From Bdellovibrionales bacterium (lineage in GTDB: Bacteria > Bdellovibrionota > Bdellovibrionia > Bdellovibrionales > CAYMLA01), in contig OZ244239.1 of NCBI GenBank assembly GCA_965217115.1, positions 416,001 through 480,000 on the forward strand: DNA of 64,000 nt, in the 5' to 3' direction. Below are positions 1 through 64,000 of this stretch, piece by piece (the first letter of the stretch is position 1; every line of letters begins with the position of its first letter). The notes below the pieces were generated by a model, which saw only the letters and a program-made list of their open reading frames with translations, did no database searches and was not told the DNA's origin. The position numbers and the translations under genes are program-made.

Positions 1-326
1 TCTTCACCTGAAAAACTTTTAACAGGAACCAGAGACGTCTCCGGTCGACCATCTTTGTACAAAGACTTGGATTTGGGGTCTCTATTTAAATCAATCACAT
101 ACCGACTGTAATTTGCTTTTATCAGAGTGATTCCCAAACTTGAAACAAACCCATCATATAACTGATCCACAAACCAATCCGTATCTTCAGGATGATTGAC
201 AACGCCCTCTCCATAGGAAGACTCCATCCCAGGGGGAAACATCGTTCCGCTATGGGGACTACTGATGAGAATAGGAACTCTCTTCTCTTTTTCTGGAGCA
301 TTGACTTCAAAAACAGCATTCTTCAT
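1..326 (-). CDS. hutG: N-formylglutamate amidohydrolase, 5' part (runs off the window edge)
   Basis: Not in the ORF track. Manual translation from ATG at 326 gives MKNAVFEVNAPEKEKRVPILISSPHSGT...EDTDWFVDQLY...ANYSRYVIDLNRDP, the FGase family motifs. Confidence 0.85.
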   Translation of the reverse strand, partial: MKNAVFEVNAPEKEKRVPILISSPHSGTMFPPGMESSYGEGVVNHPEDTDWFVDQLYDGFVSSLGITLIKANYSRYVIDLNRDPKSKSLYKDGRPETSLVPVKSFSGE

Positions 327-379
327 TCCGAACAAATACCTTATATTCCTAAATATTTAAATCTAATTTTACCATTTTT

Positions 380-970
380 TCCCCCAAATCCCTTCTCTCT
401 CTCCCCCTAACCCCTTTTTCTCTCTCCCCCAAATCCCTTCTCTCTCCCCCAATCCCTTCTCTCTCCCCCAATCCCTTCTCTCTCCCCCAATCCCTTCTCT
501 CTCCCCCAATCCCTTCTCTCTCCCCAAATCCCTTCTCTCCCCTAAATCCCTTCTCTCTCCCAAATCCCTTCTCTCTCCTAAATCCCTTCTCTCTCCTAAA
601 TCCCTTCTCTCTCCTAAATCCCTTTCTCTCCCCTAAACCCTTTCTCTCCCCTAAACCCTTTCTCTCCCCCAAATCCCTTCTTTCCCCCAAATCCCTTCTT
701 TCCCCTAAATCCCTTTCTCTCCCCTAAACCCTTTCTCTCCCCCAAATCCCTTCTTTCCCCCAAATCCCTTCTTTCCCCTAAATCCCTTTCTCTCCCCTAA
801 ATCCCTTCTCTCCCCTAAATCCCTTCTCTCTCCCAAATCCCTTCTTTCCCCTAAATCCCTTCTTTCCCCTAAATCCCTTCTCCCCTCTAAATCCCTTCTT
901 TCCCCTAAATCCCTTCTCTCCCCTAAACCCCTTTTTCTCCCCCCCCCCTTCCCCCCCTTAAATCCCCCAC
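380..970. repeat. Polypyrimidine/polypurine tandem array, unit about 19-21 nt (CCCCAAATCCCTTCTCTCT-like), roughly 28-30 copies
   Basis: Directly visible; essentially no G on the + strand; abuts the hairpin element at 983. Confidence 0.95.
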
Positions 971-982
971 CAAAAAACACAC

Positions 983-1128
983 GCCTTAAACCAGTGTGCC
1001 TTTTAAATAGAACCCTATCCCCAAGCGCAGTTCTTTTGGCGCGATGCTCGCAAAGCGAGCGCCGCAGCCGAAAGCATGTTTGAGCATTGGGGATAGGGTT
1101 CTATTTAAAAGGCACACTGGTTTAAGGC
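983..1128. repeat. Long-hairpin element copy A
   Basis: Perfect 42-bp inverted repeat (983-1024 / 1087-1128) around the core GCGCAGTTC...GCGATGCTCGC-AAA-GCGAGCGCCGC...ATGTTTGAGC. Confidence 0.9.
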
Positions 1129-1218
1129 ACACTGAGATTTAAGCCACCACAACTCAATTAATTAATTAATTAATTACTCAATCATCATCAATCAATTAAT
1201 TAATCACCCAATCCCACC

Positions 1219-2277
1219 CTAAGCCTTAACTCTCCAATACTGCTCTTCTATTCCCATAGAAAAAACAAGAGGATCACTCCCCTTCTGTCGATCTACAAAA
1301 TCAGATTTCCCCTTTATCCCCGCCCATTCCAAGTCCACCAGCACCTGCCCGATAACACCTCCGAGGGAGTTTCCTGGCCCTAAAATAATAACACAATCTG
1401 GATTGTACTCTTTAAGCCCCTTGGTGATGGCTTGGGTAAAATCATAGGGCTTATAAACTTGATGCCCCAGAGTGTAATCGTAAATAGCTTGGCCGCCAGA
1501 GCGATTCGATAGATAAAACTTCCACACATACCCTCGCCCATCTATAAGGTCACAGTCGCGATCAGGGGGGCCAAAAGACTCCACCCGAAGAGATGCAAAG
1601 GCCTTCTCTGAAACTTCCCGTAGCAAAGACGTGTGAAAAGCACCGTGATTAATTAATTGCAAAGGGTAGTTCTCGTTCTTAGGGAGATTTTTAAGAAGAA
1701 ACCCCATTCCCTCTTTGTCGGCACCGATAACAACGTATCCCCCTAGGAAAATCGAGATCTCAGCAAAACCAGATGTTCTATTGGCTTCTTCAATTAATTT
1801 AAGAACCTCTTCCCTCTTCTCTTCTTGGAGTTTCCAGTTTTCATCGACTAAGGGGTAAATAAGTTGACCACCAATAAGGCGCTCTTTCATCATCGACCCC
1901 ATCGTCTCAATCACTTCAAAACCCGCCATCGGATTAAGAACTTTTGCCAGGACACAGGCGCTGTACCAACCCATCGAGTTTCCAGTGATCGCCACTGGTT
2001 CGTACTTCTTAAAATTAATCTGTGAGTAATCAGCATAGGAGCAGGCGTAAATCAGAGAAGATGCATGTTCACCCTTGGTGTGTAGAGAGGGTTTGAATTT
2101 CTCCATTGAATCCAGTTCCGTGATCTTAGGTCTGCCGAGGTCCTGTCTCTTCCTATCAATCTCTTCTAAGAGAGATGTCACCTTCTGTCCCCGTCTCTGT
2201 AGATAACCTAAGGACTCCTTGGTGTAGGACCCCCGTCCTGGGCAAACAATCAGGGCTCGTTTTTTATTATCACTCAT
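1219..2277 (-). CDS. ACP S-malonyltransferase (FabD)-like acyltransferase
   Basis: CPGRG N-terminal motif, GNSMG nucleophile elbow, AFHT motif; 4-bp overlap with the E1 gene. Confidence 0.75.
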   Translation of the reverse strand: MSDNKKRALIVCPGRGSYTKESLGYLQRRGQKVTSLLEEIDRKRQDLGRPKITELDSMEKFKPSLHTKGEHASSLIYACSYADYSQINFKKYEPVAITGNSMGWYSACVLAKVLNPMAGFEVIETMGSMMKERLIGGQLIYPLVDENWKLQEEKREEVLKLIEEANRTSGFAEISIFLGGYVVIGADKEGMGFLLKNLPKNENYPLQLINHGAFHTSLLREVSEKAFASLRVESFGPPDRDCDLIDGRGYVWKFYLSNRSGGQAIYDYTLGHQVYKPYDFTQAITKGLKEYNPDCVIILGPGNSLGGVIGQVLVDLEWAGIKGKSDFVDRQKGSDPLVFSMGIEEQYWRVKA

Positions 2278-4538
2278 CTCTCTTCTCTCATTAGTTTTTT
2301 TGCTTTTAAGACAATAGACTCACAGCTTGGCAAACCCTTTGTGGCCGCAACCCCTAAAGGGATTAAACAATCATAACCCACATCCACCTCTATTTTTGGT
2401 TGTGTCGGTAATTTCCTCACAATAAAGGATGTTATCTCCTCGTGAATTCCCCCGCCCGTTTCACGACACTCATCCACAATCAAGATGTTCTTGGCTGACT
2501 GTATTTCTGATTTTAATTGCTCTTTATTATAATCTTTTAACCAGCGAAGGTTCAGTATTTTTATCGAGAAGCCCTCTTGATCTCTTAAAATTTTGGCTGC
2601 CTTATGGGAGAGATAATTCCCGTTGCCATAGGTGATGATTGTTAGGTCGTCTTCCTCTCTCTGACTCTCTCTCTGACTATAATCTTTACAAACTTCTATC
2701 TCTCCTAAAGGAATTTCATTTTCTAAATCTGGGTACTCGAAACTCCAAAGTTTATCATCCTCGTCGTGAAGATCGCGAATCATGTAGAGGGCAATGGGTT
2801 CTAAGAAAACACTGACTCTGCCCTTCTCATGGGCCACGCGCACACAGGTCCTCAACATCTCAGCCGCCTCTCTTCCATTGCTGGGACAAGCTAATATCAA
2901 CCCCGGAATATCACGGAGGACTGCAAAGGAGTTGTCATTGTGAAAGTGTCCCCCAAAACCTTTTTGATAGGCCAAACCTGCAACACGAATCACCATCGGA
3001 TTTGTGTACAAACCTTGGGAGAAAAAAGGCAGGGTCGCCGCCTCTCCACGAATCTGATCTTCGGCGTTGTGGATATAAGCTAAGAACTGAATTTCAGGGA
3101 TGGGAACAAAACCGTTATGGGCCATTCCCATGGATACACCTAGAATAGATTGTTCATCTAATAGAGAATTCAAAACTCTCTTACCACCAAAGCGCTCCTG
3201 CAAGCCTTCGGTCACATGGTACACGCCGCCTTTTTTACCAACGTCCTCACCCAAGATCAGCGTGTTCTCATAGCGAAGCATTATATCGGTTAAGGCGTAG
3301 TTTATAAGCTTGGCCATGTGCATTTTCTGACCGAGGCGTTTAAACTCTCTCTGTGTAAAAACATTTTCCCTCTTTTTTTCTATCGGCTGTGGCGGGCTTA
3401 AACGGCGATGGGTGCAAGAGGTCAAAGACTCACTCACCTCTCCAATCGTCTCCAGCTTAGGTCTTCGTGTCTCGCCTTGGGTCACTCCCCGTGCCACCGC
3501 CTGAACTTGATGGCGTATTTTTTCATAGACAAAAACCAAATCTTCTTTTGAAATTAAATTGCCTTCTAAGGCGATCCGAGCCGAATGCAATAGCGGGTCA
3601 TCAAACTCCGTCTTTTCAATTTTTTCCATGGGACGATAACTCCCCTCTATGTCTGATCCCGCATGTCCTAAGAGGCGAACCGTTTTCATGTGCAAGAAAA
3701 CAGGTTGCTTTCTTTGACGAGCGATTTGTAATGCTTTGATGCCCTTCTCTGTGCAATCATTGATGTTCAAACCATCACAGGCGATGTAATGTAAACTGGG
3801 TCTATTTTTAAAAGATTCTTGAATCCAATCTCTCGGAGTCGGAACAGAAATCCCCACTCCATTGTCCTCACAAATAAACACAATCGGCAGGGGAAGGCCT
3901 TGATAGGCTATCCAACTGGCTGTGTTGATCGCGCCTTGAGCCGTTGAGTGATTGGCCGAAGCATCGCCGAAGTTACACACAATAACACTGTCATTAGAAA
4001 GTGACCTATCCCCTATTGATAGATCATTGGCCCTAACAATGGAAAACGCGGCCCCCACGGACTTGGGCAAATGGGAGGCAATCGTGCTTGTCTGGGGAGG
4101 AGTGAAAAAACGCTCACTGCCAAAAACCTTATGCCGTCCTCCAGAGATGGGATCATCCGCCGAAGCCGTCAAGGACAGGCAGATATCATAAATCGGAGTG
4201 CTGTCAGCCAAATGCTTCTGACGCTGAATAAAAAAAGCTCCGCTGCGATAGTGGAGGAAAGCCATATCTGTGTGACGGAATATCCGACCAAAAGCTGCGT
4301 TGCCCTCATGGCCTGAGCTTCCTATGGTGTAAAAGCACTCACCCCCACTCTTGAGTTGACGGGCGACAATATCCAAGTGACGGCTTATCATTTGAGTCTC
4401 AAACAGGTCCATGAAATCATCGCCACTCAAAGCGCTCTCTTTTAGACCTGTATTGCTCTTCGCAGAGGGAAGCCTTCCCCCACGGACAAACTCCGTGAAA
4501 TTTTTATCGACAACCGCCGCTCGATTAAACACATCCAT
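2274..4538 (-). CDS. Fused alpha/beta E1 component of a 2-oxoacid dehydrogenase (TPP-dependent)
   Basis: GDAS...N TPP motif, RLLGHAGSD, GEDVGKKGGV, EIQFLAY, GGHFHN. Confidence 0.9.
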   Translation of the reverse strand: MDVFNRAAVVDKNFTEFVRGGRLPSAKSNTGLKESALSGDDFMDLFETQMISRHLDIVARQLKSGGECFYTIGSSGHEGNAAFGRIFRHTDMAFLHYRSGAFFIQRQKHLADSTPIYDICLSLTASADDPISGGRHKVFGSERFFTPPQTSTIASHLPKSVGAAFSIVRANDLSIGDRSLSNDSVIVCNFGDASANHSTAQGAINTASWIAYQGLPLPIVFICEDNGVGISVPTPRDWIQESFKNRPSLHYIACDGLNINDCTEKGIKALQIARQRKQPVFLHMKTVRLLGHAGSDIEGSYRPMEKIEKTEFDDPLLHSARIALEGNLISKEDLVFVYEKIRHQVQAVARGVTQGETRRPKLETIGEVSESLTSCTHRRLSPPQPIEKKRENVFTQREFKRLGQKMHMAKLINYALTDIMLRYENTLILGEDVGKKGGVYHVTEGLQERFGGKRVLNSLLDEQSILGVSMGMAHNGFVPIPEIQFLAYIHNAEDQIRGEAATLPFFSQGLYTNPMVIRVAGLAYQKGFGGHFHNDNSFAVLRDIPGLILACPSNGREAAEMLRTCVRVAHEKGRVSVFLEPIALYMIRDLHDEDDKLWSFEYPDLENEIPLGEIEVCKDYSQRESQREEDDLTIITYGNGNYLSHKAAKILRDQEGFSIKILNLRWLKDYNKEQLKSEIQSAKNILIVDECRETGGGIHEEITSFIVRKLPTQPKIEVDVGYDCLIPLGVAATKGLPSCESIVLKAKKLMREER

Positions 4539-4622
4539 GGCGAAAATTATCCTCCATCACTGTAGCCCAGACAACCAAAAATATAATGACCATTGAGTGT
4601 GTTTTTGTGGTACTGTCTCCCC

Positions 4623-5204
4623 ATGAAAATCAATCTCAATGAAATATCTGAAGAAGGCGTCCATTTCTGTCTCACTAGAGAGAGTGGTGAGCTTGGAACG
4701 TCCCTCACTGATTTAATTTCTACAAAGCCCTATCGATTTAAGGCCCATCTGAGAAGTATCGGCTGTGGGAGCTATCAACTCATCGGAACCATGGAGACCT
4801 CTCTAGAGACTGTTTGCTCCAGATGTGGGCAAGAGACCACCCACTCTCTAAATACAAAATTTAATGACCTCCTTCTCAATAAAAATCTTGATAGCCCCTC
4901 TGACCAGTCTTCTCCCACTGGAGAGACACAGGGAAAGTCCACTGGCCAGCCCCTAGAGATAGATAGCTCTGCTCTAGATGTCTCCTATTATGAAGAAAAT
5001 CACATCTTCTGTCTGGGAGCGTTTGCCCATGAAGTCATCGCGTTATCAGAACCCTATAAAATCTACTGCGACGACTGCTTGGAGCCTGGTGCAGATTTGA
5101 GTCAGCCTGTCTACACGGACCCCGCTGGAAAAGCCGATCCTGATTTTGACAAAAGAAATTCCCCTTTCTCCGCCCTAAAAGATCTCAATCTGGACGGGAA
5201 ATAG
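4623..5204 (+). CDS. yceD: YceD/DUF177 family protein
   Basis: CSRC and CDDC motifs, SPFSALKDL tail, immediately upstream of rpmF; start taken at ATG 4623. Confidence 0.85.
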   Translation: MKINLNEISEEGVHFCLTRESGELGTSLTDLISTKPYRFKAHLRSIGCGSYQLIGTMETSLETVCSRCGQETTHSLNTKFNDLLLNKNLDSPSDQSSPTGETQGKSTGQPLEIDSSALDVSYYEENHIFCLGAFAHEVIALSEPYKIYCDDCLEPGADLSQPVYTDPAGKADPDFDKRNSPFSALKDLNLDGK

Positions 5205-5270
5205 GAGATAAAGGTTGATTTATTCTTATTTTAAGATAACTTCTCTGAGTTAAATTAAAACGAGGTAACA

Positions 5271-5453
5271 ATGCCACAGCCAAAAAGTAGAATAACACGT
5301 TCAAGAAGGGGTATGAGACGCTCCCATGATGGAATCTCTGCTGGAGCTTCTGTTAATTGCCCCAACTGTGGCGCTGTCGCCAGACCCCACAGAGTTTGTG
5401 GCAGTTGTGGACACTACAAGGGTCGAGAAATCATCACCCAAAAAGATTCATAG
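5271..5453 (+). CDS. rpmF: 50S ribosomal protein L32
   Basis: MPQPKSRITRSRRGMRRSH, CPNCG...PHRVCGSCGHYKGR; GAGGT RBS. Confidence 0.97.
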   Translation: MPQPKSRITRSRRGMRRSHDGISAGASVNCPNCGAVARPHRVCGSCGHYKGREIITQKDS

Positions 5454-5466
5454 ACCACTTCTCTCC

Positions 5467-6387
5467 ATGGAAAAATTCCAAGATCCCGACTGGACAGCCA
5501 AAAATAGCCCACGCGCTTCAGTCCAACCCCGTTCTCTGCAAACCCTCTGGTTTAATACAGGCACGCTGTGTAATCTCCAATGCGAGAACTGCTACATAGA
5601 ATCCAGCCCCAAGAATGATCGCTTCACCTATATAACCACAAGTGAGGTCGAGACATATCTCCAAGAGGCCGAAACTGAAAACATGGCCCCCCAAGAAATC
5701 GCCTTCACGGGCGGAGAACCTTTTATGAACCCGGAGTTTATCCAGACTCTCCACATCTGCCTCGAACGTGGTTATCAAGTTCTCGTTTTAACAAATGCCA
5801 TGAAGCCCATGGAAAAAAAGAAGTTGGAGTTATTGGAAATCCTCTCCCGATTTCCCACACAGCTCACGATACGAGTCTCCATGGACCATTACACCCAAGA
5901 ACTCCACGCCAAAGAGAGGGGGCCTAAGGCATGGCTGCCAGCCCTAAAAGGTCTCAAGTGGCTCTCTACAAATAAATTTCCCATCAGTGTTGCAGGTCGA
6001 ACTCTTTGGAATGAATCAGAGACGCAAATGCGTCAAGGGTATCGCGATCTTTTCACCCGAGAGGGGATCAACATTGATTCCTCCAATCCTGAGGCTCTTA
6101 TCCTCTTTCCTGAAATGGACGAAAATGTCGATGTCCCTGAAATCACCACAGAGTGCTGGGAACTTTTGAAATTAAACCCTGATGATATGATGTGTGCCTC
6201 TTCTAGAATGATCGTAAAGAGAAGAGACGCTCCCTCGCCATCGGTTGTCGCCTGCACGCTTCTTCCCTACGACGAACAATTTGATTTTGGACACAGTCTT
6301 AAGAAATCATGGAAAACTGTAAAACTTAACCATCCCCATTGCGCAAAATTCTGCGTTCTCGGCGGAGGCTCTTGTAGCCAAAACTAA
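5467..6387 (+). CDS. Radical SAM protein, ArsS-related (arsenosugar-cluster type)
   Basis: CNLQCENC (CxxxCxxC), FTGGEP, Cys-rich C-terminus HPHCAKFCVLGGGSC; adjacent to arsM. Start moved to ATG 5467 to avoid overlapping rpmF. Confidence 0.8.
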   Translation: MEKFQDPDWTAKNSPRASVQPRSLQTLWFNTGTLCNLQCENCYIESSPKNDRFTYITTSEVETYLQEAETENMAPQEIAFTGGEPFMNPEFIQTLHICLERGYQVLVLTNAMKPMEKKKLELLEILSRFPTQLTIRVSMDHYTQELHAKERGPKAWLPALKGLKWLSTNKFPISVAGRTLWNESETQMRQGYRDLFTREGINIDSSNPEALILFPEMDENVDVPEITTECWELLKLNPDDMMCASSRMIVKRRDAPSPSVVACTLLPYDEQFDFGHSLKKSWKTVKLNHPHCAKFCVLGGGSCSQN

Positions 6388-6401
6388 ACGAGGTCATACC
6401 T

Positions 6402-7442
6402 ATGCAAAACGAAATCATTGAAAATGTAAAAAACTACTACGGACAAACTCTCGACTCATCAGACGATCTCAAGACGAGTGCCTGTTGCGTGGAAGAAGAA
6501 ATCCCCTCCTACTTAAAGCCTATTCTAAAAGATATTCATGGCGAAGTGATGACCAAATTTTACGGATGTGGCTCTCCTATCCCCCTCGAACTTGAAGGCA
6601 GAACAGTCTTAGATCTTGGATCTGGATCAGGGCGTGACAGTTTTGTGATGTCAAAACTTGTCGGACCCAACGGGCGTGTTATCGGTGTTGATATGACCGA
6701 TGAACAACTGCAAGTGGCGGAAAAACATGTGACCTATCACACTGAAAAATTTGGCTACACGAAACCAAATGTCGAATTTCGTAAAGCCTATATCGAAGAT
6801 CTAAGAACCGCCAATATCGCCGATAACTCCATAGATGTCATAACATCTAATTGCGTGTTAAACCTCTCGACCAACAAAGAAAAAGTTTTTTCTGAAATTT
6901 TCCGTGTTCTTAAACCTGGTGGAGAACTTTATTTCTCAGATGTTTTCTCTGACAGACGTATTCCAGAAGAGTTAACCAAAGACCCTGTGCTTCACGGTGA
7001 ATGTCTCAGTGGCGCACTCTACAAGGAAGATTTCCGACGTCTCCTCGGCAAAATCGGATGTGCCGATGTGCGTGTAGATAAAGAACGTATTCTAGAAGTC
7101 ACAGATCCTGATATTCACCGTAAGATAGGCATGATTACTTTCTATTCAATGACGGTTCGTGCCTTTAAATTGGAACTCGAAGATCAGTGTGAAGATTACG
7201 GTCAAGTCGCCTACTATCAAGGAAGCATTGCAGGGAATTCCCACGAGTTTGCTCTCGACGATCACCATGTTTTCAAAACCAATCAACCCACACTTGTGTG
7301 TTCCAACACGGCTCGCATGCTCACTCAAACCCGCTACCAAAAACATTTCAAAGTTGTCGGAGATGAGTCCACACACTTTGGTCTCTTTGCCTGTAATACA
7401 GATTCACAGAGCCCCGATGAAACCACGACGGGTTGCTGCTGA
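6402..7442 (+). CDS. arsM: Arsenite S-adenosylmethionine methyltransferase (AS3MT-like)
   Basis: LKTSACC, FYGCG, VLDLGSGSGRD, IGVDMT, SNCVLNL, GECLSGAL, C-terminal CC. Confidence 0.9.
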   Translation: MQNEIIENVKNYYGQTLDSSDDLKTSACCVEEEIPSYLKPILKDIHGEVMTKFYGCGSPIPLELEGRTVLDLGSGSGRDSFVMSKLVGPNGRVIGVDMTDEQLQVAEKHVTYHTEKFGYTKPNVEFRKAYIEDLRTANIADNSIDVITSNCVLNLSTNKEKVFSEIFRVLKPGGELYFSDVFSDRRIPEELTKDPVLHGECLSGALYKEDFRRLLGKIGCADVRVDKERILEVTDPDIHRKIGMITFYSMTVRAFKLELEDQCEDYGQVAYYQGSIAGNSHEFALDDHHVFKTNQPTLVCSNTARMLTQTRYQKHFKVVGDESTHFGLFACNTDSQSPDETTTGCC

Positions 7443-8299
7443 TGAAGCCCATGTTTTTTTTCAGAGGGAGCTTCAGTTTTGCGCTCACCCTCTTTACAGC
7501 TATCGGTGTCTCTGCAACAAAGAAACTTGTTATTACAGGTTCTAGCACTGTGGCTCCCCTTGTGTCTGAGATTGCTAAATCCTTTGAGAAAAAACATCCT
7601 CAAACTCGCGTTGAAGTGCAGACAGGTGGTTCCACCCGTGGCCTTATAGAAGCCCGCCAAGGTGTTAACGACATTGGTATGATCTCTAGAAATTTAAAAA
7701 ACAATGAAAAGAATCTGGAGCAATACACTCTGGCAAAAGATGGCATTGCCATTATTGTCAACGCTCAGAATCCCATTGAGAGTCTCTCTAAGGCGCAAAT
7801 TAAAGGGATCTTCCAAAAGAGCACCAACTCTTGGAAAGATGTCGGTGGCCTTCCGTCGCCAATAACTGTTATCCATAAAGCCGAGGGGAGATCGACACTG
7901 GAACTCTTCTTAAATTTTTATCAACTCAAAAACAATCAGATAAAACCTGATATTATTATTGGCGATAACGAACAGGGAATTAAATCCATCGCTAACAATC
8001 CCAACGCCATTGGCTATGTCTCCATTGGAACCGCTGAATATCACATCAAACAGAAAGTCCCCATAAAAATGCTTCCCATGAACGGCGTTAGAGCGTCCAC
8101 GGAATCTCTGCGCCAAGGAATATATCCACTTTCACGAAATCTCAATTTAATCATTCAACGAAGCCCATCGAAAAGATCAGAGAAAAGATCAGAGAACATT
8201 TCAGAGAACTTAAAAGATCACTTTATCCAATTTGCCACCTCAAAGGATGTCCATGCTCTCATCCAGCAACAAGGCTTCATCCCCTACAAAAAAAATTGA
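7442..8299 (+). CDS. pstS: PstS-like ABC substrate-binding protein
   Basis: Signal peptide, ITGSSTV, TGGSTRG, DIGMISR, AKDGIAIIVN, YPLSRNL; TGATG overlap with arsM. Confidence 0.8.
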   Translation: MKPMFFFRGSFSFALTLFTAIGVSATKKLVITGSSTVAPLVSEIAKSFEKKHPQTRVEVQTGGSTRGLIEARQGVNDIGMISRNLKNNEKNLEQYTLAKDGIAIIVNAQNPIESLSKAQIKGIFQKSTNSWKDVGGLPSPITVIHKAEGRSTLELFLNFYQLKNNQIKPDIIIGDNEQGIKSIANNPNAIGYVSIGTAEYHIKQKVPIKMLPMNGVRASTESLRQGIYPLSRNLNLIIQRSPSKRSEKRSENISENLKDHFIQFATSKDVHALIQQQGFIPYKKN

Positions 8300-9131
8300 A
8301 ACATCCTTGTGGGGTTTTCTTACTCTAGGCACCATTGTCTCTGGTCTCTTGTCTCTTATGATTTTCACTTTTCTCTTCAAAGAGTCTATTCCTTTTATAA
8401 AATTCTTAAGCTCTTATGAGGGGATTTTATCACGCTCATGGTTTCCTCTGGAAGGAGAATTCAATTTTCTGCCCATCATCGTCGGCTCACTCCTGGCGAC
8501 AGTGGGGAGTTTTTTACTCACAGTTCCCCTGGGAGTTCTTCTTGCGCTCTTTCTTTGTTATTACTCTCCAAAAACTCTCACTAAAGTCCTCGAACCGTTC
8601 ATTGAAGTTTTTTCTGGACTGCCTTCAGTGGTCATTGGACTCTGGGGACTTGTTGTTCTGGTCCCCTACATTCTTCAGTGGACACCGCCTGGCGCCAGCC
8701 TTCTTGCCGCCATTGTTATTCTCAGTATCATGACCCTACCCACTGTAACACTCATCATTAAGAATCGCCTAGAGGCCATTCCTAGGGAACGCCTCATCAC
8801 AGCCCAAGCACTTGGGCTTCCTAAGACGACCACTCTTCTAAAAATATTTCTGCCAGAAGTTCGTTCAGGCATTATCAAGGCCTCCGTTCTTCAAGTGGGC
8901 CGGGCCATGGGAGAAACCATGGCCGTGCTTATGGTCTGTGGTAATATTCCGCAAATACCAAAGAGTCTGTTTGCCCCCATAAGAACTCTCACAACGAACA
9001 TCGCCCTAGAGATGTCCTATGCAACCGACATTCATCGTTCCAGTCTTTTCTTTAGTGGATTTATCTTGGCGATCATCGCAACTCTCTTAGCCCTTCTCGC
9101 CCATCGCTACCAAAAAGACGGGGTCCTATGA
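8232..9131 (+). CDS. pstC: Phosphate-type ABC permease PstC (start uncertain, possibly 8307)
   Basis: LPSVVIGLWG, GRAMGETMAVLMV. Confidence 0.88.
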   Translation: MPPQRMSMLSSSNKASSPTKKIETSLWGFLTLGTIVSGLLSLMIFTFLFKESIPFIKFLSSYEGILSRSWFPLEGEFNFLPIIVGSLLATVGSFLLTVPLGVLLALFLCYYSPKTLTKVLEPFIEVFSGLPSVVIGLWGLVVLVPYILQWTPPGASLLAAIVILSIMTLPTVTLIIKNRLEAIPRERLITAQALGLPKTTTLLKIFLPEVRSGIIKASVLQVGRAMGETMAVLMVCGNIPQIPKSLFAPIRTLTTNIALEMSYATDIHRSSLFFSGFILAIIATLLALLAHRYQKDGVL

Positions 9132-9988
9132 GTTTGATGTTATGGAAAAAAAATCTTCGCCGAACATTCAGCGATGGGCTGCTGCCAGCACTCACTGTCC
9201 TTGTTTTTCTTGCCGTTTTTTCAATCTATGGTCATATCCTCTGGGATATTTTCGCAATTGGCCTTAAGGGAATCTCGTGGGATTTTTTAAGTCAAGAAAC
9301 TCTCAATTCAGGAAAAGCGGGGGGAATCTTTCCCATCATTATCTCTACTCTATGGATTTTGTTAATCTGTATGCTTGCTTCCGTCCCCATTGGCTTAGGG
9401 ACTTCGATCATTCTTGCAAATATTTTCTCTTCTAAAAAACATCATTTTCTCACATCAACAGTCAGAGTCAGTCTTGATATCTTATCTGGATTGCCTTCCA
9501 TTGTTTTTGGACTTTTTGGCAACATCTTCTTTTGTAAAATTCTAGGCATGGGGTTCTCTATCATGTCTGGTGGGTTGACCCTTGCCTGTATGGTTCTGCC
9601 GATTTTTATTAAAATCTCAGAAGAGAGCCTGCGAAAGGTCCCCTCAGAATATCGCCTTGCAGGTTTAGCCTGTGGGCTTAGTCGTGTCTCCCTCTTGCGT
9701 CACATTGTTCTTCCAAACGCTTTATCTGGCATCACTGTCGGCTTCATCCTAAGTGTGGGAAGAGCGCTTGCCGAAACTGCCGCGCTGATCTTCACCAGTG
9801 GTTATGTCGATCGCATACCTGAGAGCGTTTGGGATTCTGGGCGAAGCGCTTCAGTTCACATTTACGATCTGTCCATGAATATTCCTGGAGGTAACCAAAA
9901 TGCCTATTCCACGGCACTTGTTCTTGTCTTTATTCTTATTTTCTTAAATAGTCTCGTTAAACTCATCACTAGAAGGTTCGCTCTATGA
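9128..9988 (+). CDS. pstA: Phosphate-type ABC permease PstA
   Basis: GGIFPIIIST, LPSIVFGLFG, GRALAETAALIFT. Confidence 0.88.
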   Translation: MSLMLWKKNLRRTFSDGLLPALTVLVFLAVFSIYGHILWDIFAIGLKGISWDFLSQETLNSGKAGGIFPIIISTLWILLICMLASVPIGLGTSIILANIFSSKKHHFLTSTVRVSLDILSGLPSIVFGLFGNIFFCKILGMGFSIMSGGLTLACMVLPIFIKISEESLRKVPSEYRLAGLACGLSRVSLLRHIVLPNALSGITVGFILSVGRALAETAALIFTSGYVDRIPESVWDSGRSASVHIYDLSMNIPGGNQNAYSTALVLVFILIFLNSLVKLITRRFAL

Positions 9989-10779
9989 CAGTCGTTGAAA
10001 AAAAACCTCTCATGAAAATCCAGAACCTCTCCCTAAATTATAAAAACAGCTCTGCTTTTTCTAATATTAATCTAAATATTCTTCCCCAAGAAGTTCTTGC
10101 CCTCATCGGACCTTCTGGCTCTGGTAAATCTAGTTTTCTAAATTGTTTAAATCAACTCTTCCTCTCTGTCCCCTGTTGCACAGTTGAGGGAAGTATCGAG
10201 TTTGAAGGGCGAGTTATATTAGGGGGAGAGACCACTTCGGCTAAACTGAATCTACAGCATCTCAGGAGAAACATTGGTATGGTCTTTCAAAGACCCCATC
10301 CCTTTCCCAATTCTATTTACAAGAACATGTCCATCCCACTCAAGGAAGTTGGTATTAAGAGTAAAGATTCTATCGATGAAACAATCCATAGAACTTTCTC
10401 AGATGTTGGCCTGTGGGATGAACTAAAAGATCGTCTCCAATCTTCGGCCCTCGAACTCTCAGGAGGTCAGCAACAGAGACTCTGTATTGCCCGAGCCATT
10501 GCTCTTAAACCTAAGCTATTGCTGATGGATGAACCAACAAGTTCACTCGACCCCATCGCCGCGCAAACGATCGAGTCACTCATCACGGAACTCAAGAAAA
10601 AATATGCAGTCGTCATGGTCACACACAATCTTGCCCAAGCTAGACGTATCTCAGATAAATTGGCCCTCATCTACCCTATCAACGGAATAGGTCATTTGAT
10701 TGAATACGGTGAAACAGCCCATCTCTTTAAATCTCCACAGGAAGATCTCACTAAAGAGTATTTTTCAAGGGAACTTTAA
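9985..10779 (+). CDS. pstB: Phosphate-type ABC ATPase PstB
   Basis: GPSGSGKS, GMVFQRPHPFP, LSGGQQQRLCIARA, DEPTSSLDP. Confidence 0.9.
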   Translation: MTVVEKKPLMKIQNLSLNYKNSSAFSNINLNILPQEVLALIGPSGSGKSSFLNCLNQLFLSVPCCTVEGSIEFEGRVILGGETTSAKLNLQHLRRNIGMVFQRPHPFPNSIYKNMSIPLKEVGIKSKDSIDETIHRTFSDVGLWDELKDRLQSSALELSGGQQQRLCIARAIALKPKLLLMDEPTSSLDPIAAQTIESLITELKKKYAVVMVTHNLAQARRISDKLALIYPINGIGHLIEYGETAHLFKSPQEDLTKEYFSREL

Positions 10780-10783
10780 ACAT

Positions 10784-11491
10784 ATGAAAACTGTCAGTGT
10801 TATTTTCAGCACCCACAACGATGCTAAGAATGGGTTTCTCAAGAAAAGTCTCACCTCCCTATGTGATGAGTCCTCTTGTGAAATCATTGTCGTCAATAAA
10901 AGTGACGAGATCCCCGAACTCTTAAACACACTTCCTGTGAAACTGATCTCCTCCAAAGACCCATCACGGGCAGTGAGACAAAATCTTGGTATTAAAGCCG
11001 CTCAAGGTGATATTATTCTGCTCCACCATCCACGCAGTGTTCTAGAGAGAGGAGCGATTCAGGAACTGACCGAAGCCATGGAAAATCAGATGATCACATG
11101 GGGCTGCTTCACCCATGGGTTTAACATAAAACATCCCCTTCTGCAGTTCACCTCATGGTATTCTAATAAAGTTCGCTGCGATCAAAAGAGCATTGCTTAT
11201 TTAGACCATTGTGTCTTCTTCCGACGCAGCCTACTTGAGAATGACCCCACCCCTGTCCCCGAGGTGGATATCTTTGAAGACACAGAGCTGAGTTTAAAAC
11301 TTAAGAAACTCGGCAAACCGGTACGACTCTCTAAACAGTCTACAACCTCTGCCATTCGTTTTCAAAAGAACGGTGTTTATAGGCAATCTCTTCTCAATCA
11401 AGTGCTTAAGGTGGGTTATGGGTTGGGGGTTTCTGATGGGTGGATGAATCGTCTCTACGAGAAAGGCCTCTCTCTTAATTCTAAATATTAG
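10784..11491 (+). CDS. Family 2 glycosyltransferase resembling the arsenosugar-associated (TIGR04283-like) type
   Basis: SVIFSTHN, SRAVRQNLG, YLDHCVF, IFEDTELS, TSAIRFQKNGV; the usual HAD (DxD-equivalent) motif reads HHPRS. Confidence 0.7.
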   Translation: MKTVSVIFSTHNDAKNGFLKKSLTSLCDESSCEIIVVNKSDEIPELLNTLPVKLISSKDPSRAVRQNLGIKAAQGDIILLHHPRSVLERGAIQELTEAMENQMITWGCFTHGFNIKHPLLQFTSWYSNKVRCDQKSIAYLDHCVFFRRSLLENDPTPVPEVDIFEDTELSLKLKKLGKPVRLSKQSTTSAIRFQKNGVYRQSLLNQVLKVGYGLGVSDGWMNRLYEKGLSLNSKY

Positions 11492-11496
11492 GAGCC

Positions 11497-11990
11497 GTTT
11501 TTAAAATGCCTCTTTATTCTTTAGCTCAGACATTCGGTTGGCAGCGGCGCTCGCTTAGAATATCGGTCGGCTGAAGCGACCGGTATTCTAGGCGAGCATC
11601 GCACCAATCCGAACTCGCTAAAGAACAAAGAGGCATTTTAAAAACTCTCTTTGAACATCTGCGACTGACTGGGCACAACGGGGAAGGGGGATAACGGAGA
11701 GCTTAGAATATCGGTCGGCTGAAGCGCCTGGTATTCTAGGCGAGCATCGCACCAACCGAACTCGCTAAAGAACAAAGAGGCATTTTAAAAACTCTCTTTG
11801 AACATCTGCGACTGACTGGGCACAACGGGGAAGGGGGATAACGGAGAGCTTAGAATATCGGTCGGCTGAAGCGGCTGGTATTCTAGGCGAGCATCGCACC
11901 AACCGAACTCGCTAAAGAACAAAGAGGCATTTTAAAAACTCTCTTTGAACATCTGCGATGGGCTGGGAACAACGGAGGGGGTAGGATGTC
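11497..11990. repeat. Long-hairpin element copy B (11497-11645) followed by two tandem ~137-bp partial copies
   Basis: 29-bp inverted arms with one mismatch; core GCTCAGACATTCGGTTGGCAGCGGCGCTCGC...GCGAGCATCGCACCAATCCGAACTCGC; units restart at 11563, 11701 and 11838. Confidence 0.92.
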
Positions 11991-12012
11991 GGTGCGATCC
12001 ATCGTTAGGACT

Positions 12013-12047
12013 AAAAAAAAATGCCCTCGAGTGAATATCGAAGGCAT
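12013..12047 (-). terminator. Probable intrinsic terminator of the 12145-12678 gene
   Basis: ATGCC(C)TCGA/TCGA(A)GGCAT hairpin followed by a U run on the minus strand. Confidence 0.55.
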
Positions 12048-12144
12048 CTTAATTTTTAACTTGGGCCTTTTATTAACCTGTCCCATTTTTGGGGTACAGA
12101 TCATTAAATTATAGCCTTTTTTTTAAATAAGAAAGTTAATATGC

Positions 12145-12678
12145 TTAATAAACTTTTTTAAAGTAATAGCAATGTCCATAAATATTAGAATTTATCTCTG
12201 GATAACGAGAAACCCGACCCACAAAAAAATCGCTATATTTTTTTAATGAGAAGATTGGAATTCCATCTGTAGATGCTAAAGAGCCCTCCCGTTCCTCGGT
12301 GGTAAAGGTCTGATTATCAGGGCTCCTCATAATTTGTACTATAGCATCCTTAAAATTTGACAAATCATTATCATAATAGTTCGCTGGTACTTTTTTCGCG
12401 TGAAAAAACATCATTTGATGTGCTGTCTTTGGGGGGAAATCGCCACCATTAGCTGGGTCTATATTTATGCGAGATGCTAATAGGCCAGCTATTGGCTTGC
12501 TTGGCGCTTTTGCTGCGTAACATCTTCCAGACCACCAACCAAAAGTTTCTTCTTCTGTAGGTAGGGTTCCTTGGTCATACATCTCTCCGAGTTCTTCAAA
12601 ATTAGTGGGAAACTCTGATGCTCCATGGACATTGCTAAATGCTAGGCATGCTAAGATAACAATAGATAGAAACTTCAT
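12145..12678 (-). CDS. Secreted hypothetical protein, paralog 1
   Basis: Signal peptide, AAGGAG RBS, GWWSGRCY...CYYFKKVY; paralog at 13454-14002. Confidence 0.8.
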   Translation of the reverse strand: MKFLSIVILACLAFSNVHGASEFPTNFEELGEMYDQGTLPTEEETFGWWSGRCYAAKAPSKPIAGLLASRINIDPANGGDFPPKTAHQMMFFHAKKVPANYYDNDLSNFKDAIVQIMRSPDNQTFTTEEREGSLASTDGIPIFSLKKYSDFFVGRVSRYPEINSNIYGHCYYFKKVY

Positions 12679-12905
12679 TGCAACTCCTTATTTATATTGC
12701 CTATTTGGGCAATGGTTTTATTACGAGCTTTACCGCCCATAAAGTTATTGCGCTTTATTTAAAACACACAGTCTATTTAACAGTTTTTCTATGAATGTCT
12801 ATAATTATAACAATAAATTGACTCGTTCCTAAAAAACCTGCGGTGCGGGAAACTAGGTAAAAACAAGTGTTTAAACAAGGCATTTGATTCTAAATGTTCG
12901 AAGCC

Positions 12906-13250
12906 GTTTTTAAAATGCCTCTTTGTTCTTTAGCTCAGACATTCGGTTGGCAGCGGCGCTCGCCTAGAATATCGGTCGCTGGAGCGACCGGTATTCTGAG
13001 CGAGCATCGCACCAATCCGAACTCGCTAAAGAACAAAGAGGCATTTTAAAAACTCTCTTTGAACATCTGCGATGGGCTGGGAACAACGGAGAGCTTAGAA
13101 TATCGGTCGCTGGGGCGATCGGTATTCTAGGCGAGCATTGCACCAACCGAACTCGCTAAAGAACAGAGAGGTATTTTAAAAACTCTCTTTGAACATCTGC
13201 GATGGGCTGGGAACAACGGAGAGCTTAGAATATCGGTCGCTGGAGGGGAT
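12906..13250. repeat. Long-hairpin element copy C (12906-13053) plus tandem partial copies
   Basis: Same arms and core as copy B. Confidence 0.92.
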
Positions 13251-13324
13251 AAGACAATTGAAGATGTAAAAAAAATACCGGAGAAAATAAAGTATTATAA
13301 CCATAGCGATTCATCGTTAGGACT

Positions 13325-13358
13325 AAAAAAAATGCCCTCGAGTGAATATCGAAGGCAT
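13325..13358 (-). terminator. Probable intrinsic terminator of the 13454-14002 gene
   Basis: Same hairpin and U run as at 12013-12047. Confidence 0.55.
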
Positions 13359-13453
13359 CTTAATTTTTAACTTGGGCCTTTTATTAACCTGTCCCATTTT
13401 TGGGGTACAGATCATTAAATTATAGCTTTTTTTAGATAGGAAAGTTAATACAC

Positions 13454-14002
13454 TTAATAAACTTTTTTAAAGAAATAGCAATTTGAATAAACATCACCAG
13501 CGCGCCATCTGTGCTTACCATTGGATGTAGAACCATCTTGATTAACAATAGCTTGGCCTATAAAATAATTTTCATATTTTCTTAGTGCAAAATCTAAATT
13601 AAGTGGTGTATATGCATATAAAGAATTGTCTCTTTTTTTAACAATAATTCTTCTGTTTTCTTCAGTGTTTATAAGTTCTTCTACCTCAACCTTAAATTCT
13701 AATAAATTATTGTCAAAGTAGTCAGCTGCTTGTTTTGATCCATGACGAAGAAAGACCATTTGATGCGTCTTTGAAGGTTCATCTGTAATCATCCTAGATA
13801 CTAATAGGTTAGGTAATGGATTACTTGGCATTAATACATCGTAACATCTTCCAGACCACCAACCAAAAGTTTCTTCTTTTGTAGGCAGGGTTCCTTGGTC
13901 AAACATCTCTCCCAGTTCTTCAAAATCAGTGGAAAGCTCTGATGCTCCATGGACACTGCTAAATGCTAGGCATGATAAGATAACAATAGATAGAAACTTC
14001 AT
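13454..14002 (-). CDS. Secreted hypothetical protein, paralog 2
   Basis: Signal peptide; N-terminal ~54 aa nearly identical to paralog 1; ends CYFFKKVY. Confidence 0.8.
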   Translation of the reverse strand: MKFLSIVILSCLAFSSVHGASELSTDFEELGEMFDQGTLPTKEETFGWWSGRCYDVLMPSNPLPNLLVSRMITDEPSKTHQMVFLRHGSKQAADYFDNNLLEFKVEVEELINTEENRRIIVKKRDNSLYAYTPLNLDFALRKYENYFIGQAIVNQDGSTSNGKHRWRAGDVYSNCYFFKKVY

Positions 14003-14229
14003 TGCAACTCCTTATTTATATTGCCTATTTGGGCAATGGTTTTATTACGAGCTTTACCGCCCATAAAGTTATTGCGCTTTATTTAAAACACACAGTCTAT
14101 TTAACAGTTTTTCTATGAATGTCTATAATTATAACAATAAATTGACTCGTTCCTAAAAAACCTGCGGTGCGGAAAACTAGGTAAAAACAAATATTTAACC
14201 AAGGCCTTTGATTCTAAATGTTAGACGCC

Positions 14230-14532
14230 GTTTTTAAAATGACTCTTTATTCTTTAGCTCAGACATTCGGTTGGCAGCGGCGCTCGCTTAGAATATCGGT
14301 CGCTAAAGCGACCGGTATTCTAAGTGAGCATCGCACCAATCCGAACTCGCTAAAGAACAAAGAGGCATTTTAAAAACTCTCTTTGAACATCTGCGACTGA
14401 CTGGGCACAACGGAGAAGGGGGACAACGGAGGGGGTAGAATATCGGTCGCTGGGGGGACTGGTATTCTAAGGGGGGGGGGGGGAGAGGGAGGGAAAGAAA
14501 GAGAAAGAAAGAAAGAAAGAAAGAAAAAGAGA
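14230..14532. repeat. Long-hairpin element copy D (14230-14377) with partial copy, G13 run and (GAAA)n tail
   Basis: Same core as B and C; purine tract at 14471-14532. Confidence 0.9.
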
Positions 14533-14542
14533 TATATAAAAT

Positions 14543-15541
14543 TTAGGGGGTGAGGAAGCCGGTTTTTTTGTAGACGTTTTTTAGGGTTTTGTGGGCGATT
14601 TCTTTTGCTCGTAGGGCGTTTGTTTTTAGCATTGACTCTAGATAAGTTTGATCCTGTATAAGTTTGTCGTACTCTTCACGCACGGGGCGTAACACATCAC
14701 AAACTAGGTCCGCCGTGGCCACCTTGAAATGTCCATAGAGTTTTCCTGAAAACTCTTTTTCTATCTCAGGTAAACTCATTCCCGATAGACAGGAGTAAAT
14801 CGTCATTAAATTAGCAATGCCCGCCTTGCCCTCAAGGTCATAGGTGACCTCCTCTCCGGAGTCTGTAACGGCGGATTTAATTTTCTTTTGAATTTTGTTT
14901 TCTGGATCAATCACTGATACGTAGGCCCCAGGCAAACAGTCTGATTTAGACATCTTAGACATCGGGTCCTTCAGAGACATCACCCTTGCCCCCAATTTAT
15001 TAATCAAAGGTTCTGGGATAACAAAGGCCTGGCCATGGCGTTTATTAAACTGCTCCGCCAAATCGCGGGTCAACTCCAAGTGTTGCTTTTGATCTTCTCC
15101 CACGGGAACCAAATTTGTCTGATAAAGTAATATATCTGCAGCCATCAATACAGGATAAGTAAAGAGCCCTGTATTGATGTTTTTAGGGTCACTCTCTGAT
15201 TTATCCTTAAACTGTGTCATTCTCCTTAGAGAACCCATCGGAGTTAAGCAACTCAAAACCCAAGCAAGCTCCGTGTGTTCACTCACATGGGACTGCATGA
15301 AAATAATATTTTTCTCTGGGTCTAAACCGCAGGCCAAATACTGAGCAATAAAGGACAAACTCCTCTGGCGCAACTCCTTAGGGTCCTGCCTCACAGTGAT
15401 TGAATGGAGATCCGCCGCCATATAGAGACAGCTATACTCATCCTGCATCTTCGCCCAATTAGAAACAGCGCCGATGTAATTGCCTATGGTCAGAACACCT
15501 GTGGTCGTACTCGCACTTAGAACTGTTTTTTTATCTGCCAT
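14543..15541 (-). CDS. trpS: Tryptophan--tRNA ligase
   Basis: TIGN, YPVLMAADIL, VPVGEDQKQHLE, KMSKS. Confidence 0.97.
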   Translation of the reverse strand: MADKKTVLSASTTTGVLTIGNYIGAVSNWAKMQDEYSCLYMAADLHSITVRQDPKELRQRSLSFIAQYLACGLDPEKNIIFMQSHVSEHTELAWVLSCLTPMGSLRRMTQFKDKSESDPKNINTGLFTYPVLMAADILLYQTNLVPVGEDQKQHLELTRDLAEQFNKRHGQAFVIPEPLINKLGARVMSLKDPMSKMSKSDCLPGAYVSVIDPENKIQKKIKSAVTDSGEEVTYDLEGKAGIANLMTIYSCLSGMSLPEIEKEFSGKLYGHFKVATADLVCDVLRPVREEYDKLIQDQTYLESMLKTNALRAKEIAHKTLKNVYKKTGFLTP

Positions 15542-15650
15542 AAATACACCTTAAACTGTTTTTTATCTGTCGTAAATACACCTTACTCATTCCAGGGAAA
15601 TCTTTCAAGAAAAGGATGTTAGAAGTTTTCCATCTCCATTCTTTAAGCCA

Positions 15651-16490
15651 TCACAACCAACGGCGCACTAACTCATAACCGCAAACACTGGCGCAGACGG
15701 CAACGTTTAGAGAGTTTTTCTGACCAAAAACAGGCACCTCGATAATTTGATCCACTAAATCCAACACCCTCTGCTCTAAACCAAAGTACTCGTTGCCAAA
15801 AACAAGGGCTAACCTAGGCATGGACTCTGTCTGCGGAAAATCCAAATCGTAAATACTCACGGCTCCCTCAACAGTCTCCAAACCCAAGATCTGATATTTA
15901 TCCGCCTTGAGCCCTTCGATCACGTTTTCAATGGAAGCATCATAGGTCCATTTCATATTCTCACTTGTTCCCATTGATGTCTTCTGCACCCCCAGGTGAT
16001 CTGCGGTCGCCGTGTAACCACAGAGATATATTTGTTCACACCCCAAGCACTCGGCCGTTCTAAAAAAGCTCCCTATATTAAATGTCGATCGAATATTGTG
16101 CAAAACAAAAATCAGAGGACGCTTCACCCGGTTTTCCTCTCTGTCTAAATTCCGCACAGGCACTTCATGCTCTTTAACTATTCTATAATAACGCCGCTCA
16201 AGAGGAACCACAGATGCCACAAAATCTTTGAGAAGAACAACATCTAGATCATTGTGGTCATTGTGATCATTATGACCACTTCGATACTTATCTATTTCCT
16301 GTAATTGTTTCTGAAGAGGGGAGAACGCATCATAGCCTGCAACAACAGAGAGGTCCGTGTATTTTTTAAGCTGAAGAAAACTCCCACCGTCTCTCCAGTT
16401 TTTCTCCACATGGTGGGCCCACTCGACAATGATCTTTCCCTGCTTATTCTCACTGAAACGAGAAAAAATAGCTTCAGGAAAATTCTTCAT
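15651..16490 (-). CDS. TrmH/SpoU family RNA methyltransferase with N-terminal extension
   Basis: NIRSTFNIGSFFRT, VFGNE, SLNVAV. Confidence 0.9.
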   Translation of the reverse strand: MKNFPEAIFSRFSENKQGKIIVEWAHHVEKNWRDGGSFLQLKKYTDLSVVAGYDAFSPLQKQLQEIDKYRSGHNDHNDHNDLDVVLLKDFVASVVPLERRYYRIVKEHEVPVRNLDREENRVKRPLIFVLHNIRSTFNIGSFFRTAECLGCEQIYLCGYTATADHLGVQKTSMGTSENMKWTYDASIENVIEGLKADKYQILGLETVEGAVSIYDLDFPQTESMPRLALVFGNEYFGLEQRVLDLVDQIIEVPVFGQKNSLNVAVCASVCGYELVRRWL

Positions 16491-16493
16491 GGA

Positions 16494-18212
16494 TCACTTC
16501 GCCTTTGCGTGAGTCTTAGCTTCAGCCTTAGTCTTAGTTTTAGTTTTAGTTTTAGTTTTAGCTGGCTCTTGAGCAAAATTGCTCTTCCCCTCTTCGATGA
16601 TATCAGCCAGGGATTCTTTTTTCACTCGGACAGCTAAATGTTCAAAAACCGCCAATTCTCTGTTTTCGAGACAGGTCTCACGGGATTTCCAGCTATAGGG
16701 TTCCTCGTTAAAGAGTTTCTCAACCTTCTCAACATAGCTAGGGATAATGGGCTTTAAATACACCGCCAACACACGGAATAAATTCAACGTGTCAGTTAAA
16801 ACACGACGGGTCTCTTCCACATCTTGTTTAATCAGATTCCAAGGGGCGATCCCATCAAAATATTTATTGGCTTCATCAGCTAAAGCCCGGACCTCATTAA
16901 CTCCTTTAGCAAAATCTCTATTCTCATAGTGCCTCGCTATTTCATCACCCTTATCCAAAGACTGTTGCCACAGAGAACGACCCTTTGGGGTCATTTCACC
17001 CATTCGCCCGTCAATGTGTTTTTGTAACATCTGTGCTCCACGGGACGCCAGATTAGTGATCTTCCCCACTAGCTCGGAATTCACTCGCCCACAGAAATCA
17101 TCAAAATTTAAATCAACATCATCCTGACCCGAATTCAGTTTAGCCCCATAATAATAACGCAAATACATTGGCTCCAGATGATTCAAAAATGTCCTCGCCA
17201 TAACAAAAGTCCCCTTGGACTTACTCATCTTCACCCCGTTCACCGTAAGATAGCCGTGGACAAAAACATGGTTGGGAGTTTTATAACCCGCATTCTTCAA
17301 CATTGCTGGCCAGAATAACGTGTGAAAATACACAATGTCTTTACCAATGAAATGATAAAGCTCGCTCTGAGTGTCAGAGCCCCAGAAATCTAAGAAATTC
17401 CCATTGTTTTTCTCTACCCACTCCTGAGTGGTTGAAATATAACCCATCGGCGCATCTACCCACACATAGAAATACTTCCCCTCAAGATCGGGAATGGGAA
17501 AACCAAAATAAGGTTCGTCACGGGAGATATCCCAATCCTTCAGCGTCTCTTTCAACCACTCTTGCAATTTATTGCACACGGCTTTTTCCGTATGCTCCGC
17601 CACCCATTTCTTTAGAAATTCTCTGAAACTTTCTAATTTAAAAAATACGTGCTCGCTCTTTTTCTCAACAGGCTTATTGCCACAAAGTGAACACTCAGGA
17701 GCCGTCATGTCTAGAGGAGAGTAGGTCGCCCCACACTGATCACAAGAATCCCCATACTGCTCTTCTGCCGAACATTTAGGACAAACTCCTTTCACAAAAC
17801 GATCGGGCAGAAACATTTTGTCATGTTCACAATACGCCTGATTAATCCAGCGAATATCAATGTGACCGTTGTCTTTCATTTTTTTATAGAATTCCGCCAC
17901 CAACTCTTTATTCGTTTCAGAATCAGTGGTCGAAAAATGATCAAACTCAATATTGAAATCAGAAAAGTCTCTCTCATGCCGAGCCTGTGCCTGGGAGATC
18001 AGCTTTTCAGGGGCGATGTTTTTTTCGCGGGCGCTGACCATGATCGGTGTTCCATGGGAGTCAGAGGCACAAAAATACCGACACTCATGTCCCTTCATTT
18101 TATGAAATCGAGTCCAAAAATCTGCCTGGAGATACTCCACAAGATGCCCTAGGTGAATATCCCCGTTGGCATAGGGCAGGGCTGCGGTCACTAGGATTTT
18201 TCTCTGCTCCAT
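16494..18212 (-). CDS. metG: Methionine--tRNA ligase, short form without the C-terminal tRNA-binding domain
   Basis: ALPYANG-HLGH, Zn knuckles, KMSKS; start at 18212 behind a GGAGAGGGG RBS. Confidence 0.96.
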   Translation of the reverse strand: MEQRKILVTAALPYANGDIHLGHLVEYLQADFWTRFHKMKGHECRYFCASDSHGTPIMVSAREKNIAPEKLISQAQARHERDFSDFNIEFDHFSTTDSETNKELVAEFYKKMKDNGHIDIRWINQAYCEHDKMFLPDRFVKGVCPKCSAEEQYGDSCDQCGATYSPLDMTAPECSLCGNKPVEKKSEHVFFKLESFREFLKKWVAEHTEKAVCNKLQEWLKETLKDWDISRDEPYFGFPIPDLEGKYFYVWVDAPMGYISTTQEWVEKNNGNFLDFWGSDTQSELYHFIGKDIVYFHTLFWPAMLKNAGYKTPNHVFVHGYLTVNGVKMSKSKGTFVMARTFLNHLEPMYLRYYYGAKLNSGQDDVDLNFDDFCGRVNSELVGKITNLASRGAQMLQKHIDGRMGEMTPKGRSLWQQSLDKGDEIARHYENRDFAKGVNEVRALADEANKYFDGIAPWNLIKQDVEETRRVLTDTLNLFRVLAVYLKPIIPSYVEKVEKLFNEEPYSWKSRETCLENRELAVFEHLAVRVKKESLADIIEEGKSNFAQEPAKTKTKTKTKTKAEAKTHAKAK

Positions 18213-18344
18213 TCCCCTCTCCATAGGTCTTAAAACGATAGGACCCACTGTACATTTTGGGCCTCTCAAAGGCAAGTCACTTAGCAGTGTAATTATTAAT
18301 TTCAAGTGGAAGATTCTCAAAGAATATGTTAGTTAACAAGTGAT

Positions 18345-19151
18345 ATGAACATCACCATTGCATTTTTATCTTGGCTTTTAGACACCGTTTTCGCGATCAT
18401 TCCGAGAGCCACGCCCGCAAGAGAGAAACTCTCACAAGTGCGCATTGTCGCCCACAGAGGGTGTCATAATTCCCATGCTAAAGAAAACACGATGCCCGCC
18501 TTCAGCAGAGCTGCTATCAACGGCGTTTGGGGGATCGAGTTTGATGTTCGCTGGACAAGGGATTTTGTTCCCGTTATTAGCCACGATGAAAACCTCAAAA
18601 GAGTTTTTAATAGAGATCTCAACATCTCTGATACAGATTTTTCTGAACTGAGAAAACAAGCCCCGGAAGTCCCCTCTCTGAGAGAACTCGTCGAAGCACA
18701 CGGTCAGCAAATTCATTTTATGATCGAGATCAAAAATGAACTCACCACAGACACCCATGCTAAACTCAACAACTTTTCGTCTGCCCTAAGTCGTCTCACG
18801 CCAAAGGTCGATTTTCATATTCTTAGCCTTGAACCACAAGTCACATTCCCTTTGCTCAAAGATGTTTACGCTCCTAATGTTTTTCTTCCCACCTCTTTAA
18901 TGAACGCGAAGACCCTCCACAAGCAGACATTGCATCTAAACTACGCCGGCCTTCTGGGCTCTTATTTTCTTGTGACAGATAAGATGCTAAAAAATTATCT
19001 GGATAATAACCAAGGGATTGGAACTGGGTTTGTTCGTTCTAAAATGGCTCTCTACCGAGAAGTTAACCGTGGAACGACTTGGGTCTTCTCCAACCACGCC
19101 GATCAATTGCAACAATATCTCCATTGCGATTCCAAGAAGAAAACTTCTTGA
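18345..19151 (+). CDS. Glycerophosphodiester phosphodiesterase family protein
   Basis: IVAHRG, ENT, IEFDV, HD, IEIK. Confidence 0.9.
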   Translation: MNITIAFLSWLLDTVFAIIPRATPAREKLSQVRIVAHRGCHNSHAKENTMPAFSRAAINGVWGIEFDVRWTRDFVPVISHDENLKRVFNRDLNISDTDFSELRKQAPEVPSLRELVEAHGQQIHFMIEIKNELTTDTHAKLNNFSSALSRLTPKVDFHILSLEPQVTFPLLKDVYAPNVFLPTSLMNAKTLHKQTLHLNYAGLLGSYFLVTDKMLKNYLDNNQGIGTGFVRSKMALYREVNRGTTWVFSNHADQLQQYLHCDSKKKTS

Positions 19152-19331
19152 TCACTCCTTGAATACCCACCTAAATTGAAAAAAAAATAGACACAAGCCC
19201 TCTCTTTGCTGATAGGCCTTGCCCGATTTAAGTCCAGTTTTCAGCCAAAAGTCTATTAGACCTAAAGCAAGAAAACCCGACCTCCGAATGAGACTAAGAA
19301 CCTGACAAAAACAACCAGAGAGGTCTTAGTT

Positions 19332-20405
19332 ATGGCAAAGAAACTCTTCATCTATTTAGGCGTTCTCCTCTTTACCTCAATGAGTTGGTCCCTGTCCTAT
19401 TACATTCCCTACACTGGTCAAGCCAATGACGAAGTTGTGCTCATTGCTCAAAATAACAGTTCAGTACCACTCACGTTTTGGCTGCAACATCGTCATTCAG
19501 CCAGCGGCAAACTTATAGAAGACTCCTTTTTTTTGAGGGGCCAAGAGAAGCTCTCGCTCTTCCTTCATAGGAAAACTGCGCCCAGCATCTGGGCCGTCGT
19601 AACATTGGCATTTCAATCTTCCCCACGGGTTAGTTTTAAACTCAAAACTGCAGGGAGAACCCACGATCTTCTTCCCCACACTGCCAATGGTTATAAGATA
19701 TCGAAAAATAAACAAATAAAAAAAGTTTTTATTGCTAATACAAGTGCCATGGGTAATGACATTAGAATGTACGATGGTAAAAATCGTCTTTTGAAAAAAA
19801 TCACGATTAAACCACACGGAAGTTATTGGTTAAATCATTCTTCCTTAAAAGAGAATCTTCACAAGGTCACCTCTAGTTACCCCTCTCTAATGAGCACCTA
19901 TGCAAGCACGACAAACACTCAGGAAGGCAATGTTTATAAAAATGTCTCCCCCCCTTCCTACCACTGGGACTGGCAGCATAAGCCCATTCGTCGTCCACTT
20001 TCACCCGACCCCCGTCACCACTATTTTCTTATTGGCCGACAAAATCAGCCGTCTTCTCAGGAAACATTTGTTATTCCCATGGATGACCCTGCCCTTATTG
20101 AGGAAGCTCGTTACCTTATTAATCATCCTGAAGTTCAATGGGGAAGAATCATCTCTGCGAGAATTGCTTTAGGACACGGAGGTTTTAATCGACACTTTAA
20201 GGCTTCACAACAACCAGTTTGGTCTTGGCACGTCAATCAAGTGACCAGCCTTGGAGATTTTGGTTCACAATTCTGTGATGGCTCTCCTACACAGGTCGAA
20301 CTTCTGGCCCAAGAATGGGTGGACAACATTGGGATTATCTGCTTCTGGAACTTCACCTTTATAAGAGAACTCAAACCTAAAGAGCTCTCTTTAAAAAATC
20401 AATAA
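19332..20405 (+). CDS. Secreted protein with a C-terminal BP74-like domain
   Basis: Signal peptide; FVIPMDDP...AR, GFN...WSWHV, CDGSP..VE, ICFW. Family recalled from motif pattern, not searched. Confidence 0.55.
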   Translation: MAKKLFIYLGVLLFTSMSWSLSYYIPYTGQANDEVVLIAQNNSSVPLTFWLQHRHSASGKLIEDSFFLRGQEKLSLFLHRKTAPSIWAVVTLAFQSSPRVSFKLKTAGRTHDLLPHTANGYKISKNKQIKKVFIANTSAMGNDIRMYDGKNRLLKKITIKPHGSYWLNHSSLKENLHKVTSSYPSLMSTYASTTNTQEGNVYKNVSPPSYHWDWQHKPIRRPLSPDPRHHYFLIGRQNQPSSQETFVIPMDDPALIEEARYLINHPEVQWGRIISARIALGHGGFNRHFKASQQPVWSWHVNQVTSLGDFGSQFCDGSPTQVELLAQEWVDNIGIICFWNFTFIRELKPKELSLKNQ

Positions 20406-20456
20406 CTCTAAAAAATATATGGTTCTCCCAATTTGTTTTCCCATAGATGCCCTTTA

Positions 20457-20969
20457 CTACTTTGACACTGACGTTTGAGCCGACTGTCCTTGGGTTTCTT
20501 CAACTTCCACTCCTATCTTCTCTACCCCCAAAGGAGAGAGTCTCTGTAAAAGATCAATGGCCAACAGTTTTGAAAGTTCCTCAACACTTGTGTTCATCGT
20601 ATTAAGCCTCTCCACCTCGTTAATGGGAAAAGCGTAATAACGATCTCGAAAATGAACATGCAGAGTGCCTCCCTCTTCACGAAATTTAAAGTCACTATGA
20701 TTTGCAGGTAACAAAACCTTTTCATCCCAAATAGATATTAATTTTTCCGCTTCTTTTTTTATTTTAGAGAAATCTATGTAAAGCCCGCCAGATAACTGAC
20801 CAACGTCCTTCTCAGGCACTGGGATCTCAATTCTAACTCGATAATTATGCCCATGGAGTCTCTCAGCTCGCTTCCCGTCAAAAATAAGAAAATGGGCCGC
20901 AGAGAATTTGAATCTCTCTTTATAAAGCTTTAAAACAATCCCTTCGATTTTCATAAACACCCTCAACAC
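20457..20969 (-). CDS. 6-pyruvoyltetrahydropterin synthase family protein, PTPS-III-like
   Basis: FSAAHF, ERLHGHNY (ExxHGH), TSVEEL, VEET. Confidence 0.8.
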   Translation of the reverse strand: MLRVFMKIEGIVLKLYKERFKFSAAHFLIFDGKRAERLHGHNYRVRIEIPVPEKDVGQLSGGLYIDFSKIKKEAEKLISIWDEKVLLPANHSDFKFREEGGTLHVHFRDRYYAFPINEVERLNTMNTSVEELSKLLAIDLLQRLSPLGVEKIGVEVEETQGQSAQTSVSK

Positions 20970-21065
20970 GTAAAATTCTACTGAAGATAGCTATTTGGCA
21001 ATGCTTTCACCATACACCCCCGTCTTATCATTGACTACTGATAAGCGATCAATTAATCCATTACT

Positions 21066-21461
21066 ATGGATTTTGAACTCAGCCAAAGCTTTACTATTGA
21101 ATCAGCGCGTTTTTTGCCCCATTTACCCCAAGAACATCCTTGCTCACGCATCCACGGCCACAGCTTTCTTATAAGGCTTATCATCCGCGGCCCCGTTGAT
21201 CAGAAAATCGGCTGGGTCATGGATTATTCAGACATTCAAAAAGCCATGGAGCCTATTTTAAAATTAACCGATCACCAACAACTCAACAAAGTCCAGGGGC
21301 TGGAAAATCCAACCACCGAAACCCTCTGCCAATGGATTTATAATAAATTAAAAAACCAACTGCCTCTATTGCACCAAGTTGAGATTAAAGAAACTGCCAC
21401 CACCTCTTGTGTGTACCCTATACCAAGAGCAAACTCTGACCCATCAAGACAGAGCCTCTGA
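21066..21461 (+). CDS. queD: 6-carboxytetrahydropterin synthase
   Basis: CSRIHGHSF (CxxxHGH), DH..LN...GLENPTTE, ET. Confidence 0.85.
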   Translation: MDFELSQSFTIESARFLPHLPQEHPCSRIHGHSFLIRLIIRGPVDQKIGWVMDYSDIQKAMEPILKLTDHQQLNKVQGLENPTTETLCQWIYNKLKNQLPLLHQVEIKETATTSCVYPIPRANSDPSRQSL

Positions 21462-22284
21462 AGCTAAGAGATTTATCATTGAGAACATCTCCATAGGAGC
21501 TTGGATAAAGCACCACAGCAGAACTGCCCATATGAAAAATCCCGGCTTCCTCTCCCGCAGCCATAGAAATGCCTTGTTCGTATTTTTTACTCACCATCTT
21601 CTTGGATTGTCCCACCCGATTGGTCACCAATGTTTTATCATAAGACATTGTTATCTTGCCCACATTTGTTGCGCCAATCATAATTAAAGCGACTGTCCCC
21701 TTTGCTGTCTCTATGTAAGTAACAACACGTTCATTCACTGCAAATAAATTATCAATGTTGTTCACGCTCCAAGAATTAACAGGCCACAGTGAACCCGGAA
21801 TGTGGGCTGCCCCGCGAATAACTCCCGTCACTGGAGAGTGAACTCTATGGTAATCCGTCGGACACAGATAGTATGTACAATAAAACCCACTGTGATATTT
21901 CTGGGCTTTTTCTCTACTCCCCAACAAACTCTCTACAGAATAACTCTTTCCTTTGCACTGAATTAATTGTCCGCCGCTGGATTTATCATCTTCAATGAAC
22001 CCTCCCCCTTGAGTCATCTCAGAATCGGCTGGATGGACTAAATCCCCCTCAACTGGTCGTAGGCCTTTTTTTAACTTGCGAGTGAAGAGATCACCAATGC
22101 TGTGATAATGTTCCAGAGGATACTCAGCCTCTTCCATATTGATATTGTATTTATTGGCAAAGGCCCTCAAACTCCAAGACCTCAGTGCCCCTGGAAGATT
22201 TAAGTGCACTAGATAACCCACCAAATGACTCAACCATATTTTAGGAACAGTACGAATAAATAAGCTAAACAGCGACTCTTTCAT
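21418..22284 (-). CDS. psd: Phosphatidylserine decarboxylase proenzyme
   Basis: FTRKLK, PADS, YLCPTDYHRVHSP, NERV, GATNVG, FHMGSS cleavage site. Confidence 0.93.
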   Translation of the reverse strand: MKESLFSLFIRTVPKIWLSHLVGYLVHLNLPGALRSWSLRAFANKYNINMEEAEYPLEHYHSIGDLFTRKLKKGLRPVEGDLVHPADSEMTQGGGFIEDDKSSGGQLIQCKGKSYSVESLLGSREKAQKYHSGFYCTYYLCPTDYHRVHSPVTGVIRGAAHIPGSLWPVNSWSVNNIDNLFAVNERVVTYIETAKGTVALIMIGATNVGKITMSYDKTLVTNRVGQSKKMVSKKYEQGISMAAGEEAGIFHMGSSAVVLYPSSYGDVLNDKSLSFRGSVLMGQSLLLV

Positions 22285-22390
22285 CTACACTCACTTTTTT
22301 AGAGATCAAATATCATAGGACTTGAACATACTACCTATTTTATGACAAGCTGCCAACATTAAGGAAAAAACTCCTTCTAAAAGATTTAAT

Positions 22391-23929
22391 ATGCCAAAAA
22401 AGATCGACAACATACAAATACCTCTCGGAGAATCCTTAGAAGAAAAACTCCAACTTCTCTCCCCTGACTGGAGTGACTATCGCATTCTACGCAAATCTAT
22501 AGATGCACGTAAGAGACGTCAATTGCAGTTCATATACTCTGTCGAGGTGGCTGGTCCCGGAGAAACCCTCTCTGAGCCCCTCTTCTGTCTGGAAAAAATC
22601 AAAACCAATGAAAGACCAATCATCATCGGCGCTGGACCTGCTGGACTCTTTGCCGCCCTTCGTTTCGTCGAGAGAGGAGTCCCCTGTACTCTTATAGAGA
22701 GGGGCTCTCAAGCAGAAAAACGCCTCTTTGCCATCAACCGTTTTTGGCGCTCTGGAGAGCTTGACCCTGACAACAATATCTACTTTGGCGAAGGGGGCGC
22801 GGGTCTTTACTCTGATGGAAAACTTATCACGCGTATTAAATCACCACACATTCCCTACGTTATGAATCGTCTTGTTCAATTTGGCGCACCTAAAGAAATT
22901 CAATATCTAGCCAACCCCCATGTCGGGTCTGATCGCCTCCGAAGAGTTATTCCCCACTTGCGTCAGTTTCTTATCCAGAATGGTTGTCAAATTCACTTTG
23001 ACACAGAGATCACAGACTTTCTCACCCACACATCCACAACGCCCCGTCATGTCACAGGAGTTAAAAGTAAAAAGGGAGATGTCTTCTATGCCCATCATAT
23101 TATTTTAGCCACTGGCACCGCTGCCCGTCCCTTATATGAAAACCTACAAAATCTTGGCGCCGAGATAAAAAATAAATCCTTTGCCATGGGATTTCGTATT
23201 GAGCATCAACAGAGTGCGATTAATAAGATTCAATACCGCCAGCATGCTGAACATCCAGAATTAGAGGCCGCGAACTACAAACTCACCCATCACGATCACT
23301 CCACAGGGTTAGGTGTGTTTAGTTTCTGTATGTGTCCTGGAGGTTACGTCCTCTCCTGTGGTACAGAACCTGACGGTGTCGTGTGTAACGGCATGAGTAA
23401 TTACAAAAGGAATTCCGGCTACGCCAATTCTGCCGTCGTTATCACCATTGACCATGAAAAGAACTTTACCAAAACATGGGATGGCTATAACCTCACCCGT
23501 CACATAGAAAAATCAGCCTGGAATATGACAAAGAAACATGGTGCTAGTAAACAGCTACCTGCTCAGATCGTCAGTGAATTTTTCTCGGGAAAGGCCACGG
23601 ACATCTTGCCCCACTCCTCCCCTTCAGGCTGTGTACCAGCCAGACTTGATCAACTTTTCAATGACACTCTGACTGGGCAAATTAAAGAAGCACTGGAAAA
23701 ATTCAACCAAAAAATGCCTGGATTTGTCTCCAATAAAGCTCTCTTGTATGGAGTCGAATCACGGACATCTAGCTCCATACAAATTTGCCGTGATAAAGAA
23801 TCACTGGAAAGCACCACACTAAAAGGCATCTACCCTTCAGGAGAAGGCGCAGGATACGCTGGGGGCATCACTAGCGCCGCCTGTGATGGAATACGCATTG
23901 CCGAAAAAATTATTACTCAATTGCAATGA
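22391..23929 (+). CDS. FAD-dependent oxidoreductase
   Basis: IIGAGPAG, FGEGGAGLYSDGKL, FCMCPGG, GEGAGYAGGITSAA. Confidence 0.88.
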   Translation: MPKKIDNIQIPLGESLEEKLQLLSPDWSDYRILRKSIDARKRRQLQFIYSVEVAGPGETLSEPLFCLEKIKTNERPIIIGAGPAGLFAALRFVERGVPCTLIERGSQAEKRLFAINRFWRSGELDPDNNIYFGEGGAGLYSDGKLITRIKSPHIPYVMNRLVQFGAPKEIQYLANPHVGSDRLRRVIPHLRQFLIQNGCQIHFDTEITDFLTHTSTTPRHVTGVKSKKGDVFYAHHIILATGTAARPLYENLQNLGAEIKNKSFAMGFRIEHQQSAINKIQYRQHAEHPELEAANYKLTHHDHSTGLGVFSFCMCPGGYVLSCGTEPDGVVCNGMSNYKRNSGYANSAVVITIDHEKNFTKTWDGYNLTRHIEKSAWNMTKKHGASKQLPAQIVSEFFSGKATDILPHSSPSGCVPARLDQLFNDTLTGQIKEALEKFNQKMPGFVSNKALLYGVESRTSSSIQICRDKESLESTTLKGIYPSGEGAGYAGGITSAACDGIRIAEKIITQLQ

Positions 23930-23931
23930 AC

Positions 23932-24336
23932 TCAAAAATTCACGGTGTTGTTATCCCAAACTGAAACCTCTACTTCGTGACCTGTTGGATCTTTCACGTA
24001 CCAAGAAGTTGAATGAGGATAAGAAATTGGGCTTGAGTAAAATGTCTTTAAAGAATTTGCCTTGATCGTCTCTTCCCACTCTCCCTGATCTTGGACAGAA
24101 ATACCAAAGTGATAAGTCTGATGAAATTCATCTCCCTTAGGGAAAGTTTTTTCAGGAAGCTCTGTTATGGCCAACATACTATCGCCACTTCTCAAAATTC
24201 CCCATTTACTGCCAGAGTCATTAGTCCCTTCCTCAACCAAATCAAAGTTAAAGACCTTTCCATACCATTCAACACTCTCATTAAAATTATTCACACTGAA
24301 ATTCACATGATCTATACTAGAAATTTTATTTTTCAT
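23932..24336 (-). CDS. VOC/glyoxalase family protein
   Basis: IDHVNFSV, HFGI, YVKDPTGHEVE; AAGGAGG RBS before ATG 24336. Confidence 0.88.
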   Translation of the reverse strand: MKNKISSIDHVNFSVNNFNESVEWYGKVFNFDLVEEGTNDSGSKWGILRSGDSMLAITELPEKTFPKGDEFHQTYHFGISVQDQGEWEETIKANSLKTFYSSPISYPHSTSWYVKDPTGHEVEVSVWDNNTVNF

Positions 24337-24346
24337 CTCGACCTCC

Positions 24347-25390
24347 TTAAGAGACATCTTCCCCCTCTTCATATGAGCCCCAGGGTTTCTTACTTGCCGT
24401 GAAACCATCCGCATCTACGGGACTATCCTCGTCATTCTCAAAAGCCTCTAAGGCTTCGATCACTTCAGGGTCTATTTTCGATTCATCATAGCGAGCTAAC
24501 CAACGCTGGTCCTTACTTTGGACCTCTTCATCCAAGGCCAAACGATCACGAATGTCCTGGGCTCGTTCACTGTCTCTCTTTTCTTTTTGCCGTAGCTTCT
24601 CCTCTTCAAAAAAATCAGAGGATGTACTAATTTCTTGCAGCTGATCTGTAATATTGCTTAAGTCCATGTCTCCTTGGGAATAATTAGCGGACACCTCCTC
24701 AGACAAGGTCTCTGTAATATCAGAGAGTTTACGTTTCTCTCCCTCTTCCTCTATAATTCCCTCAGGAATTAATTCATCAATCTCACTCAACGTAGGCAGT
24801 TCTCTTAAATTACGCAGCCCAAAAATCTCAAGAAACTTTTTTGTCGAGCTGTACTGCATTGGTTTGCCTGGTAAATCACTCTTGCCATCAAATTTAACCA
24901 AACTCCTCTCCATCAGAGAGCGCAATAAATGCCCACTCTCAACTCCACGGATTTCATCCACTTCCATTTTCACAACAGGTTGTTTATAGGCAACGATTGC
25001 CAAAACCTCTAACGCAGGTCCTGACAGTCTAAAAGGACGACCCTTAACCATGCGTCTAAGGTAATCCATATTATCAGTTTTTGTGCGTAGTTGATAACCC
25101 CCTGTCACTTCTTCTAAGCAGACACCCCTGCAAGCACCAGCAAGTTCGACCTCCAACGCCTCCAAGGCCCTCTTGATCTTATCTGATTTAATATCAGTGC
25201 CTTTGAAGATTTGTTTAAATGTCGCTAAACTCACTGGCTTCTCTGTGGAAAACAAAACGCTCTCTATAATTGATTCCAATTTCTCAGCCTCAATACACTC
25301 AACGTCCTCTATCTCCACCGATTCAAATTCATCTAGCTCTGACCCCTTAAGCTTCTGCTGTTTTTCTTTCACTTGATTTTTGTCCATCAT
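24347..25390 (-). CDS. scpB: SMC-Scp complex subunit ScpB with acidic extension
   Basis: GGYQLRT, LSGPALEVLAIVAYKQP, IRGV, FLEIFGL..L.ELP. Confidence 0.95.
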   Translation of the reverse strand: MMDKNQVKEKQQKLKGSELDEFESVEIEDVECIEAEKLESIIESVLFSTEKPVSLATFKQIFKGTDIKSDKIKRALEALEVELAGACRGVCLEEVTGGYQLRTKTDNMDYLRRMVKGRPFRLSGPALEVLAIVAYKQPVVKMEVDEIRGVESGHLLRSLMERSLVKFDGKSDLPGKPMQYSSTKKFLEIFGLRNLRELPTLSEIDELIPEGIIEEEGEKRKLSDITETLSEEVSANYSQGDMDLSNITDQLQEISTSSDFFEEEKLRQKEKRDSERAQDIRDRLALDEEVQSKDQRWLARYDESKIDPEVIEALEAFENDEDSPVDADGFTASKKPWGSYEEGEDVS

Positions 25391-26181
25391 ATCCTCGCTG
25401 CGGCTTCTAAGTTTGTCTCGTATTCTTCAACACGACTAATGGCATCGGTATTAATTTCTTGGCAACCCTCCACATAAATTTCTTCATAGGTCGCACTTTG
25501 AAAGATTTTAATCATTTGCAACTTACCCAACTCTAGAATCGACAAAAATGTAATCAAGCTTTCTTTTAATCGCGACTCACTCTCTTTTGATTGAATTAAA
25601 GAAGACATTGGCACTTGCTTACCCAGCAAGAGCCGATCTTTAATCTCTATAATTCGACTAGCAACAGATTGCGTCTTAATAGCCACCTTGTGAACCTGTC
25701 TCTTCATAGAGTGCATCGCTCTACGATAGGAAGAGATCAAAGAAAATAGAGCATTGTCTTCCACGACAATTCCCCCTTCAACTTGAGGCAAGCTCTCACA
25801 AGAGCCTCTCACCCAAATATCTCGACCTAACAAAGGACGTTCATAGAGAACTTTAGCCGCCTCTTGGTATTTTTCATATTCTAAAAGTTTTTGCACGAGC
25901 TCGCGGCGTGGGTCCCCACCCTCAATCTCTTCCCCAGCTTCATTATAAGTTGGTAAAAGCATCCTCGCCTTGATCTGAATAAGAGTGGCGGCCATCGCTA
26001 CAAAATCCCCAGCGAATTCTAAATCCAATTCCTTCATGACTTTAATGTATTCAAAATACTGTTTAGTGATTTCATTGATATTAATATCCAGCACATCCAT
26101 CTCTTCTTTACGTATTAAATAAAGAAGAAGTGCTAGAGGACCTTCAAATTTTTGGAGCTGTACATTAATCAATGCCGTCAC
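25387..26181 (-). CDS. scpA: Segregation and condensation protein A
   Basis: FEGPLALLLYLI, MAATLIQIKARMLLP, TFLSILEL. Confidence 0.95.
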   Translation of the reverse strand: MTALINVQLQKFEGPLALLLYLIRKEEMDVLDININEITKQYFEYIKVMKELDLEFAGDFVAMAATLIQIKARMLLPTYNEAGEEIEGGDPRRELVQKLLEYEKYQEAAKVLYERPLLGRDIWVRGSCESLPQVEGGIVVEDNALFSLISSYRRAMHSMKRQVHKVAIKTQSVASRIIEIKDRLLLGKQVPMSSLIQSKESESRLKESLITFLSILELGKLQMIKIFQSATYEEIYVEGCQEINTDAISRVEEYETNLEAAARI

Positions 26182-26454
26182 TCCTTCTGATAAGATATTG
26201 AAATATCATAACCATCAAACCCCATCTAGCGCTCCGCCCTATCTCTGTCGTCTTCCTCGACCTAGGGCTGACACTCATAATTCAATCAACACCCCGCCTC
26301 TTTTTCAACCTTCTTTTCAAGGCTCCCCATGAACATCGGTGCAACTATCTAATATTAGTTGAAACCACCCCATTCATCAACAGAAGATATCCCTGGAGAA
26401 GAGCCCATTGTCCACAAAACAACGCAGCGCGTTGCTCTGCGGTCCTCCCCTGGA

Positions 26455-27129
26455 TCACCCTAACGTCACAGCAATGAAATTTGAAATTTTCAATAGACCC
26501 TCATTAATTTGATACAGAGGCAGAAACAGATACCGTAGCTGTCCTGTGAACATCAAGATAAAAAACACAATCAAAATTGTCCGATTGTTCTGATAAACCC
26601 ACTGATTAGCTCGGTAGGAAAGAAATCTCTCTAAAATCTTCCCCCCGTCCAAAGGGTGAATGGGAAGTAAATTAAAAAAAGCGAGGAATAAATTAATCAA
26701 AATAAAAAACTGGAAAAAACTCACCACTAAATTATAGTAGTTTCCACCGAAGAAAATATTCGCTAGAACACCTAACAAAACAGTGCCACTCAGGGCCAAA
26801 AATATATTCGATGCGGGGCCAGCCAACGCCACCCAGAACATATCTTCCTTAGGGTTATCTAATTTTCTCACATCAACAGGAACAGGCTTTGCCCAACCAA
26901 ACAAGAACCCACCTGGAAACATAAAGGCCATTAAAGGAAAAATAACAGTCCCCAACCAATCAATATGGGCCATGGGGTTCATACTCAAACGCCCCATTGA
27001 TTCTGCCGTGTCATCTCCCTTTCTTTTAGCCATCCAAGCATGGGCGGCTTCATGGAAACACATAGCAAAAAGAAATGCGATATACTTAGGGAGTGCCTGT
27101 GCAATTGTGCCCAATAAATCCATAGACAC
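26455..27129 (-). CDS. Site-2 protease (M50) family protein
   Basis: HEAAH, AGPASN, NLLPIHPLDG. Confidence 0.93.
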   Translation of the reverse strand: MSMDLLGTIAQALPKYIAFLFAMCFHEAAHAWMAKRKGDDTAESMGRLSMNPMAHIDWLGTVIFPLMAFMFPGGFLFGWAKPVPVDVRKLDNPKEDMFWVALAGPASNIFLALSGTVLLGVLANIFFGGNYYNLVVSFFQFFILINLFLAFFNLLPIHPLDGGKILERFLSYRANQWVYQNNRTILIVFFILMFTGQLRYLFLPLYQINEGLLKISNFIAVTLG

Positions 27130-27207
27130 ATCCTACATTAAGCCGACAGCCTAGTCCAGAAGATCGTATTGTAAATTCTAAAGACTTTCTAAAATACTGA
27201 CCGATGA

Positions 27208-28824
27208 CTAAGGTTTTAACTTGTTTTTGTACTTATAAGCATGATTAGAGATCAAGCTCGATACTCTTCGATATTCACTCAATAAATCTAAGTGAATAGA
27301 GCTTGTGTTGATCGACTCCCGCATTCCTTGATTCAAGCGCTCTATGTGGGATTGACGTAAATTATTTTCTAGTTTACGCAATGCTCGTTTTGAATTAATA
27401 ACATTCTCAGCTAATTCGTGACGAATAAAACAATTCACACCTAAGGCGCATACATTTAACATCTCTGTGTGCATTTTCTTAATCTCTCTCCAGCCCTCTT
27501 CACTAAACTCTAGTTTGAGATAATTCTTTTTCCGTGAAAGGTCTAACACAGTGTGGTCGATAATATCCGCAGCGCTTTCCAAATCACTGGCAAACATAAT
27601 CATCTCCATAACAGATTTGTTCACTTCATCATTTTGATCGACCCCCTCTTCCCCAAGAAGAAAGTCTTTTATCTCGCGGAATAAATGATCGACCATATTA
27701 TCCCGTTCTTCTATGGACTCTCTAATTTCTTGATCATCTTCTTCAAAAAGACGAATAGAATCTCTAGCCATACTCATGACAATATCCGCCATGCGCATAA
27801 TCTCACGACTGGCATAAGTTTCAGCTATTGCAGAGGAACTATAGGTTTCTCTTCTTAAGAACTTAGCTCCAAACACTTTATCACCACTTCCCTTTGGAAA
27901 TAAAAATTCAATGAAACGGGCGACCCATCTAATGAACGGGAAAAACAAAATCGCCGAAACCACGTTCAACACAAGGTGTGCATTCGCAATAGCTCGCACT
28001 TCGTTCACCGAAAAAGACATCACCCAATTCACCCCAGAGATTGCAAAATAAGAAAATATCAGTACGCTCACCGCTTTGTAGAAAAAATGAGCCCAAGCCA
28101 CTTGCCTACCGATATAATTGCCACCAATGGATGCCATCAAGGCCGTCGATGTCGTACCGATATTGGCTCCCAAGACCCAAAAAAAAGCGTCGTACATAGA
28201 AATCATTCCCGCCTGCGTAAAACCCATAGCCAAACCAATGGTCACAGCACTGCTGTGCACAAAACCACTAAAGCATGTCGCTACAAGCAACGAAGCCCAA
28301 GGGTTGCCTGAGAGATTTTTAAATATCTCGGTCACAAAAGGAACTTTAGCAATAGCGTTTGCCCCTAAACCAATAAGTTCCATACCAAAAAACAACAGGC
28401 CAAAACCCATGAGAACACCCATGACTTTTTTTATAAAATCTTTCTTGGCGATAAAATAAACACTAAAGGCCCCGATAAATACAAGTAAGCCCCATTGAGC
28501 AATATTGAAACTGATCAGTTGCACCGTCAACGTCGAGCCAACCGCAGAGCCTATAATGACTCCCATCACTTCCGACAAAGTGATCACTCCTGCCGACCCC
28601 AAACCTACTAACATCGACGTCACAGCTCCAGAGCTCTGCAAAAGAACCGTTAACGCCGCTCCAACTAAAATTGCTAAAAATGAATTTGTTGATAATTTAT
28701 TCAGAAGTAATCGTACACGATTAATCATCAATTTTTCTAAAAAATGACTACACAGGCTCATACCATACATAAAAAAAGCAACACCGCCTAAGAGAAGCAC
28801 CAAATCATTATGTTGCAACATCAA
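27208..28824 (-). CDS. Na/Pi cotransporter with PhoU-like C-terminus
   Basis: QSSGA, GANIGTT, soluble C-terminal domain with TSSIHLDLL. Confidence 0.9.
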   Translation of the reverse strand: MMLQHNDLVLLLGGVAFFMYGMSLCSHFLEKLMINRVRLLLNKLSTNSFLAILVGAALTVLLQSSGAVTSMLVGLGSAGVITLSEVMGVIIGSAVGSTLTVQLISFNIAQWGLLVFIGAFSVYFIAKKDFIKKVMGVLMGFGLLFFGMELIGLGANAIAKVPFVTEIFKNLSGNPWASLLVATCFSGFVHSSAVTIGLAMGFTQAGMISMYDAFFWVLGANIGTTSTALMASIGGNYIGRQVAWAHFFYKAVSVLIFSYFAISGVNWVMSFSVNEVRAIANAHLVLNVVSAILFFPFIRWVARFIEFLFPKGSGDKVFGAKFLRRETYSSSAIAETYASREIMRMADIVMSMARDSIRLFEEDDQEIRESIEERDNMVDHLFREIKDFLLGEEGVDQNDEVNKSVMEMIMFASDLESAADIIDHTVLDLSRKKNYLKLEFSEEGWREIKKMHTEMLNVCALGVNCFIRHELAENVINSKRALRKLENNLRQSHIERLNQGMRESINTSSIHLDLLSEYRRVSSLISNHAYKYKNKLKP

Positions 28825-28852
28825 TCACTTCCTTCATCTTCATTGCTAAGAA

Positions 28853-29356
28853 CTAGAAATACTGCTCTTTAATCCCTTTGGCAATAGCTGAAAAAAAATC
28901 TGTATAGGATTCCCCAAGAACAAACATGGGAATAAAATAAAGGCTTACCATCCAAAAAAATGCAACGGATACCAATTTGTACAGTAGCCACTTAATAGAT
29001 AACATTTTCAATTTCGATACTAACAATGACCGTATTACTATGAAACTAAGCCAAAAAGCCCCCTGGGCTATAAAGAAATTCTCCCAATTAGAAAATTTAG
29101 AGAGCTCTTCCACAGATTCGAGCACTTTGTCATCAGTGGCGATAGCTATTATCTTTTGCATCTCCTCATTATTAGAAAATCTTTTGACTTTCTCTGCCAT
29201 TTTCTGGCTCGCCCACTCTATCTTTTGAATTTGCTCATAGTCTAAATCTTTAACGACGTTCAACCACATCTTATCACCCTCTTTTAATTTCCTGGCCTCT
29301 ATTGCTCTACCTGGCAATTTTAGACGCCATACGCTACTCTCGTCTAGCAATAACAT
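28853..29356 (-). CDS. Hypothetical membrane protein
   Basis: 167-aa ORF with two hydrophobic segments, co-oriented with the downstream genes. Confidence 0.6.
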   Translation of the reverse strand: MLLLDESSVWRLKLPGRAIEARKLKEGDKMWLNVVKDLDYEQIQKIEWASQKMAEKVKRFSNNEEMQKIIAIATDDKVLESVEELSKFSNWENFFIAQGAFWLSFIVIRSLLVSKLKMLSIKWLLYKLVSVAFFWMVSLYFIPMFVLGESYTDFFSAIAKGIKEQYF

Positions 29357-29477
29357 CTAAGGCTAACTGACTCAGGCATTCAAGACAACTCTTTCTCCCT
29401 CAATCAATGAATTCCTTTACTGTTTGCCGAGGACTTTGTATGCTCAGAAAATAAATTTTCTCTAAGGACTTTTTTAA

Positions 29478-30134
29478 GTGAAGAGTTTCGTATTTGGCCA
29501 TACCTACAACTCCCTTCCCATCATCGCCCACGAATTTGGCAGTCAGGGACCGAGTGTTCTTATTCTTGCTGGAGTTCACGGAGATGAAAGCGAGGGCGTC
29601 ATTGCAGCCCATGGCTTGCTCGATAGCTTCACACAGAGTTTCCCCTATAAGCTCCACCTCACGATCATTCCCGCTTTCAACCTAGATGGCGTCATCGCCG
29701 GCCAAAGGAAAAATGCCAACGGTGTCGATCTCAACCGCAACCTCCCAACTTCAGATTGGTCCCCAGAAATAGCTTCTGAACGCTACCATCCTGGAGGTGA
29801 AGCGGGGAGTGAACCTGAGACTCAGGCCCTTCTGAGGTTCTTGGATAGATGCAAGCCTCGTTTTATCATCTCTCTCCACTCGTGGAAACCCATGCTCAAT
29901 ATCAATGGAAAATGTGATCAGGAGGCCCAGATCATCTCTGAATTGACAGGTTACGAAATCAAAGAGAGTATCGGCTATCCCACGCCTGGATGCCTGGGCA
30001 CCTACTCTGGCTTGGAACGAAACACCCCCACACTCACCTATGAAATCGAGCGAGGACTCTCTACTGAGGAGACCCTGCGAGTACACCCTCCTGCTATATT
30101 AGAAGCTTTAAAAATAACGGAATCCATCACTTAA
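29478..30134 (+). CDS. mpaA: Murein peptide amidase A-like M14 carboxypeptidase
   Basis: GVHGDE, NANGVDLNRN, SEPET, ISLH, GYPTPG. Confidence 0.8.
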   Translation: MKSFVFGHTYNSLPIIAHEFGSQGPSVLILAGVHGDESEGVIAAHGLLDSFTQSFPYKLHLTIIPAFNLDGVIAGQRKNANGVDLNRNLPTSDWSPEIASERYHPGGEAGSEPETQALLRFLDRCKPRFIISLHSWKPMLNINGKCDQEAQIISELTGYEIKESIGYPTPGCLGTYSGLERNTPTLTYEIERGLSTEETLRVHPPAILEALKITESIT

Positions 30135-30148
30135 AATAAGGACAAAAC

Positions 30149-30958
30149 GTGAACTCTCTACAAGACACAATCGAAACAGCTTTTAACAAAGAGTCACTCT
30201 CCCCCCAAGATATAGAATCTGTCCAATCAGTCTTGGCAGCTTTAAATAATGGAACTCTGCGTGTTTGTGAAAAAAGAGATGACCAGTGGACTATCAACGA
30301 GTGGACTAAAAAGGCGATCTTACTTTATTTTCGTATACAGAAAATGACTATTATCCAAGCTGGAGATCTGCAGTTCTTTGATAAAATCCCTTTAAAGAGA
30401 TGGACTGAGCATGACGGTGTTCGTGTCGCCCCCCATGCCTTGGCCCGTTATGGCAGTCATGTGGAGGCTGGAGCTGTGCTTATGCCGTCCTATGTCAACA
30501 TCGGAGCCTATGTGGGAAGTGGCAGTCTTATTGATACTTGGGCCACGATAGGCTCTTGCGCCCAAGTTGGCAAAAACGTTCACATCTCTGGAGGGGTTGG
30601 TTTAGGAGGAGTCATGGAACCCCTGCAAGCCAGACCTGTCATCATTGAAGACGATGTTTTTATTGGCAGCCGCTGTATCATTGTCGAAGGAACTATTATT
30701 GAATCAAAAGCCGTCTTAGGAGCGGGGGTCACAATAACAGCCAGCACTAAGATTATTGACGTTACAAAGAGCGAACCCGAAATCCATCAAGGCCGTGTGC
30801 CCGCCAACTCCGTTGTGATTCCTGGAGTCACCAACAAAAAATTTCCCTCTGGAGAATACGGCGTCTCTGCCGCTCTCATCATTGGTCAGCGCAAGGCGAG
30901 CACAGATATTAAAACATCTTTAAACAATGCCCTCAGAGAGCATAATGTCTCTGTTTAG
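30149..30958 (+). CDS. dapD: Tetrahydrodipicolinate N-succinyltransferase
   Basis: KKAILLYFR, FDKIPLK, LMPSYVNIGAYV, DTWATIGSCAQVG, EPLQA. Confidence 0.96.
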   Translation: MNSLQDTIETAFNKESLSPQDIESVQSVLAALNNGTLRVCEKRDDQWTINEWTKKAILLYFRIQKMTIIQAGDLQFFDKIPLKRWTEHDGVRVAPHALARYGSHVEAGAVLMPSYVNIGAYVGSGSLIDTWATIGSCAQVGKNVHISGGVGLGGVMEPLQARPVIIEDDVFIGSRCIIVEGTIIESKAVLGAGVTITASTKIIDVTKSEPEIHQGRVPANSVVIPGVTNKKFPSGEYGVSAALIIGQRKASTDIKTSLNNALREHNVSV

Positions 30959-31131
30959 CAAGCCCCTGTAAGCACTGCCTTGTGAGTCTTTAAAAAGGTC
31001 TTCTTTGAGGACAGATTTAAATAGCTTCCCTTTTTTTATTCCACTCTTTAGTTGTCTTGCTATATAGGGCCTTTTTCTGGTATGCATGTCTAAGTTCAAA
31101 CGATCTACAAAGTCCTCTTTTGAACACAAAT

Positions 31132-31218
31132 GCGCCAGTGCTGGAATTGGTAGACAGGCTGGTTTGAGGGATCAGTGCTCGTAAGGGCGTGGAGGTTCAA
31201 GTCCTCTCTGGCGCACCA
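31132..31218 (+). tRNA. tRNA-Leu(GAG)
   Basis: Acceptor stem GCGCCAG/CTGGCGC, anticodon loop TTGAGGG, long variable arm, GGTTCAAGTCC, encoded CCA. Confidence 0.96.
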
Positions 31219-31408
31219 TTCATCAAGCTATTCGAAATGAAGAGGCACAAATAGTTACCTTCAGGAGACCAACCAAAACCGATCTCCTTTATTCTTCTGC
31301 CTGTGGCAGTCGTTAAGCCGTACAACTAAACTACTGCCCCAGGAAAAGCCTCTTTTAAAGGTTCTTTATGACAAACAATAGTGGAGCCAGTTTTTTCTGA
31401 TGAGCTGT

Positions 31409-31560
31409 TTTTTTTCTAGAGTCTCTCCCAAAAGAATCCAGCCCTTTTCTTGCTCAAACATCCGTTTGTCACCTTCCATTGCAGAAAAATGCAATGGAAG
31501 TCGCCAAGCCAAACTCGCCGAAAAGAACTGGATTCTTTTGGGAGAGACTCTAGAAAAAAA
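31409..31560. repeat. Long-hairpin element copy E (divergent)
   Basis: Perfect 33-bp inverted repeat (31409-31441 / 31528-31560); core GCTCAAACAT...AAACTCGC with a different apical stem CTTCCATTGCA/TGCAATGGAAG. Confidence 0.75.
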
Positions 31561-31952
31561 GGCCGTATTCAATCAATGAATCAATAGTGTTGGTTTAGAA
31601 ATAGGTCATTTATTCTGGACAAATTCCCTCGAAAGTTTAAAACGAAGAATAATAAACCTGGGTTGGTTTAGAAAACTATGCTCCGTTAACTAGACAGATT
31701 TCCTCTATTTCTATGGCTGACCTCCATGTATAACAACGCTGTTATCCATGGATAGTTTTAGAAAGAGAGCCCTCAAGATGAGTCTCTTGGGAACAGTTCC
31801 ACTATTTATCACAAAGAACCAATCAGAACGGCTACGAATCGCACCCCAGACATTTTCTCAGCAGAGAAATAGCTTGCTTAATAATAAATAGAATACTGGT
31901 GTGAATCACACTATGAATGTATCTAACTCGCTACAACAGGAGTATGGAGAAA

Positions 31953-32156
31953 CTACCTACAAGCACCTGTTAATTTACAATTTGGTATATATTTAGAAGA
32001 ATAAGGGTTTTGGTATTTAGAATAAGGATTCTGATACTTAGAATAAGGGTTGCACCTCTCTGTATAACAATTTACTTTCTTCGTATTTGAACTCCCATAC
32101 CCATAGCTTACTTGAGCACTTATCAGCACAACCAAAACAATCATCAAAGTTTTCAT
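31953..32156 (-). CDS. Small secreted Cys-containing peptide with NPYSKYQ repeats
   Basis: AAGGAG RBS, signal peptide, 4 Cys, 21-nt tandem repeat. Confidence 0.65.
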   Translation of the reverse strand: MKTLMIVLVVLISAQVSYGYGSSNTKKVNCYTERCNPYSKYQNPYSKYQNPYSSKYIPNCKLTGACR

Positions 32157-32415
32157 GCAAGAATCTCCTTTCTAAAAGGATTATTATAATGCAGTGCGCT
32201 ATAGCAATCAATGCTATTTATTCATATCTTTTTTTCAAATTCCAGGTTTTTATCAAGATACTGACGTTTTTATCGTGTGAATTTTCTCTTTAATTTCAGT
32301 GAGTTATGGATCACAGAGAAATATCATCAAGATCTTATCATATTAGGACACGATTGAGAGAATTTTATGAAAGAGAAAATTGCAATATCAGATGCTTTAA
32401 AAAGGAATTGAAATA

Positions 32416-33504
32416 ATGAGTGGATTATCAATTTCTGAAAAAAGACTCTTTGAAGATATTTTGGAAATGAGTTGTGGTTATGTTTTTGATTTCTCTAATG
32501 AGGATTTCCATGAGTTTTTTGAGACAGTCCTAAACATTGATATTTTCGATGAAAAGTACAATTTTAAAAGTGGCTCTAAGGCTAACCGAATGCGTGCTTT
32601 TTGGAATAATGAAAATGGACAATGTGTCGGTAAAGTACTTTTTGAGATGATTCAACTGATCGAGCTTGGCGACGAATATGACGAGAATAAAATAGAAAAA
32701 GCCAAAATAATAGTTCAAAGACTTCTTAGGGGGGAAACTAGGATAAACCATACAGATAGAAACTTGGAAGGGATTTGGCAACCAGGGAAGTTGAGAGTTT
32801 TTATTTCTCACAGAGATAGGTACAAGAAAGATGCTATGGCACTAGGAAAGAAACTTGAAGTTTTAGGAATTAGCTCATTTGTTGCCCACGAAACAATAAC
32901 TCCTACAACAAAATGGAAGGACGAAATCCATAAAGGTCTTGAGACTATGGATGCATGTATCGCCTTTCTTACCAGTGATTTTTATGAGAGTGAGTGGACA
33001 AATCAAGAACTGGGTTATGCATTATCCAGACAAGTTCCAGTATTCTTCTACAGTGTAGATAGGACTGACCCTAAAGGCTTTCATTTCGATATTCAAGCAA
33101 TAAAACAAGGGGAAGTTGCATTAATGTCTCATCTTAAAATACAGTTTAAAGGACATGAATATGTTAAAAATGCTCTTCTTGAGAGTTTTTACGCAGCAAT
33201 CAATGGAAGTTTCAATAATGCAAAGAACGCTTTGATACGAATCATAGGACTTGAACTATCAAATACTGAGATTGAAAAAATTGTGAGTTCAATTCAAAAT
33301 CCAACCAAACATCTTAATCATTTAAAGATTTTACTTCAAGATGATCCTATATCTGAAGGCTTAAAGACACAGTTTAAGTTTCAGGAAAACACTTACAAGG
33401 AATTACTGTTAAATAAAATTCTAAGCCAGTGCACAACAGGCAAATATAAGATTGAAGTTGATAACGACGATCGAAGAATAACAATTAACGAGGAGAACAT
33501 TTGA
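32416..33504 (+). CDS. AbiJ-N-terminal-like domain fused to a TIR domain
   Basis: N-terminal GYVFDFSN...SKANRMRAFW; TIR motifs VFISH, SFVAHE, W..EI, SEWTNQELGYA with the catalytic Glu position retained. Confidence 0.8.
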   Translation: MSGLSISEKRLFEDILEMSCGYVFDFSNEDFHEFFETVLNIDIFDEKYNFKSGSKANRMRAFWNNENGQCVGKVLFEMIQLIELGDEYDENKIEKAKIIVQRLLRGETRINHTDRNLEGIWQPGKLRVFISHRDRYKKDAMALGKKLEVLGISSFVAHETITPTTKWKDEIHKGLETMDACIAFLTSDFYESEWTNQELGYALSRQVPVFFYSVDRTDPKGFHFDIQAIKQGEVALMSHLKIQFKGHEYVKNALLESFYAAINGSFNNAKNALIRIIGLELSNTEIEKIVSSIQNPTKHLNHLKILLQDDPISEGLKTQFKFQENTYKELLLNKILSQCTTGKYKIEVDNDDRRITINEENI

Positions 33505-33556
33505 TATGTCTATTAAAATCAAAAATGGCTGTCTTATAGCATTGAGGAATAAATAG

Positions 33557-34366
33557 ATGCGCCATATTACTCAATGGCTCAGTCAATTATCTAATATAAC
33601 TACCAATGAAGGTAGAGACATTGAAATATATCACCTGAAGCACCAACAAGACCCAGTAATTCTTTCTAATTGGGCTAAACACTTTAGAGAGCACTATTGC
33701 CCTGATGATCTTATTGATGTCTTAACATCAGGGACTGGACTTTCGCGGAAAGACTATCTGGAACAAATGGTATTTCCTGATAAAACACTAGCTCTCGGCC
33801 CTTCAATTCGATCAGGTGATTTTGGAGAACTGTTGGTAGCCGATTATTTGCAATTTTCTTTAAACTATTGGGTTCCTCGAATCAGAATGGAGAGTAAGGC
33901 AGTAAGAAATGAGTCTGTAAAAGGTTGTGATGTTATTGGCTTTAAAATAGTAAGTCAGTGTAAAATATCAGCTGATGATGAATTAGCAATATATGAGTGT
34001 AAGGCTGCCTTATCGACAAGCAGCAAAGAGAATAGTCTCCAAAGAGCAATTGATGATTCCGCAAAAGATGCTTTAAGAAAAGCTGAAGCTTTAAATTTTT
34101 TAAAAAGAAGATTGATAGAGAAATCAGATCAAATGTGGAAAACTGTTGAACGATTCCAAAACCCTGAAGATGATTCATACAAAGAAGCAAATGGCGCTGC
34201 TGCAATTTTATCAACTAATATTTTTGAGCAGATGCATGGAAAGTTTACTTCAACAAAAGGAAATCAACATCCCAACTCTTCGAGACTAAAACTTCTAATT
34301 ATACATGGCGATAATCTGATGCAATTTGTGCATGCACTGTATGAAAGGGCTGCTAATGAAGCCTAG
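33557..34366 (+). CDS. hamA: Hachiman nuclease HamA (DUF1837-like)
   Basis: RSGDFGELLVADYL, GCDVIGF, ECKA (PD-(D/E)xK-type); overlaps the start of the helicase. Confidence 0.8.
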   Translation: MRHITQWLSQLSNITTNEGRDIEIYHLKHQQDPVILSNWAKHFREHYCPDDLIDVLTSGTGLSRKDYLEQMVFPDKTLALGPSIRSGDFGELLVADYLQFSLNYWVPRIRMESKAVRNESVKGCDVIGFKIVSQCKISADDELAIYECKAALSTSSKENSLQRAIDDSAKDALRKAEALNFLKRRLIEKSDQMWKTVERFQNPEDDSYKEANGAAAILSTNIFEQMHGKFTSTKGNQHPNSSRLKLLIIHGDNLMQFVHALYERAANEA

Positions 34367-37300
34367 AGAAAACTCCAAAAATCTCCTTGGCGTAACAAGG
34401 TCAAAAGCAAAAATGTATGAATACTCAGTACCTGAAGATCACCATATCAAAATAACAAGAGATCCTTCTCATCTTTTCCCAATATCATTTGCTCTTTTAG
34501 GAGATGTTGCAGCTGATTTATGTCGCCCTAATGCCGATCAAGAGACCTTAAAAAACAATATAACCGAGTTAGCTTTTTCAGCTCTTTTTTTTGACTCCTA
34601 TACACAAACTTATCTCAATGATGAATTGGATGAATACTTATCTTTACTGGCGGCGGCTGCATATTACCTTTGTGATTTGCCAGGCAGTACAACGGCAATT
34701 TTAAATAGAATGCCAGAGATATCTAACGATAACTATTCTGGTGAACTTGAAAGATTTCTCTTCTGGCTTCTTAAATCAGACTTTGAAGTAGGTTTTGAAT
34801 TTGGAGATACTATTTGTAAAAAAGAGTTCTCTCAACTCAAAGACCTAATTCGTGACTATTTTACAGGTAAAACTTCATGGCAAAATGTTTTAAATTTTGT
34901 TCCAACTATAAGGAGCAAAATTTATGACATAGGCTCGCCAAGAGATTTATTGCTTACAGACATTTCCTTAGCAGTTTTACTTCTTAAAATTAGAAACTCA
35001 ACTAGAACACTTCTTCCTCAATATACAGATTTAGATATTTCAACTTGGAATACCATTCTTTCTCAAAGTTCGTTTATTAAAGAATTGTGGCCATCACAAA
35101 GACTTTTAGGGAAAAAAAATGTTTTCAAAGGAGCTTCAGCCGTTATTCAAATGCCTACAAGTGCAGGGAAATCCAAGTCTATTGAGTTGATAATTCGCTC
35201 TGCTTTTCTTTCTGGGCGAACTAAAACTTGTGTCGTTGTTGCACCTTTTAGAGCCTTGTGCAGAGAAATTACAGAAAACTTGGCTAATGCTTTCAATGGT
35301 GAATCCATTAACATAAATGAATTAAGCGATGTATTTCAGAAAGACTTTGATGCAGAGAATCTTGTAAATGAATCTTCATTCCAGATTCTTTCTGTGACTC
35401 CTGAGAAATTAGTGTATGTACTACGACAAACACCTGACCTAGCTGAAAAAATAGGACTGTTAATTTTCGATGAAGGCCATCAATTCGATAACGGCACTCG
35501 TGGTGTTACTTATGAGTTACTAATTACTAGCTTAAAATCGCTTTTACCTCATGATGTACAGATGATTTTGATTTCTGCTGTCATTTCAAATGCTGAAGCA
35601 ATTGCAAGTTGGCTTTTGGGTGAAAGATCGCAAGTTATTAAGGACTCAAGTCTAGTTACAACATTTAGAACTATAGGTTTTTCAACCTGGACAACATCTC
35701 AAGGCCAGATTCAATACGTTAAGCCTAACGACATAGATCAAAATGAGTTTTTTGTACCTAGAGTTATTGAACGCCAAAACTTAGCAAAACGTGGTAGAGA
35801 GAGTAAAATTAGACAGTTCCCCCGCTTAAATGATGGGAAAACAGTAGCTGCCCATTTAGGGATAAAGCTTGTTAAAAATGGTGGAGTCGCAATTTTCTGT
35901 GGAGTTAAATCAACAGCAACAAATTTAGCTAATGACATAATTAAAGCGTTTGATCGTAGCTATTCTATGGAACCACCTTTGAATTTTTCGGATCAGTTGG
36001 AACTTACGAAAATTTCGTTTTTGTTTGAAGAGCACTTTGGTGCCAGTTCAGTTGAATGTAAGGCCGCGAAATATGGTGTTTTAACTCATCATGCAGGAAT
36101 TCCCCATGGGTTACGTTTGGCCACAGAAAATGCTCTTCGTGAGGGACACGCTAAATTTATAATTTGTACTTCTACTCTCGCTCAAGGAGTTAATCTTCCA
36201 ATAAAATACTTATTGTTCACAAATATTTATCAAGCAGGTGAAAAATTAAGCGTTAGAAATTTTCATAACCTTATCGGTCGGGCTGGTCGTTCAGGTCTTC
36301 AAACAGAAGGAACGATTATATTTGCTGACCCCGAAGTGTATGATAAACGCTCTAACCAAAGCTTTCAATCAATAAGAGAGTTGTTTGACTCTTCTAAGAC
36401 AGAACCTTGTACAAGTAGTTTATTAAGTATTTTTGCTCCGATACGCAGTTCTGATAAAAAGCTGGATTTAAATATCAGTGAAACAGATATCCTAAATATA
36501 TTAGAAAAATTTTATAAAGATGAAGCGTCTTTGAATACCTTGATCTCAGATATTGACAAACAATCAAAAGACAACAACTTTAATGAGAAAACTGTGCGTG
36601 CTCAATTTAAGTATAAATTAAAAATAGCAAGTTCAATTGAAGGATACTTAATTTCTACACTCGAAGGCACAGAGGAAGATAGAAGAGATTTGCTCTGTTC
36701 GGAACTGGCAAAAAGAACTTTAGCTTATCATTTGGCAAGTGCCGAACAAAAGCTTTTGTTGGAAAAACTATTCAGTATTATTAGTAAAAATATTGACGAC
36801 AAAGTTCCTTCTGAAATCAAGAAAGCAAGCTATAGTAGAGCTTTGACAGGGATTGCTGAGATGATTGAAATTGAAAAATGGGTTGAGGAAAACGCTTACC
36901 CTATTACATTATCTTCTGACGATGATAACTCACTATTTGAAGTTCTTTATCCCGTTATTGAAAAGTATTTAAATGGAGATACTTTAAAAAAAATATTTCC
37001 AGAAGGTCAAAGGAGCCCATTGGCGTTGAGTTGGGTTTCTGGTTCTTCTTACTATGAAATGTTATCTCATCTGTTGAGTAATAAATCTTGGCTTCAAGCA
37101 GGCTCCCAAAAGCGCAGAATACAATTATCTCACATAGTTGATATCTGCGATAGACAACTTGCCTTCGACGGAATGTTGACTCTTGGAGCAATTGCTGAAA
37201 TTTTGGAGTCTGACCCTGACTTCACGAATACAACTATTCCTAAATCTGTTCGTTTACTTCAGAAAAGAATTAAATATGGACTACCTGATAAACTTTCTGT

Positions 37301-37496
37301 TAGGGTCTTTGAACTGGGTTTTTCCGATCGAGTAATCGCACAAAAATTAGGAAATTATTTAGAACAAAAGAATGTTCGAAATAACTTTATGCTTACCCAA
37401 GAAATTAAAAAAAATATTGATGAAATAAGAAGTATTCTATTGCCTTATCCATCTTACTTTTTAGGTGTTTTAGATAAATTTTTGGTTGATGACTAA
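34356..37496 (+). CDS. hamB: Hachiman SF2 (Ski2-like) helicase HamB
   Basis: MPTSAGKS, TPEK, DEGH, ISAV, HHAG, TSTLAQGVNLP, GRAGR; long helical N-terminus. Confidence 0.85.
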   Translation: MKPRENSKNLLGVTRSKAKMYEYSVPEDHHIKITRDPSHLFPISFALLGDVAADLCRPNADQETLKNNITELAFSALFFDSYTQTYLNDELDEYLSLLAAAAYYLCDLPGSTTAILNRMPEISNDNYSGELERFLFWLLKSDFEVGFEFGDTICKKEFSQLKDLIRDYFTGKTSWQNVLNFVPTIRSKIYDIGSPRDLLLTDISLAVLLLKIRNSTRTLLPQYTDLDISTWNTILSQSSFIKELWPSQRLLGKKNVFKGASAVIQMPTSAGKSKSIELIIRSAFLSGRTKTCVVVAPFRALCREITENLANAFNGESININELSDVFQKDFDAENLVNESSFQILSVTPEKLVYVLRQTPDLAEKIGLLIFDEGHQFDNGTRGVTYELLITSLKSLLPHDVQMILISAVISNAEAIASWLLGERSQVIKDSSLVTTFRTIGFSTWTTSQGQIQYVKPNDIDQNEFFVPRVIERQNLAKRGRESKIRQFPRLNDGKTVAAHLGIKLVKNGGVAIFCGVKSTATNLANDIIKAFDRSYSMEPPLNFSDQLELTKISFLFEEHFGASSVECKAAKYGVLTHHAGIPHGLRLATENALREGHAKFIICTSTLAQGVNLPIKYLLFTNIYQAGEKLSVRNFHNLIGRAGRSGLQTEGTIIFADPEVYDKRSNQSFQSIRELFDSSKTEPCTSSLLSIFAPIRSSDKKLDLNISETDILNILEKFYKDEASLNTLISDIDKQSKDNNFNEKTVRAQFKYKLKIASSIEGYLISTLEGTEEDRRDLLCSELAKRTLAYHLASAEQKLLLEKLFSIISKNIDDKVPSEIKKASYSRALTGIAEMIEIEKWVEENAYPITLSSDDDNSLFEVLYPVIEKYLNGDTLKKIFPEGQRSPLALSWVSGSSYYEMLSHLLSNKSWLQAGSQKRRIQLSHIVDICDRQLAFDGMLTLGAIAEILESDPDFTNTTIPKSVRLLQKRIKYGLPDKLSVRVFELGFSDRVIAQKLGNYLEQKNVRNNFMLTQEIKKNIDEIRSILLPYPSYFLGVLDKFLVDD

Positions 37497-37511
37497 ATTT
37501 TGGAGCTTTGA

Positions 37512-38342
37512 GTGAATAAAAAGATTAATCCTTTTGAGAGAAAAACAGCTGCTGATCAAGAAGAGTTTAAAAGCCACGAAGTCTTTTTTGAGTTAGAAAA
37601 ACTTCAATCTTTTTATGATTTATTTTCGCTGTCAATCATGAATTTTATGACTGTCGGAACTCGATCAATTATCAATATTGACAGCTACCTTTATTCCTCC
37701 ATTCAAGGAACACTAGAGTCTATAGGAATGATTCTAAAAAAAGGTCGTCTTGGAGATGCCTTTTCATTGCTAAGAAAATATCATGATTCGGTTATTCTTA
37801 ATGTTTATACAAATATTTATTTGGCAAATAATCATGATCTATCCACGAGGCTCATAGTTGAGGAGATTACTGATTGGCTGAATGGGAAAAAGAAATTACC
37901 TCATAATACTTATGGATCAATGTCTGAGTATATTGAAAGATCAGAGAAATTAAAAGATATTTTCTCTATTCTTAGCAAGGACAAGAGCTATCGCTTAACA
38001 AGACAAAGGTGTAACGATCACACACATTACAATTATTTTAGCAATGTTTTGGTTAATGACAATCAGGTTCATTTTCCAAAACGAATAGAGCTTTTGAATA
38101 CCTTTAAAGGAGATTTGGGAAACATAGCTCTCTTGCATTTGTCATGTATATTTAAGCTCAACGATCATTATATGATGTCTAGTGACTATATAGATTATCT
38201 TGAGATGGGGATGACACCTGAGTCTAACTCCCAGTACTGGGTTGCACCTTTCGTGCAGTCTGTATTTACAGAGCTGATTGAAAAGTATCAGCCTGAAATC
38301 GCCAAACTTATAAAAAAAGAGTCTTCTATGAAGCTTTCATAA
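37512..38342 (+). CDS. Hypothetical protein, possibly HEPN-like
   Basis: Helical-looking; DAFSLLRK and RQRCNDHTH (Rx4-6H-like); starts 15 bp after hamB. Confidence 0.5.
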   Translation: MNKKINPFERKTAADQEEFKSHEVFFELEKLQSFYDLFSLSIMNFMTVGTRSIINIDSYLYSSIQGTLESIGMILKKGRLGDAFSLLRKYHDSVILNVYTNIYLANNHDLSTRLIVEEITDWLNGKKKLPHNTYGSMSEYIERSEKLKDIFSILSKDKSYRLTRQRCNDHTHYNYFSNVLVNDNQVHFPKRIELLNTFKGDLGNIALLHLSCIFKLNDHYMMSSDYIDYLEMGMTPESNSQYWVAPFVQSVFTELIEKYQPEIAKLIKKESSMKLS

Positions 38343-38433
38343 ATTCTAATCTCATAGTTACTACAACATTTTGAATGGAGCAACGCCACAGCAGCTCAAC
38401 TATAAAAAAAGCTAGTCCATCAATAACTTTGTG

Positions 38434-38502
38434 TAACTCATCAGACCTGTTTTATGAGCATCTACGTCTTCACTGACAAGATCTTGTGACATTCCGTAGA
38501 TG
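38434..38502. repeat. 69-bp dispersed repeat, copy 1
   Basis: 63/69 identical to 45727-45795 by manual alignment. Confidence 0.9.
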
Positions 38503-39099
38503 CCTGAGCTAAACGCCAAGAAGATAAAGCAAGGCGTTATCGCCTTGTCGGTGAGCTTGGTTCCAGTCAAATCCGCTTAGGTGCGGAAAAGGATTTTTAC
38601 CACCTCAGATTCAGCAGTGATTTCAGAGGAATGAGATAATTCTTCTAAAATTGCAGTTCCAAACTCACTTACTAGGGCGCACCATTCATCAAGGTATCTG
38701 GTGTTGCATTAAACATAATGCTCTTTAAACTATTTAGGAATACGGAATAAGATTTAACCTTTGATTATCTTGCAAAGAGGATTGAATTTGATTTCTCCTT
38801 GATAGAATTAGCAGCAAGCAGCAACGGCGGTTTCCCCCAACAGGCTCAAGACTTCTTGTTTTCCGTCAGAAAAAATAGAGTTTAGTAAATATTACCCATT
38901 TAAAATATTTAATTGTAAACTTATAACATATTGATTTTAAAGGTATTAATTGAATAATTAGCAATTATATTAATTTATAGGCAGTTTTTAAAAACAAATA
39001 CCTAGGCAGATAACACCTAGCGCCATAGTGTTCGCTCTAAATAGACACAGTCTAACTTCTATATCGGTTAGATCAAACTAGAAACAGGAGAACTTAGCG

Positions 39100-40275
39100 A
39101 TGAAAAAGAGGACACTATTGTACCCATTATTAGTTTTATTATTATCCAATTTCAGCTATGCCAAAGATTGGAATAATAGAGGACGAAACTCTGATCAAGA
39201 GGAAGACAGTTCTTATCAAAAACAATCAGACTCAAACAGCGGATGCTTTTTAGGGTTATTTTGTTCTGATAATGCTAATTCTGATAATAATTCTGATGAA
39301 GTCGGCCCTATGGAAATTCCCGTAATTAATCAAGGGCTGTCAGCAAAAATAGCCCCCGCTTTTGAAAAAGCAAAAGATGAGCTTCGTGCTGTTGAAAAGA
39401 TTTATGACGATGGAGATTACGGCAAAGCATTGAGAGTCTCTAAAGATTTATTAGATCAAATTAAATCTAAGACAGGAATAAATCCGAAAGCTAAATTTCG
39501 TGAAAAAATACTTGTAAAAGGGATTTTCACTAGAGGCTCGAAAAATGAACTAAAAACTAATTTTGTAAACCTAAGGAATGAGCAGAAAGAAGCTCTAGCT
39601 GAGGCTGTGAATAACCATCTTGGCGGTTTTTACCTAGATCTTTTGAACCTTTATAAAAGAACGACACTTATTTATATTAAGTCTTTTTATCAAAAAATTA
39701 AACAGATGGGCGATTTAAGGCAAAGAGATATCGATAAGATCAAGAGAGATTTAGCTCTTATTCATGATATTAGCATCTTAGTTAAAGATCAGAACCTACA
39801 ATCTTCTTTTATCTTGTTTGACAGTGATGTCGCTGATTCAGATCAGCAGTATTTTTTCAATAGAGAGCTTGTTGATTTTATTTTGGAAGTGAAAGAAATT
39901 AGCTTTGATGAGAAAGCTTTTTCTCAGTTCTCATTACTTTTAAAAAATTCAGAGTTAGATCAATACAGAGCAGGCTTACTACCTGAGCCTTTAAGTGCTG
40001 TAGAGAAAAGAGCCCAGGTTAGATTGGAAAAGGCACGTGAAAAGGCACATGGTTATGCAAGGTGCAAAGACGCAGCCAGTTTGTTCTCTAACAACCCGAA
40101 AAATGAAGCACCACAAGCAAAAAAAAGGAGAAGTTGTTTTTATAAATACAAAAATACAGCAAATCTCAGCTTCACAGAATGTATGTCTATGGCTTCGTAT
40201 TTCTCTAACAACCCGAAAAATGGAGCACCACAGGCATATGAATCAGTAAAGTGTCATGATGCTTATTATAAATAA
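39100..40275 (+). CDS. Secreted hypothetical protein with duplicated C-terminal Cys motif
   Basis: AGGAG RBS, signal peptide, two FSNNPKNxAPQA repeats. Confidence 0.75.
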   Translation: MKKRTLLYPLLVLLLSNFSYAKDWNNRGRNSDQEEDSSYQKQSDSNSGCFLGLFCSDNANSDNNSDEVGPMEIPVINQGLSAKIAPAFEKAKDELRAVEKIYDDGDYGKALRVSKDLLDQIKSKTGINPKAKFREKILVKGIFTRGSKNELKTNFVNLRNEQKEALAEAVNNHLGGFYLDLLNLYKRTTLIYIKSFYQKIKQMGDLRQRDIDKIKRDLALIHDISILVKDQNLQSSFILFDSDVADSDQQYFFNRELVDFILEVKEISFDEKAFSQFSLLLKNSELDQYRAGLLPEPLSAVEKRAQVRLEKAREKAHGYARCKDAASLFSNNPKNEAPQAKKRRSCFYKYKNTANLSFTECMSMASYFSNNPKNGAPQAYESVKCHDAYYK

Positions 40276-40294
40276 ATTTAAAAGGAGAGTTAAA

Positions 40295-41182
40295 ATGCTT
40301 AGAATTATTACGAAAACAACCTTAGTCTTTTTGGTTTTATCAAGCCAACTTCAAGCTAGTGATCAAGAGCTAAAATCTTATTATGATCTTGTTACGCAAA
40401 TAAAGCAATTACGTGATCAGATCAAGGTCTCACAGTTGGTGGCGAGTGTTGAAACTTCACTCTTGAAAGTTCTCGATGAAAAAATAACAGGTCGATATAC
40501 GTCTGAGAACAATACGAAGGCTTCAGGTTTCTTTCCTTTAGGAAGTGAAGATGCTTTTGTCCTCATTCCTTATTCGGTCACTTATACCAATAAGAAGCTC
40601 CATTCTTACACGAAGATGGTAGCTCGTAACCTGAAAGAGATCAGTGGCTTTTCTCAAAAAAAGCAAGATGATTTTCTAAAGTTGAATCAAAACCTCCAAC
40701 AATATGTTGAAGATCATATTGTGGAAATCACGAATATAAAGGTTCTTACAGCAAGGGCTTTGATAAAGATGTTGTCTCTGATGGATCAGGGGTATGCTTT
40801 TTCAATCAAAGAAGCACAGAATGTCATAAACATGGCTCTTTTTATTGATTTTTCTGGGATGCAAAATGTCAGTGTCTGTACTCAAGTTAATTATGCTTCT
40901 TACATCAAAGAGCAATCTGAAACTGAGTTATCAGGCTATTTTGGTATTTTTATTAGTGGTCATTCCTATAATAAAAAGACCAATGAACAATTTGCTTATT
41001 CTGAAAAAACTTGTGACCCACCCTACTCTGTTGAATCTAGTGTAGGAACTTCTCAGCGTATCGACTTGAGTTATGTAGATCGCTCTTTAAACACTTGGGC
41101 TAAGACGGTTTTCCTTAAGATACTTCTTGAACAAAAAACAGACATTGTATTCCCTGATTTTGGGAGTCCGTATTATCATTAA
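40295..41182 (+). CDS. Secreted hypothetical protein
   Basis: AAGGAG RBS before ATG 40295; signal peptide. Confidence 0.75.
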   Translation: MLRIITKTTLVFLVLSSQLQASDQELKSYYDLVTQIKQLRDQIKVSQLVASVETSLLKVLDEKITGRYTSENNTKASGFFPLGSEDAFVLIPYSVTYTNKKLHSYTKMVARNLKEISGFSQKKQDDFLKLNQNLQQYVEDHIVEITNIKVLTARALIKMLSLMDQGYAFSIKEAQNVINMALFIDFSGMQNVSVCTQVNYASYIKEQSETELSGYFGIFISGHSYNKKTNEQFAYSEKTCDPPYSVESSVGTSQRIDLSYVDRSLNTWAKTVFLKILLEQKTDIVFPDFGSPYYH

Positions 41183-41434
41183 TTTCCCGTCATTCACGAT
41201 TAATCATCAGCTTTTCTAGAAAAGGGACCAACGGAGTTCCCTTTAGTAAAAAATATTTTCCCAATGATAACAGTGAAAAAGAGGCCCTGAAATCAGGACA
41301 CAATAAATTTTGAGGAAGAAAACAAAAATCCAAGAAAGCTGTAAACTAGTGATCATGCTACAAGTTCCCTAGGACTTTGATCTCTAGCTAAGGTTGTGCG
41401 AGTAAATTGTTTTTCATCTTTGATACATATACAA

Positions 41435-42547
41435 TTACAATGAATTTTTTGTTTTCTTGAGAGTAGAGTCTCCAAGCATAAGAGACATACCAAATAAAGG
41501 AGGCATTTCATTTGATTTTAAACTAGGGTTTACATCAAATCTCTTAATGTCACCACTTTCTAAGTCAAGCCATGCATTTTCAACTCTACTAGTTAAAATG
41601 TCTTGATTCATCTTAGTGACATGAAATTTATCTTTTAGAAAAGTTCTAATCTCATTTATCTGTAACCGGGAACCATTATTACCACCAATAAGTGTTACTT
41701 CAAGTTGATGGTCTTCTGGTTTATCTTCATTTGATCTAGTAAGCTCTCCACCAGCCTTTTTGAAATGATAACTCATCTCATATATTGACCTTCTTATATT
41801 TGCTCCAGCATCGACATGGGCCAAATAACCAACTTTATTTTTGCGATCATATATAGCAACAATAATACATGGACCTGCACCAAAGGTTTTTAAGCCTTTT
41901 ATATTGCTGTCTTTATCATATTTTCTAATTGCATACCCTCTCTGTAAAACTCCCAAAGCATTGTCACTGTCTTCAATAGTTCCTCTTTCAAAATTTTTTA
42001 CAGGAACAATGGAGTTTTCCAAAACTCTTTTTTTTCTTTCACTTTCTAAAAACCTTTCGTGACGTGCGAGATTATCTGGGTCACATTTGGGATCAATATT
42101 AAGAGTTTTTGCGAGCCTTTCAACTCCCTTTAAGCCTCTAACTAAGGAAATTGCTACCTGTGGTGACTCTCCTGTACCTCTAATTCGGATTATTCTTTTA
42201 ATTTTATTTGAAGCATCTAATTCCATATAGATAAGATTGTTCTCAACACCTTCTATTCTTAAGGCTGCACTAGGATAATTAAGATAAATTGATGTCTTTG
42301 GAGAATATGTGAGAGTAACACCGTTTTGATTAAAGATGTTAGAGAAGTTCTCTGTACTCACTAACTTAGGATCAACACCAAAAACTTCAAAAAAATCTTC
42401 ACCAATAACCGTTGAGTCTGCTTTTAGGAGATCTTGAACCATTCCTTTTGAAGAAGGTGTTTTGTCAGTAACCTCATAAAGAGACTGTCCTTGCGCGGTT
42501 AAAGATAAAATCAGGCAGATACTATAGGTTTTTATACGAACATTCAT
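41435..42547 (-). CDS. Secreted protein with a C-terminal CheD/CNF1-like deamidase domain
   Basis: Signal peptide; TFGAGPCIIVAIYD...GYLAHVD and VTLIGG match the CheD-type Cys/His pattern. Confidence 0.6.
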   Translation of the reverse strand: MNVRIKTYSICLILSLTAQGQSLYEVTDKTPSSKGMVQDLLKADSTVIGEDFFEVFGVDPKLVSTENFSNIFNQNGVTLTYSPKTSIYLNYPSAALRIEGVENNLIYMELDASNKIKRIIRIRGTGESPQVAISLVRGLKGVERLAKTLNIDPKCDPDNLARHERFLESERKKRVLENSIVPVKNFERGTIEDSDNALGVLQRGYAIRKYDKDSNIKGLKTFGAGPCIIVAIYDRKNKVGYLAHVDAGANIRRSIYEMSYHFKKAGGELTRSNEDKPEDHQLEVTLIGGNNGSRLQINEIRTFLKDKFHVTKMNQDILTSRVENAWLDLESGDIKRFDVNPSLKSNEMPPLFGMSLMLGDSTLKKTKNSL

Positions 42548-43039
42548 ATAGCATTATCGACAAAAACTAACTTTTGTTTAAGTTGTAATGGCTTTTATTA
42601 AATTTATATTTTCAAGCACTTAGCATTATCAAAGTTCAATCTCTTCAAGACATTGGTCTAGGCCTTTTAATTCTGTTGGCTTCCTCAAAATAGCATGAGG
42701 TCGATAGCGATAGTTTTTCTTATCCGTAGCATTGATGCCACCGGCAAAAATAATTATGGCTGGAGATATAAAAATTTCTTCAAATGAAGACTTTGAAACA
42801 AAAGTCACAATAGAGCTTCCAAAGGCTGTCAAACCAACGTGGGCCAGTTCTGAGATTAACTTTGATGGGATAGAAAACAGTGTGATCTTAGACGATGACG
42901 AATCCAGGGCTACATATCGCTGAGAAGGTGTCTTGCAAGAATTCATACTATATAATATAGTTAGCAATGGCTTTCAATATCCAATTTTACAAAGACTAGT
43001 AAAAACGATAGACTTGAATCTTCTTCCAAAGGGAATTAT

Positions 43040-44767
43040 ATGAAACTTAAAAAAATTGAAATATTTCGTTTTAGAAAATTCTTTAAGCGAACAACAGTTG
43101 ATATAGCTAATTACACTGTACTTGTTGGCCCTAATAACGGCGGAAAATCAACAATTTGTGATGCATTAGAAATTTTTTTTAAAAACCTGGATCATTTTAC
43201 TGATAAAACAATAGTATCTACTGATTTTAGACGTCGCCTCAGAACTAGGTTCTCGAGAAGAGGTGAAACAAGAAGAGCACGCTATGACTCAATACTTGAT
43301 TACCCAGTCGAGCAGAAAAAAGGTCGTATTTGGCCATCTGCTTTTAAAGGTACTTTTACGTTAACAGAGAATGAAGTTAAGCACTTCAATTCAATAGAGT
43401 GTCAATTGTACGAAGATAATGAATTTGAAATTGAGTTTTCTTGGTGTTATAAAACAAATAGATTTTTTCCTAATATTCCTAAAGGAGTTGATGAAGATAA
43501 GTACATTGAAGGAGTTAAACTTGTTGCGCAATCATTCAAGTTAATTGTCATTCCTGCAGTAAGGGATCAGTCTAACCTTAATTATAATCTTGAAACTTTG
43601 TTTGAAGAGGCTATTGAATCTAGGTTAGAGAAAAGTAATCAACTAAAGAAAATAAACAAACAACTTCATAAATTAGTAGATCCACAAATTAAAAAATTAA
43701 ATAACACCTTAGAAAAATCAATCAAACAACTAATACCAGAAATTAGGAAAGTAGAAATTGATTGGACTCTAGATGTATTACCAAGAGCTGATCTTGGAAA
43801 AGTTATTGTTGATGATGGCCAAGAAACCCCTCTTTCTTTAAAAGGAGATGGCATCAAAAACCTTGTTCAAATGGCTCAACTTACAAACTTGGCGGAAAAA
43901 GTCGATGACAAAAAAGAGGACTTAAATAGAAGAACAAGAATATTTATAATCGAAGAACCTGAAAGTCATCTTAATTCATCTTACCTTCATCCTCTAAGAG
44001 AAAAATTAAAAATCCTTGCAAATAATGACCAATTACTAATTACAACCCATTCTCCTGTTTTTGTTGAAATGTATAATAGAAATTCAATCAGACTAGTAAA
44101 AGAAGGTAACGCTACCATCCCTAAAGCCAAAACGAATGTCGCAGAAGCATTGGGAATAAAAATACAAGAAAATCTACGTTCCAATTTGATTGCAATAATA
44201 ACTGAAAGCAAGAAAGATATCTTACTAATCAAAAAATCATTTGAAATATCTGAAGGAGGAAGAGAGATATTACAATCCATTGACTTTATTTCTGCGGAGG
44301 GAGCATCAAAGATAATAAATATGAAAAGCTCTATTGATACCCTATATGAACACATTTTTATTTTATTAGATAATGATCACGAAGGAAAAGAAGCATTAAA
44401 AAATTTAACAAAATTTGGCTCTTTAAAATCTAATATATTTATAACTCCAAAGAATGATGGTTATAAATCTAGTGAACTCGAAGACTTTTATCCAATGACC
44501 GAAATACAGGATATGATAAAAGTTGTTTTCAAAAGGGACTACGAATTAGATTCCTTAAAATCTTCAAAAAAATTAAAAAAAGCTAAATTTAGTACATGGA
44601 TTGAACATTTTTCTAATAAACATGGCCTACCAATTAGTAGCGCTGGCGCTTTTAAAGCAATTTTATATGAGAGGCTAGAGGAGAAAAAAAACCTTCAGAT
44701 AACCGGCGATGGTCTTCAGTTTTTCCAAACAATGCTTTCTTCAATAAGACAGGCCATTGGACGTTAG
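43040..44767 (+). CDS. OLD-family ATP-dependent nuclease (ABC ATPase + TOPRIM)
   Basis: GPNNGGKST, KGDG, IEEPESHL, ITTHSP; TOPRIM TESKKD, LLDND, ELED. Confidence 0.85.
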   Translation: MKLKKIEIFRFRKFFKRTTVDIANYTVLVGPNNGGKSTICDALEIFFKNLDHFTDKTIVSTDFRRRLRTRFSRRGETRRARYDSILDYPVEQKKGRIWPSAFKGTFTLTENEVKHFNSIECQLYEDNEFEIEFSWCYKTNRFFPNIPKGVDEDKYIEGVKLVAQSFKLIVIPAVRDQSNLNYNLETLFEEAIESRLEKSNQLKKINKQLHKLVDPQIKKLNNTLEKSIKQLIPEIRKVEIDWTLDVLPRADLGKVIVDDGQETPLSLKGDGIKNLVQMAQLTNLAEKVDDKKEDLNRRTRIFIIEEPESHLNSSYLHPLREKLKILANNDQLLITTHSPVFVEMYNRNSIRLVKEGNATIPKAKTNVAEALGIKIQENLRSNLIAIITESKKDILLIKKSFEISEGGREILQSIDFISAEGASKIINMKSSIDTLYEHIFILLDNDHEGKEALKNLTKFGSLKSNIFITPKNDGYKSSELEDFYPMTEIQDMIKVVFKRDYELDSLKSSKKLKKAKFSTWIEHFSNKHGLPISSAGAFKAILYERLEEKKNLQITGDGLQFFQTMLSSIRQAIGR

Positions 44768-44819
44768 ATTTTTTTAGATAAAATTAACTTTGAACATGTA
44801 GCGATTATAGGTCATTATT

Positions 44820-45683
44820 ATGAATCACGAGAAACTCAAATTATCCTTAATAATATTTATCGAAAAAATTAATAGCGGAATTTTCTCATATGAAGATGTT
44901 GTTACATTTCTTTCTAGTATTCGTTTTGAAGATGAGGTCTTCTACAGAGGTATTAGTGCCAACAATAACTACCTACTAGACATTGCTCACATTGCAGCCC
45001 ATCAATTGAAAGACAGAGGACTCATAGTAAAAAAGCTAAAAGGATTTAAAATTATATCACAGTATATTGAAGAGGCTAATTTAAATAAAACAAAAAACTT
45101 AACTATTGATAAATTCCCCAAAGAAACATTTGAGTCTATATGTTTCATTTATAATGATGATTTGAAGAGTTACTACAAAAAACAAAATAATTTTTATCAT
45201 CTAAAACAAAAGAGATCGTACATAAGAAAGGCAAAACGCATTTTAAGAGATGTATTCTGTACATATGATATGCTCTATCCTCTTGTTTCAAGAGATGACT
45301 TATATGAAGACTTCATAAAGTGTTTGAATTTTTTTAGAGGGAAGCTATCTTTGCCTGAAATTAATAAGATCAACGAAAACAAAAAAAATGAACTTTTACT
45401 TTGTTTCTCTTATGTATTATTTAAATCGAAAATCTATGTAGGAGAGGGCGAAGAATATATAGAACCTGATTTTTCTATATCTAGTGGTAAATTAAATTTA
45501 ATGTGTAAATTGAATTTTGTTAAACATCCTATGATAAATATGACAGTAGGAAATGGAGTTGGACTATCAGCCTGTGTCATAAATTTAGGTATAGATGCTG
45601 AATCTGTGAATTTTGATCCCGATTTTGAAAATATAATAATCCAGCGAGATGATGACAATGATCTTGTTTTTAGAGATCTGTAA
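44820..45683 (+). CDS. Hypothetical protein downstream of the OLD nuclease
   Basis: 287-aa AT-rich ORF, co-oriented, 52-bp gap. Confidence 0.7.
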   Translation: MNHEKLKLSLIIFIEKINSGIFSYEDVVTFLSSIRFEDEVFYRGISANNNYLLDIAHIAAHQLKDRGLIVKKLKGFKIISQYIEEANLNKTKNLTIDKFPKETFESICFIYNDDLKSYYKKQNNFYHLKQKRSYIRKAKRILRDVFCTYDMLYPLVSRDDLYEDFIKCLNFFRGKLSLPEINKINENKKNELLLCFSYVLFKSKIYVGEGEEYIEPDFSISSGKLNLMCKLNFVKHPMINMTVGNGVGLSACVINLGIDAESVNFDPDFENIIIQRDDDNDLVFRDL

Positions 45684-45726
45684 ATAAACAGATGTTTTAT
45701 TTACCAAAATATTTGTATATTTGGAA

Positions 45727-45795
45727 TAACTTATCAAATCTGTTTTATGAGCATCTACGGCTTTATTGACAAGATCTTGTGACATTCCGTAGATG
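45727..45795. repeat. 69-bp dispersed repeat, copy 2
   Basis: Matches 38434-38502. Confidence 0.9.
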
Positions 45796-45843
45796 TGTGT
45801 TTTCCAAGACAATTCTTTTGTAAGCACGAATGACCTAATGCAA

Positions 45844-46758
45844 CTACTGCACAGCCCCACTGGGTTCTTCTGGTGATTGAAGACTTCCCTCTTGTCTCTG
45901 GTCGAGGGCTCTTTTAGCTATTTTATGGCAGCCATTGGATCTTTTGCTATAACAATTGCCTTTTGCATAGTAGGCCTGACTATCACCACTATTGATAGAT
46001 ACACCTGTTTTTGCTCCAACGGGGCAGATAACAGTCGATGAGTTTTCTCCAAGCCCTCCTAGAGTGGCTAAACAATAACCAGCGTCCACCTTACCCACTT
46101 GAGTCCTAGGGTCCCCTGCACGATCACCCATTTCCATAAAGCGTTTATCACAGTCCAAAATTCTTGCAGGCTCAGATTTTTCGAATAAATACTTCCCGCA
46201 GTAATTCCTCCTTCTAGAAGGTTTCCTATCCCCACTTCCTGCACCCATAAAGCACTTTGCTACAGCCTGAGCTTCTTCCTTTGTTAAGTTTCTCTCCTTG
46301 GCGAAAAGGGTTCCTATGATCGATCTCTCTTTAGTCATATCAATATGACAGGCGTACATGGCGTAATCCTGTAAAGTCTTCTCCATAACCTCTACTTTTT
46401 GAAATATAAACTTCCCCCCTTTACTAACCATAATCTCTAGACCATTCTCGCAAGAGGCTTGGGTGATTTTTCCTTTAACTCCCTTTAGAACCCAACTAAC
46501 AACACCATTACTCACTTTTTTTATTAAACGGCCATTGTTATATTCTATTTTATTTATATAGTTGCCTTCCTCCTTCCGTGGATACTCCCCAAGACCACAC
46601 ATCTTTCCTTGGACATCAGTCACCCAACTCCATGGAAGCCCCTTTAATTTGATTTCAAATATTTCAGGATCTCGCATTTTATCTAGGACACCACTCATCT
46701 GGTTCCCATAGGATTGATTGACTAATATTAAACATAGAATCAATAACAGATTTTTCAT
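45844..46758 (-). CDS. Secreted Cys-rich hypothetical protein
   Basis: GAGGGGAG RBS, signal peptide, about 10 Cys in the mature part. Confidence 0.75.
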   Translation of the reverse strand: MKNLLLILCLILVNQSYGNQMSGVLDKMRDPEIFEIKLKGLPWSWVTDVQGKMCGLGEYPRKEEGNYINKIEYNNGRLIKKVSNGVVSWVLKGVKGKITQASCENGLEIMVSKGGKFIFQKVEVMEKTLQDYAMYACHIDMTKERSIIGTLFAKERNLTKEEAQAVAKCFMGAGSGDRKPSRRRNYCGKYLFEKSEPARILDCDKRFMEMGDRAGDPRTQVGKVDAGYCLATLGGLGENSSTVICPVGAKTGVSINSGDSQAYYAKGNCYSKRSNGCHKIAKRALDQRQEGSLQSPEEPSGAVQ

Positions 46759-46981
46759 TTCTCCCCTCAATCAAGTCACCCATAGACAAATCGGAATAAT
46801 TGAGAAAAATCTATAATTTTACACAGGCCTCTTATTGTCAGAACTTCTGCAAAGAGAGAGACGAATAAATTCACCTGTCTTATTTTCAAATAAAACCCCG
46901 TCCTTAGTTTAGGTAAAATGAGCTTAATTTTAGTTTCGCGGGGAGAATTCCGATACACTAACTAGCCGCTAAGGAGTTTGT

Positions 46982-47380
46982 ATGCAAATAGTTTTACTTT
47001 CCCTATTTAGCTTGATTTTTATTTCCTGCACTGGAGTGAAGGAAAAAGTCACATCTACAACGGTGCAAAAAAGAACTATCGCCCATACGCAAATAAATCG
47101 ACGCATGCAGGTCTTAGTAGCTCTTTCAAGGTTAGTCCTTAGGGCTGATATAGGTGAGAGAAGAAATATTACGGGCCTTATAAATAATTTATCAGCTGAC
47201 TTGATCACAATCAGAAAAGGGGGCGTCGTTAAAACAAGGCCTATTATTCCGTCGAATTTTATTAAGAATTGTCCCGGCCCAGGCTGTCCTTCGCCCAGCA
47301 CTGTTAGCGGTAAAAATTGGACCCTAAAAGATTATAAAACTCATTTACAACTTTATAATCTGGGTGTGGCCTACCACTAG
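46982..47380 (+). CDS. Putative lipoprotein
   Basis: AAGGAG RBS; lipobox-like FISC. Confidence 0.65.
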   Translation: MQIVLLSLFSLIFISCTGVKEKVTSTTVQKRTIAHTQINRRMQVLVALSRLVLRADIGERRNITGLINNLSADLITIRKGGVVKTRPIIPSNFIKNCPGPGCPSPSTVSGKNWTLKDYKTHLQLYNLGVAYH

Positions 47381-47457
47381 GTAAGTCACCCATTATAATT
47401 TCCCCTGGGATTTAGCTTTTTTTTCTATTAAAGCTAAAAGCCCTTGCCACCCCTGCC

Positions 47458-48255
47458 TTAAAAATCAAGGCTCGGTGTTAAGAAAAAATTAGTTTTCATT
47501 TGATTGGGGGTGTCAGTGTCACATTCTCTTTTAAATTTTTCAGCTCTTTTTCTTAGCTCGCCATGATCTCTTGGGTCAATTCTTTCCAAGGCTTCCTTTA
47601 AGCTTTGATCTACGCTGTTTTTGCAAAGAGCTCTGGCTTCATCATCTTGAGAGGTGGACGACATGGCCAGGGTTTCTTCGTCACAAACGGGGCTTTGATT
47701 TTGGTCTAGACGGCCATCGTAAAGAGCTAAAACATTATAAACCTCTGCCTTATAAAGCCCTATCCCATGAAGCTCTACCCCATCTGTCTCGTCACTAATA
47801 ATCATAGGGGTAAAGCTAATTTGGCAGATTTCATCATTGTTTAATAATTTAACCGTCGCTTCGCCGGTCTCTCCGTCAGGGTGTAAAATAGTGGCGATGA
47901 ATGTTTGATTTACATTCTCTGAAAAATAAACCTGTTCTATATCTAGACCGGGGCAATCGATTAAATTTTCTCTGTCGTCAAAACAGTTTACAGCTTCTGG
48001 GTATTTAAAAAAATGAGATCTTAAAGGGAGGCTCCTATTTATATCGTGATCATCATGGAAATAGAGAGTTTGTCCACCTAGCCGTTGAAACATTTTTTGA
48101 CAATCAATATTGGATTTCCCTTCTCTATCTAAACTCCGCACAGGAAAATTGACTCTCCCCTCTCCCATAGGGCGACACTGTGTGCTGTTGGAGGAGACAG
48201 CCAGTGCAGAAGGGCTCTGCAACAATATAATTAAGCCGAGTATAAATAATTCCAT
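47458..48255 (-). CDS. Secreted hypothetical protein
   Basis: GGGAGAG RBS, signal peptide ending ALA, multiple Cys. Confidence 0.7.
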   Translation of the reverse strand: MELFILGLIILLQSPSALAVSSNSTQCRPMGEGRVNFPVRSLDREGKSNIDCQKMFQRLGGQTLYFHDDHDINRSLPLRSHFFKYPEAVNCFDDRENLIDCPGLDIEQVYFSENVNQTFIATILHPDGETGEATVKLLNNDEICQISFTPMIISDETDGVELHGIGLYKAEVYNVLALYDGRLDQNQSPVCDEETLAMSSTSQDDEARALCKNSVDQSLKEALERIDPRDHGELRKRAEKFKRECDTDTPNQMKTNFFLTPSLDF

Positions 48256-48570
48256 AGACTCTCCCAGCACTGTCTGTAACACGAACGCGGGCAGGTTAGC
48301 AGAGAGACATCAGAATATGTAAAATTTACTCCCCATAATAGCATCAGCCCCTTGATGATCGATAATTCAATGCAAGGGGCCTCTCGGGTCTCCACGGTGC
48401 ATCTTTACTTTAATTACATTCCTAAATTGCTTCGACATCCAAAATATTTCGTGTTGACCAAATCCAAATTGCAGGGGAAAATAAAAGTCTCAAACCATTT
48501 AAAATGGCTTCCGTAGAACGGAGCTATCTCGTAAAGGTGGCTTGATTTTCCAGGGGATTGAAATAGGCCT

Positions 48571-49137
48571 ATGAAAGTGTCGGGACTTCTTTCGAAAAAT
48601 AAGGCATGGGCTTTTGAAAAAACAGAGGCAGATGCAAGCTTTTTTACAAAGCTCTCTCAAGAACAAAAACCGTCTATTTTTTGGATCGGATGCTGCGACT
48701 CACGAGTGCTTCCTGGAGAACTCTTTGATTTTTCTTTAGGAGAGGTGTTTATGCACACCAATATTGCAAATCAAGTGGACATGAATGATTTAAATCTAAT
48801 GAGCGCTTTAGATTATTCAGTCAATGTCCTTGGGGTTGAGCATATTATCATTTGTGGCCATACTTGTTGTGGCGGGGTTCAATCGGCAATTGATGACAAT
48901 GTCTCTGATGTCCTGGGTGAATGGCTTAAACCCCTCAGAGAGCTCTATAGAGAAAATAAAGGATTAAACAGCCAGACTCTCAGTGCATTAAATATCAAGA
49001 GACAGGTTGAAAAAATATCCAACTGTGAACTGATACAGAGTTCTTGGAAAAAAAGAAAAGCCCCCCAAGTCCATGGTTGGATGTTTCAATTAGAAGATGG
49101 GATTGTTAGAGAAATTTGTTCTTCTTCTAGTTTCTAA
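48571..49137 (+). CDS. can: Beta-class carbonic anhydrase
   Basis: WIGCCDSRV, NIANQV, CGHTCCGG. Confidence 0.93.
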   Translation: MKVSGLLSKNKAWAFEKTEADASFFTKLSQEQKPSIFWIGCCDSRVLPGELFDFSLGEVFMHTNIANQVDMNDLNLMSALDYSVNVLGVEHIIICGHTCCGGVQSAIDDNVSDVLGEWLKPLRELYRENKGLNSQTLSALNIKRQVEKISNCELIQSSWKKRKAPQVHGWMFQLEDGIVREICSSSSF

Positions 49138-49199
49138 ATTCACTCCGTCTCAAATGCCCCCAAATATTAAAGACACGCTCATTACACTTTTATTGATTC

Positions 49200-49229
49200 T
49201 TGACATAACCCTTTGAGGTAGGGTACAAT
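49200..49229 (+). promoter_or_regulatory. Sigma70-like promoter with a dyad in the spacer (candidate metal-responsive operator)
   Basis: TTGACA-18 nt-TACAAT containing ACCCT-N7-AGGGT, upstream of the efflux operon. Confidence 0.45.
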
Positions 49230-49236
49230 ACTATCA

Positions 49237-49671
49237 ATGAAACTTCTCGTGATCTCGATTTTGTTTTTTTTAAATGGGCAACTTTTTGCTGGTTCCTGCT
49301 TGCCCGGCTGTATGGATAATGGGCCTCAGGCTAGCGGAGTTCAGGGGAAGCACTCCCAAGTCAAATCAGACTCTTCAGAGCATAACTGCTGCCCTAGCCC
49401 TGAGAAAAAAACATCGCCGAGCAATCAGCATTGCAAAATGAACAGTTGCATCAGCTCAAAGGCTCCTGATAATTCCACACTGAATTCTCAAATTGAGATC
49501 GTCACAAAACAACCTACGCCTGAGATCTTTTCCAAACTCACTGTTGATACCCCTTTAAAGGAACTCACTGTAAGAGCATTCCCATCAACTCACTTAAATA
49601 CAAATCACAGGCCTATCAAGGTCCCTCTTTACATCTATTTTCAAAAGCTTCTTATTTATTCTATTGCCTAA
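49237..49671 (+). CDS. Cys/His-rich exported protein preceding the heavy-metal RND operon
   Basis: Signal peptide; CLPGCM, HNCCP, HCKMNSC. Confidence 0.65.
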   Translation: MKLLVISILFFLNGQLFAGSCLPGCMDNGPQASGVQGKHSQVKSDSSEHNCCPSPEKKTSPSNQHCKMNSCISSKAPDNSTLNSQIEIVTKQPTPEIFSKLTVDTPLKELTVRAFPSTHLNTNHRPIKVPLYIYFQKLLIYSIA

Positions 49672-49739
49672 ATTGAATTGCCAACGGCTTAGAACCAATG
49701 GGTTCTAGCTATCAGCATGAAACAATTTAGGAGGATGGA

Positions 49740-51026
49740 GTGAAATTAAATTCAAGATCTCATGCTGCACCAGTGGCATTATTAACAGGGGTGCTGCTCG
49801 CAACACTGATTGTTCAAGGCAGTTTTGCACGGACAACTAAACCTAAATCCATAACAGAGATTCTCGATCTCGCCTATCGAAATAACCCATCCATTGCGGC
49901 CGCCGCACACGCTGTTGATGCTGAGAAATCCTTAATCACATCCATGGCCACTCCAAATGATCCCGTTATTGGAGTCTCAACACTCGATCGCAATGTCAGA
50001 ACACGGTATGCAACGATCAATCAAAAGCTAAGGTTCCCCATAAAGTACTACCTTCAGGCTAAAGCCCAGAGCAGTAAGGCTAAGAGCACTCAATCAAAGT
50101 TAAATATGGCAAAGCTCAAAGTTCGAGAAAAAATCACCTCCCTGTACTACTCAATTTATTCAGCTCAGAAAATTATTCAACTCACCGAAACCCATACGCA
50201 GGCTGTGAAAGGATTTGCACGGGTGGCTGAAAAAAAATATGCCGCAGGAAAATCTCCACAGAGAGACTCTATGAAAGCACACTTTGAATTAACCAGATTA
50301 GAGCTGGATCTCATACGCTTAAAACAACAGGAGCAAACTCTGCAGGATAAACTAAAATCTGTTCTCAATGATTCATCATTTGATCGTCTTAACTTAAACA
50401 ATAGTGTGCTTCCTACTCCAAAGCTCATTGCAAATGATATTTCTAATTCAGAGGGACTCTCCGCCCTAAAAAGAAAATTTCCAAAGATAATAGAACAAAC
50501 TCATTTGTTAAGAGAAACTGAGTATAAAAGCTCTCTTGCTCATTGGGAGTATCTTCCTGATTTACAACTCCAATATCAACAACGAGTCTCAGGAGAGCCA
50601 GAAGATTCAAAAATTTACTCCATTGGCATAACCATTCCACTATGGTTTTGGAAAAAAAGCTCTGAAGCCTCCATTGCCTCATCAAGAAGAATGGTTCAAA
50701 AATCCTATCTCGCAAGCATAACCCAGGAGGTTACTGCCAAAGTAAAAGAGCTCAATGGAAAAGTTCAGGTTGGAGTAAAAACTTTAAATATTTATAAAAC
50801 AAGTCTTATTCCTCTAGCACAGGGGGCCTACAATTCAACTCGTGCAGCCTATCGTGCCAACAAAACATCTTTCTTAGATCTTCTCGATAGCAAAAGATCA
50901 CTCTATCGAGTCAAAATAAATTTCTATCAATCACTGCAACTATACGTTGAGAGTTTAAGCCAATTAGAAACACGTCTAGGCTTTACAGCTTCAACTTTTG
51001 AAATTAAAAATGGGGTGCCAAAATGA
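49740..51026 (+). CDS. TolC-family outer membrane efflux protein (CusC/CzcC-like)
   Basis: Outer-membrane efflux protein (OEP) repeats, GITIPLWF, FLDLLD; operon context. Confidence 0.88.
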   Translation: MKLNSRSHAAPVALLTGVLLATLIVQGSFARTTKPKSITEILDLAYRNNPSIAAAAHAVDAEKSLITSMATPNDPVIGVSTLDRNVRTRYATINQKLRFPIKYYLQAKAQSSKAKSTQSKLNMAKLKVREKITSLYYSIYSAQKIIQLTETHTQAVKGFARVAEKKYAAGKSPQRDSMKAHFELTRLELDLIRLKQQEQTLQDKLKSVLNDSSFDRLNLNNSVLPTPKLIANDISNSEGLSALKRKFPKIIEQTHLLRETEYKSSLAHWEYLPDLQLQYQQRVSGEPEDSKIYSIGITIPLWFWKKSSEASIASSRRMVQKSYLASITQEVTAKVKELNGKVQVGVKTLNIYKTSLIPLAQGAYNSTRAAYRANKTSFLDLLDSKRSLYRVKINFYQSLQLYVESLSQLETRLGFTASTFEIKNGVPK

Positions 51027-52150
51027 AAAATAAAATGATCGCTCTAATGATTATTCTCACGACAATAGGCTTTGGTTCTTGGTGGTTTTTTAACCAAGGT
51101 CATCAAACAAATCACCGTGGGCACCAACACGGCAGGGTGAAAAAAACATCCAAATACCTCTGCTCCATGCATCCGCAAATCATAGAGAACAATCCTGGAA
51201 AATGTCCTATCTGTGGAATGACCCTTGTCCCTATAGAAGACAATCACGAAAAAGAGAATGACCCTGCCAAAAAGAGTCCAAACCATTCTAATCACCAAGA
51301 AAAATTTCCAGATGGTCATGTTAATTTCATCCTCTCTTCAGAGAAACAACAAATGATCGGAATTAAAATCACACAGGCAAAAAGGAAAAAACTCTTCAAA
51401 TCCATTCGTGCACCAGGGAGAATCGCCTTTGATCCAGATCTCTACACCGCTCAGAGTGAGTACTTAGAAGCCCTCAAACAATGGCGAAATGTGAAACACT
51501 CCCCTATCTCCGCCGTAAAAGAAAACATAAAACAAATGATTCGTTCATCGAGAATTCGCTTAAAAGTTCTAGGACTCTCCAACGGTCAGATAAAAGCACT
51601 TGCAAAGAAAGGCTCTCAATCTGAAGGGCTTTTAGTCAGTGGAAAAGAGCAGGATAATTGGGTCTATGCAGACGTCTTTGAAGTGGATTTGCCCTACCTC
51701 AAAAAAGGTCTCTCTGCCCAGATAACGGCAAAATTCCTACAAGGGAAAATCTTGCACGGAAAAATTATATCTGTAGATCAAATCATTAACCCTGAAACTA
51801 GAACAGCAAAAGTCAGAATTCAACTTATGAAAACCGATGCCTCCATACGCCCAGAATCCTACGTGAATATTACTATTTCCGCTCCAGTGGGCGAGCACAT
51901 CGCTGTTCCATTAGAAGCTATAATGGATACTGGAAGAGAATCTTTTGTCTTTATAAAAAAAGGACAGGGGCAATTCAAACCTAGAAGGGTGAATGTTCTT
52001 CTAGAAACTGATAACGAAGCCGCCGTGACTGGCAGTGTGATGCCCGGTGAGGAAGTTGTTGTCGGTGGAAATTTTATGCTCGACTCCGAATCACGTTTAA
52101 AATCTGTCATTCAAGAGGGTACTAGCTACAATGAAACAATCACTAAATAG
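51023..52150 (+). CDS. cusB: RND periplasmic adaptor with heavy-metal-binding domain
   Basis: YLCSMHPQI...GKCPICGMTL, TRTAKVRI, FMLDSESRL. Confidence 0.88.
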   Translation: MKNKMIALMIILTTIGFGSWWFFNQGHQTNHRGHQHGRVKKTSKYLCSMHPQIIENNPGKCPICGMTLVPIEDNHEKENDPAKKSPNHSNHQEKFPDGHVNFILSSEKQQMIGIKITQAKRKKLFKSIRAPGRIAFDPDLYTAQSEYLEALKQWRNVKHSPISAVKENIKQMIRSSRIRLKVLGLSNGQIKALAKKGSQSEGLLVSGKEQDNWVYADVFEVDLPYLKKGLSAQITAKFLQGKILHGKIISVDQIINPETRTAKVRIQLMKTDASIRPESYVNITISAPVGEHIAVPLEAIMDTGRESFVFIKKGQGQFKPRRVNVLLETDNEAAVTGSVMPGEEVVVGGNFMLDSESRLKSVIQEGTSYNETITK

Positions 52151-52216
52151 GACTTAACGGCCCATGGAACTCAACCCATAGGCATTGGCCATAAGAACTA
52201 AATGAGGAACTAAACA

Positions 52217-55200
52217 ATGATTTTAAAAATAATTGATTTCTCTGCCAAAAACAAATTCATCACACTCTTTGGTGTAGCCATGCTCCTCATTGGTGGTTGG
52301 CTCAGCATGAAACAAATTCCCATCGATGCAATCCCCGATCTCTCGGACACTCAAGTCATTGTCTATTCAAAATGGAACGTCAGTCCAGGTATCATAGAAG
52401 ATCAAGTGACCTACCCCATAGTGAGCAGCCTTTTAGGGGTTCCAAAGATAAAAAACATCCGTGGGCTCTCGACCTTTGGAGCCTCCTATGTCTACGCCAT
52501 CTTTGAAGATGGCACCGACATCTACTGGGCCAGAGCCAGAGTCATGGAGTACTTATCAAAAGTAACTCCACAACTCCCCGAAGGAGTACAAACAGAGCTA
52601 GGTCCTGATGCCACAGGAGTGGGCTGGGTTTATCAATATGCCCTCAAAGACACCTCTGGGAAAAACTCCCTCGCGGAGCTAAGATCATTCCAAGATTGGT
52701 TCTTAAAATACCAGTTACAATCTATTTCTGGCGTGTCTGAAATAGCCTCCTTCGGTGGATTCGAAGAACAGTATCAAGTTCAAGTTAATCCAGAATCCTT
52801 AAGAGCCTACAACATCTCTCTGTCTAAAGTTATCAAGGCCATTGAACAAGGAAACAAACAAACTGGCGCACGAGTCATAGAATTCTCTGGAACAGAGTAC
52901 ATGATACGAGCAAAGGGATACGTCAAGAACCGTCACGATATCGAGAACACAGTGGTCGGTGTCAATAAGAATGGGGTTCCTATTTATGTAAAAAACATTG
53001 CCAAGGTCGCAAAAGGTCCAGAGATTAGACGAGGCCTTGGAGATTTAAACGGCTTAGGCGATGCCGTCGGTGGTATTGTCGTCATTCGCTTTGGCGAGAA
53101 TCCAAATCAAATCATTGAACGAGTTAAAAGTAAACTCAAAGAGTTAAAACCCTCTCTACCAGAGGGTCTCGAAATTGTCGAAACCTACAATCGCAGTGAT
53201 CTCATCAATAGATCAGTGAACACCCTAACCCATGAACTCATTGTTGAAATGATTGTGGTCGCCCTTATCATCATGATCTTTCTGCTTCACATTCCCAGTG
53301 CCTTGATTCCAATCATCACGCTTCCCACAGCCGTGATCATCTCCTTTATCTTTATCTACTTAACGGGAGTCTCGGCAAATATCATGTCCCTTGGAGGTAT
53401 CGCGATTGCCATTGGAGCCATGGTTGATGCTGCCATTGTTGTCGTAGAAAACTGTCATAAGAGAGTCGAGACGTGGCGCAAACAAGGACAGAAAGAACCT
53501 GTTAACAATGTTATCATCGATGCCATTAAGGAAGTTGGGCCTGCGAGTTTCTACTCTCTGCTTGTTATCGCAGTTTCGTTCTTGCCTATTTTCGTACTAG
53601 AAGCTCAAGAAGGAAGACTTTTTAAACCATTAGCCTACACAAAAACATTAACCATGATGATTGCCTCAGTTCTCTCCATCACACTCGTTCCAGCATTACT
53701 CATTGTCTTTACAAGAACAAAAGAACTCACAAAAGGGCCTACTTGGTTTACAAAATCAATCAATTTTATATTTTCTTCAAACACTCCCTCTGAAGAGAAC
53801 CATCCCATAAGTAGAGTTTTGTTCAGACTGTATACACCCGTCGTTGATTGGGTCGTAGACAACAGAAAAAAAGTCGTTGCTATTGCCATGTTAATGGTTC
53901 TTACAACAGTTCCTATTTATTTTAAATTAGGCTCTGAGTTTATGCCCCCCTTAGATGAGGGGACAATTCTCTATATGCCGATAACTATGCCAGGTATTTC
54001 GACCACAGAGGCTCAAGATCTTTTACAAAAACAAGATACGATTTTAAAAAGCTTCCCCGAAGTGGCTAGCGTTCATGGCAAAGCAGGACGGGCCAATACC
54101 GCCACAGACCCCGCTCCTCTCTCAATGATGGAAACAGTTGTTGTCTTAAAAAACCCTGATCAATGGCCGAGAGTGGATCGATGGTATTCTTTTTTACCCG
54201 ATTTCTTAGAGTGGCCATTTCGAATGATCACTCCTAATCACCTGACCTCAGATGAATTAATACGGAAAATGAATAAAGAAATGAACTTCCCTGGGCTCAT
54301 TAATGCATGGACTTTTCCAATAAAAGGAAGAATAGACATGCTCACCACTGGTATCAGAACTCCCATAGGAATCAAAGTCTCGGGATCAGATTTAAAAGAA
54401 ATTGAGCGGATTGGAATTCATCTTGAAAAAATCATCAGTCATATTAAAGGCACACGAAGTGTTTTTGCAGAACGCGTGGTTGGAGGCTTTTTCTTTGATT
54501 TTAATTTTAACCGCGAAGCCTTAGCTCGACACGGAATATCCATCAAACAAGCCCAAGAAACCTTAGCCACGGCACTTGGTGGAAAAAATGCTGCAACGAC
54601 CGTAGAAGGCAGAGAGCGTCACTCCGTCAATGTTCGTTACGCCAGAGCGTTTAGACAGAACAAAGAAGACATTCGCCGTATTCTCTTAGATTCTTCCAAG
54701 GGGTACCAAATTCCACTCTCAGAAGTGGCAGATATCCAACTCTCAAACGGGCCAGGCATAATTAGAAATGATAATGGTTTGTTAACTGGATATGTACACG
54801 TCGATATTGAGAACTCTGACGTAGGGCGCTTTGTTGAACAAGCCAAAAAAATAGTGAACGAAAAGCTCACCCTTCCCTCTGGATACTCTCTCACGTGGAG
54901 CGGTCAGTACGAAAGTATCGTGCGAGTTAAGGAAAAATTAAAAATCGTTCTTCCTCTCACTCTGTTGATTATTATCATGTTGATTTATCTCAATACGAAA
55001 TCTGCTATTAAAACCTCCATTATTCTGTTAGCCATTCCATTTTCTTCGATCGGTGCCTTCTGGCTTCTCTATCTGCTTGGCTACAATATGAGTATCGCCG
55101 TCTGGGTGGGACTTATTGCCCTCTTGGGAGTTGATGCCGAAACAGCCATTTACATGCTTCTCTACCTTGATCTGTCCTACGAAAAGAAAAGGAAAACAGG

Positions 55201-55489
55201 CGAGATGAAGAACTTTAGTGATTTAAAAGAGGCCATTCATCAAGGAGCTGTTAAGCGAATCCGTCCTAAAATGATGACAGTCCTAACCACGTTTATAGCC
55301 CTCTTGCCAGTACTGTGGGCTAGCACAACCAACAGTGGCGCGGACGTGATGAAACGGATGGTCGCCCCCATGGTGGGAGGAATTTGCACATCATTTCTTT
55401 TAGAGCTTCTTGTCTATCCAGCGATTTTTGCACTCTGGAAAGAATGGGAACTTAAACGGTCACTTACTTATGAGTCAATGGGACATTAA
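52217..55489 (+). CDS. cusA: CusA/CzcA family Cu/Ag RND permease
   Basis: DAIPDLSDTQVIV, GPDATGVGWVYQY, MSLGGIAIAIGAMVDAA, EFMPPLDEG..LYMP, DPAPLSMME. Confidence 0.93.
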   Translation: MILKIIDFSAKNKFITLFGVAMLLIGGWLSMKQIPIDAIPDLSDTQVIVYSKWNVSPGIIEDQVTYPIVSSLLGVPKIKNIRGLSTFGASYVYAIFEDGTDIYWARARVMEYLSKVTPQLPEGVQTELGPDATGVGWVYQYALKDTSGKNSLAELRSFQDWFLKYQLQSISGVSEIASFGGFEEQYQVQVNPESLRAYNISLSKVIKAIEQGNKQTGARVIEFSGTEYMIRAKGYVKNRHDIENTVVGVNKNGVPIYVKNIAKVAKGPEIRRGLGDLNGLGDAVGGIVVIRFGENPNQIIERVKSKLKELKPSLPEGLEIVETYNRSDLINRSVNTLTHELIVEMIVVALIIMIFLLHIPSALIPIITLPTAVIISFIFIYLTGVSANIMSLGGIAIAIGAMVDAAIVVVENCHKRVETWRKQGQKEPVNNVIIDAIKEVGPASFYSLLVIAVSFLPIFVLEAQEGRLFKPLAYTKTLTMMIASVLSITLVPALLIVFTRTKELTKGPTWFTKSINFIFSSNTPSEENHPISRVLFRLYTPVVDWVVDNRKKVVAIAMLMVLTTVPIYFKLGSEFMPPLDEGTILYMPITMPGISTTEAQDLLQKQDTILKSFPEVASVHGKAGRANTATDPAPLSMMETVVVLKNPDQWPRVDRWYSFLPDFLEWPFRMITPNHLTSDELIRKMNKEMNFPGLINAWTFPIKGRIDMLTTGIRTPIGIKVSGSDLKEIERIGIHLEKIISHIKGTRSVFAERVVGGFFFDFNFNREALARHGISIKQAQETLATALGGKNAATTVEGRERHSVNVRYARAFRQNKEDIRRILLDSSKGYQIPLSEVADIQLSNGPGIIRNDNGLLTGYVHVDIENSDVGRFVEQAKKIVNEKLTLPSGYSLTWSGQYESIVRVKEKLKIVLPLTLLIIIMLIYLNTKSAIKTSIILLAIPFSSIGAFWLLYLLGYNMSIAVWVGLIALLGVDAETAIYMLLYLDLSYEKKRKTGEMKNFSDLKEAIHQGAVKRIRPKMMTVLTTFIALLPVLWASTTNSGADVMKRMVAPMVGGICTSFLLELLVYPAIFALWKEWELKRSLTYESMGH

Positions 55490-55537
55490 TATGCAACTGA
55501 TGACTCAGGGGTCGAAACAAAATCTAGAGGCCTTCAA

Positions 55538-56137
55538 TTATCGACAAGGTTTTTTGAAAACTAGATTATGGCAAATCTGCCCTCTATCTAAATACTTTTT
55601 CTCAAAGTGAGTTCTTGCTTTGCAATTGTTCTCTATCTTTATCCATTCACATAGTTCTAGCTTCCAAAGATTCACCAGCTTATCAACAACCTCTTCGGCG
55701 TAAAAAAGCTCATTGGTCGCCAAAGTCAGGGTTCCTCCGATCGTCATCGTTGAAATCAAATGCTCCATAAAAGGCATATTAGCAAAACGCAAATTTGCGT
55801 GCTTACCTTTAGGATATGGATTCGGATACAGAATAAAATATTTTTCTACACTTTTAGGGGGTATGTAATGGCTAATCCAAGCAATCGCATCACCATGGAT
55901 GGGTAACAGGTTTTCAATTTCTTGATGATTTCCATGACGTCTCTGAAACTTGGCAAACTTATTTTTTGTTCTCTCAAAAGCAATTAATTTCCTTTCTGGA
56001 TGCTGACCGCTGTACTGAATCGCATGAAGTCCCACTCCTGCGCCTATCTCAATATTCACAGGCCAAGGCAATTCACCTTTGCTTAAACTATTTTCCGCCT
56101 CTGGCCGAGGAATTTCTGAAAATAAAAAGTGTCTCAT
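55538..56137 (-). CDS. trmB: tRNA (guanine-N7)-methyltransferase-like protein
   Basis: IEIGAGVG, YPNPYPK, ATN, THFEKKY. Confidence 0.8.
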   Translation of the reverse strand: MRHFLFSEIPRPEAENSLSKGELPWPVNIEIGAGVGLHAIQYSGQHPERKLIAFERTKNKFAKFQRRHGNHQEIENLLPIHGDAIAWISHYIPPKSVEKYFILYPNPYPKGKHANLRFANMPFMEHLISTMTIGGTLTLATNELFYAEEVVDKLVNLWKLELCEWIKIENNCKARTHFEKKYLDRGQICHNLVFKKPCR

Positions 56138-56224
56138 CTTATAAAAACACGCCCCATTAGTTACAATCAGTGGTTGCAGTCAGTGACTACAATCATTGGT
56201 TGCAAATAGAATGTCGATCCTCTT

Positions 56225-57388
56225 TTAATCTACTCTCTTGATTTTCATCACAATACCAAGAGCTATCGCTAATGGAGCTGCCACCACTGAAAACAATGCC
56301 CCCATCTTTGCCGCCCCCTGAAGATCTAAATTGGAATAGGCCTCACCTGATACAAAGAGGGCCACTGTCAAACCAAGGCCGGCAATCACCCCTGCAATCA
56401 TTAAACTCTTAATATTCATCCCAGCAGGAAGTTTAAACCCTAGCACATGGCCTAAATAACCAAAGAACGTGATCCCTAAAGTTTTACCTATAATCAGCGA
56501 ACCCAAAATAATTAATGTCACATGATTCATATTTGAGAATAAAACTCCCCCATTAGCCAAACCAAAACCAAAGAGTCCAACATCAACAAACCTCTTGTAC
56601 TTATGTTCAAAAGAAATCAGCGTTGAGTTTCCACGATGAACTTCATTATCTGTCGGCATAAAAGGAATAATAAACACCAGAGCCAAGGCAGGATGTAAAT
56701 GGGCCATAATCAAACCCAACCAAGACAAACCTCCTCCGATAAGAAGGTAATAGCCCATCTTTTCAACAGATTTTTTTCGCATAAGAAAGGAGATAAACAT
56801 TCCCAGCAACACCAGGACTAAATAATAAATTTCCACAGGGTGAACTGGATCTGGATAGAACACAGCGATAATTCCCAAACCAATTGCATCATCAGCCACC
56901 GCCAATAACAACAGGTAAGACACCGCTGGATGTTTCGCTCCAAAAACCAAACGCGCTACTAACCAGGCCAAGGCAATATCAGTCGCTGTCGGAATTCCCC
57001 AACCATTTAAAATATCCTCTCGACTTATGGACTCCGTTAATAATTCATTAATAGGTAAGATATTACACAGAACGAAGAACGCAGCCACTGGCCCAAACAC
57101 ACCGCCCAAAGTTCCTAAAAGAGGATTTACAGCCTTGGAGATGGGGTTCAAAGGCCCCCCTGGTAAAACCGCTTGCATGATCTCTACCGCCGCAATACCA
57201 AAAAACAAAACCATAAACAGGTCATTCACCAAGAAATGAAAATTTATTTCGTGACCTAATATTTTCAAGCCACCCAATACGGAGTGATGGAGAAAAGCGT
57301 GATAGGACCCAGCCCCTAAATTTGCCCATAATAGAGCGACAAAGACCCCTAATATTAAGAATGCAGAGTACTCCTGCATAAGCTCCAT
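56225..57388 (-). CDS. nhaA: Na+/H+ antiporter NhaA (start uncertain)
   Basis: VNDLFMVLFF, GWGIPTATDIA, LAVADD, GKTLGI. Confidence 0.92.
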   Translation of the reverse strand: MELMQEYSAFLILGVFVALLWANLGAGSYHAFLHHSVLGGLKILGHEINFHFLVNDLFMVLFFGIAAVEIMQAVLPGGPLNPISKAVNPLLGTLGGVFGPVAAFFVLCNILPINELLTESISREDILNGWGIPTATDIALAWLVARLVFGAKHPAVSYLLLLAVADDAIGLGIIAVFYPDPVHPVEIYYLVLVLLGMFISFLMRKKSVEKMGYYLLIGGGLSWLGLIMAHLHPALALVFIIPFMPTDNEVHRGNSTLISFEHKYKRFVDVGLFGFGLANGGVLFSNMNHVTLIILGSLIIGKTLGITFFGYLGHVLGFKLPAGMNIKSLMIAGVIAGLGLTVALFVSGEAYSNLDLQGAAKMGALFSVVAAPLAIALGIVMKIKRVD

Positions 57389-57624
57389 AAATGAGCGACG
57401 GTTTGATTTATTAATAAGGCAACCCCTTCTTAAAAGTTTACTCCTAGCTACACAATAGTCATGAGAATGGCAAATCGGCGGATAAAAGTCTTGATGCGAT
57501 TGGTCACTCACTCTGTTCACTTCTCATATCCATAAAAACTGCTATAAGTCATCTAACTAAAATTTGAATCTTAGCTGCACATATTTGTACGAATCTATAC
57601 ACTTTAATTAGGGAGTTAATATTT

Positions 57625-58782
57625 ATGACCGATGCACGCCCTGCGCTCACAACCTTATCTGAAGACGAAATCGCTTTTCGTGATGCTATCCGCAGTTTTG
57701 CTGAATCAGAGATCAAACCCCTTGTCTCAAAGATGGACGAAGAAGCCAAAATGGATTCCACCCTTCTATCAAAGCTCTTTGAAATGGGCATTATGGGTAT
57801 AGAGACCCCTGAAGAATTTGGCGGAGCTGAAGCCAGTTTCACCCTCGCCTGCATCGCCGTTGAAGAGTTGGCACGTATTGATGCCTCCGTCAGCGTTCTC
57901 CTAGATGTTCAAAACACACTTGTCACCAACGCATTTTTACGTTGGGGAACACAGGCGCAGAAACAAAAGTATCTGACTAAAATGTCCAGTGAATGGATCG
58001 GAGCCTTTGCCCTGTCTGAGAGCATCAGTGGCTCAGATGCTTTCGCCTTAAAACTCCGTGGCGAAGACAAAGGAGATAAGTATATCTTAAACGGTCATAA
58101 ACTATGGATCACTAATGGCAATGAGGCCAGTGTTTTCCTTGTCTTTGCCAATATCAATCCCGATGAAGGATACAAAGGCATCACAGCCTTTATTGTCGAA
58201 AAAGATTTCCCCGGTTTCACAGTCGGAAAAAAAGAAGATAAACTAGGCATTCGCGCCAGCTCCACCTGCGAACTTATTTTTGAAAATTGTGAAGTTCCAA
58301 AAGAAAATGTCATTGGAGAGATCGGTAAAGGCTATAAAATCGCCATTGAAACTCTCAATGAGGGACGTGTCGGAATCGGCGCACAGATGATCGGTATCGC
58401 TCAAGGAGCCTATGAAGCTGCATTAAAATACACCAAAGATCGTGAGCAATTTGATAAACCCATTAGCAAATTCCAAGGAGTGCAATTTCAATTGGCAGAA
58501 ATGCGCACTGACCTTGAAGCCGCTCGTCTTATGGTCTACAACGCCGCTCGTTTGAAAGATGCCAATGAAGATTTTATTCAAGAAGCCGCCATGGCTAAAC
58601 TCCACTCTTCCCGCGTCGCTGAAAAAATCAGCTCCATGGCCGTTGATCTTTTTGGTGGCAATGGCTTTAGCAAGGAGTACCCCGTCGAAAAATTCTACCG
58701 CGATGCCAAGATCGGCCAAATCTACGAAGGCACCTCAAACATGCAACTACAAACCATCGCAAAAATGGAACTCGCCAAATAA
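57625..58782 (+). CDS. Short/branched-chain acyl-CoA dehydrogenase
   Basis: FALSE..SGSDA, LNGHKLWITN, KLGIRASST, REQF, YRDAKIGQIYEGTSN. Confidence 0.95.
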   Translation: MTDARPALTTLSEDEIAFRDAIRSFAESEIKPLVSKMDEEAKMDSTLLSKLFEMGIMGIETPEEFGGAEASFTLACIAVEELARIDASVSVLLDVQNTLVTNAFLRWGTQAQKQKYLTKMSSEWIGAFALSESISGSDAFALKLRGEDKGDKYILNGHKLWITNGNEASVFLVFANINPDEGYKGITAFIVEKDFPGFTVGKKEDKLGIRASSTCELIFENCEVPKENVIGEIGKGYKIAIETLNEGRVGIGAQMIGIAQGAYEAALKYTKDREQFDKPISKFQGVQFQLAEMRTDLEAARLMVYNAARLKDANEDFIQEAAMAKLHSSRVAEKISSMAVDLFGGNGFSKEYPVEKFYRDAKIGQIYEGTSNMQLQTIAKMELAK

Positions 58783-58784
58783 CC

Positions 58785-59031
58785 CTCTCCCCACGATCCT
58801 CAAAGAGCAAGCCCTTCCAGCGATGCTCGAAGAGCAAGCCTTCCTTCCCTGCCTTCCTGCCTTCCTTACCTCCCCACCTCGCTGTTCCCAGTCAAGCGCA
58901 GATTTCAAAGCCTGTTTTTTAAATGGATCTTTGTTATTTAAGCGAGTTCGGATTGGTGCGATGCTCGCTTCAGCGAGCGCCGCTGCCAAACGAATGTCTG
59001 AGCTTAAATAATAAAGATCCATTTAAAAAAC
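58785..59031. repeat. Long-hairpin element copy F (58914-59031) with C-rich tail on its left
   Basis: Reverse-complement orientation of the B-D core; different outer stem and short apical loop. Confidence 0.92.
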
Positions 59032-59165
59032 CTCCCTTTGAAAATTTTTCCCATCTTTTTTACCTTATTTCACACTGTCCTATTTTTGTTTAGACCCAGC
59101 AAACACCCTATGTTACAGTGCGTCATTATAGGTGCTTTAACTTTAACCATTGCAAGGAGAATAAA

Positions 59166-59759
59166 ATGAAAAAACTTATACTATTAGTAGCTCTGATGTT
59201 TACATCAGCGACATTTGCAGGAGGAGCTGCAGGCTTTTCTGTTGAGATTCTGAGTGTTTTAAAAAAAATCATGGTGGGGAAAAAGTCAGGGAACCTCACG
59301 ACACGACAGTCTTCAAGTGCAAATAAGGCTATAGAAGCTTCTTCAAGACTTGAAGGAGATGAAGTTATTGTAAACTTGTCTAAGGGACTTAATATTGACG
59401 AGCTACTTAAAGTAGAGGTTAACGCTCGTGGATGGAGCCAGATATCTGTGGAACTTTCTCACATGGGGCCTTCGGTAATAACTCAATTTTCATTAAAATC
59501 CATTGACAGCCTAGTCAAAAAAATTGTGAAATCTCACAAACTTCGTCCTGTCAGTATCATAAATAATAAGCGCCTTGACCCAAAGACTCTTTACAGCACT
59601 ACTAATAAGGACTTTACATATAATTTAGATATATCTAATGGTGGGTCTACTGTAAAACTCTCAACCTCATACCAAAATGAGATGATAGTAGGAAAAATTA
59701 TAGAAAACATCGGGTTCAACTTGGAAAAGTTTGCAGCCTCAGCAGCAGCTTTACTCTAA
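59166..59759 (+). CDS. Secreted hypothetical protein
   Basis: AAGGAG RBS, signal peptide MKKLILLVALMFTSATFA. Confidence 0.75.
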   Translation: MKKLILLVALMFTSATFAGGAAGFSVEILSVLKKIMVGKKSGNLTTRQSSSANKAIEASSRLEGDEVIVNLSKGLNIDELLKVEVNARGWSQISVELSHMGPSVITQFSLKSIDSLVKKIVKSHKLRPVSIINNKRLDPKTLYSTTNKDFTYNLDISNGGSTVKLSTSYQNEMIVGKIIENIGFNLEKFAASAAALL

Positions 59760-60184
59760 TTGTTGAGCCTTAAAGACTAGAAGGAGTTAGGTCAGTATGT
59801 GCTATTATCACTTACTCCTCTCTAGTCTTATATTGTAAAAACTAGCGCCACTGAGTATCAATACCAAAAAGATAAAAGATGTAACATTGGTGCTTTTTGG
59901 TATACATGTAAAAAAAAACAGTGCCTATCAAGAAAAGAAACGGGAAAGTTCCTTTTCTTTCAATAGATACTACTCCGGGAGATGATGGGGCTCTAACTTG
60001 TAAAAATTAAATGCCTCTCTAAAATAGCTCCCATAGAATAAGTTGAACTGATTTTTTTGGTGGCGATGGCTTTAGCAAGGAGTGCTCCGTAACTATTATG
60101 AAGATGACCAGAACCGCCCTTAATACTCATCTTAAAAACAAGTTCACTTCCTTGAACTAAAAAAATAAAAAGGCCACCAAAGTG

Positions 60185-60679
60185 GCCTTTGTTATTTGAG
60201 CCAGTTCGAATTGGTCCGACGCTCAAAGAGCAGCCCTCCCCTCCCCTCCCCTGCGATGCTCAAAGAGCAGCCCTTCCCTGCTGCCCTATCTCCCTGCGAT
60301 GCTCAAAGAGCAAGCCCTTCCCTGCTGCCCTGTCTCCCTGCAATGCTCAAAGAGCAGCCCTTCCCTGCTGCCCTATCTCCCTGCGATGCTCAAAGAGCAA
60401 GCCCTTCCCTGCTTCCCTGTCTCCCTGCGATGCTCAAAGAGCAAGCCCTTCCCTGCTGCCCCTGTCTCCCTGCGATGCTCAAAGAGCAAGCCCTTCCCTG
60501 CGTCCCTTCCTTCCCTCCCTCCCCGCCCCGCTGTTCCCAGTCAAGCGCAGATTTCAAAGCCTGTTTTTTAAATGGGTCTTTGTTATTTAAGCGAGTTCGG
60601 ATTGGTGCGATGCTCGCTTCAGCGAGCGCCGCTGCCAAACGAATGTCTGAGCTAAATAATAAAGACCCATTTAAAAAAC
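60185..60679. repeat. Long-hairpin element copy G (60563-60679) preceded by about six ~43-nt tandem units and a degenerate half element
   Basis: Unit CCTGCGATGCTCAAAGAGCAAGCCCTTCCCTGCTGCCCTGTCTC; hairpin nearly identical to copy F. Confidence 0.92.
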
Positions 60680-60810
60680 CTCCCTTTGCCCAAATCTAAG
60701 CACCGCGTTAGGGTGCATAAAACTTGTCCTCCCCCCAAATCCTGATACTAATTAATTTAGTTAAAAAATTATTTTAGATAAACCATATTAAACAAAAAAA
60801 GGCCTCAAAG

Positions 60811-61740
60811 ATGAAGATACTATTATTAATGAGTCTATCCCTATCCTCTCCCCTATTAGCTACCGCAAAAATGATACCACTAGAGTGTTTTCAGATAATA
60901 GGAACTGTTCTTACAAAGTATACTTGTAATTTCGAGGCCATTACGATTCCTGATAGTACAACTAATATTGCTGGGCGAGCATTTGCAAATAAGAACCTAA
61001 CATCTGTTAATATTCCTGATAGTGTGGCTACTATTAGTTTTAAGGCATTTACATCTAATAACCTAACATCTGTTAATATCCCTGATAGTGTGACTCTTAT
61101 TGGTTCTGATGCCTTTGCATATAATGACCTAACATCTGTTGATATCCCTAATAGTGTATCTAGTATCGGTTTTGGAGCATTTGCATATAATAAACTAACA
61201 TCTGTTAATATTTCCAGTAGTGTGAACTATATTGGTGAAAAGGTATTTACAGATAATAATCTAACATCTATTACTATTCCTGACAGTGTGTCTATTATTG
61301 GTTCTGATGCATTTGCAAAGAATAGTCTAAAATCTGTGACCATTCCTAAGAGCGTGACCTATATCGGTAGCGGAGCATTTGCAAATAATAAGCTAAAGTC
61401 TGTTACTATTTCTGATAGCCTGATTTCTATTAGTCCTGTGACATTTAAAAAGAATAGTCTAACATCTGTTACTATTCCTAAGAGCGTGACCTATATCGGT
61501 AGCGGAGCATTTGCAAATAATAAACTAAAGTCTGTTACTATTCCTGATAGTGTGACTGTTATTGATATCAGTGCATTTGAAGACAACAAGCTGAGGTCTC
61601 TTACTATTCCAAGTAGCGTCACTGAAATTCGTGAAGGTGCCTTTACTAGTAATAGAATCACCCGTGTTAAATTGTCAAAATCAACACACATTAGTCATGG
61701 TGCCTTTGACAAAGGCGTAACCTATGAATTCACCGATTAA
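60811..61740 (+). CDS. BspA-type leucine-rich-repeat surface/secreted protein
   Basis: Signal peptide; about 11 22-aa repeats LxSVTIPxSVTxIGxxAFxxN. Confidence 0.92.
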   Translation: MKILLLMSLSLSSPLLATAKMIPLECFQIIGTVLTKYTCNFEAITIPDSTTNIAGRAFANKNLTSVNIPDSVATISFKAFTSNNLTSVNIPDSVTLIGSDAFAYNDLTSVDIPNSVSSIGFGAFAYNKLTSVNISSSVNYIGEKVFTDNNLTSITIPDSVSIIGSDAFAKNSLKSVTIPKSVTYIGSGAFANNKLKSVTISDSLISISPVTFKKNSLTSVTIPKSVTYIGSGAFANNKLKSVTIPDSVTVIDISAFEDNKLRSLTIPSSVTEIREGAFTSNRITRVKLSKSTHISHGAFDKGVTYEFTD

Positions 61741-61745
61741 GCAAA

Positions 61746-62270
61746 CCCTCCTTATTTAAGGTTTTGCAAGAAAACATTCCAGAAAATGCAGTCATCCCCG
61801 TAGATGTTGGAAACAACACCTATTCTTTTGGAAGATACTTTGAATGTAAGCAACAAAGTATTTTAATGTCTGGCTACTTAGGCTCTATTGGTTTTTCCTT
61901 CCCCGCAGCTATGGGTGCATGGGCTGCTGTAAAGGGCAAAAGAAAAGTTGTCTCTATTAGTGGAGACGGTGGCTTTGGCCAATACATGAATGAACTAAAT
62001 ACGGCCGTAAAATATAAAATGAATATCACTCATATCTTATTGAATAACTTTGAATTAGGAAAAATCTCTAAAGAACAACTAGCAGGTGATTGGAATATCT
62101 GGCAAACCTCCCTACACAACCCTAGTTTTGCAAAGTATGCAGAAAACTGCGGAGCCCTAGGAATACAAGTTACCAAGCTTAGCGAATTAAAAGGAGCTTT
62201 AGATCAAGCACTAGCCCACACCCAAGGCCCCTCTCTAATAGAAATTGTCACCGACGCAAAATTAATATAA
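61746..62270 (+). pseudogene. 5'-truncated TPP-dependent enzyme (pyruvate oxidase/acetolactate synthase family), C-terminal domain only
   Basis: VDVGNN, SGYLGSIGF, SGDGGFGQY...N; N-terminal and central domains absent, no clear RBS. Confidence 0.75.
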
Positions 62271-62522
62271 ACCACAATCAAATTCTAAATAAAAACCAAT
62301 ACAGTTCTCTTCACCAGTCTCAAACTCAAGTTTGTTGTTATTTACCCCTCCCCCAATGCCCGAAGAACAAGTTCTTCTCCAAGCCTCGGAGGAATATCTC
62401 CAGCACCGAAAACTTTACAGCCAAAGATTGAATTACTTGCAGTCTGAGGGGAACTTATGTATTGGTACTAAAGCTCTCGGCTAGTCAATGGTGTAGATAA
62501 AAAATAATAAAAATTATAGGAG

Positions 62523-63695
62523 ATGAATCTAATGGGCTTTTACAATGACTACTTAGATAAGAATATGGACGCCAAAAGCATAGCCGTAGAAAGAAAAAAT
62601 CAATTAGAAAAAATTCAAAAAATAAGAGGAAGAGATATCATAGTCTTTGCCTCTGACCTAACAAAGAATAACGCTCCTATTTCAATAGAGTATTCTGATT
62701 TGCTACCCTTAGAGGACCAAATCAGTAATCTTAAGAAAAAGAAAATAGATCTAATTCTAGAAACTCCAGGGGGCTCTGGTGAAGTCTCTGAAGATATTGT
62801 TGATTTACTTAGAAATAGATTTTCAGAAGTTAATATTATCATCCCCGGAAGTGCAAAAAGTGCTGGAACTATAATTGCCATGGCATGTAATGAAATTCTT
62901 ATGGGTCCAGGCTCTTCATTGGGGCCTATTGATGCACAGCTGAGGATAAACGGACAGGTACGCTCAGCGGATACCATTTTAGGGGAGTTTGAAAAAATAA
63001 AGAAGGAAATAGAGGATACAGGGACTTTAAACAAAGCTTATATTCCGATGCTCCAACAGCTATCTCTAGGGCAACTGGAACATGCTCGTAATGCAAAGAA
63101 TTTTGCTATCACATTAGTATCTGAATGGTTAGTGAAATATAAATTTCAAAATTGGACTCAACATTCATCCAATGGAAAAAAAGTCACAATAAAAGAAAAA
63201 GAAAAGAGGGCAGAAGACATTGCTAATAACTTAAGTAAGCATACCCAATGGCTTACGCATGGCCGATCTATAAAAATGCCAGATTTAAGAAAGATGAAAT
63301 TAGAAATTACCGATTATTCAACTGACAAAGTGTTACATGAAGCGATTTCTCGATATTACATCCTTCTTCAAATGACATTTCAATCTACTAATCAATATAA
63401 AATTTTTGAAACTTCAACTTCTCAAATTAATCGCTACATTGGTATAGCCACCCCCCCTCTTCCTTCTCTTGAGCAAAATAACAAGCAATTCCTTATAGTT
63501 GAGGCAAAATGTGGCAATTGTACAACTATTACTAAGCTTCAAGCTAATTTAGACCGATCAATACCTATAAAGCAGGGACACAAAAAATTTCCTAAAGATA
63601 ATTTGTTTATATGCCCTAAGTGTAGAAAAACTTCTAATATACTCGCCTTAAGGCAACAAATTGAAGCACAGGAAAAAAAGAAAATTGTAAGCTAA
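62523..63695 (+). CDS. SDH-family Clp-fold serine protease with C-terminal Zn-ribbon
   Basis: LETPGG, AKSAGT, LGPIDAQ, THGRSI; CGNC...CPKC. Confidence 0.8.
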   Translation: MNLMGFYNDYLDKNMDAKSIAVERKNQLEKIQKIRGRDIIVFASDLTKNNAPISIEYSDLLPLEDQISNLKKKKIDLILETPGGSGEVSEDIVDLLRNRFSEVNIIIPGSAKSAGTIIAMACNEILMGPGSSLGPIDAQLRINGQVRSADTILGEFEKIKKEIEDTGTLNKAYIPMLQQLSLGQLEHARNAKNFAITLVSEWLVKYKFQNWTQHSSNGKKVTIKEKEKRAEDIANNLSKHTQWLTHGRSIKMPDLRKMKLEITDYSTDKVLHEAISRYYILLQMTFQSTNQYKIFETSTSQINRYIGIATPPLPSLEQNNKQFLIVEAKCGNCTTITKLQANLDRSIPIKQGHKKFPKDNLFICPKCRKTSNILALRQQIEAQEKKKIVS

Positions 63696-63702
63696 CTATG
63701 TT

Positions 63703-63909
63703 ATGGTACAAGAGGTTATGGTGAATGATATTAAATTTAAAATTATAAATAATGATAGCGTTATAGACTCTCTCACAGAGAATCTCACGCAAGACACTAG
63801 TATTTCTGAAATATGCTCAGAATCTCAAGAAGTGGCAGACACACTAAAAGACTTGAACCAAAATATATTAAGCCATGATAGTGATGTTATTATTTATACA
63901 AATTCTTAG
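63703..63909 (+). CDS. Small acidic hypothetical protein
   Basis: 7 bp after the protease; start may be 63718 (GAGG RBS). Confidence 0.45.
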   Translation: MVQEVMVNDIKFKIINNDSVIDSLTENLTQDTSISEICSESQEVADTLKDLNQNILSHDSDVIIYTNS

Positions 63910-64000
63910 CACTCCTACTAATTATTTAGAATCTGCTTTTTCTGCCCGTGGCATTTTAGTCAGCTAGGGTGTAAATTAAATGTTTTTTAATCTATAAAAA

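Follow-up and report, generated by a model that had tools for sequence, protein, structure and literature searches.

Seven long hairpins are scattered through the 64,000-nucleotide stretch of a Bdellovibrionales genome analyzed here (the window; genome G000), raising the question of what such an element is and how it comes to lie at so many places. All seven (A–G; Table 1) are found where a first-pass annotation had put them, with GCTCARACAT opposite RAACT(G)CGC, and the compensatory change it saw between F and G (GGATCT/AGATCC versus GGGTCT/AGACCC) is genuine. GCGAGCATCGC, taken to be common to six copies, is exact in only five, with one mismatch in D; the outer stems of B–D and of F–G, considered unrelated, are related to each other; and the orientation quoted was the reverse complement of the better-folding strand. 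The count of seven full copies stands, and the window additionally holds four partial copies and tails of repeated apical fragments. Copy E is a genuine family member but merely the core of a larger, separate MITE, to which its spread is owed. Folding of copies A, C, E and F on both strands gave z-scores of −11 to −16, equaled by 0 of 200 shuffles. Contigs from four sequencing runs of one sample collapse at the repeats (window positions 1–20000).

Table 1. Hairpin copies and neighboring features in the window
Feature	Coordinates	Strand	Remarks
Hairpin copy A	983..1128	+ (better-folding strand)	42–44 bp outer stem, variant core
Host glycosyltransferase gene	10700..11491	+	stop 5 bp ahead of copy B
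Hairpin copy B	11497..11645	-	founder of the B–D array; extra apical stem
Two tandem partial copies	11701..11939 (11701-11792, 11848-11939)	-	apical part, 3' half and tail of B; 147-bp period
Cargo gene, B–C interval	12145..12678	-	signal-peptide-like start
Hairpin copy C	12906..13053	-	followed by partial copy 13093-13183
Second cargo gene	13454..14002	-	duplicated along with hairpin flanks
Hairpin copy D	14230..14377	-	followed by fragment 14436-14471 (fourth partial copy) and purine-rich tail
MITE carrying copy E	31360..31820	none	~22-bp imperfect terminal inverted repeats
Hairpin copy E	31409..31560	-	diverged family member
Tail of F	58783..58913	none	conserved tail motif, purine-rich repeats, apical fragments
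Hairpin copy F	58914..59031	+	final unit of array
Cargo gene, F–G interval	59118..59759	+	signal-peptide-like stretch
Tail of G	60184..60562	none	tandem repeats derived from hairpin apical sequence
Hairpin copy G	60563..60679	+	

Copy A lies 91 bp past the stop of ORF 1219-2277(-). The final ~16 nt of the glycosyltransferase gene recur ahead of copies C and D, and the founder of the F array lies outside the window (G000:C1:482847), 19 bp past a housekeeping stop codon. Neither the B–C nor the F–G cargo gene matched a family in Pfam/NCBIfam-type profile searches; the former has paralogues at other places in the same genome.

A genome scan yielded 105 model matches, among them 71 non-MITE full or partial copies grouped in 19 clusters; the copies are related to one another, and such counts are therefore not independent. 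Outside this genome, the family was found solely within the order Bdellovibrionales, where its presence is patchy, many complete relatives lacking a match. In the window, Rfam gave no match at the gathering threshold and, by E-value, just generic matches far below it, and viral contigs contained no match to two core patterns. No description of the family was found in the main text of literature that included few subscription papers; excerpts of an account of attack-phase sRNAs list eight and do not mention the repeats (PMC3627812). The family, which the first-pass annotation had not recognized either, is thus apparently undescribed so far.

Internal loop, outer stems and sites of gain

The near-invariant part of the hairpin is an asymmetric internal loop only, GAGTT opposite TGTYYGA, whose 12 positions are 96–99% conserved, with Y and C/T degeneracy counted, across 116 matches in a model-fitted alignment. 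Tandem G.A pairs can be drawn in the loop; a K-turn was rejected on inspection, no 3-nt bulge being present at the right position. A and T tracts flank the core. The outer stems (25–45 bp) turn over freely in sequence while pairing is kept: 24 of 24 outer pairs have changed on both sides, a score attained by 0 of 500 shuffles. A conserved asymmetric loop with covarying stems, as had been proposed, is thus supported. The copies in one genome (G020) share a ~25-bp inverted outer motif.

Orthologous sites indicate how the stems change. Left and right arm identities shift together, standing at 0.42 in species where the four-fold-site identity of the neighboring gene is 0.79; core identity at these sites is inflated, because the loci were found via the core pattern. 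At some sites, host coding DNA is repeated in inverted orientation as one of the arms. At the epmA site, 23 nt of the stem lie within epmA, and the sequence of just one arm is present at the nearest empty site; another stem extends 37 nt into a pyruvate-kinase-like gene. We therefore attribute part of the covariation in the stems to copying. Selection on both structure and internal-loop sequence had been inferred earlier; the loop is indeed near-invariant, but stem covariation is not by itself proof of selection, because the arms include inverted host DNA and change together. Templating of the outer arms from elsewhere in the genome was considered and rejected, the first 40 of 304 matches being chance-level stretches of 13–15 nt or further MITE copies.

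Between congeners, orthologous sites may carry the hairpin or lack it. The epmA-ihf site is filled in one of 22 congeners examined and a second site in 3 of 30, while at a third, 3 of 16 carry differently placed insertions; hairpins have been gained repeatedly at new sites in genomes without MITE ends around them. None of the empty sites is close enough to fix the hairpin ends or a cut site, and in these comparisons the ends differ by locus, with neither conserved ends nor a consistent target duplication seen for the hairpin itself. At two loci (L093 and L240), hairpins occur as nested doublets of opposite polarity, which suggest active insertion.

Local direct and inverted duplications start at the hairpin foot. 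The repeats of an array take in the ends of host genes and the flanks of cargo, and the stem differs from array to array, a pattern that local duplication would produce; between the direct repeats lie unrelated accessory genes. In other genomes, most copies are solitary and lie between core genes, and toxin-antitoxin-like pairs adjoin some copies.

Folding strand, associated mobile DNA and candidate enzymes

The DNA folding energy is lower on what we term the folding strand in 167 of 189 cases. Apical triloops of the type [GA]NA occur at 73 of 99 on this strand versus 6 on the other, in keeping with the stability of d(GNA) loops (excerpts of PMC3201870), whereas GNRA loops number 3 versus 5 and UNCG loops 0. 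Among 30 loci in genus g31, 13 have the folding strand in mRNA-sense and 14 in antisense orientation (3 miscalled), and both orientations occur, including between co-directional genes. Since one strand folds better, forms DNA-type triloops and is sense or antisense to mRNA alike, the substrate is probably single-stranded DNA, which agrees with the earlier proposal of a single-stranded substrate and disfavors that of a structured RNA. Stem mismatches are G.T 90 times on the folding strand versus 36 on the other (p 1.6e-6; one count per stem group and position), a bias that cytosine deamination in single-stranded DNA, instead of selection, could explain. In 33 of 42 MITE-borne copies the folding strand is on the lagging-strand template (p 0.0003); this bias may belong to the MITE rather than the hairpin. 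The 26 non-MITE founders of this genome have no such bias (16:10, p 0.33).

The MITE around copy E has about 40 copies in this genome, with 42 near-identical hairpin cores. Exact 7–9 bp target duplications flank 14 of 31 end pairs (8 bp in 12 of these); the window copy, unlike others, has none. ISL3-family elements have GG-ended inverted repeats and 8-bp AT-rich target duplications; GG-ended repeats and 8-bp duplications are likewise found here, and from these end features we take the MITE to be ISL3-like. No ISL3 transposase was found in the genome. The end pattern matched 2 of 383 other genomes of the order, one checked match lying within a coding gene, and plasmids gave no match. A second, TA-ended kind of MITE carries the hairpin in G507 and G509, and MITE ends are absent around most hairpin copies. 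In addition, IS1111-type elements insert precisely in the hairpin loop.

The window contains no cognate enzyme, as the first-pass annotation had stated, and none was found in the whole genome. For HUH proteins, neither Pfam Y1 nor a single-protein query gave a match in this genome (99.4% complete), and a six-frame profile of 50 order-specific Y1 proteins reached a best E of 2.2. An HUH or RAYT gene flanked by copies had been envisaged; in G020 alone, 5 of 6 hairpin matches lie 45–280 bp from Y1 genes. These genes may be cargo, because neighbors of multi-copy hairpins in other genomes are Rpn, PD-(D/E)XK-like or HNH genes. Y1 is present in 7 of 13 hairpin-positive versus 26 of 48 hairpin-negative relatives, and in g31 in 7 of 19 versus 15 of 22 (Fisher p 0.06), in the direction opposite from co-occurrence. 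Outside G020, no family hairpin lies within 1.5 kb of a Y1 locus, apart from one into which an IS200 fragment is inserted. Lacking both co-occurrence across genomes and adjacency outside G020, Y1 was rejected as a general partner. Beside the Y1 genes of G046 and G058 lies a different, single-copy hairpin, and neither of two Y1 loci in a metagenome scan has a hairpin.

No IS110 gene was found in this genome, nor did Rpn, IS481-like, HNH or PD-(D/E)XK queries match. IntI is likewise absent: the three tyrosine recombinases score as XerC-like, XerD-like and an integrative-element integrase. The single reverse transcriptase (RT) belongs to an HTH + RT retron-like unit, upstream of which no core motif was seen; RT occurs in 8 of 13 hairpin-positive versus 14 of 48 other relatives and in 0 of 4 further g31 carriers. 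Across genomes, no single enzyme family examined tracks the hairpin.

Proposed mechanism and rival explanations

Our preferred reading, tentative and held with somewhat less than even confidence, is a REPIN-like non-autonomous element of inside-out design, whose folded single-stranded loop would be recognized by an HUH-type nicking enzyme supplied from elsewhere. One strand would fold once exposed, for example during replication, and a protein would read the GAGTT/TGTYYGA loop atop the long stem. A nick near the stem foot might then prime copying, by which the element would move and arrays and tails form; fold-back or template-switch synthesis would copy arm onto arm, keeping the pairing while the sequence turns over and host DNA is taken up. 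The enzyme could be a Y1/RAYT-like HUH protein lost by this genome, where recent spread may have proceeded via the MITE and local duplication. The weakest steps are the nick-primed copying and the last one, on the nature and loss of the enzyme and the route of recent spread. A bolder reading, which we consider unlikely, is a new class of mobile DNA, whose ~60-base single-stranded recognition loop an enzyme would insert at gene boundaries, the long stem being built or rebuilt by backward copying of the target. Once established, the hairpin would give rise to local duplications of genes and to arrays of genes for accessory and secreted proteins in predatory bacteria.

In a rather unlikely alternative, the host itself would maintain the hairpin as a DNA site for one of its ordinary chromosomal proteins, of replication restart, priming, repair or the nucleoid. 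Such a site would have no transposition of its own and would be spread only passively, by MITEs, local duplication and template switching. Consistent with this, hairpins persist at orthologous sites in species without a Y1 match (G039, G229, G234), core intact and stems turning over; traceable high copy numbers sit in MITEs or local arrays; the enzyme survey revealed no tracking family; and MITE deletions in this genome, which mostly begin just past the hairpin, almost always spare it. The patchy presence, with many complete relatives lacking a match, the repeated gain at new sites without MITE ends and the nested doublets argue against it. Location invites another reading, in which the hairpin would act at transcript ends as a structured RNA or a two-way terminator to which an RNA-binding protein binds. 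Of the 26 cluster founders in this genome, 21 begin no more than 30 bp from a stop codon on the same strand; in other genomes, where a gene end falls within 80 bp, the nearest one is a stop in 20 cases and a start in one; and the flanking A and T tracts and potential G.A pairs would fit. After stop codons, however, the transcribed strand is the worse-folding one, and the DNA-type loops without excess of GNRA/UNCG, the two orientations in g31 and the absence of an Rfam match render this reading quite improbable. Finally, the hairpins and accessory genes could be attC-like sites in cassette arrays built by an unrecognized tyrosine recombinase. The direct repeats around unrelated genes, the adjoining toxin-antitoxin-like pairs, folding of the bottom strand past stops with an extrahelical G, and IS1111-type targeting as for attC (excerpts of PMC11187229) are in line with this idea; we regard it as very doubtful, as none of 224 distinct elements has paired RYYYAAC/GTTRRRY boxes, the tyrosine recombinases of this genome score 46–121 against the 265-bit cut-off of the IntI model TIGR02249, array repeats contain the ends of host genes and the flanks of cargo, with one stem per array, and most copies elsewhere are solitary between core genes.

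The family bears on both the spread of REPIN-like hairpins and the origin of attC-type arrays, and it spans a whole order. Natural filled and empty sites, together with orthologous copies with rewritten stems, make arm copying and loop recognition directly testable. The hairpins also mark places at which genes for secreted proteins are duplicated or gained in predatory bacteria, and they present RNA-guided IS1111-type elements with a new, conserved target; the enzyme, if found, would be a new single-stranded-DNA processing activity.

Comparison with known systems

Palindromic MITEs include ERIC, RUP, Correia and RPE. Like these and TIRtrons (excerpts of PMC3733652, PMC6006769), the hairpins are folding intergenic repeats of 100–250 bp; unlike palindromic MITEs, the hairpin itself has neither conserved termini nor target duplication. 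Quasi-palindrome correction by template switching (excerpts of PMC5941160) accounts for arms that stay perfect and reach into flanking DNA but, as a mutational process, leaves the invariant loop and the arrival at new sites unaccounted for.

With integron attC sites and CALINs, whose features we take from excerpts of PMC3053210, the family shares a long imperfect hairpin, a better-folding bottom strand past stops with extrahelical bases, accessory genes between repeats and use as an IS1111 target. It differs in the lack of R-box sequences and IntI, in its many solitary copies and in arrays that arise from local duplication, and an attC-like recombination site, as suggested earlier, is thus disfavored.

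REPINs and REP-BIMEs with their RAYTs are alike in extragenic hairpins, tandem clusters with flanks and compensatory changes. RAYTs recognize a bulged single-stranded stem strand-specifically, and IS110-family elements target REPs (excerpts of PMC3116915, PMC8266576, PMC11187229); the strand asymmetry of the present family is only consistent with such RAYT-style cleavage. Outright REP/REPIN membership, also suggested earlier, fails on the tag: REPs are palindromes of 20–50 nt with GTAG or CGTC at the foot, whereas of 224 distinct elements here, 8 and 13 have such a tag close to either foot. RAYT genes were not found in this genome, nor do they track the family. The design is reversed: in REPINs the palindromic ends are conserved and the middle varies, whereas here the ends vary and an asymmetric middle is conserved.

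Hairpin copies in the window and in related genomes

All seven hairpins of the first-pass annotation are present in the window and fold far better than chance would allow (z -11 to -16 in the four copies tested, on both strands). The full copies are accompanied by additional partial copies and tails, an exact match to GCGAGCATCGC occurs in five copies rather than six, and copy E is part of a larger element (a MITE). The outer stems had been called unrelated between subfamilies, but the B-D and F-G stems proved related to each other. Purine-rich low-complexity tandem repeats adjoin copies A and D, resulting in spurious ORFs.

Coordinates of hairpin copies and neighbouring features
Feature	Sequence	Positions
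Copy A	window	983-1128
Copy B	window	11497-11645
Copy C	window	12906-13053
Copy D	window	14230-14377
Copy E	window	31409-31560
Copy F	window	58914-59031
Copy G	window	60563-60679
Purine-rich repeats	window	349-980; 14460-14540
tRNA-Leu	window	31132-31218
TIR_2-domain, HamA and DEAD-box helicase genes	window	32416-37496
AAA_15 ATPase gene	window	43040-44767
MITE copies just downstream of tRNA genes	G000:C1	179815; 447409; 789111; 812887; 1628904; 2004617
Retron-like unit (HTH, reverse transcriptase)	locus L432	1228-2461

In the host genome, G000 (2.17 Mb, 99.4% complete), where the window spans C1:416001-480000, a covariance model gave 105 matches in two groups. The first comprises 71 copies, complete or partial, grouped in 19 clusters that each have an outer stem of their own. 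According to our reading of the gene map, 21 of 26 cluster founders start within 30 bp of a same-strand housekeeping stop codon and 24 within 100 bp, while the remaining two precede a divergent gene. Genes between the copies are mostly unannotated, with signal-peptide-like starts, and are often paralogues. The arrays look like local duplications starting at the hairpin foot, as the direct repeats start within the host gene 3' end or right at it and reach into the cargo flanks, and an inverted near-copy of the founder (92% identity, 200 bp) terminates at least one cluster. On their other side, cluster hairpins have a common tail and purine-rich or apical-derived repeats.

The second group consists of 42 near-identical E-type cores, each within a MITE of 212-522 bp. 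Exact target duplications of 7-9 bp flank 14 of 31 end pairs (8 bp in 12 of these), and internal deletions start mostly just past the hairpin. We take this MITE to fit ISL3; an ISL3 transposase for it was not found in G000. Several copies are found a short way downstream of tRNA genes; in the window, tRNA-Leu is followed by the MITE and then by a defence island that resembles Hachiman and includes an additional TIR gene.

An exact core pattern occurs in at least 118 stretches of the genome collection, and all 80 matches listed carry titles from Bdellovibrionales, Bdellovibrionia, one of their families, or Oligoflexia. The covariance model was positive in 13 of 61 relatives (G000 included) and a second model in 9 of 28 same-order genomes versus 0 of 122 others of the phylum, although model negatives are weak: each genome contributed only a few scored candidates, and by a variant core pattern 19 of the 41 genomes in genus g31 proved to be carriers (0 in the control), the majority of which the models had missed. 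Searches of viral contigs for the core, and of Rfam as proposed in the first-pass annotation, returned no matches.

Strand asymmetry and the origin of the stems

On the better-folding strand, a stem of 25-45 bp is topped by an A/T tract and by GAGTT opposite TGTYYGA; beyond this loop lie a short semi-conserved helix with an extrahelical G and an apical stem of free length. G.T stem mismatches number 90 on one strand versus 36 on the other, the strand with the excess is the better folder in 167 of 189 cases, and apical [GA]NA triloops account for 73 of 99 loops on the folding strand versus 6 on the opposite strand, all counted over related copies. Deamination could cause the G.T bias. GNRA or UNCG loops were not in excess among apical loops. 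AAA triloops are stable in DNA. In G000 the folding strand runs antisense to the preceding gene; at 30 g31 loci it was leader-sense in 13, antisense in 14 and miscalled in 3. Loops of the d(GNA) type are highly stable in DNA (PMC3201870, in excerpt).

The hairpins are gained and lost between relatives. At the epmA-ihf site, relative G193 carries a nested doublet and 21 congeners have no hairpin at all, the closest empty site having a gap of 9 bp. In the G193 stem, one arm is formed by the 3' end of epmA, whose orthologue is present at the empty site; the other arm, missing there, is an inverted copy of the first. Stems also reach into conserved coding ends at loci L093 (37 nt) and L163. In most of 39 cases examined the stem ends close to the stop codon or right at it, and L175 has a coding tail that itself looks element-derived; extension into genes is thus not universal. 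In genus g11 (L270-L289) the epmA-ihf junction is an accessory-gene hot spot without any hairpin, holding lipoprotein proteases, toxin-antitoxin-like pairs and flagellin.

A second orthologous site is filled in three related species and empty in 27. The three stems are 0.23-0.42 identical, like unrelated stems (background 0.35), four-fold sites are 0.55-0.79 identical, and left and right arms change jointly; in four further pairs of orthologous copies whose genes could validly be compared, arm conservation equals or exceeds that of four-fold sites. At a third site, insertions are placed differently in three species. The loop is conserved across families.

Covarying stems had been read as selection. 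Paired changes were confirmed: both sides change at 24 of 24 outer pairs, pairing holds in 93% of cells and 0 of 500 shuffles were as good, in an alignment of 27 copies picked for in-register stems, a choice of rows that favours the result. However, template switching perfects inverted repeats (PMC5941160, in excerpt) and, together with the inverted host-DNA arms and joint arm change, suggests that the covariation is at least partly mechanical.

Associated mobile elements and candidate enzymes

Other mobile elements parasitise the hairpins. In genomes G507 and G509, a TA-ended MITE, presumably IS630-like, carries the hairpin, and an IS200 fragment is inserted in one hairpin arm. An IS110 transposase element with subterminal inverted repeats (Pfam matches; NCBIfam 129 bits, below the cut-off of 140) is inserted exactly at the loop TCA in three copies of one genome, with a related right-end junction in another. 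IS1111-group elements target attC and REP sites likewise (PMC11187229, in excerpt). The loop-targeting IS1111-type element at L038, L084, L088 and L037 has a long non-coding region. A second short palindromic repeat, of GTCATTCCCGC type, is inserted in or around hairpins of G508 (L030, L096, L038, L028), and Rpn/YhgA-like or PD-(D/E)XK-like genes form tandem arrays with hairpins between them (L080-L083, L063-L064).

The sole positive enzyme lead is adjacency in genome G020, where divergent Y1 HUH genes lie 45-280 bp from five of six hairpin matches, in both orientations, one gene having hairpins on both sides. Against this lead, three separate searches found no Y1 in G000. Y1 is present in 7 of 13 carriers versus 26 of 48 non-carriers and, within g31, in 7 of 19 versus 15 of 22; outside G020, no family hairpin was found near Y1 loci, save a secondary IS200 insertion. 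Of the three tyrosine recombinases of G000, one resembles XerC, one resembles XerD, and the third is an integrative-element integrase. Reverse transcriptase was rejected as a partner, as its presence does not follow the hairpins. A 9-10 bp stem word is common to copies B-D and the hairpin 5' of the retron-like L432 unit, probably by chance; no core motif was seen in the latter. A divergent multi-copy Y1 family with a YxxxN-type motif occurs in 33 of 61 genomes searched (members at L155, L200, L201, L204, L210, L218, L224 and L225); several of its genes adjoin long hairpins of unrelated type or a perfect inverted repeat of 62 bp.

Interpretation and comparison with known systems

The best-supported reading, which we hold tentatively, is a non-autonomous, REPIN-like element that would be recognised as folded single-stranded DNA and nicked near the hairpin foot by an HUH-type enzyme acting in trans, while arm-to-arm copying would keep and lengthen the stem. 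That the hairpins are instead DNA sites of a host protein, spread passively, seems rather doubtful, and a categorically new, self-stemming element is a somewhat weaker prospect still. From the strand bias, DNA-type triloops and both orientations relative to mRNA we infer action at the DNA level, and regard an RNA element or terminator as quite unlikely.

The family is real and apparently undescribed palindromic mobile DNA: no published description was found in the part of the literature covered, and the portions of Y1/REP surveys examined leave Bdellovibrio unmentioned. REPINs work similarly (PMC3116915, PMC8266576, both in excerpt), but the family differs from them: GTAG or CGTC tags are rare (8 and 13 of 224 elements), the middle rather than the ends is conserved, and RAYT is neither found in G000 nor tracks the family. 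With attC sites it has polarity in common (PMC3053210, in excerpt), yet attC boxes occur in 0 of 224 elements and no IntI was found in G000; an attC-like site is the least probable alternative. Judged by these features, the family belongs to neither REPINs nor attC sites.
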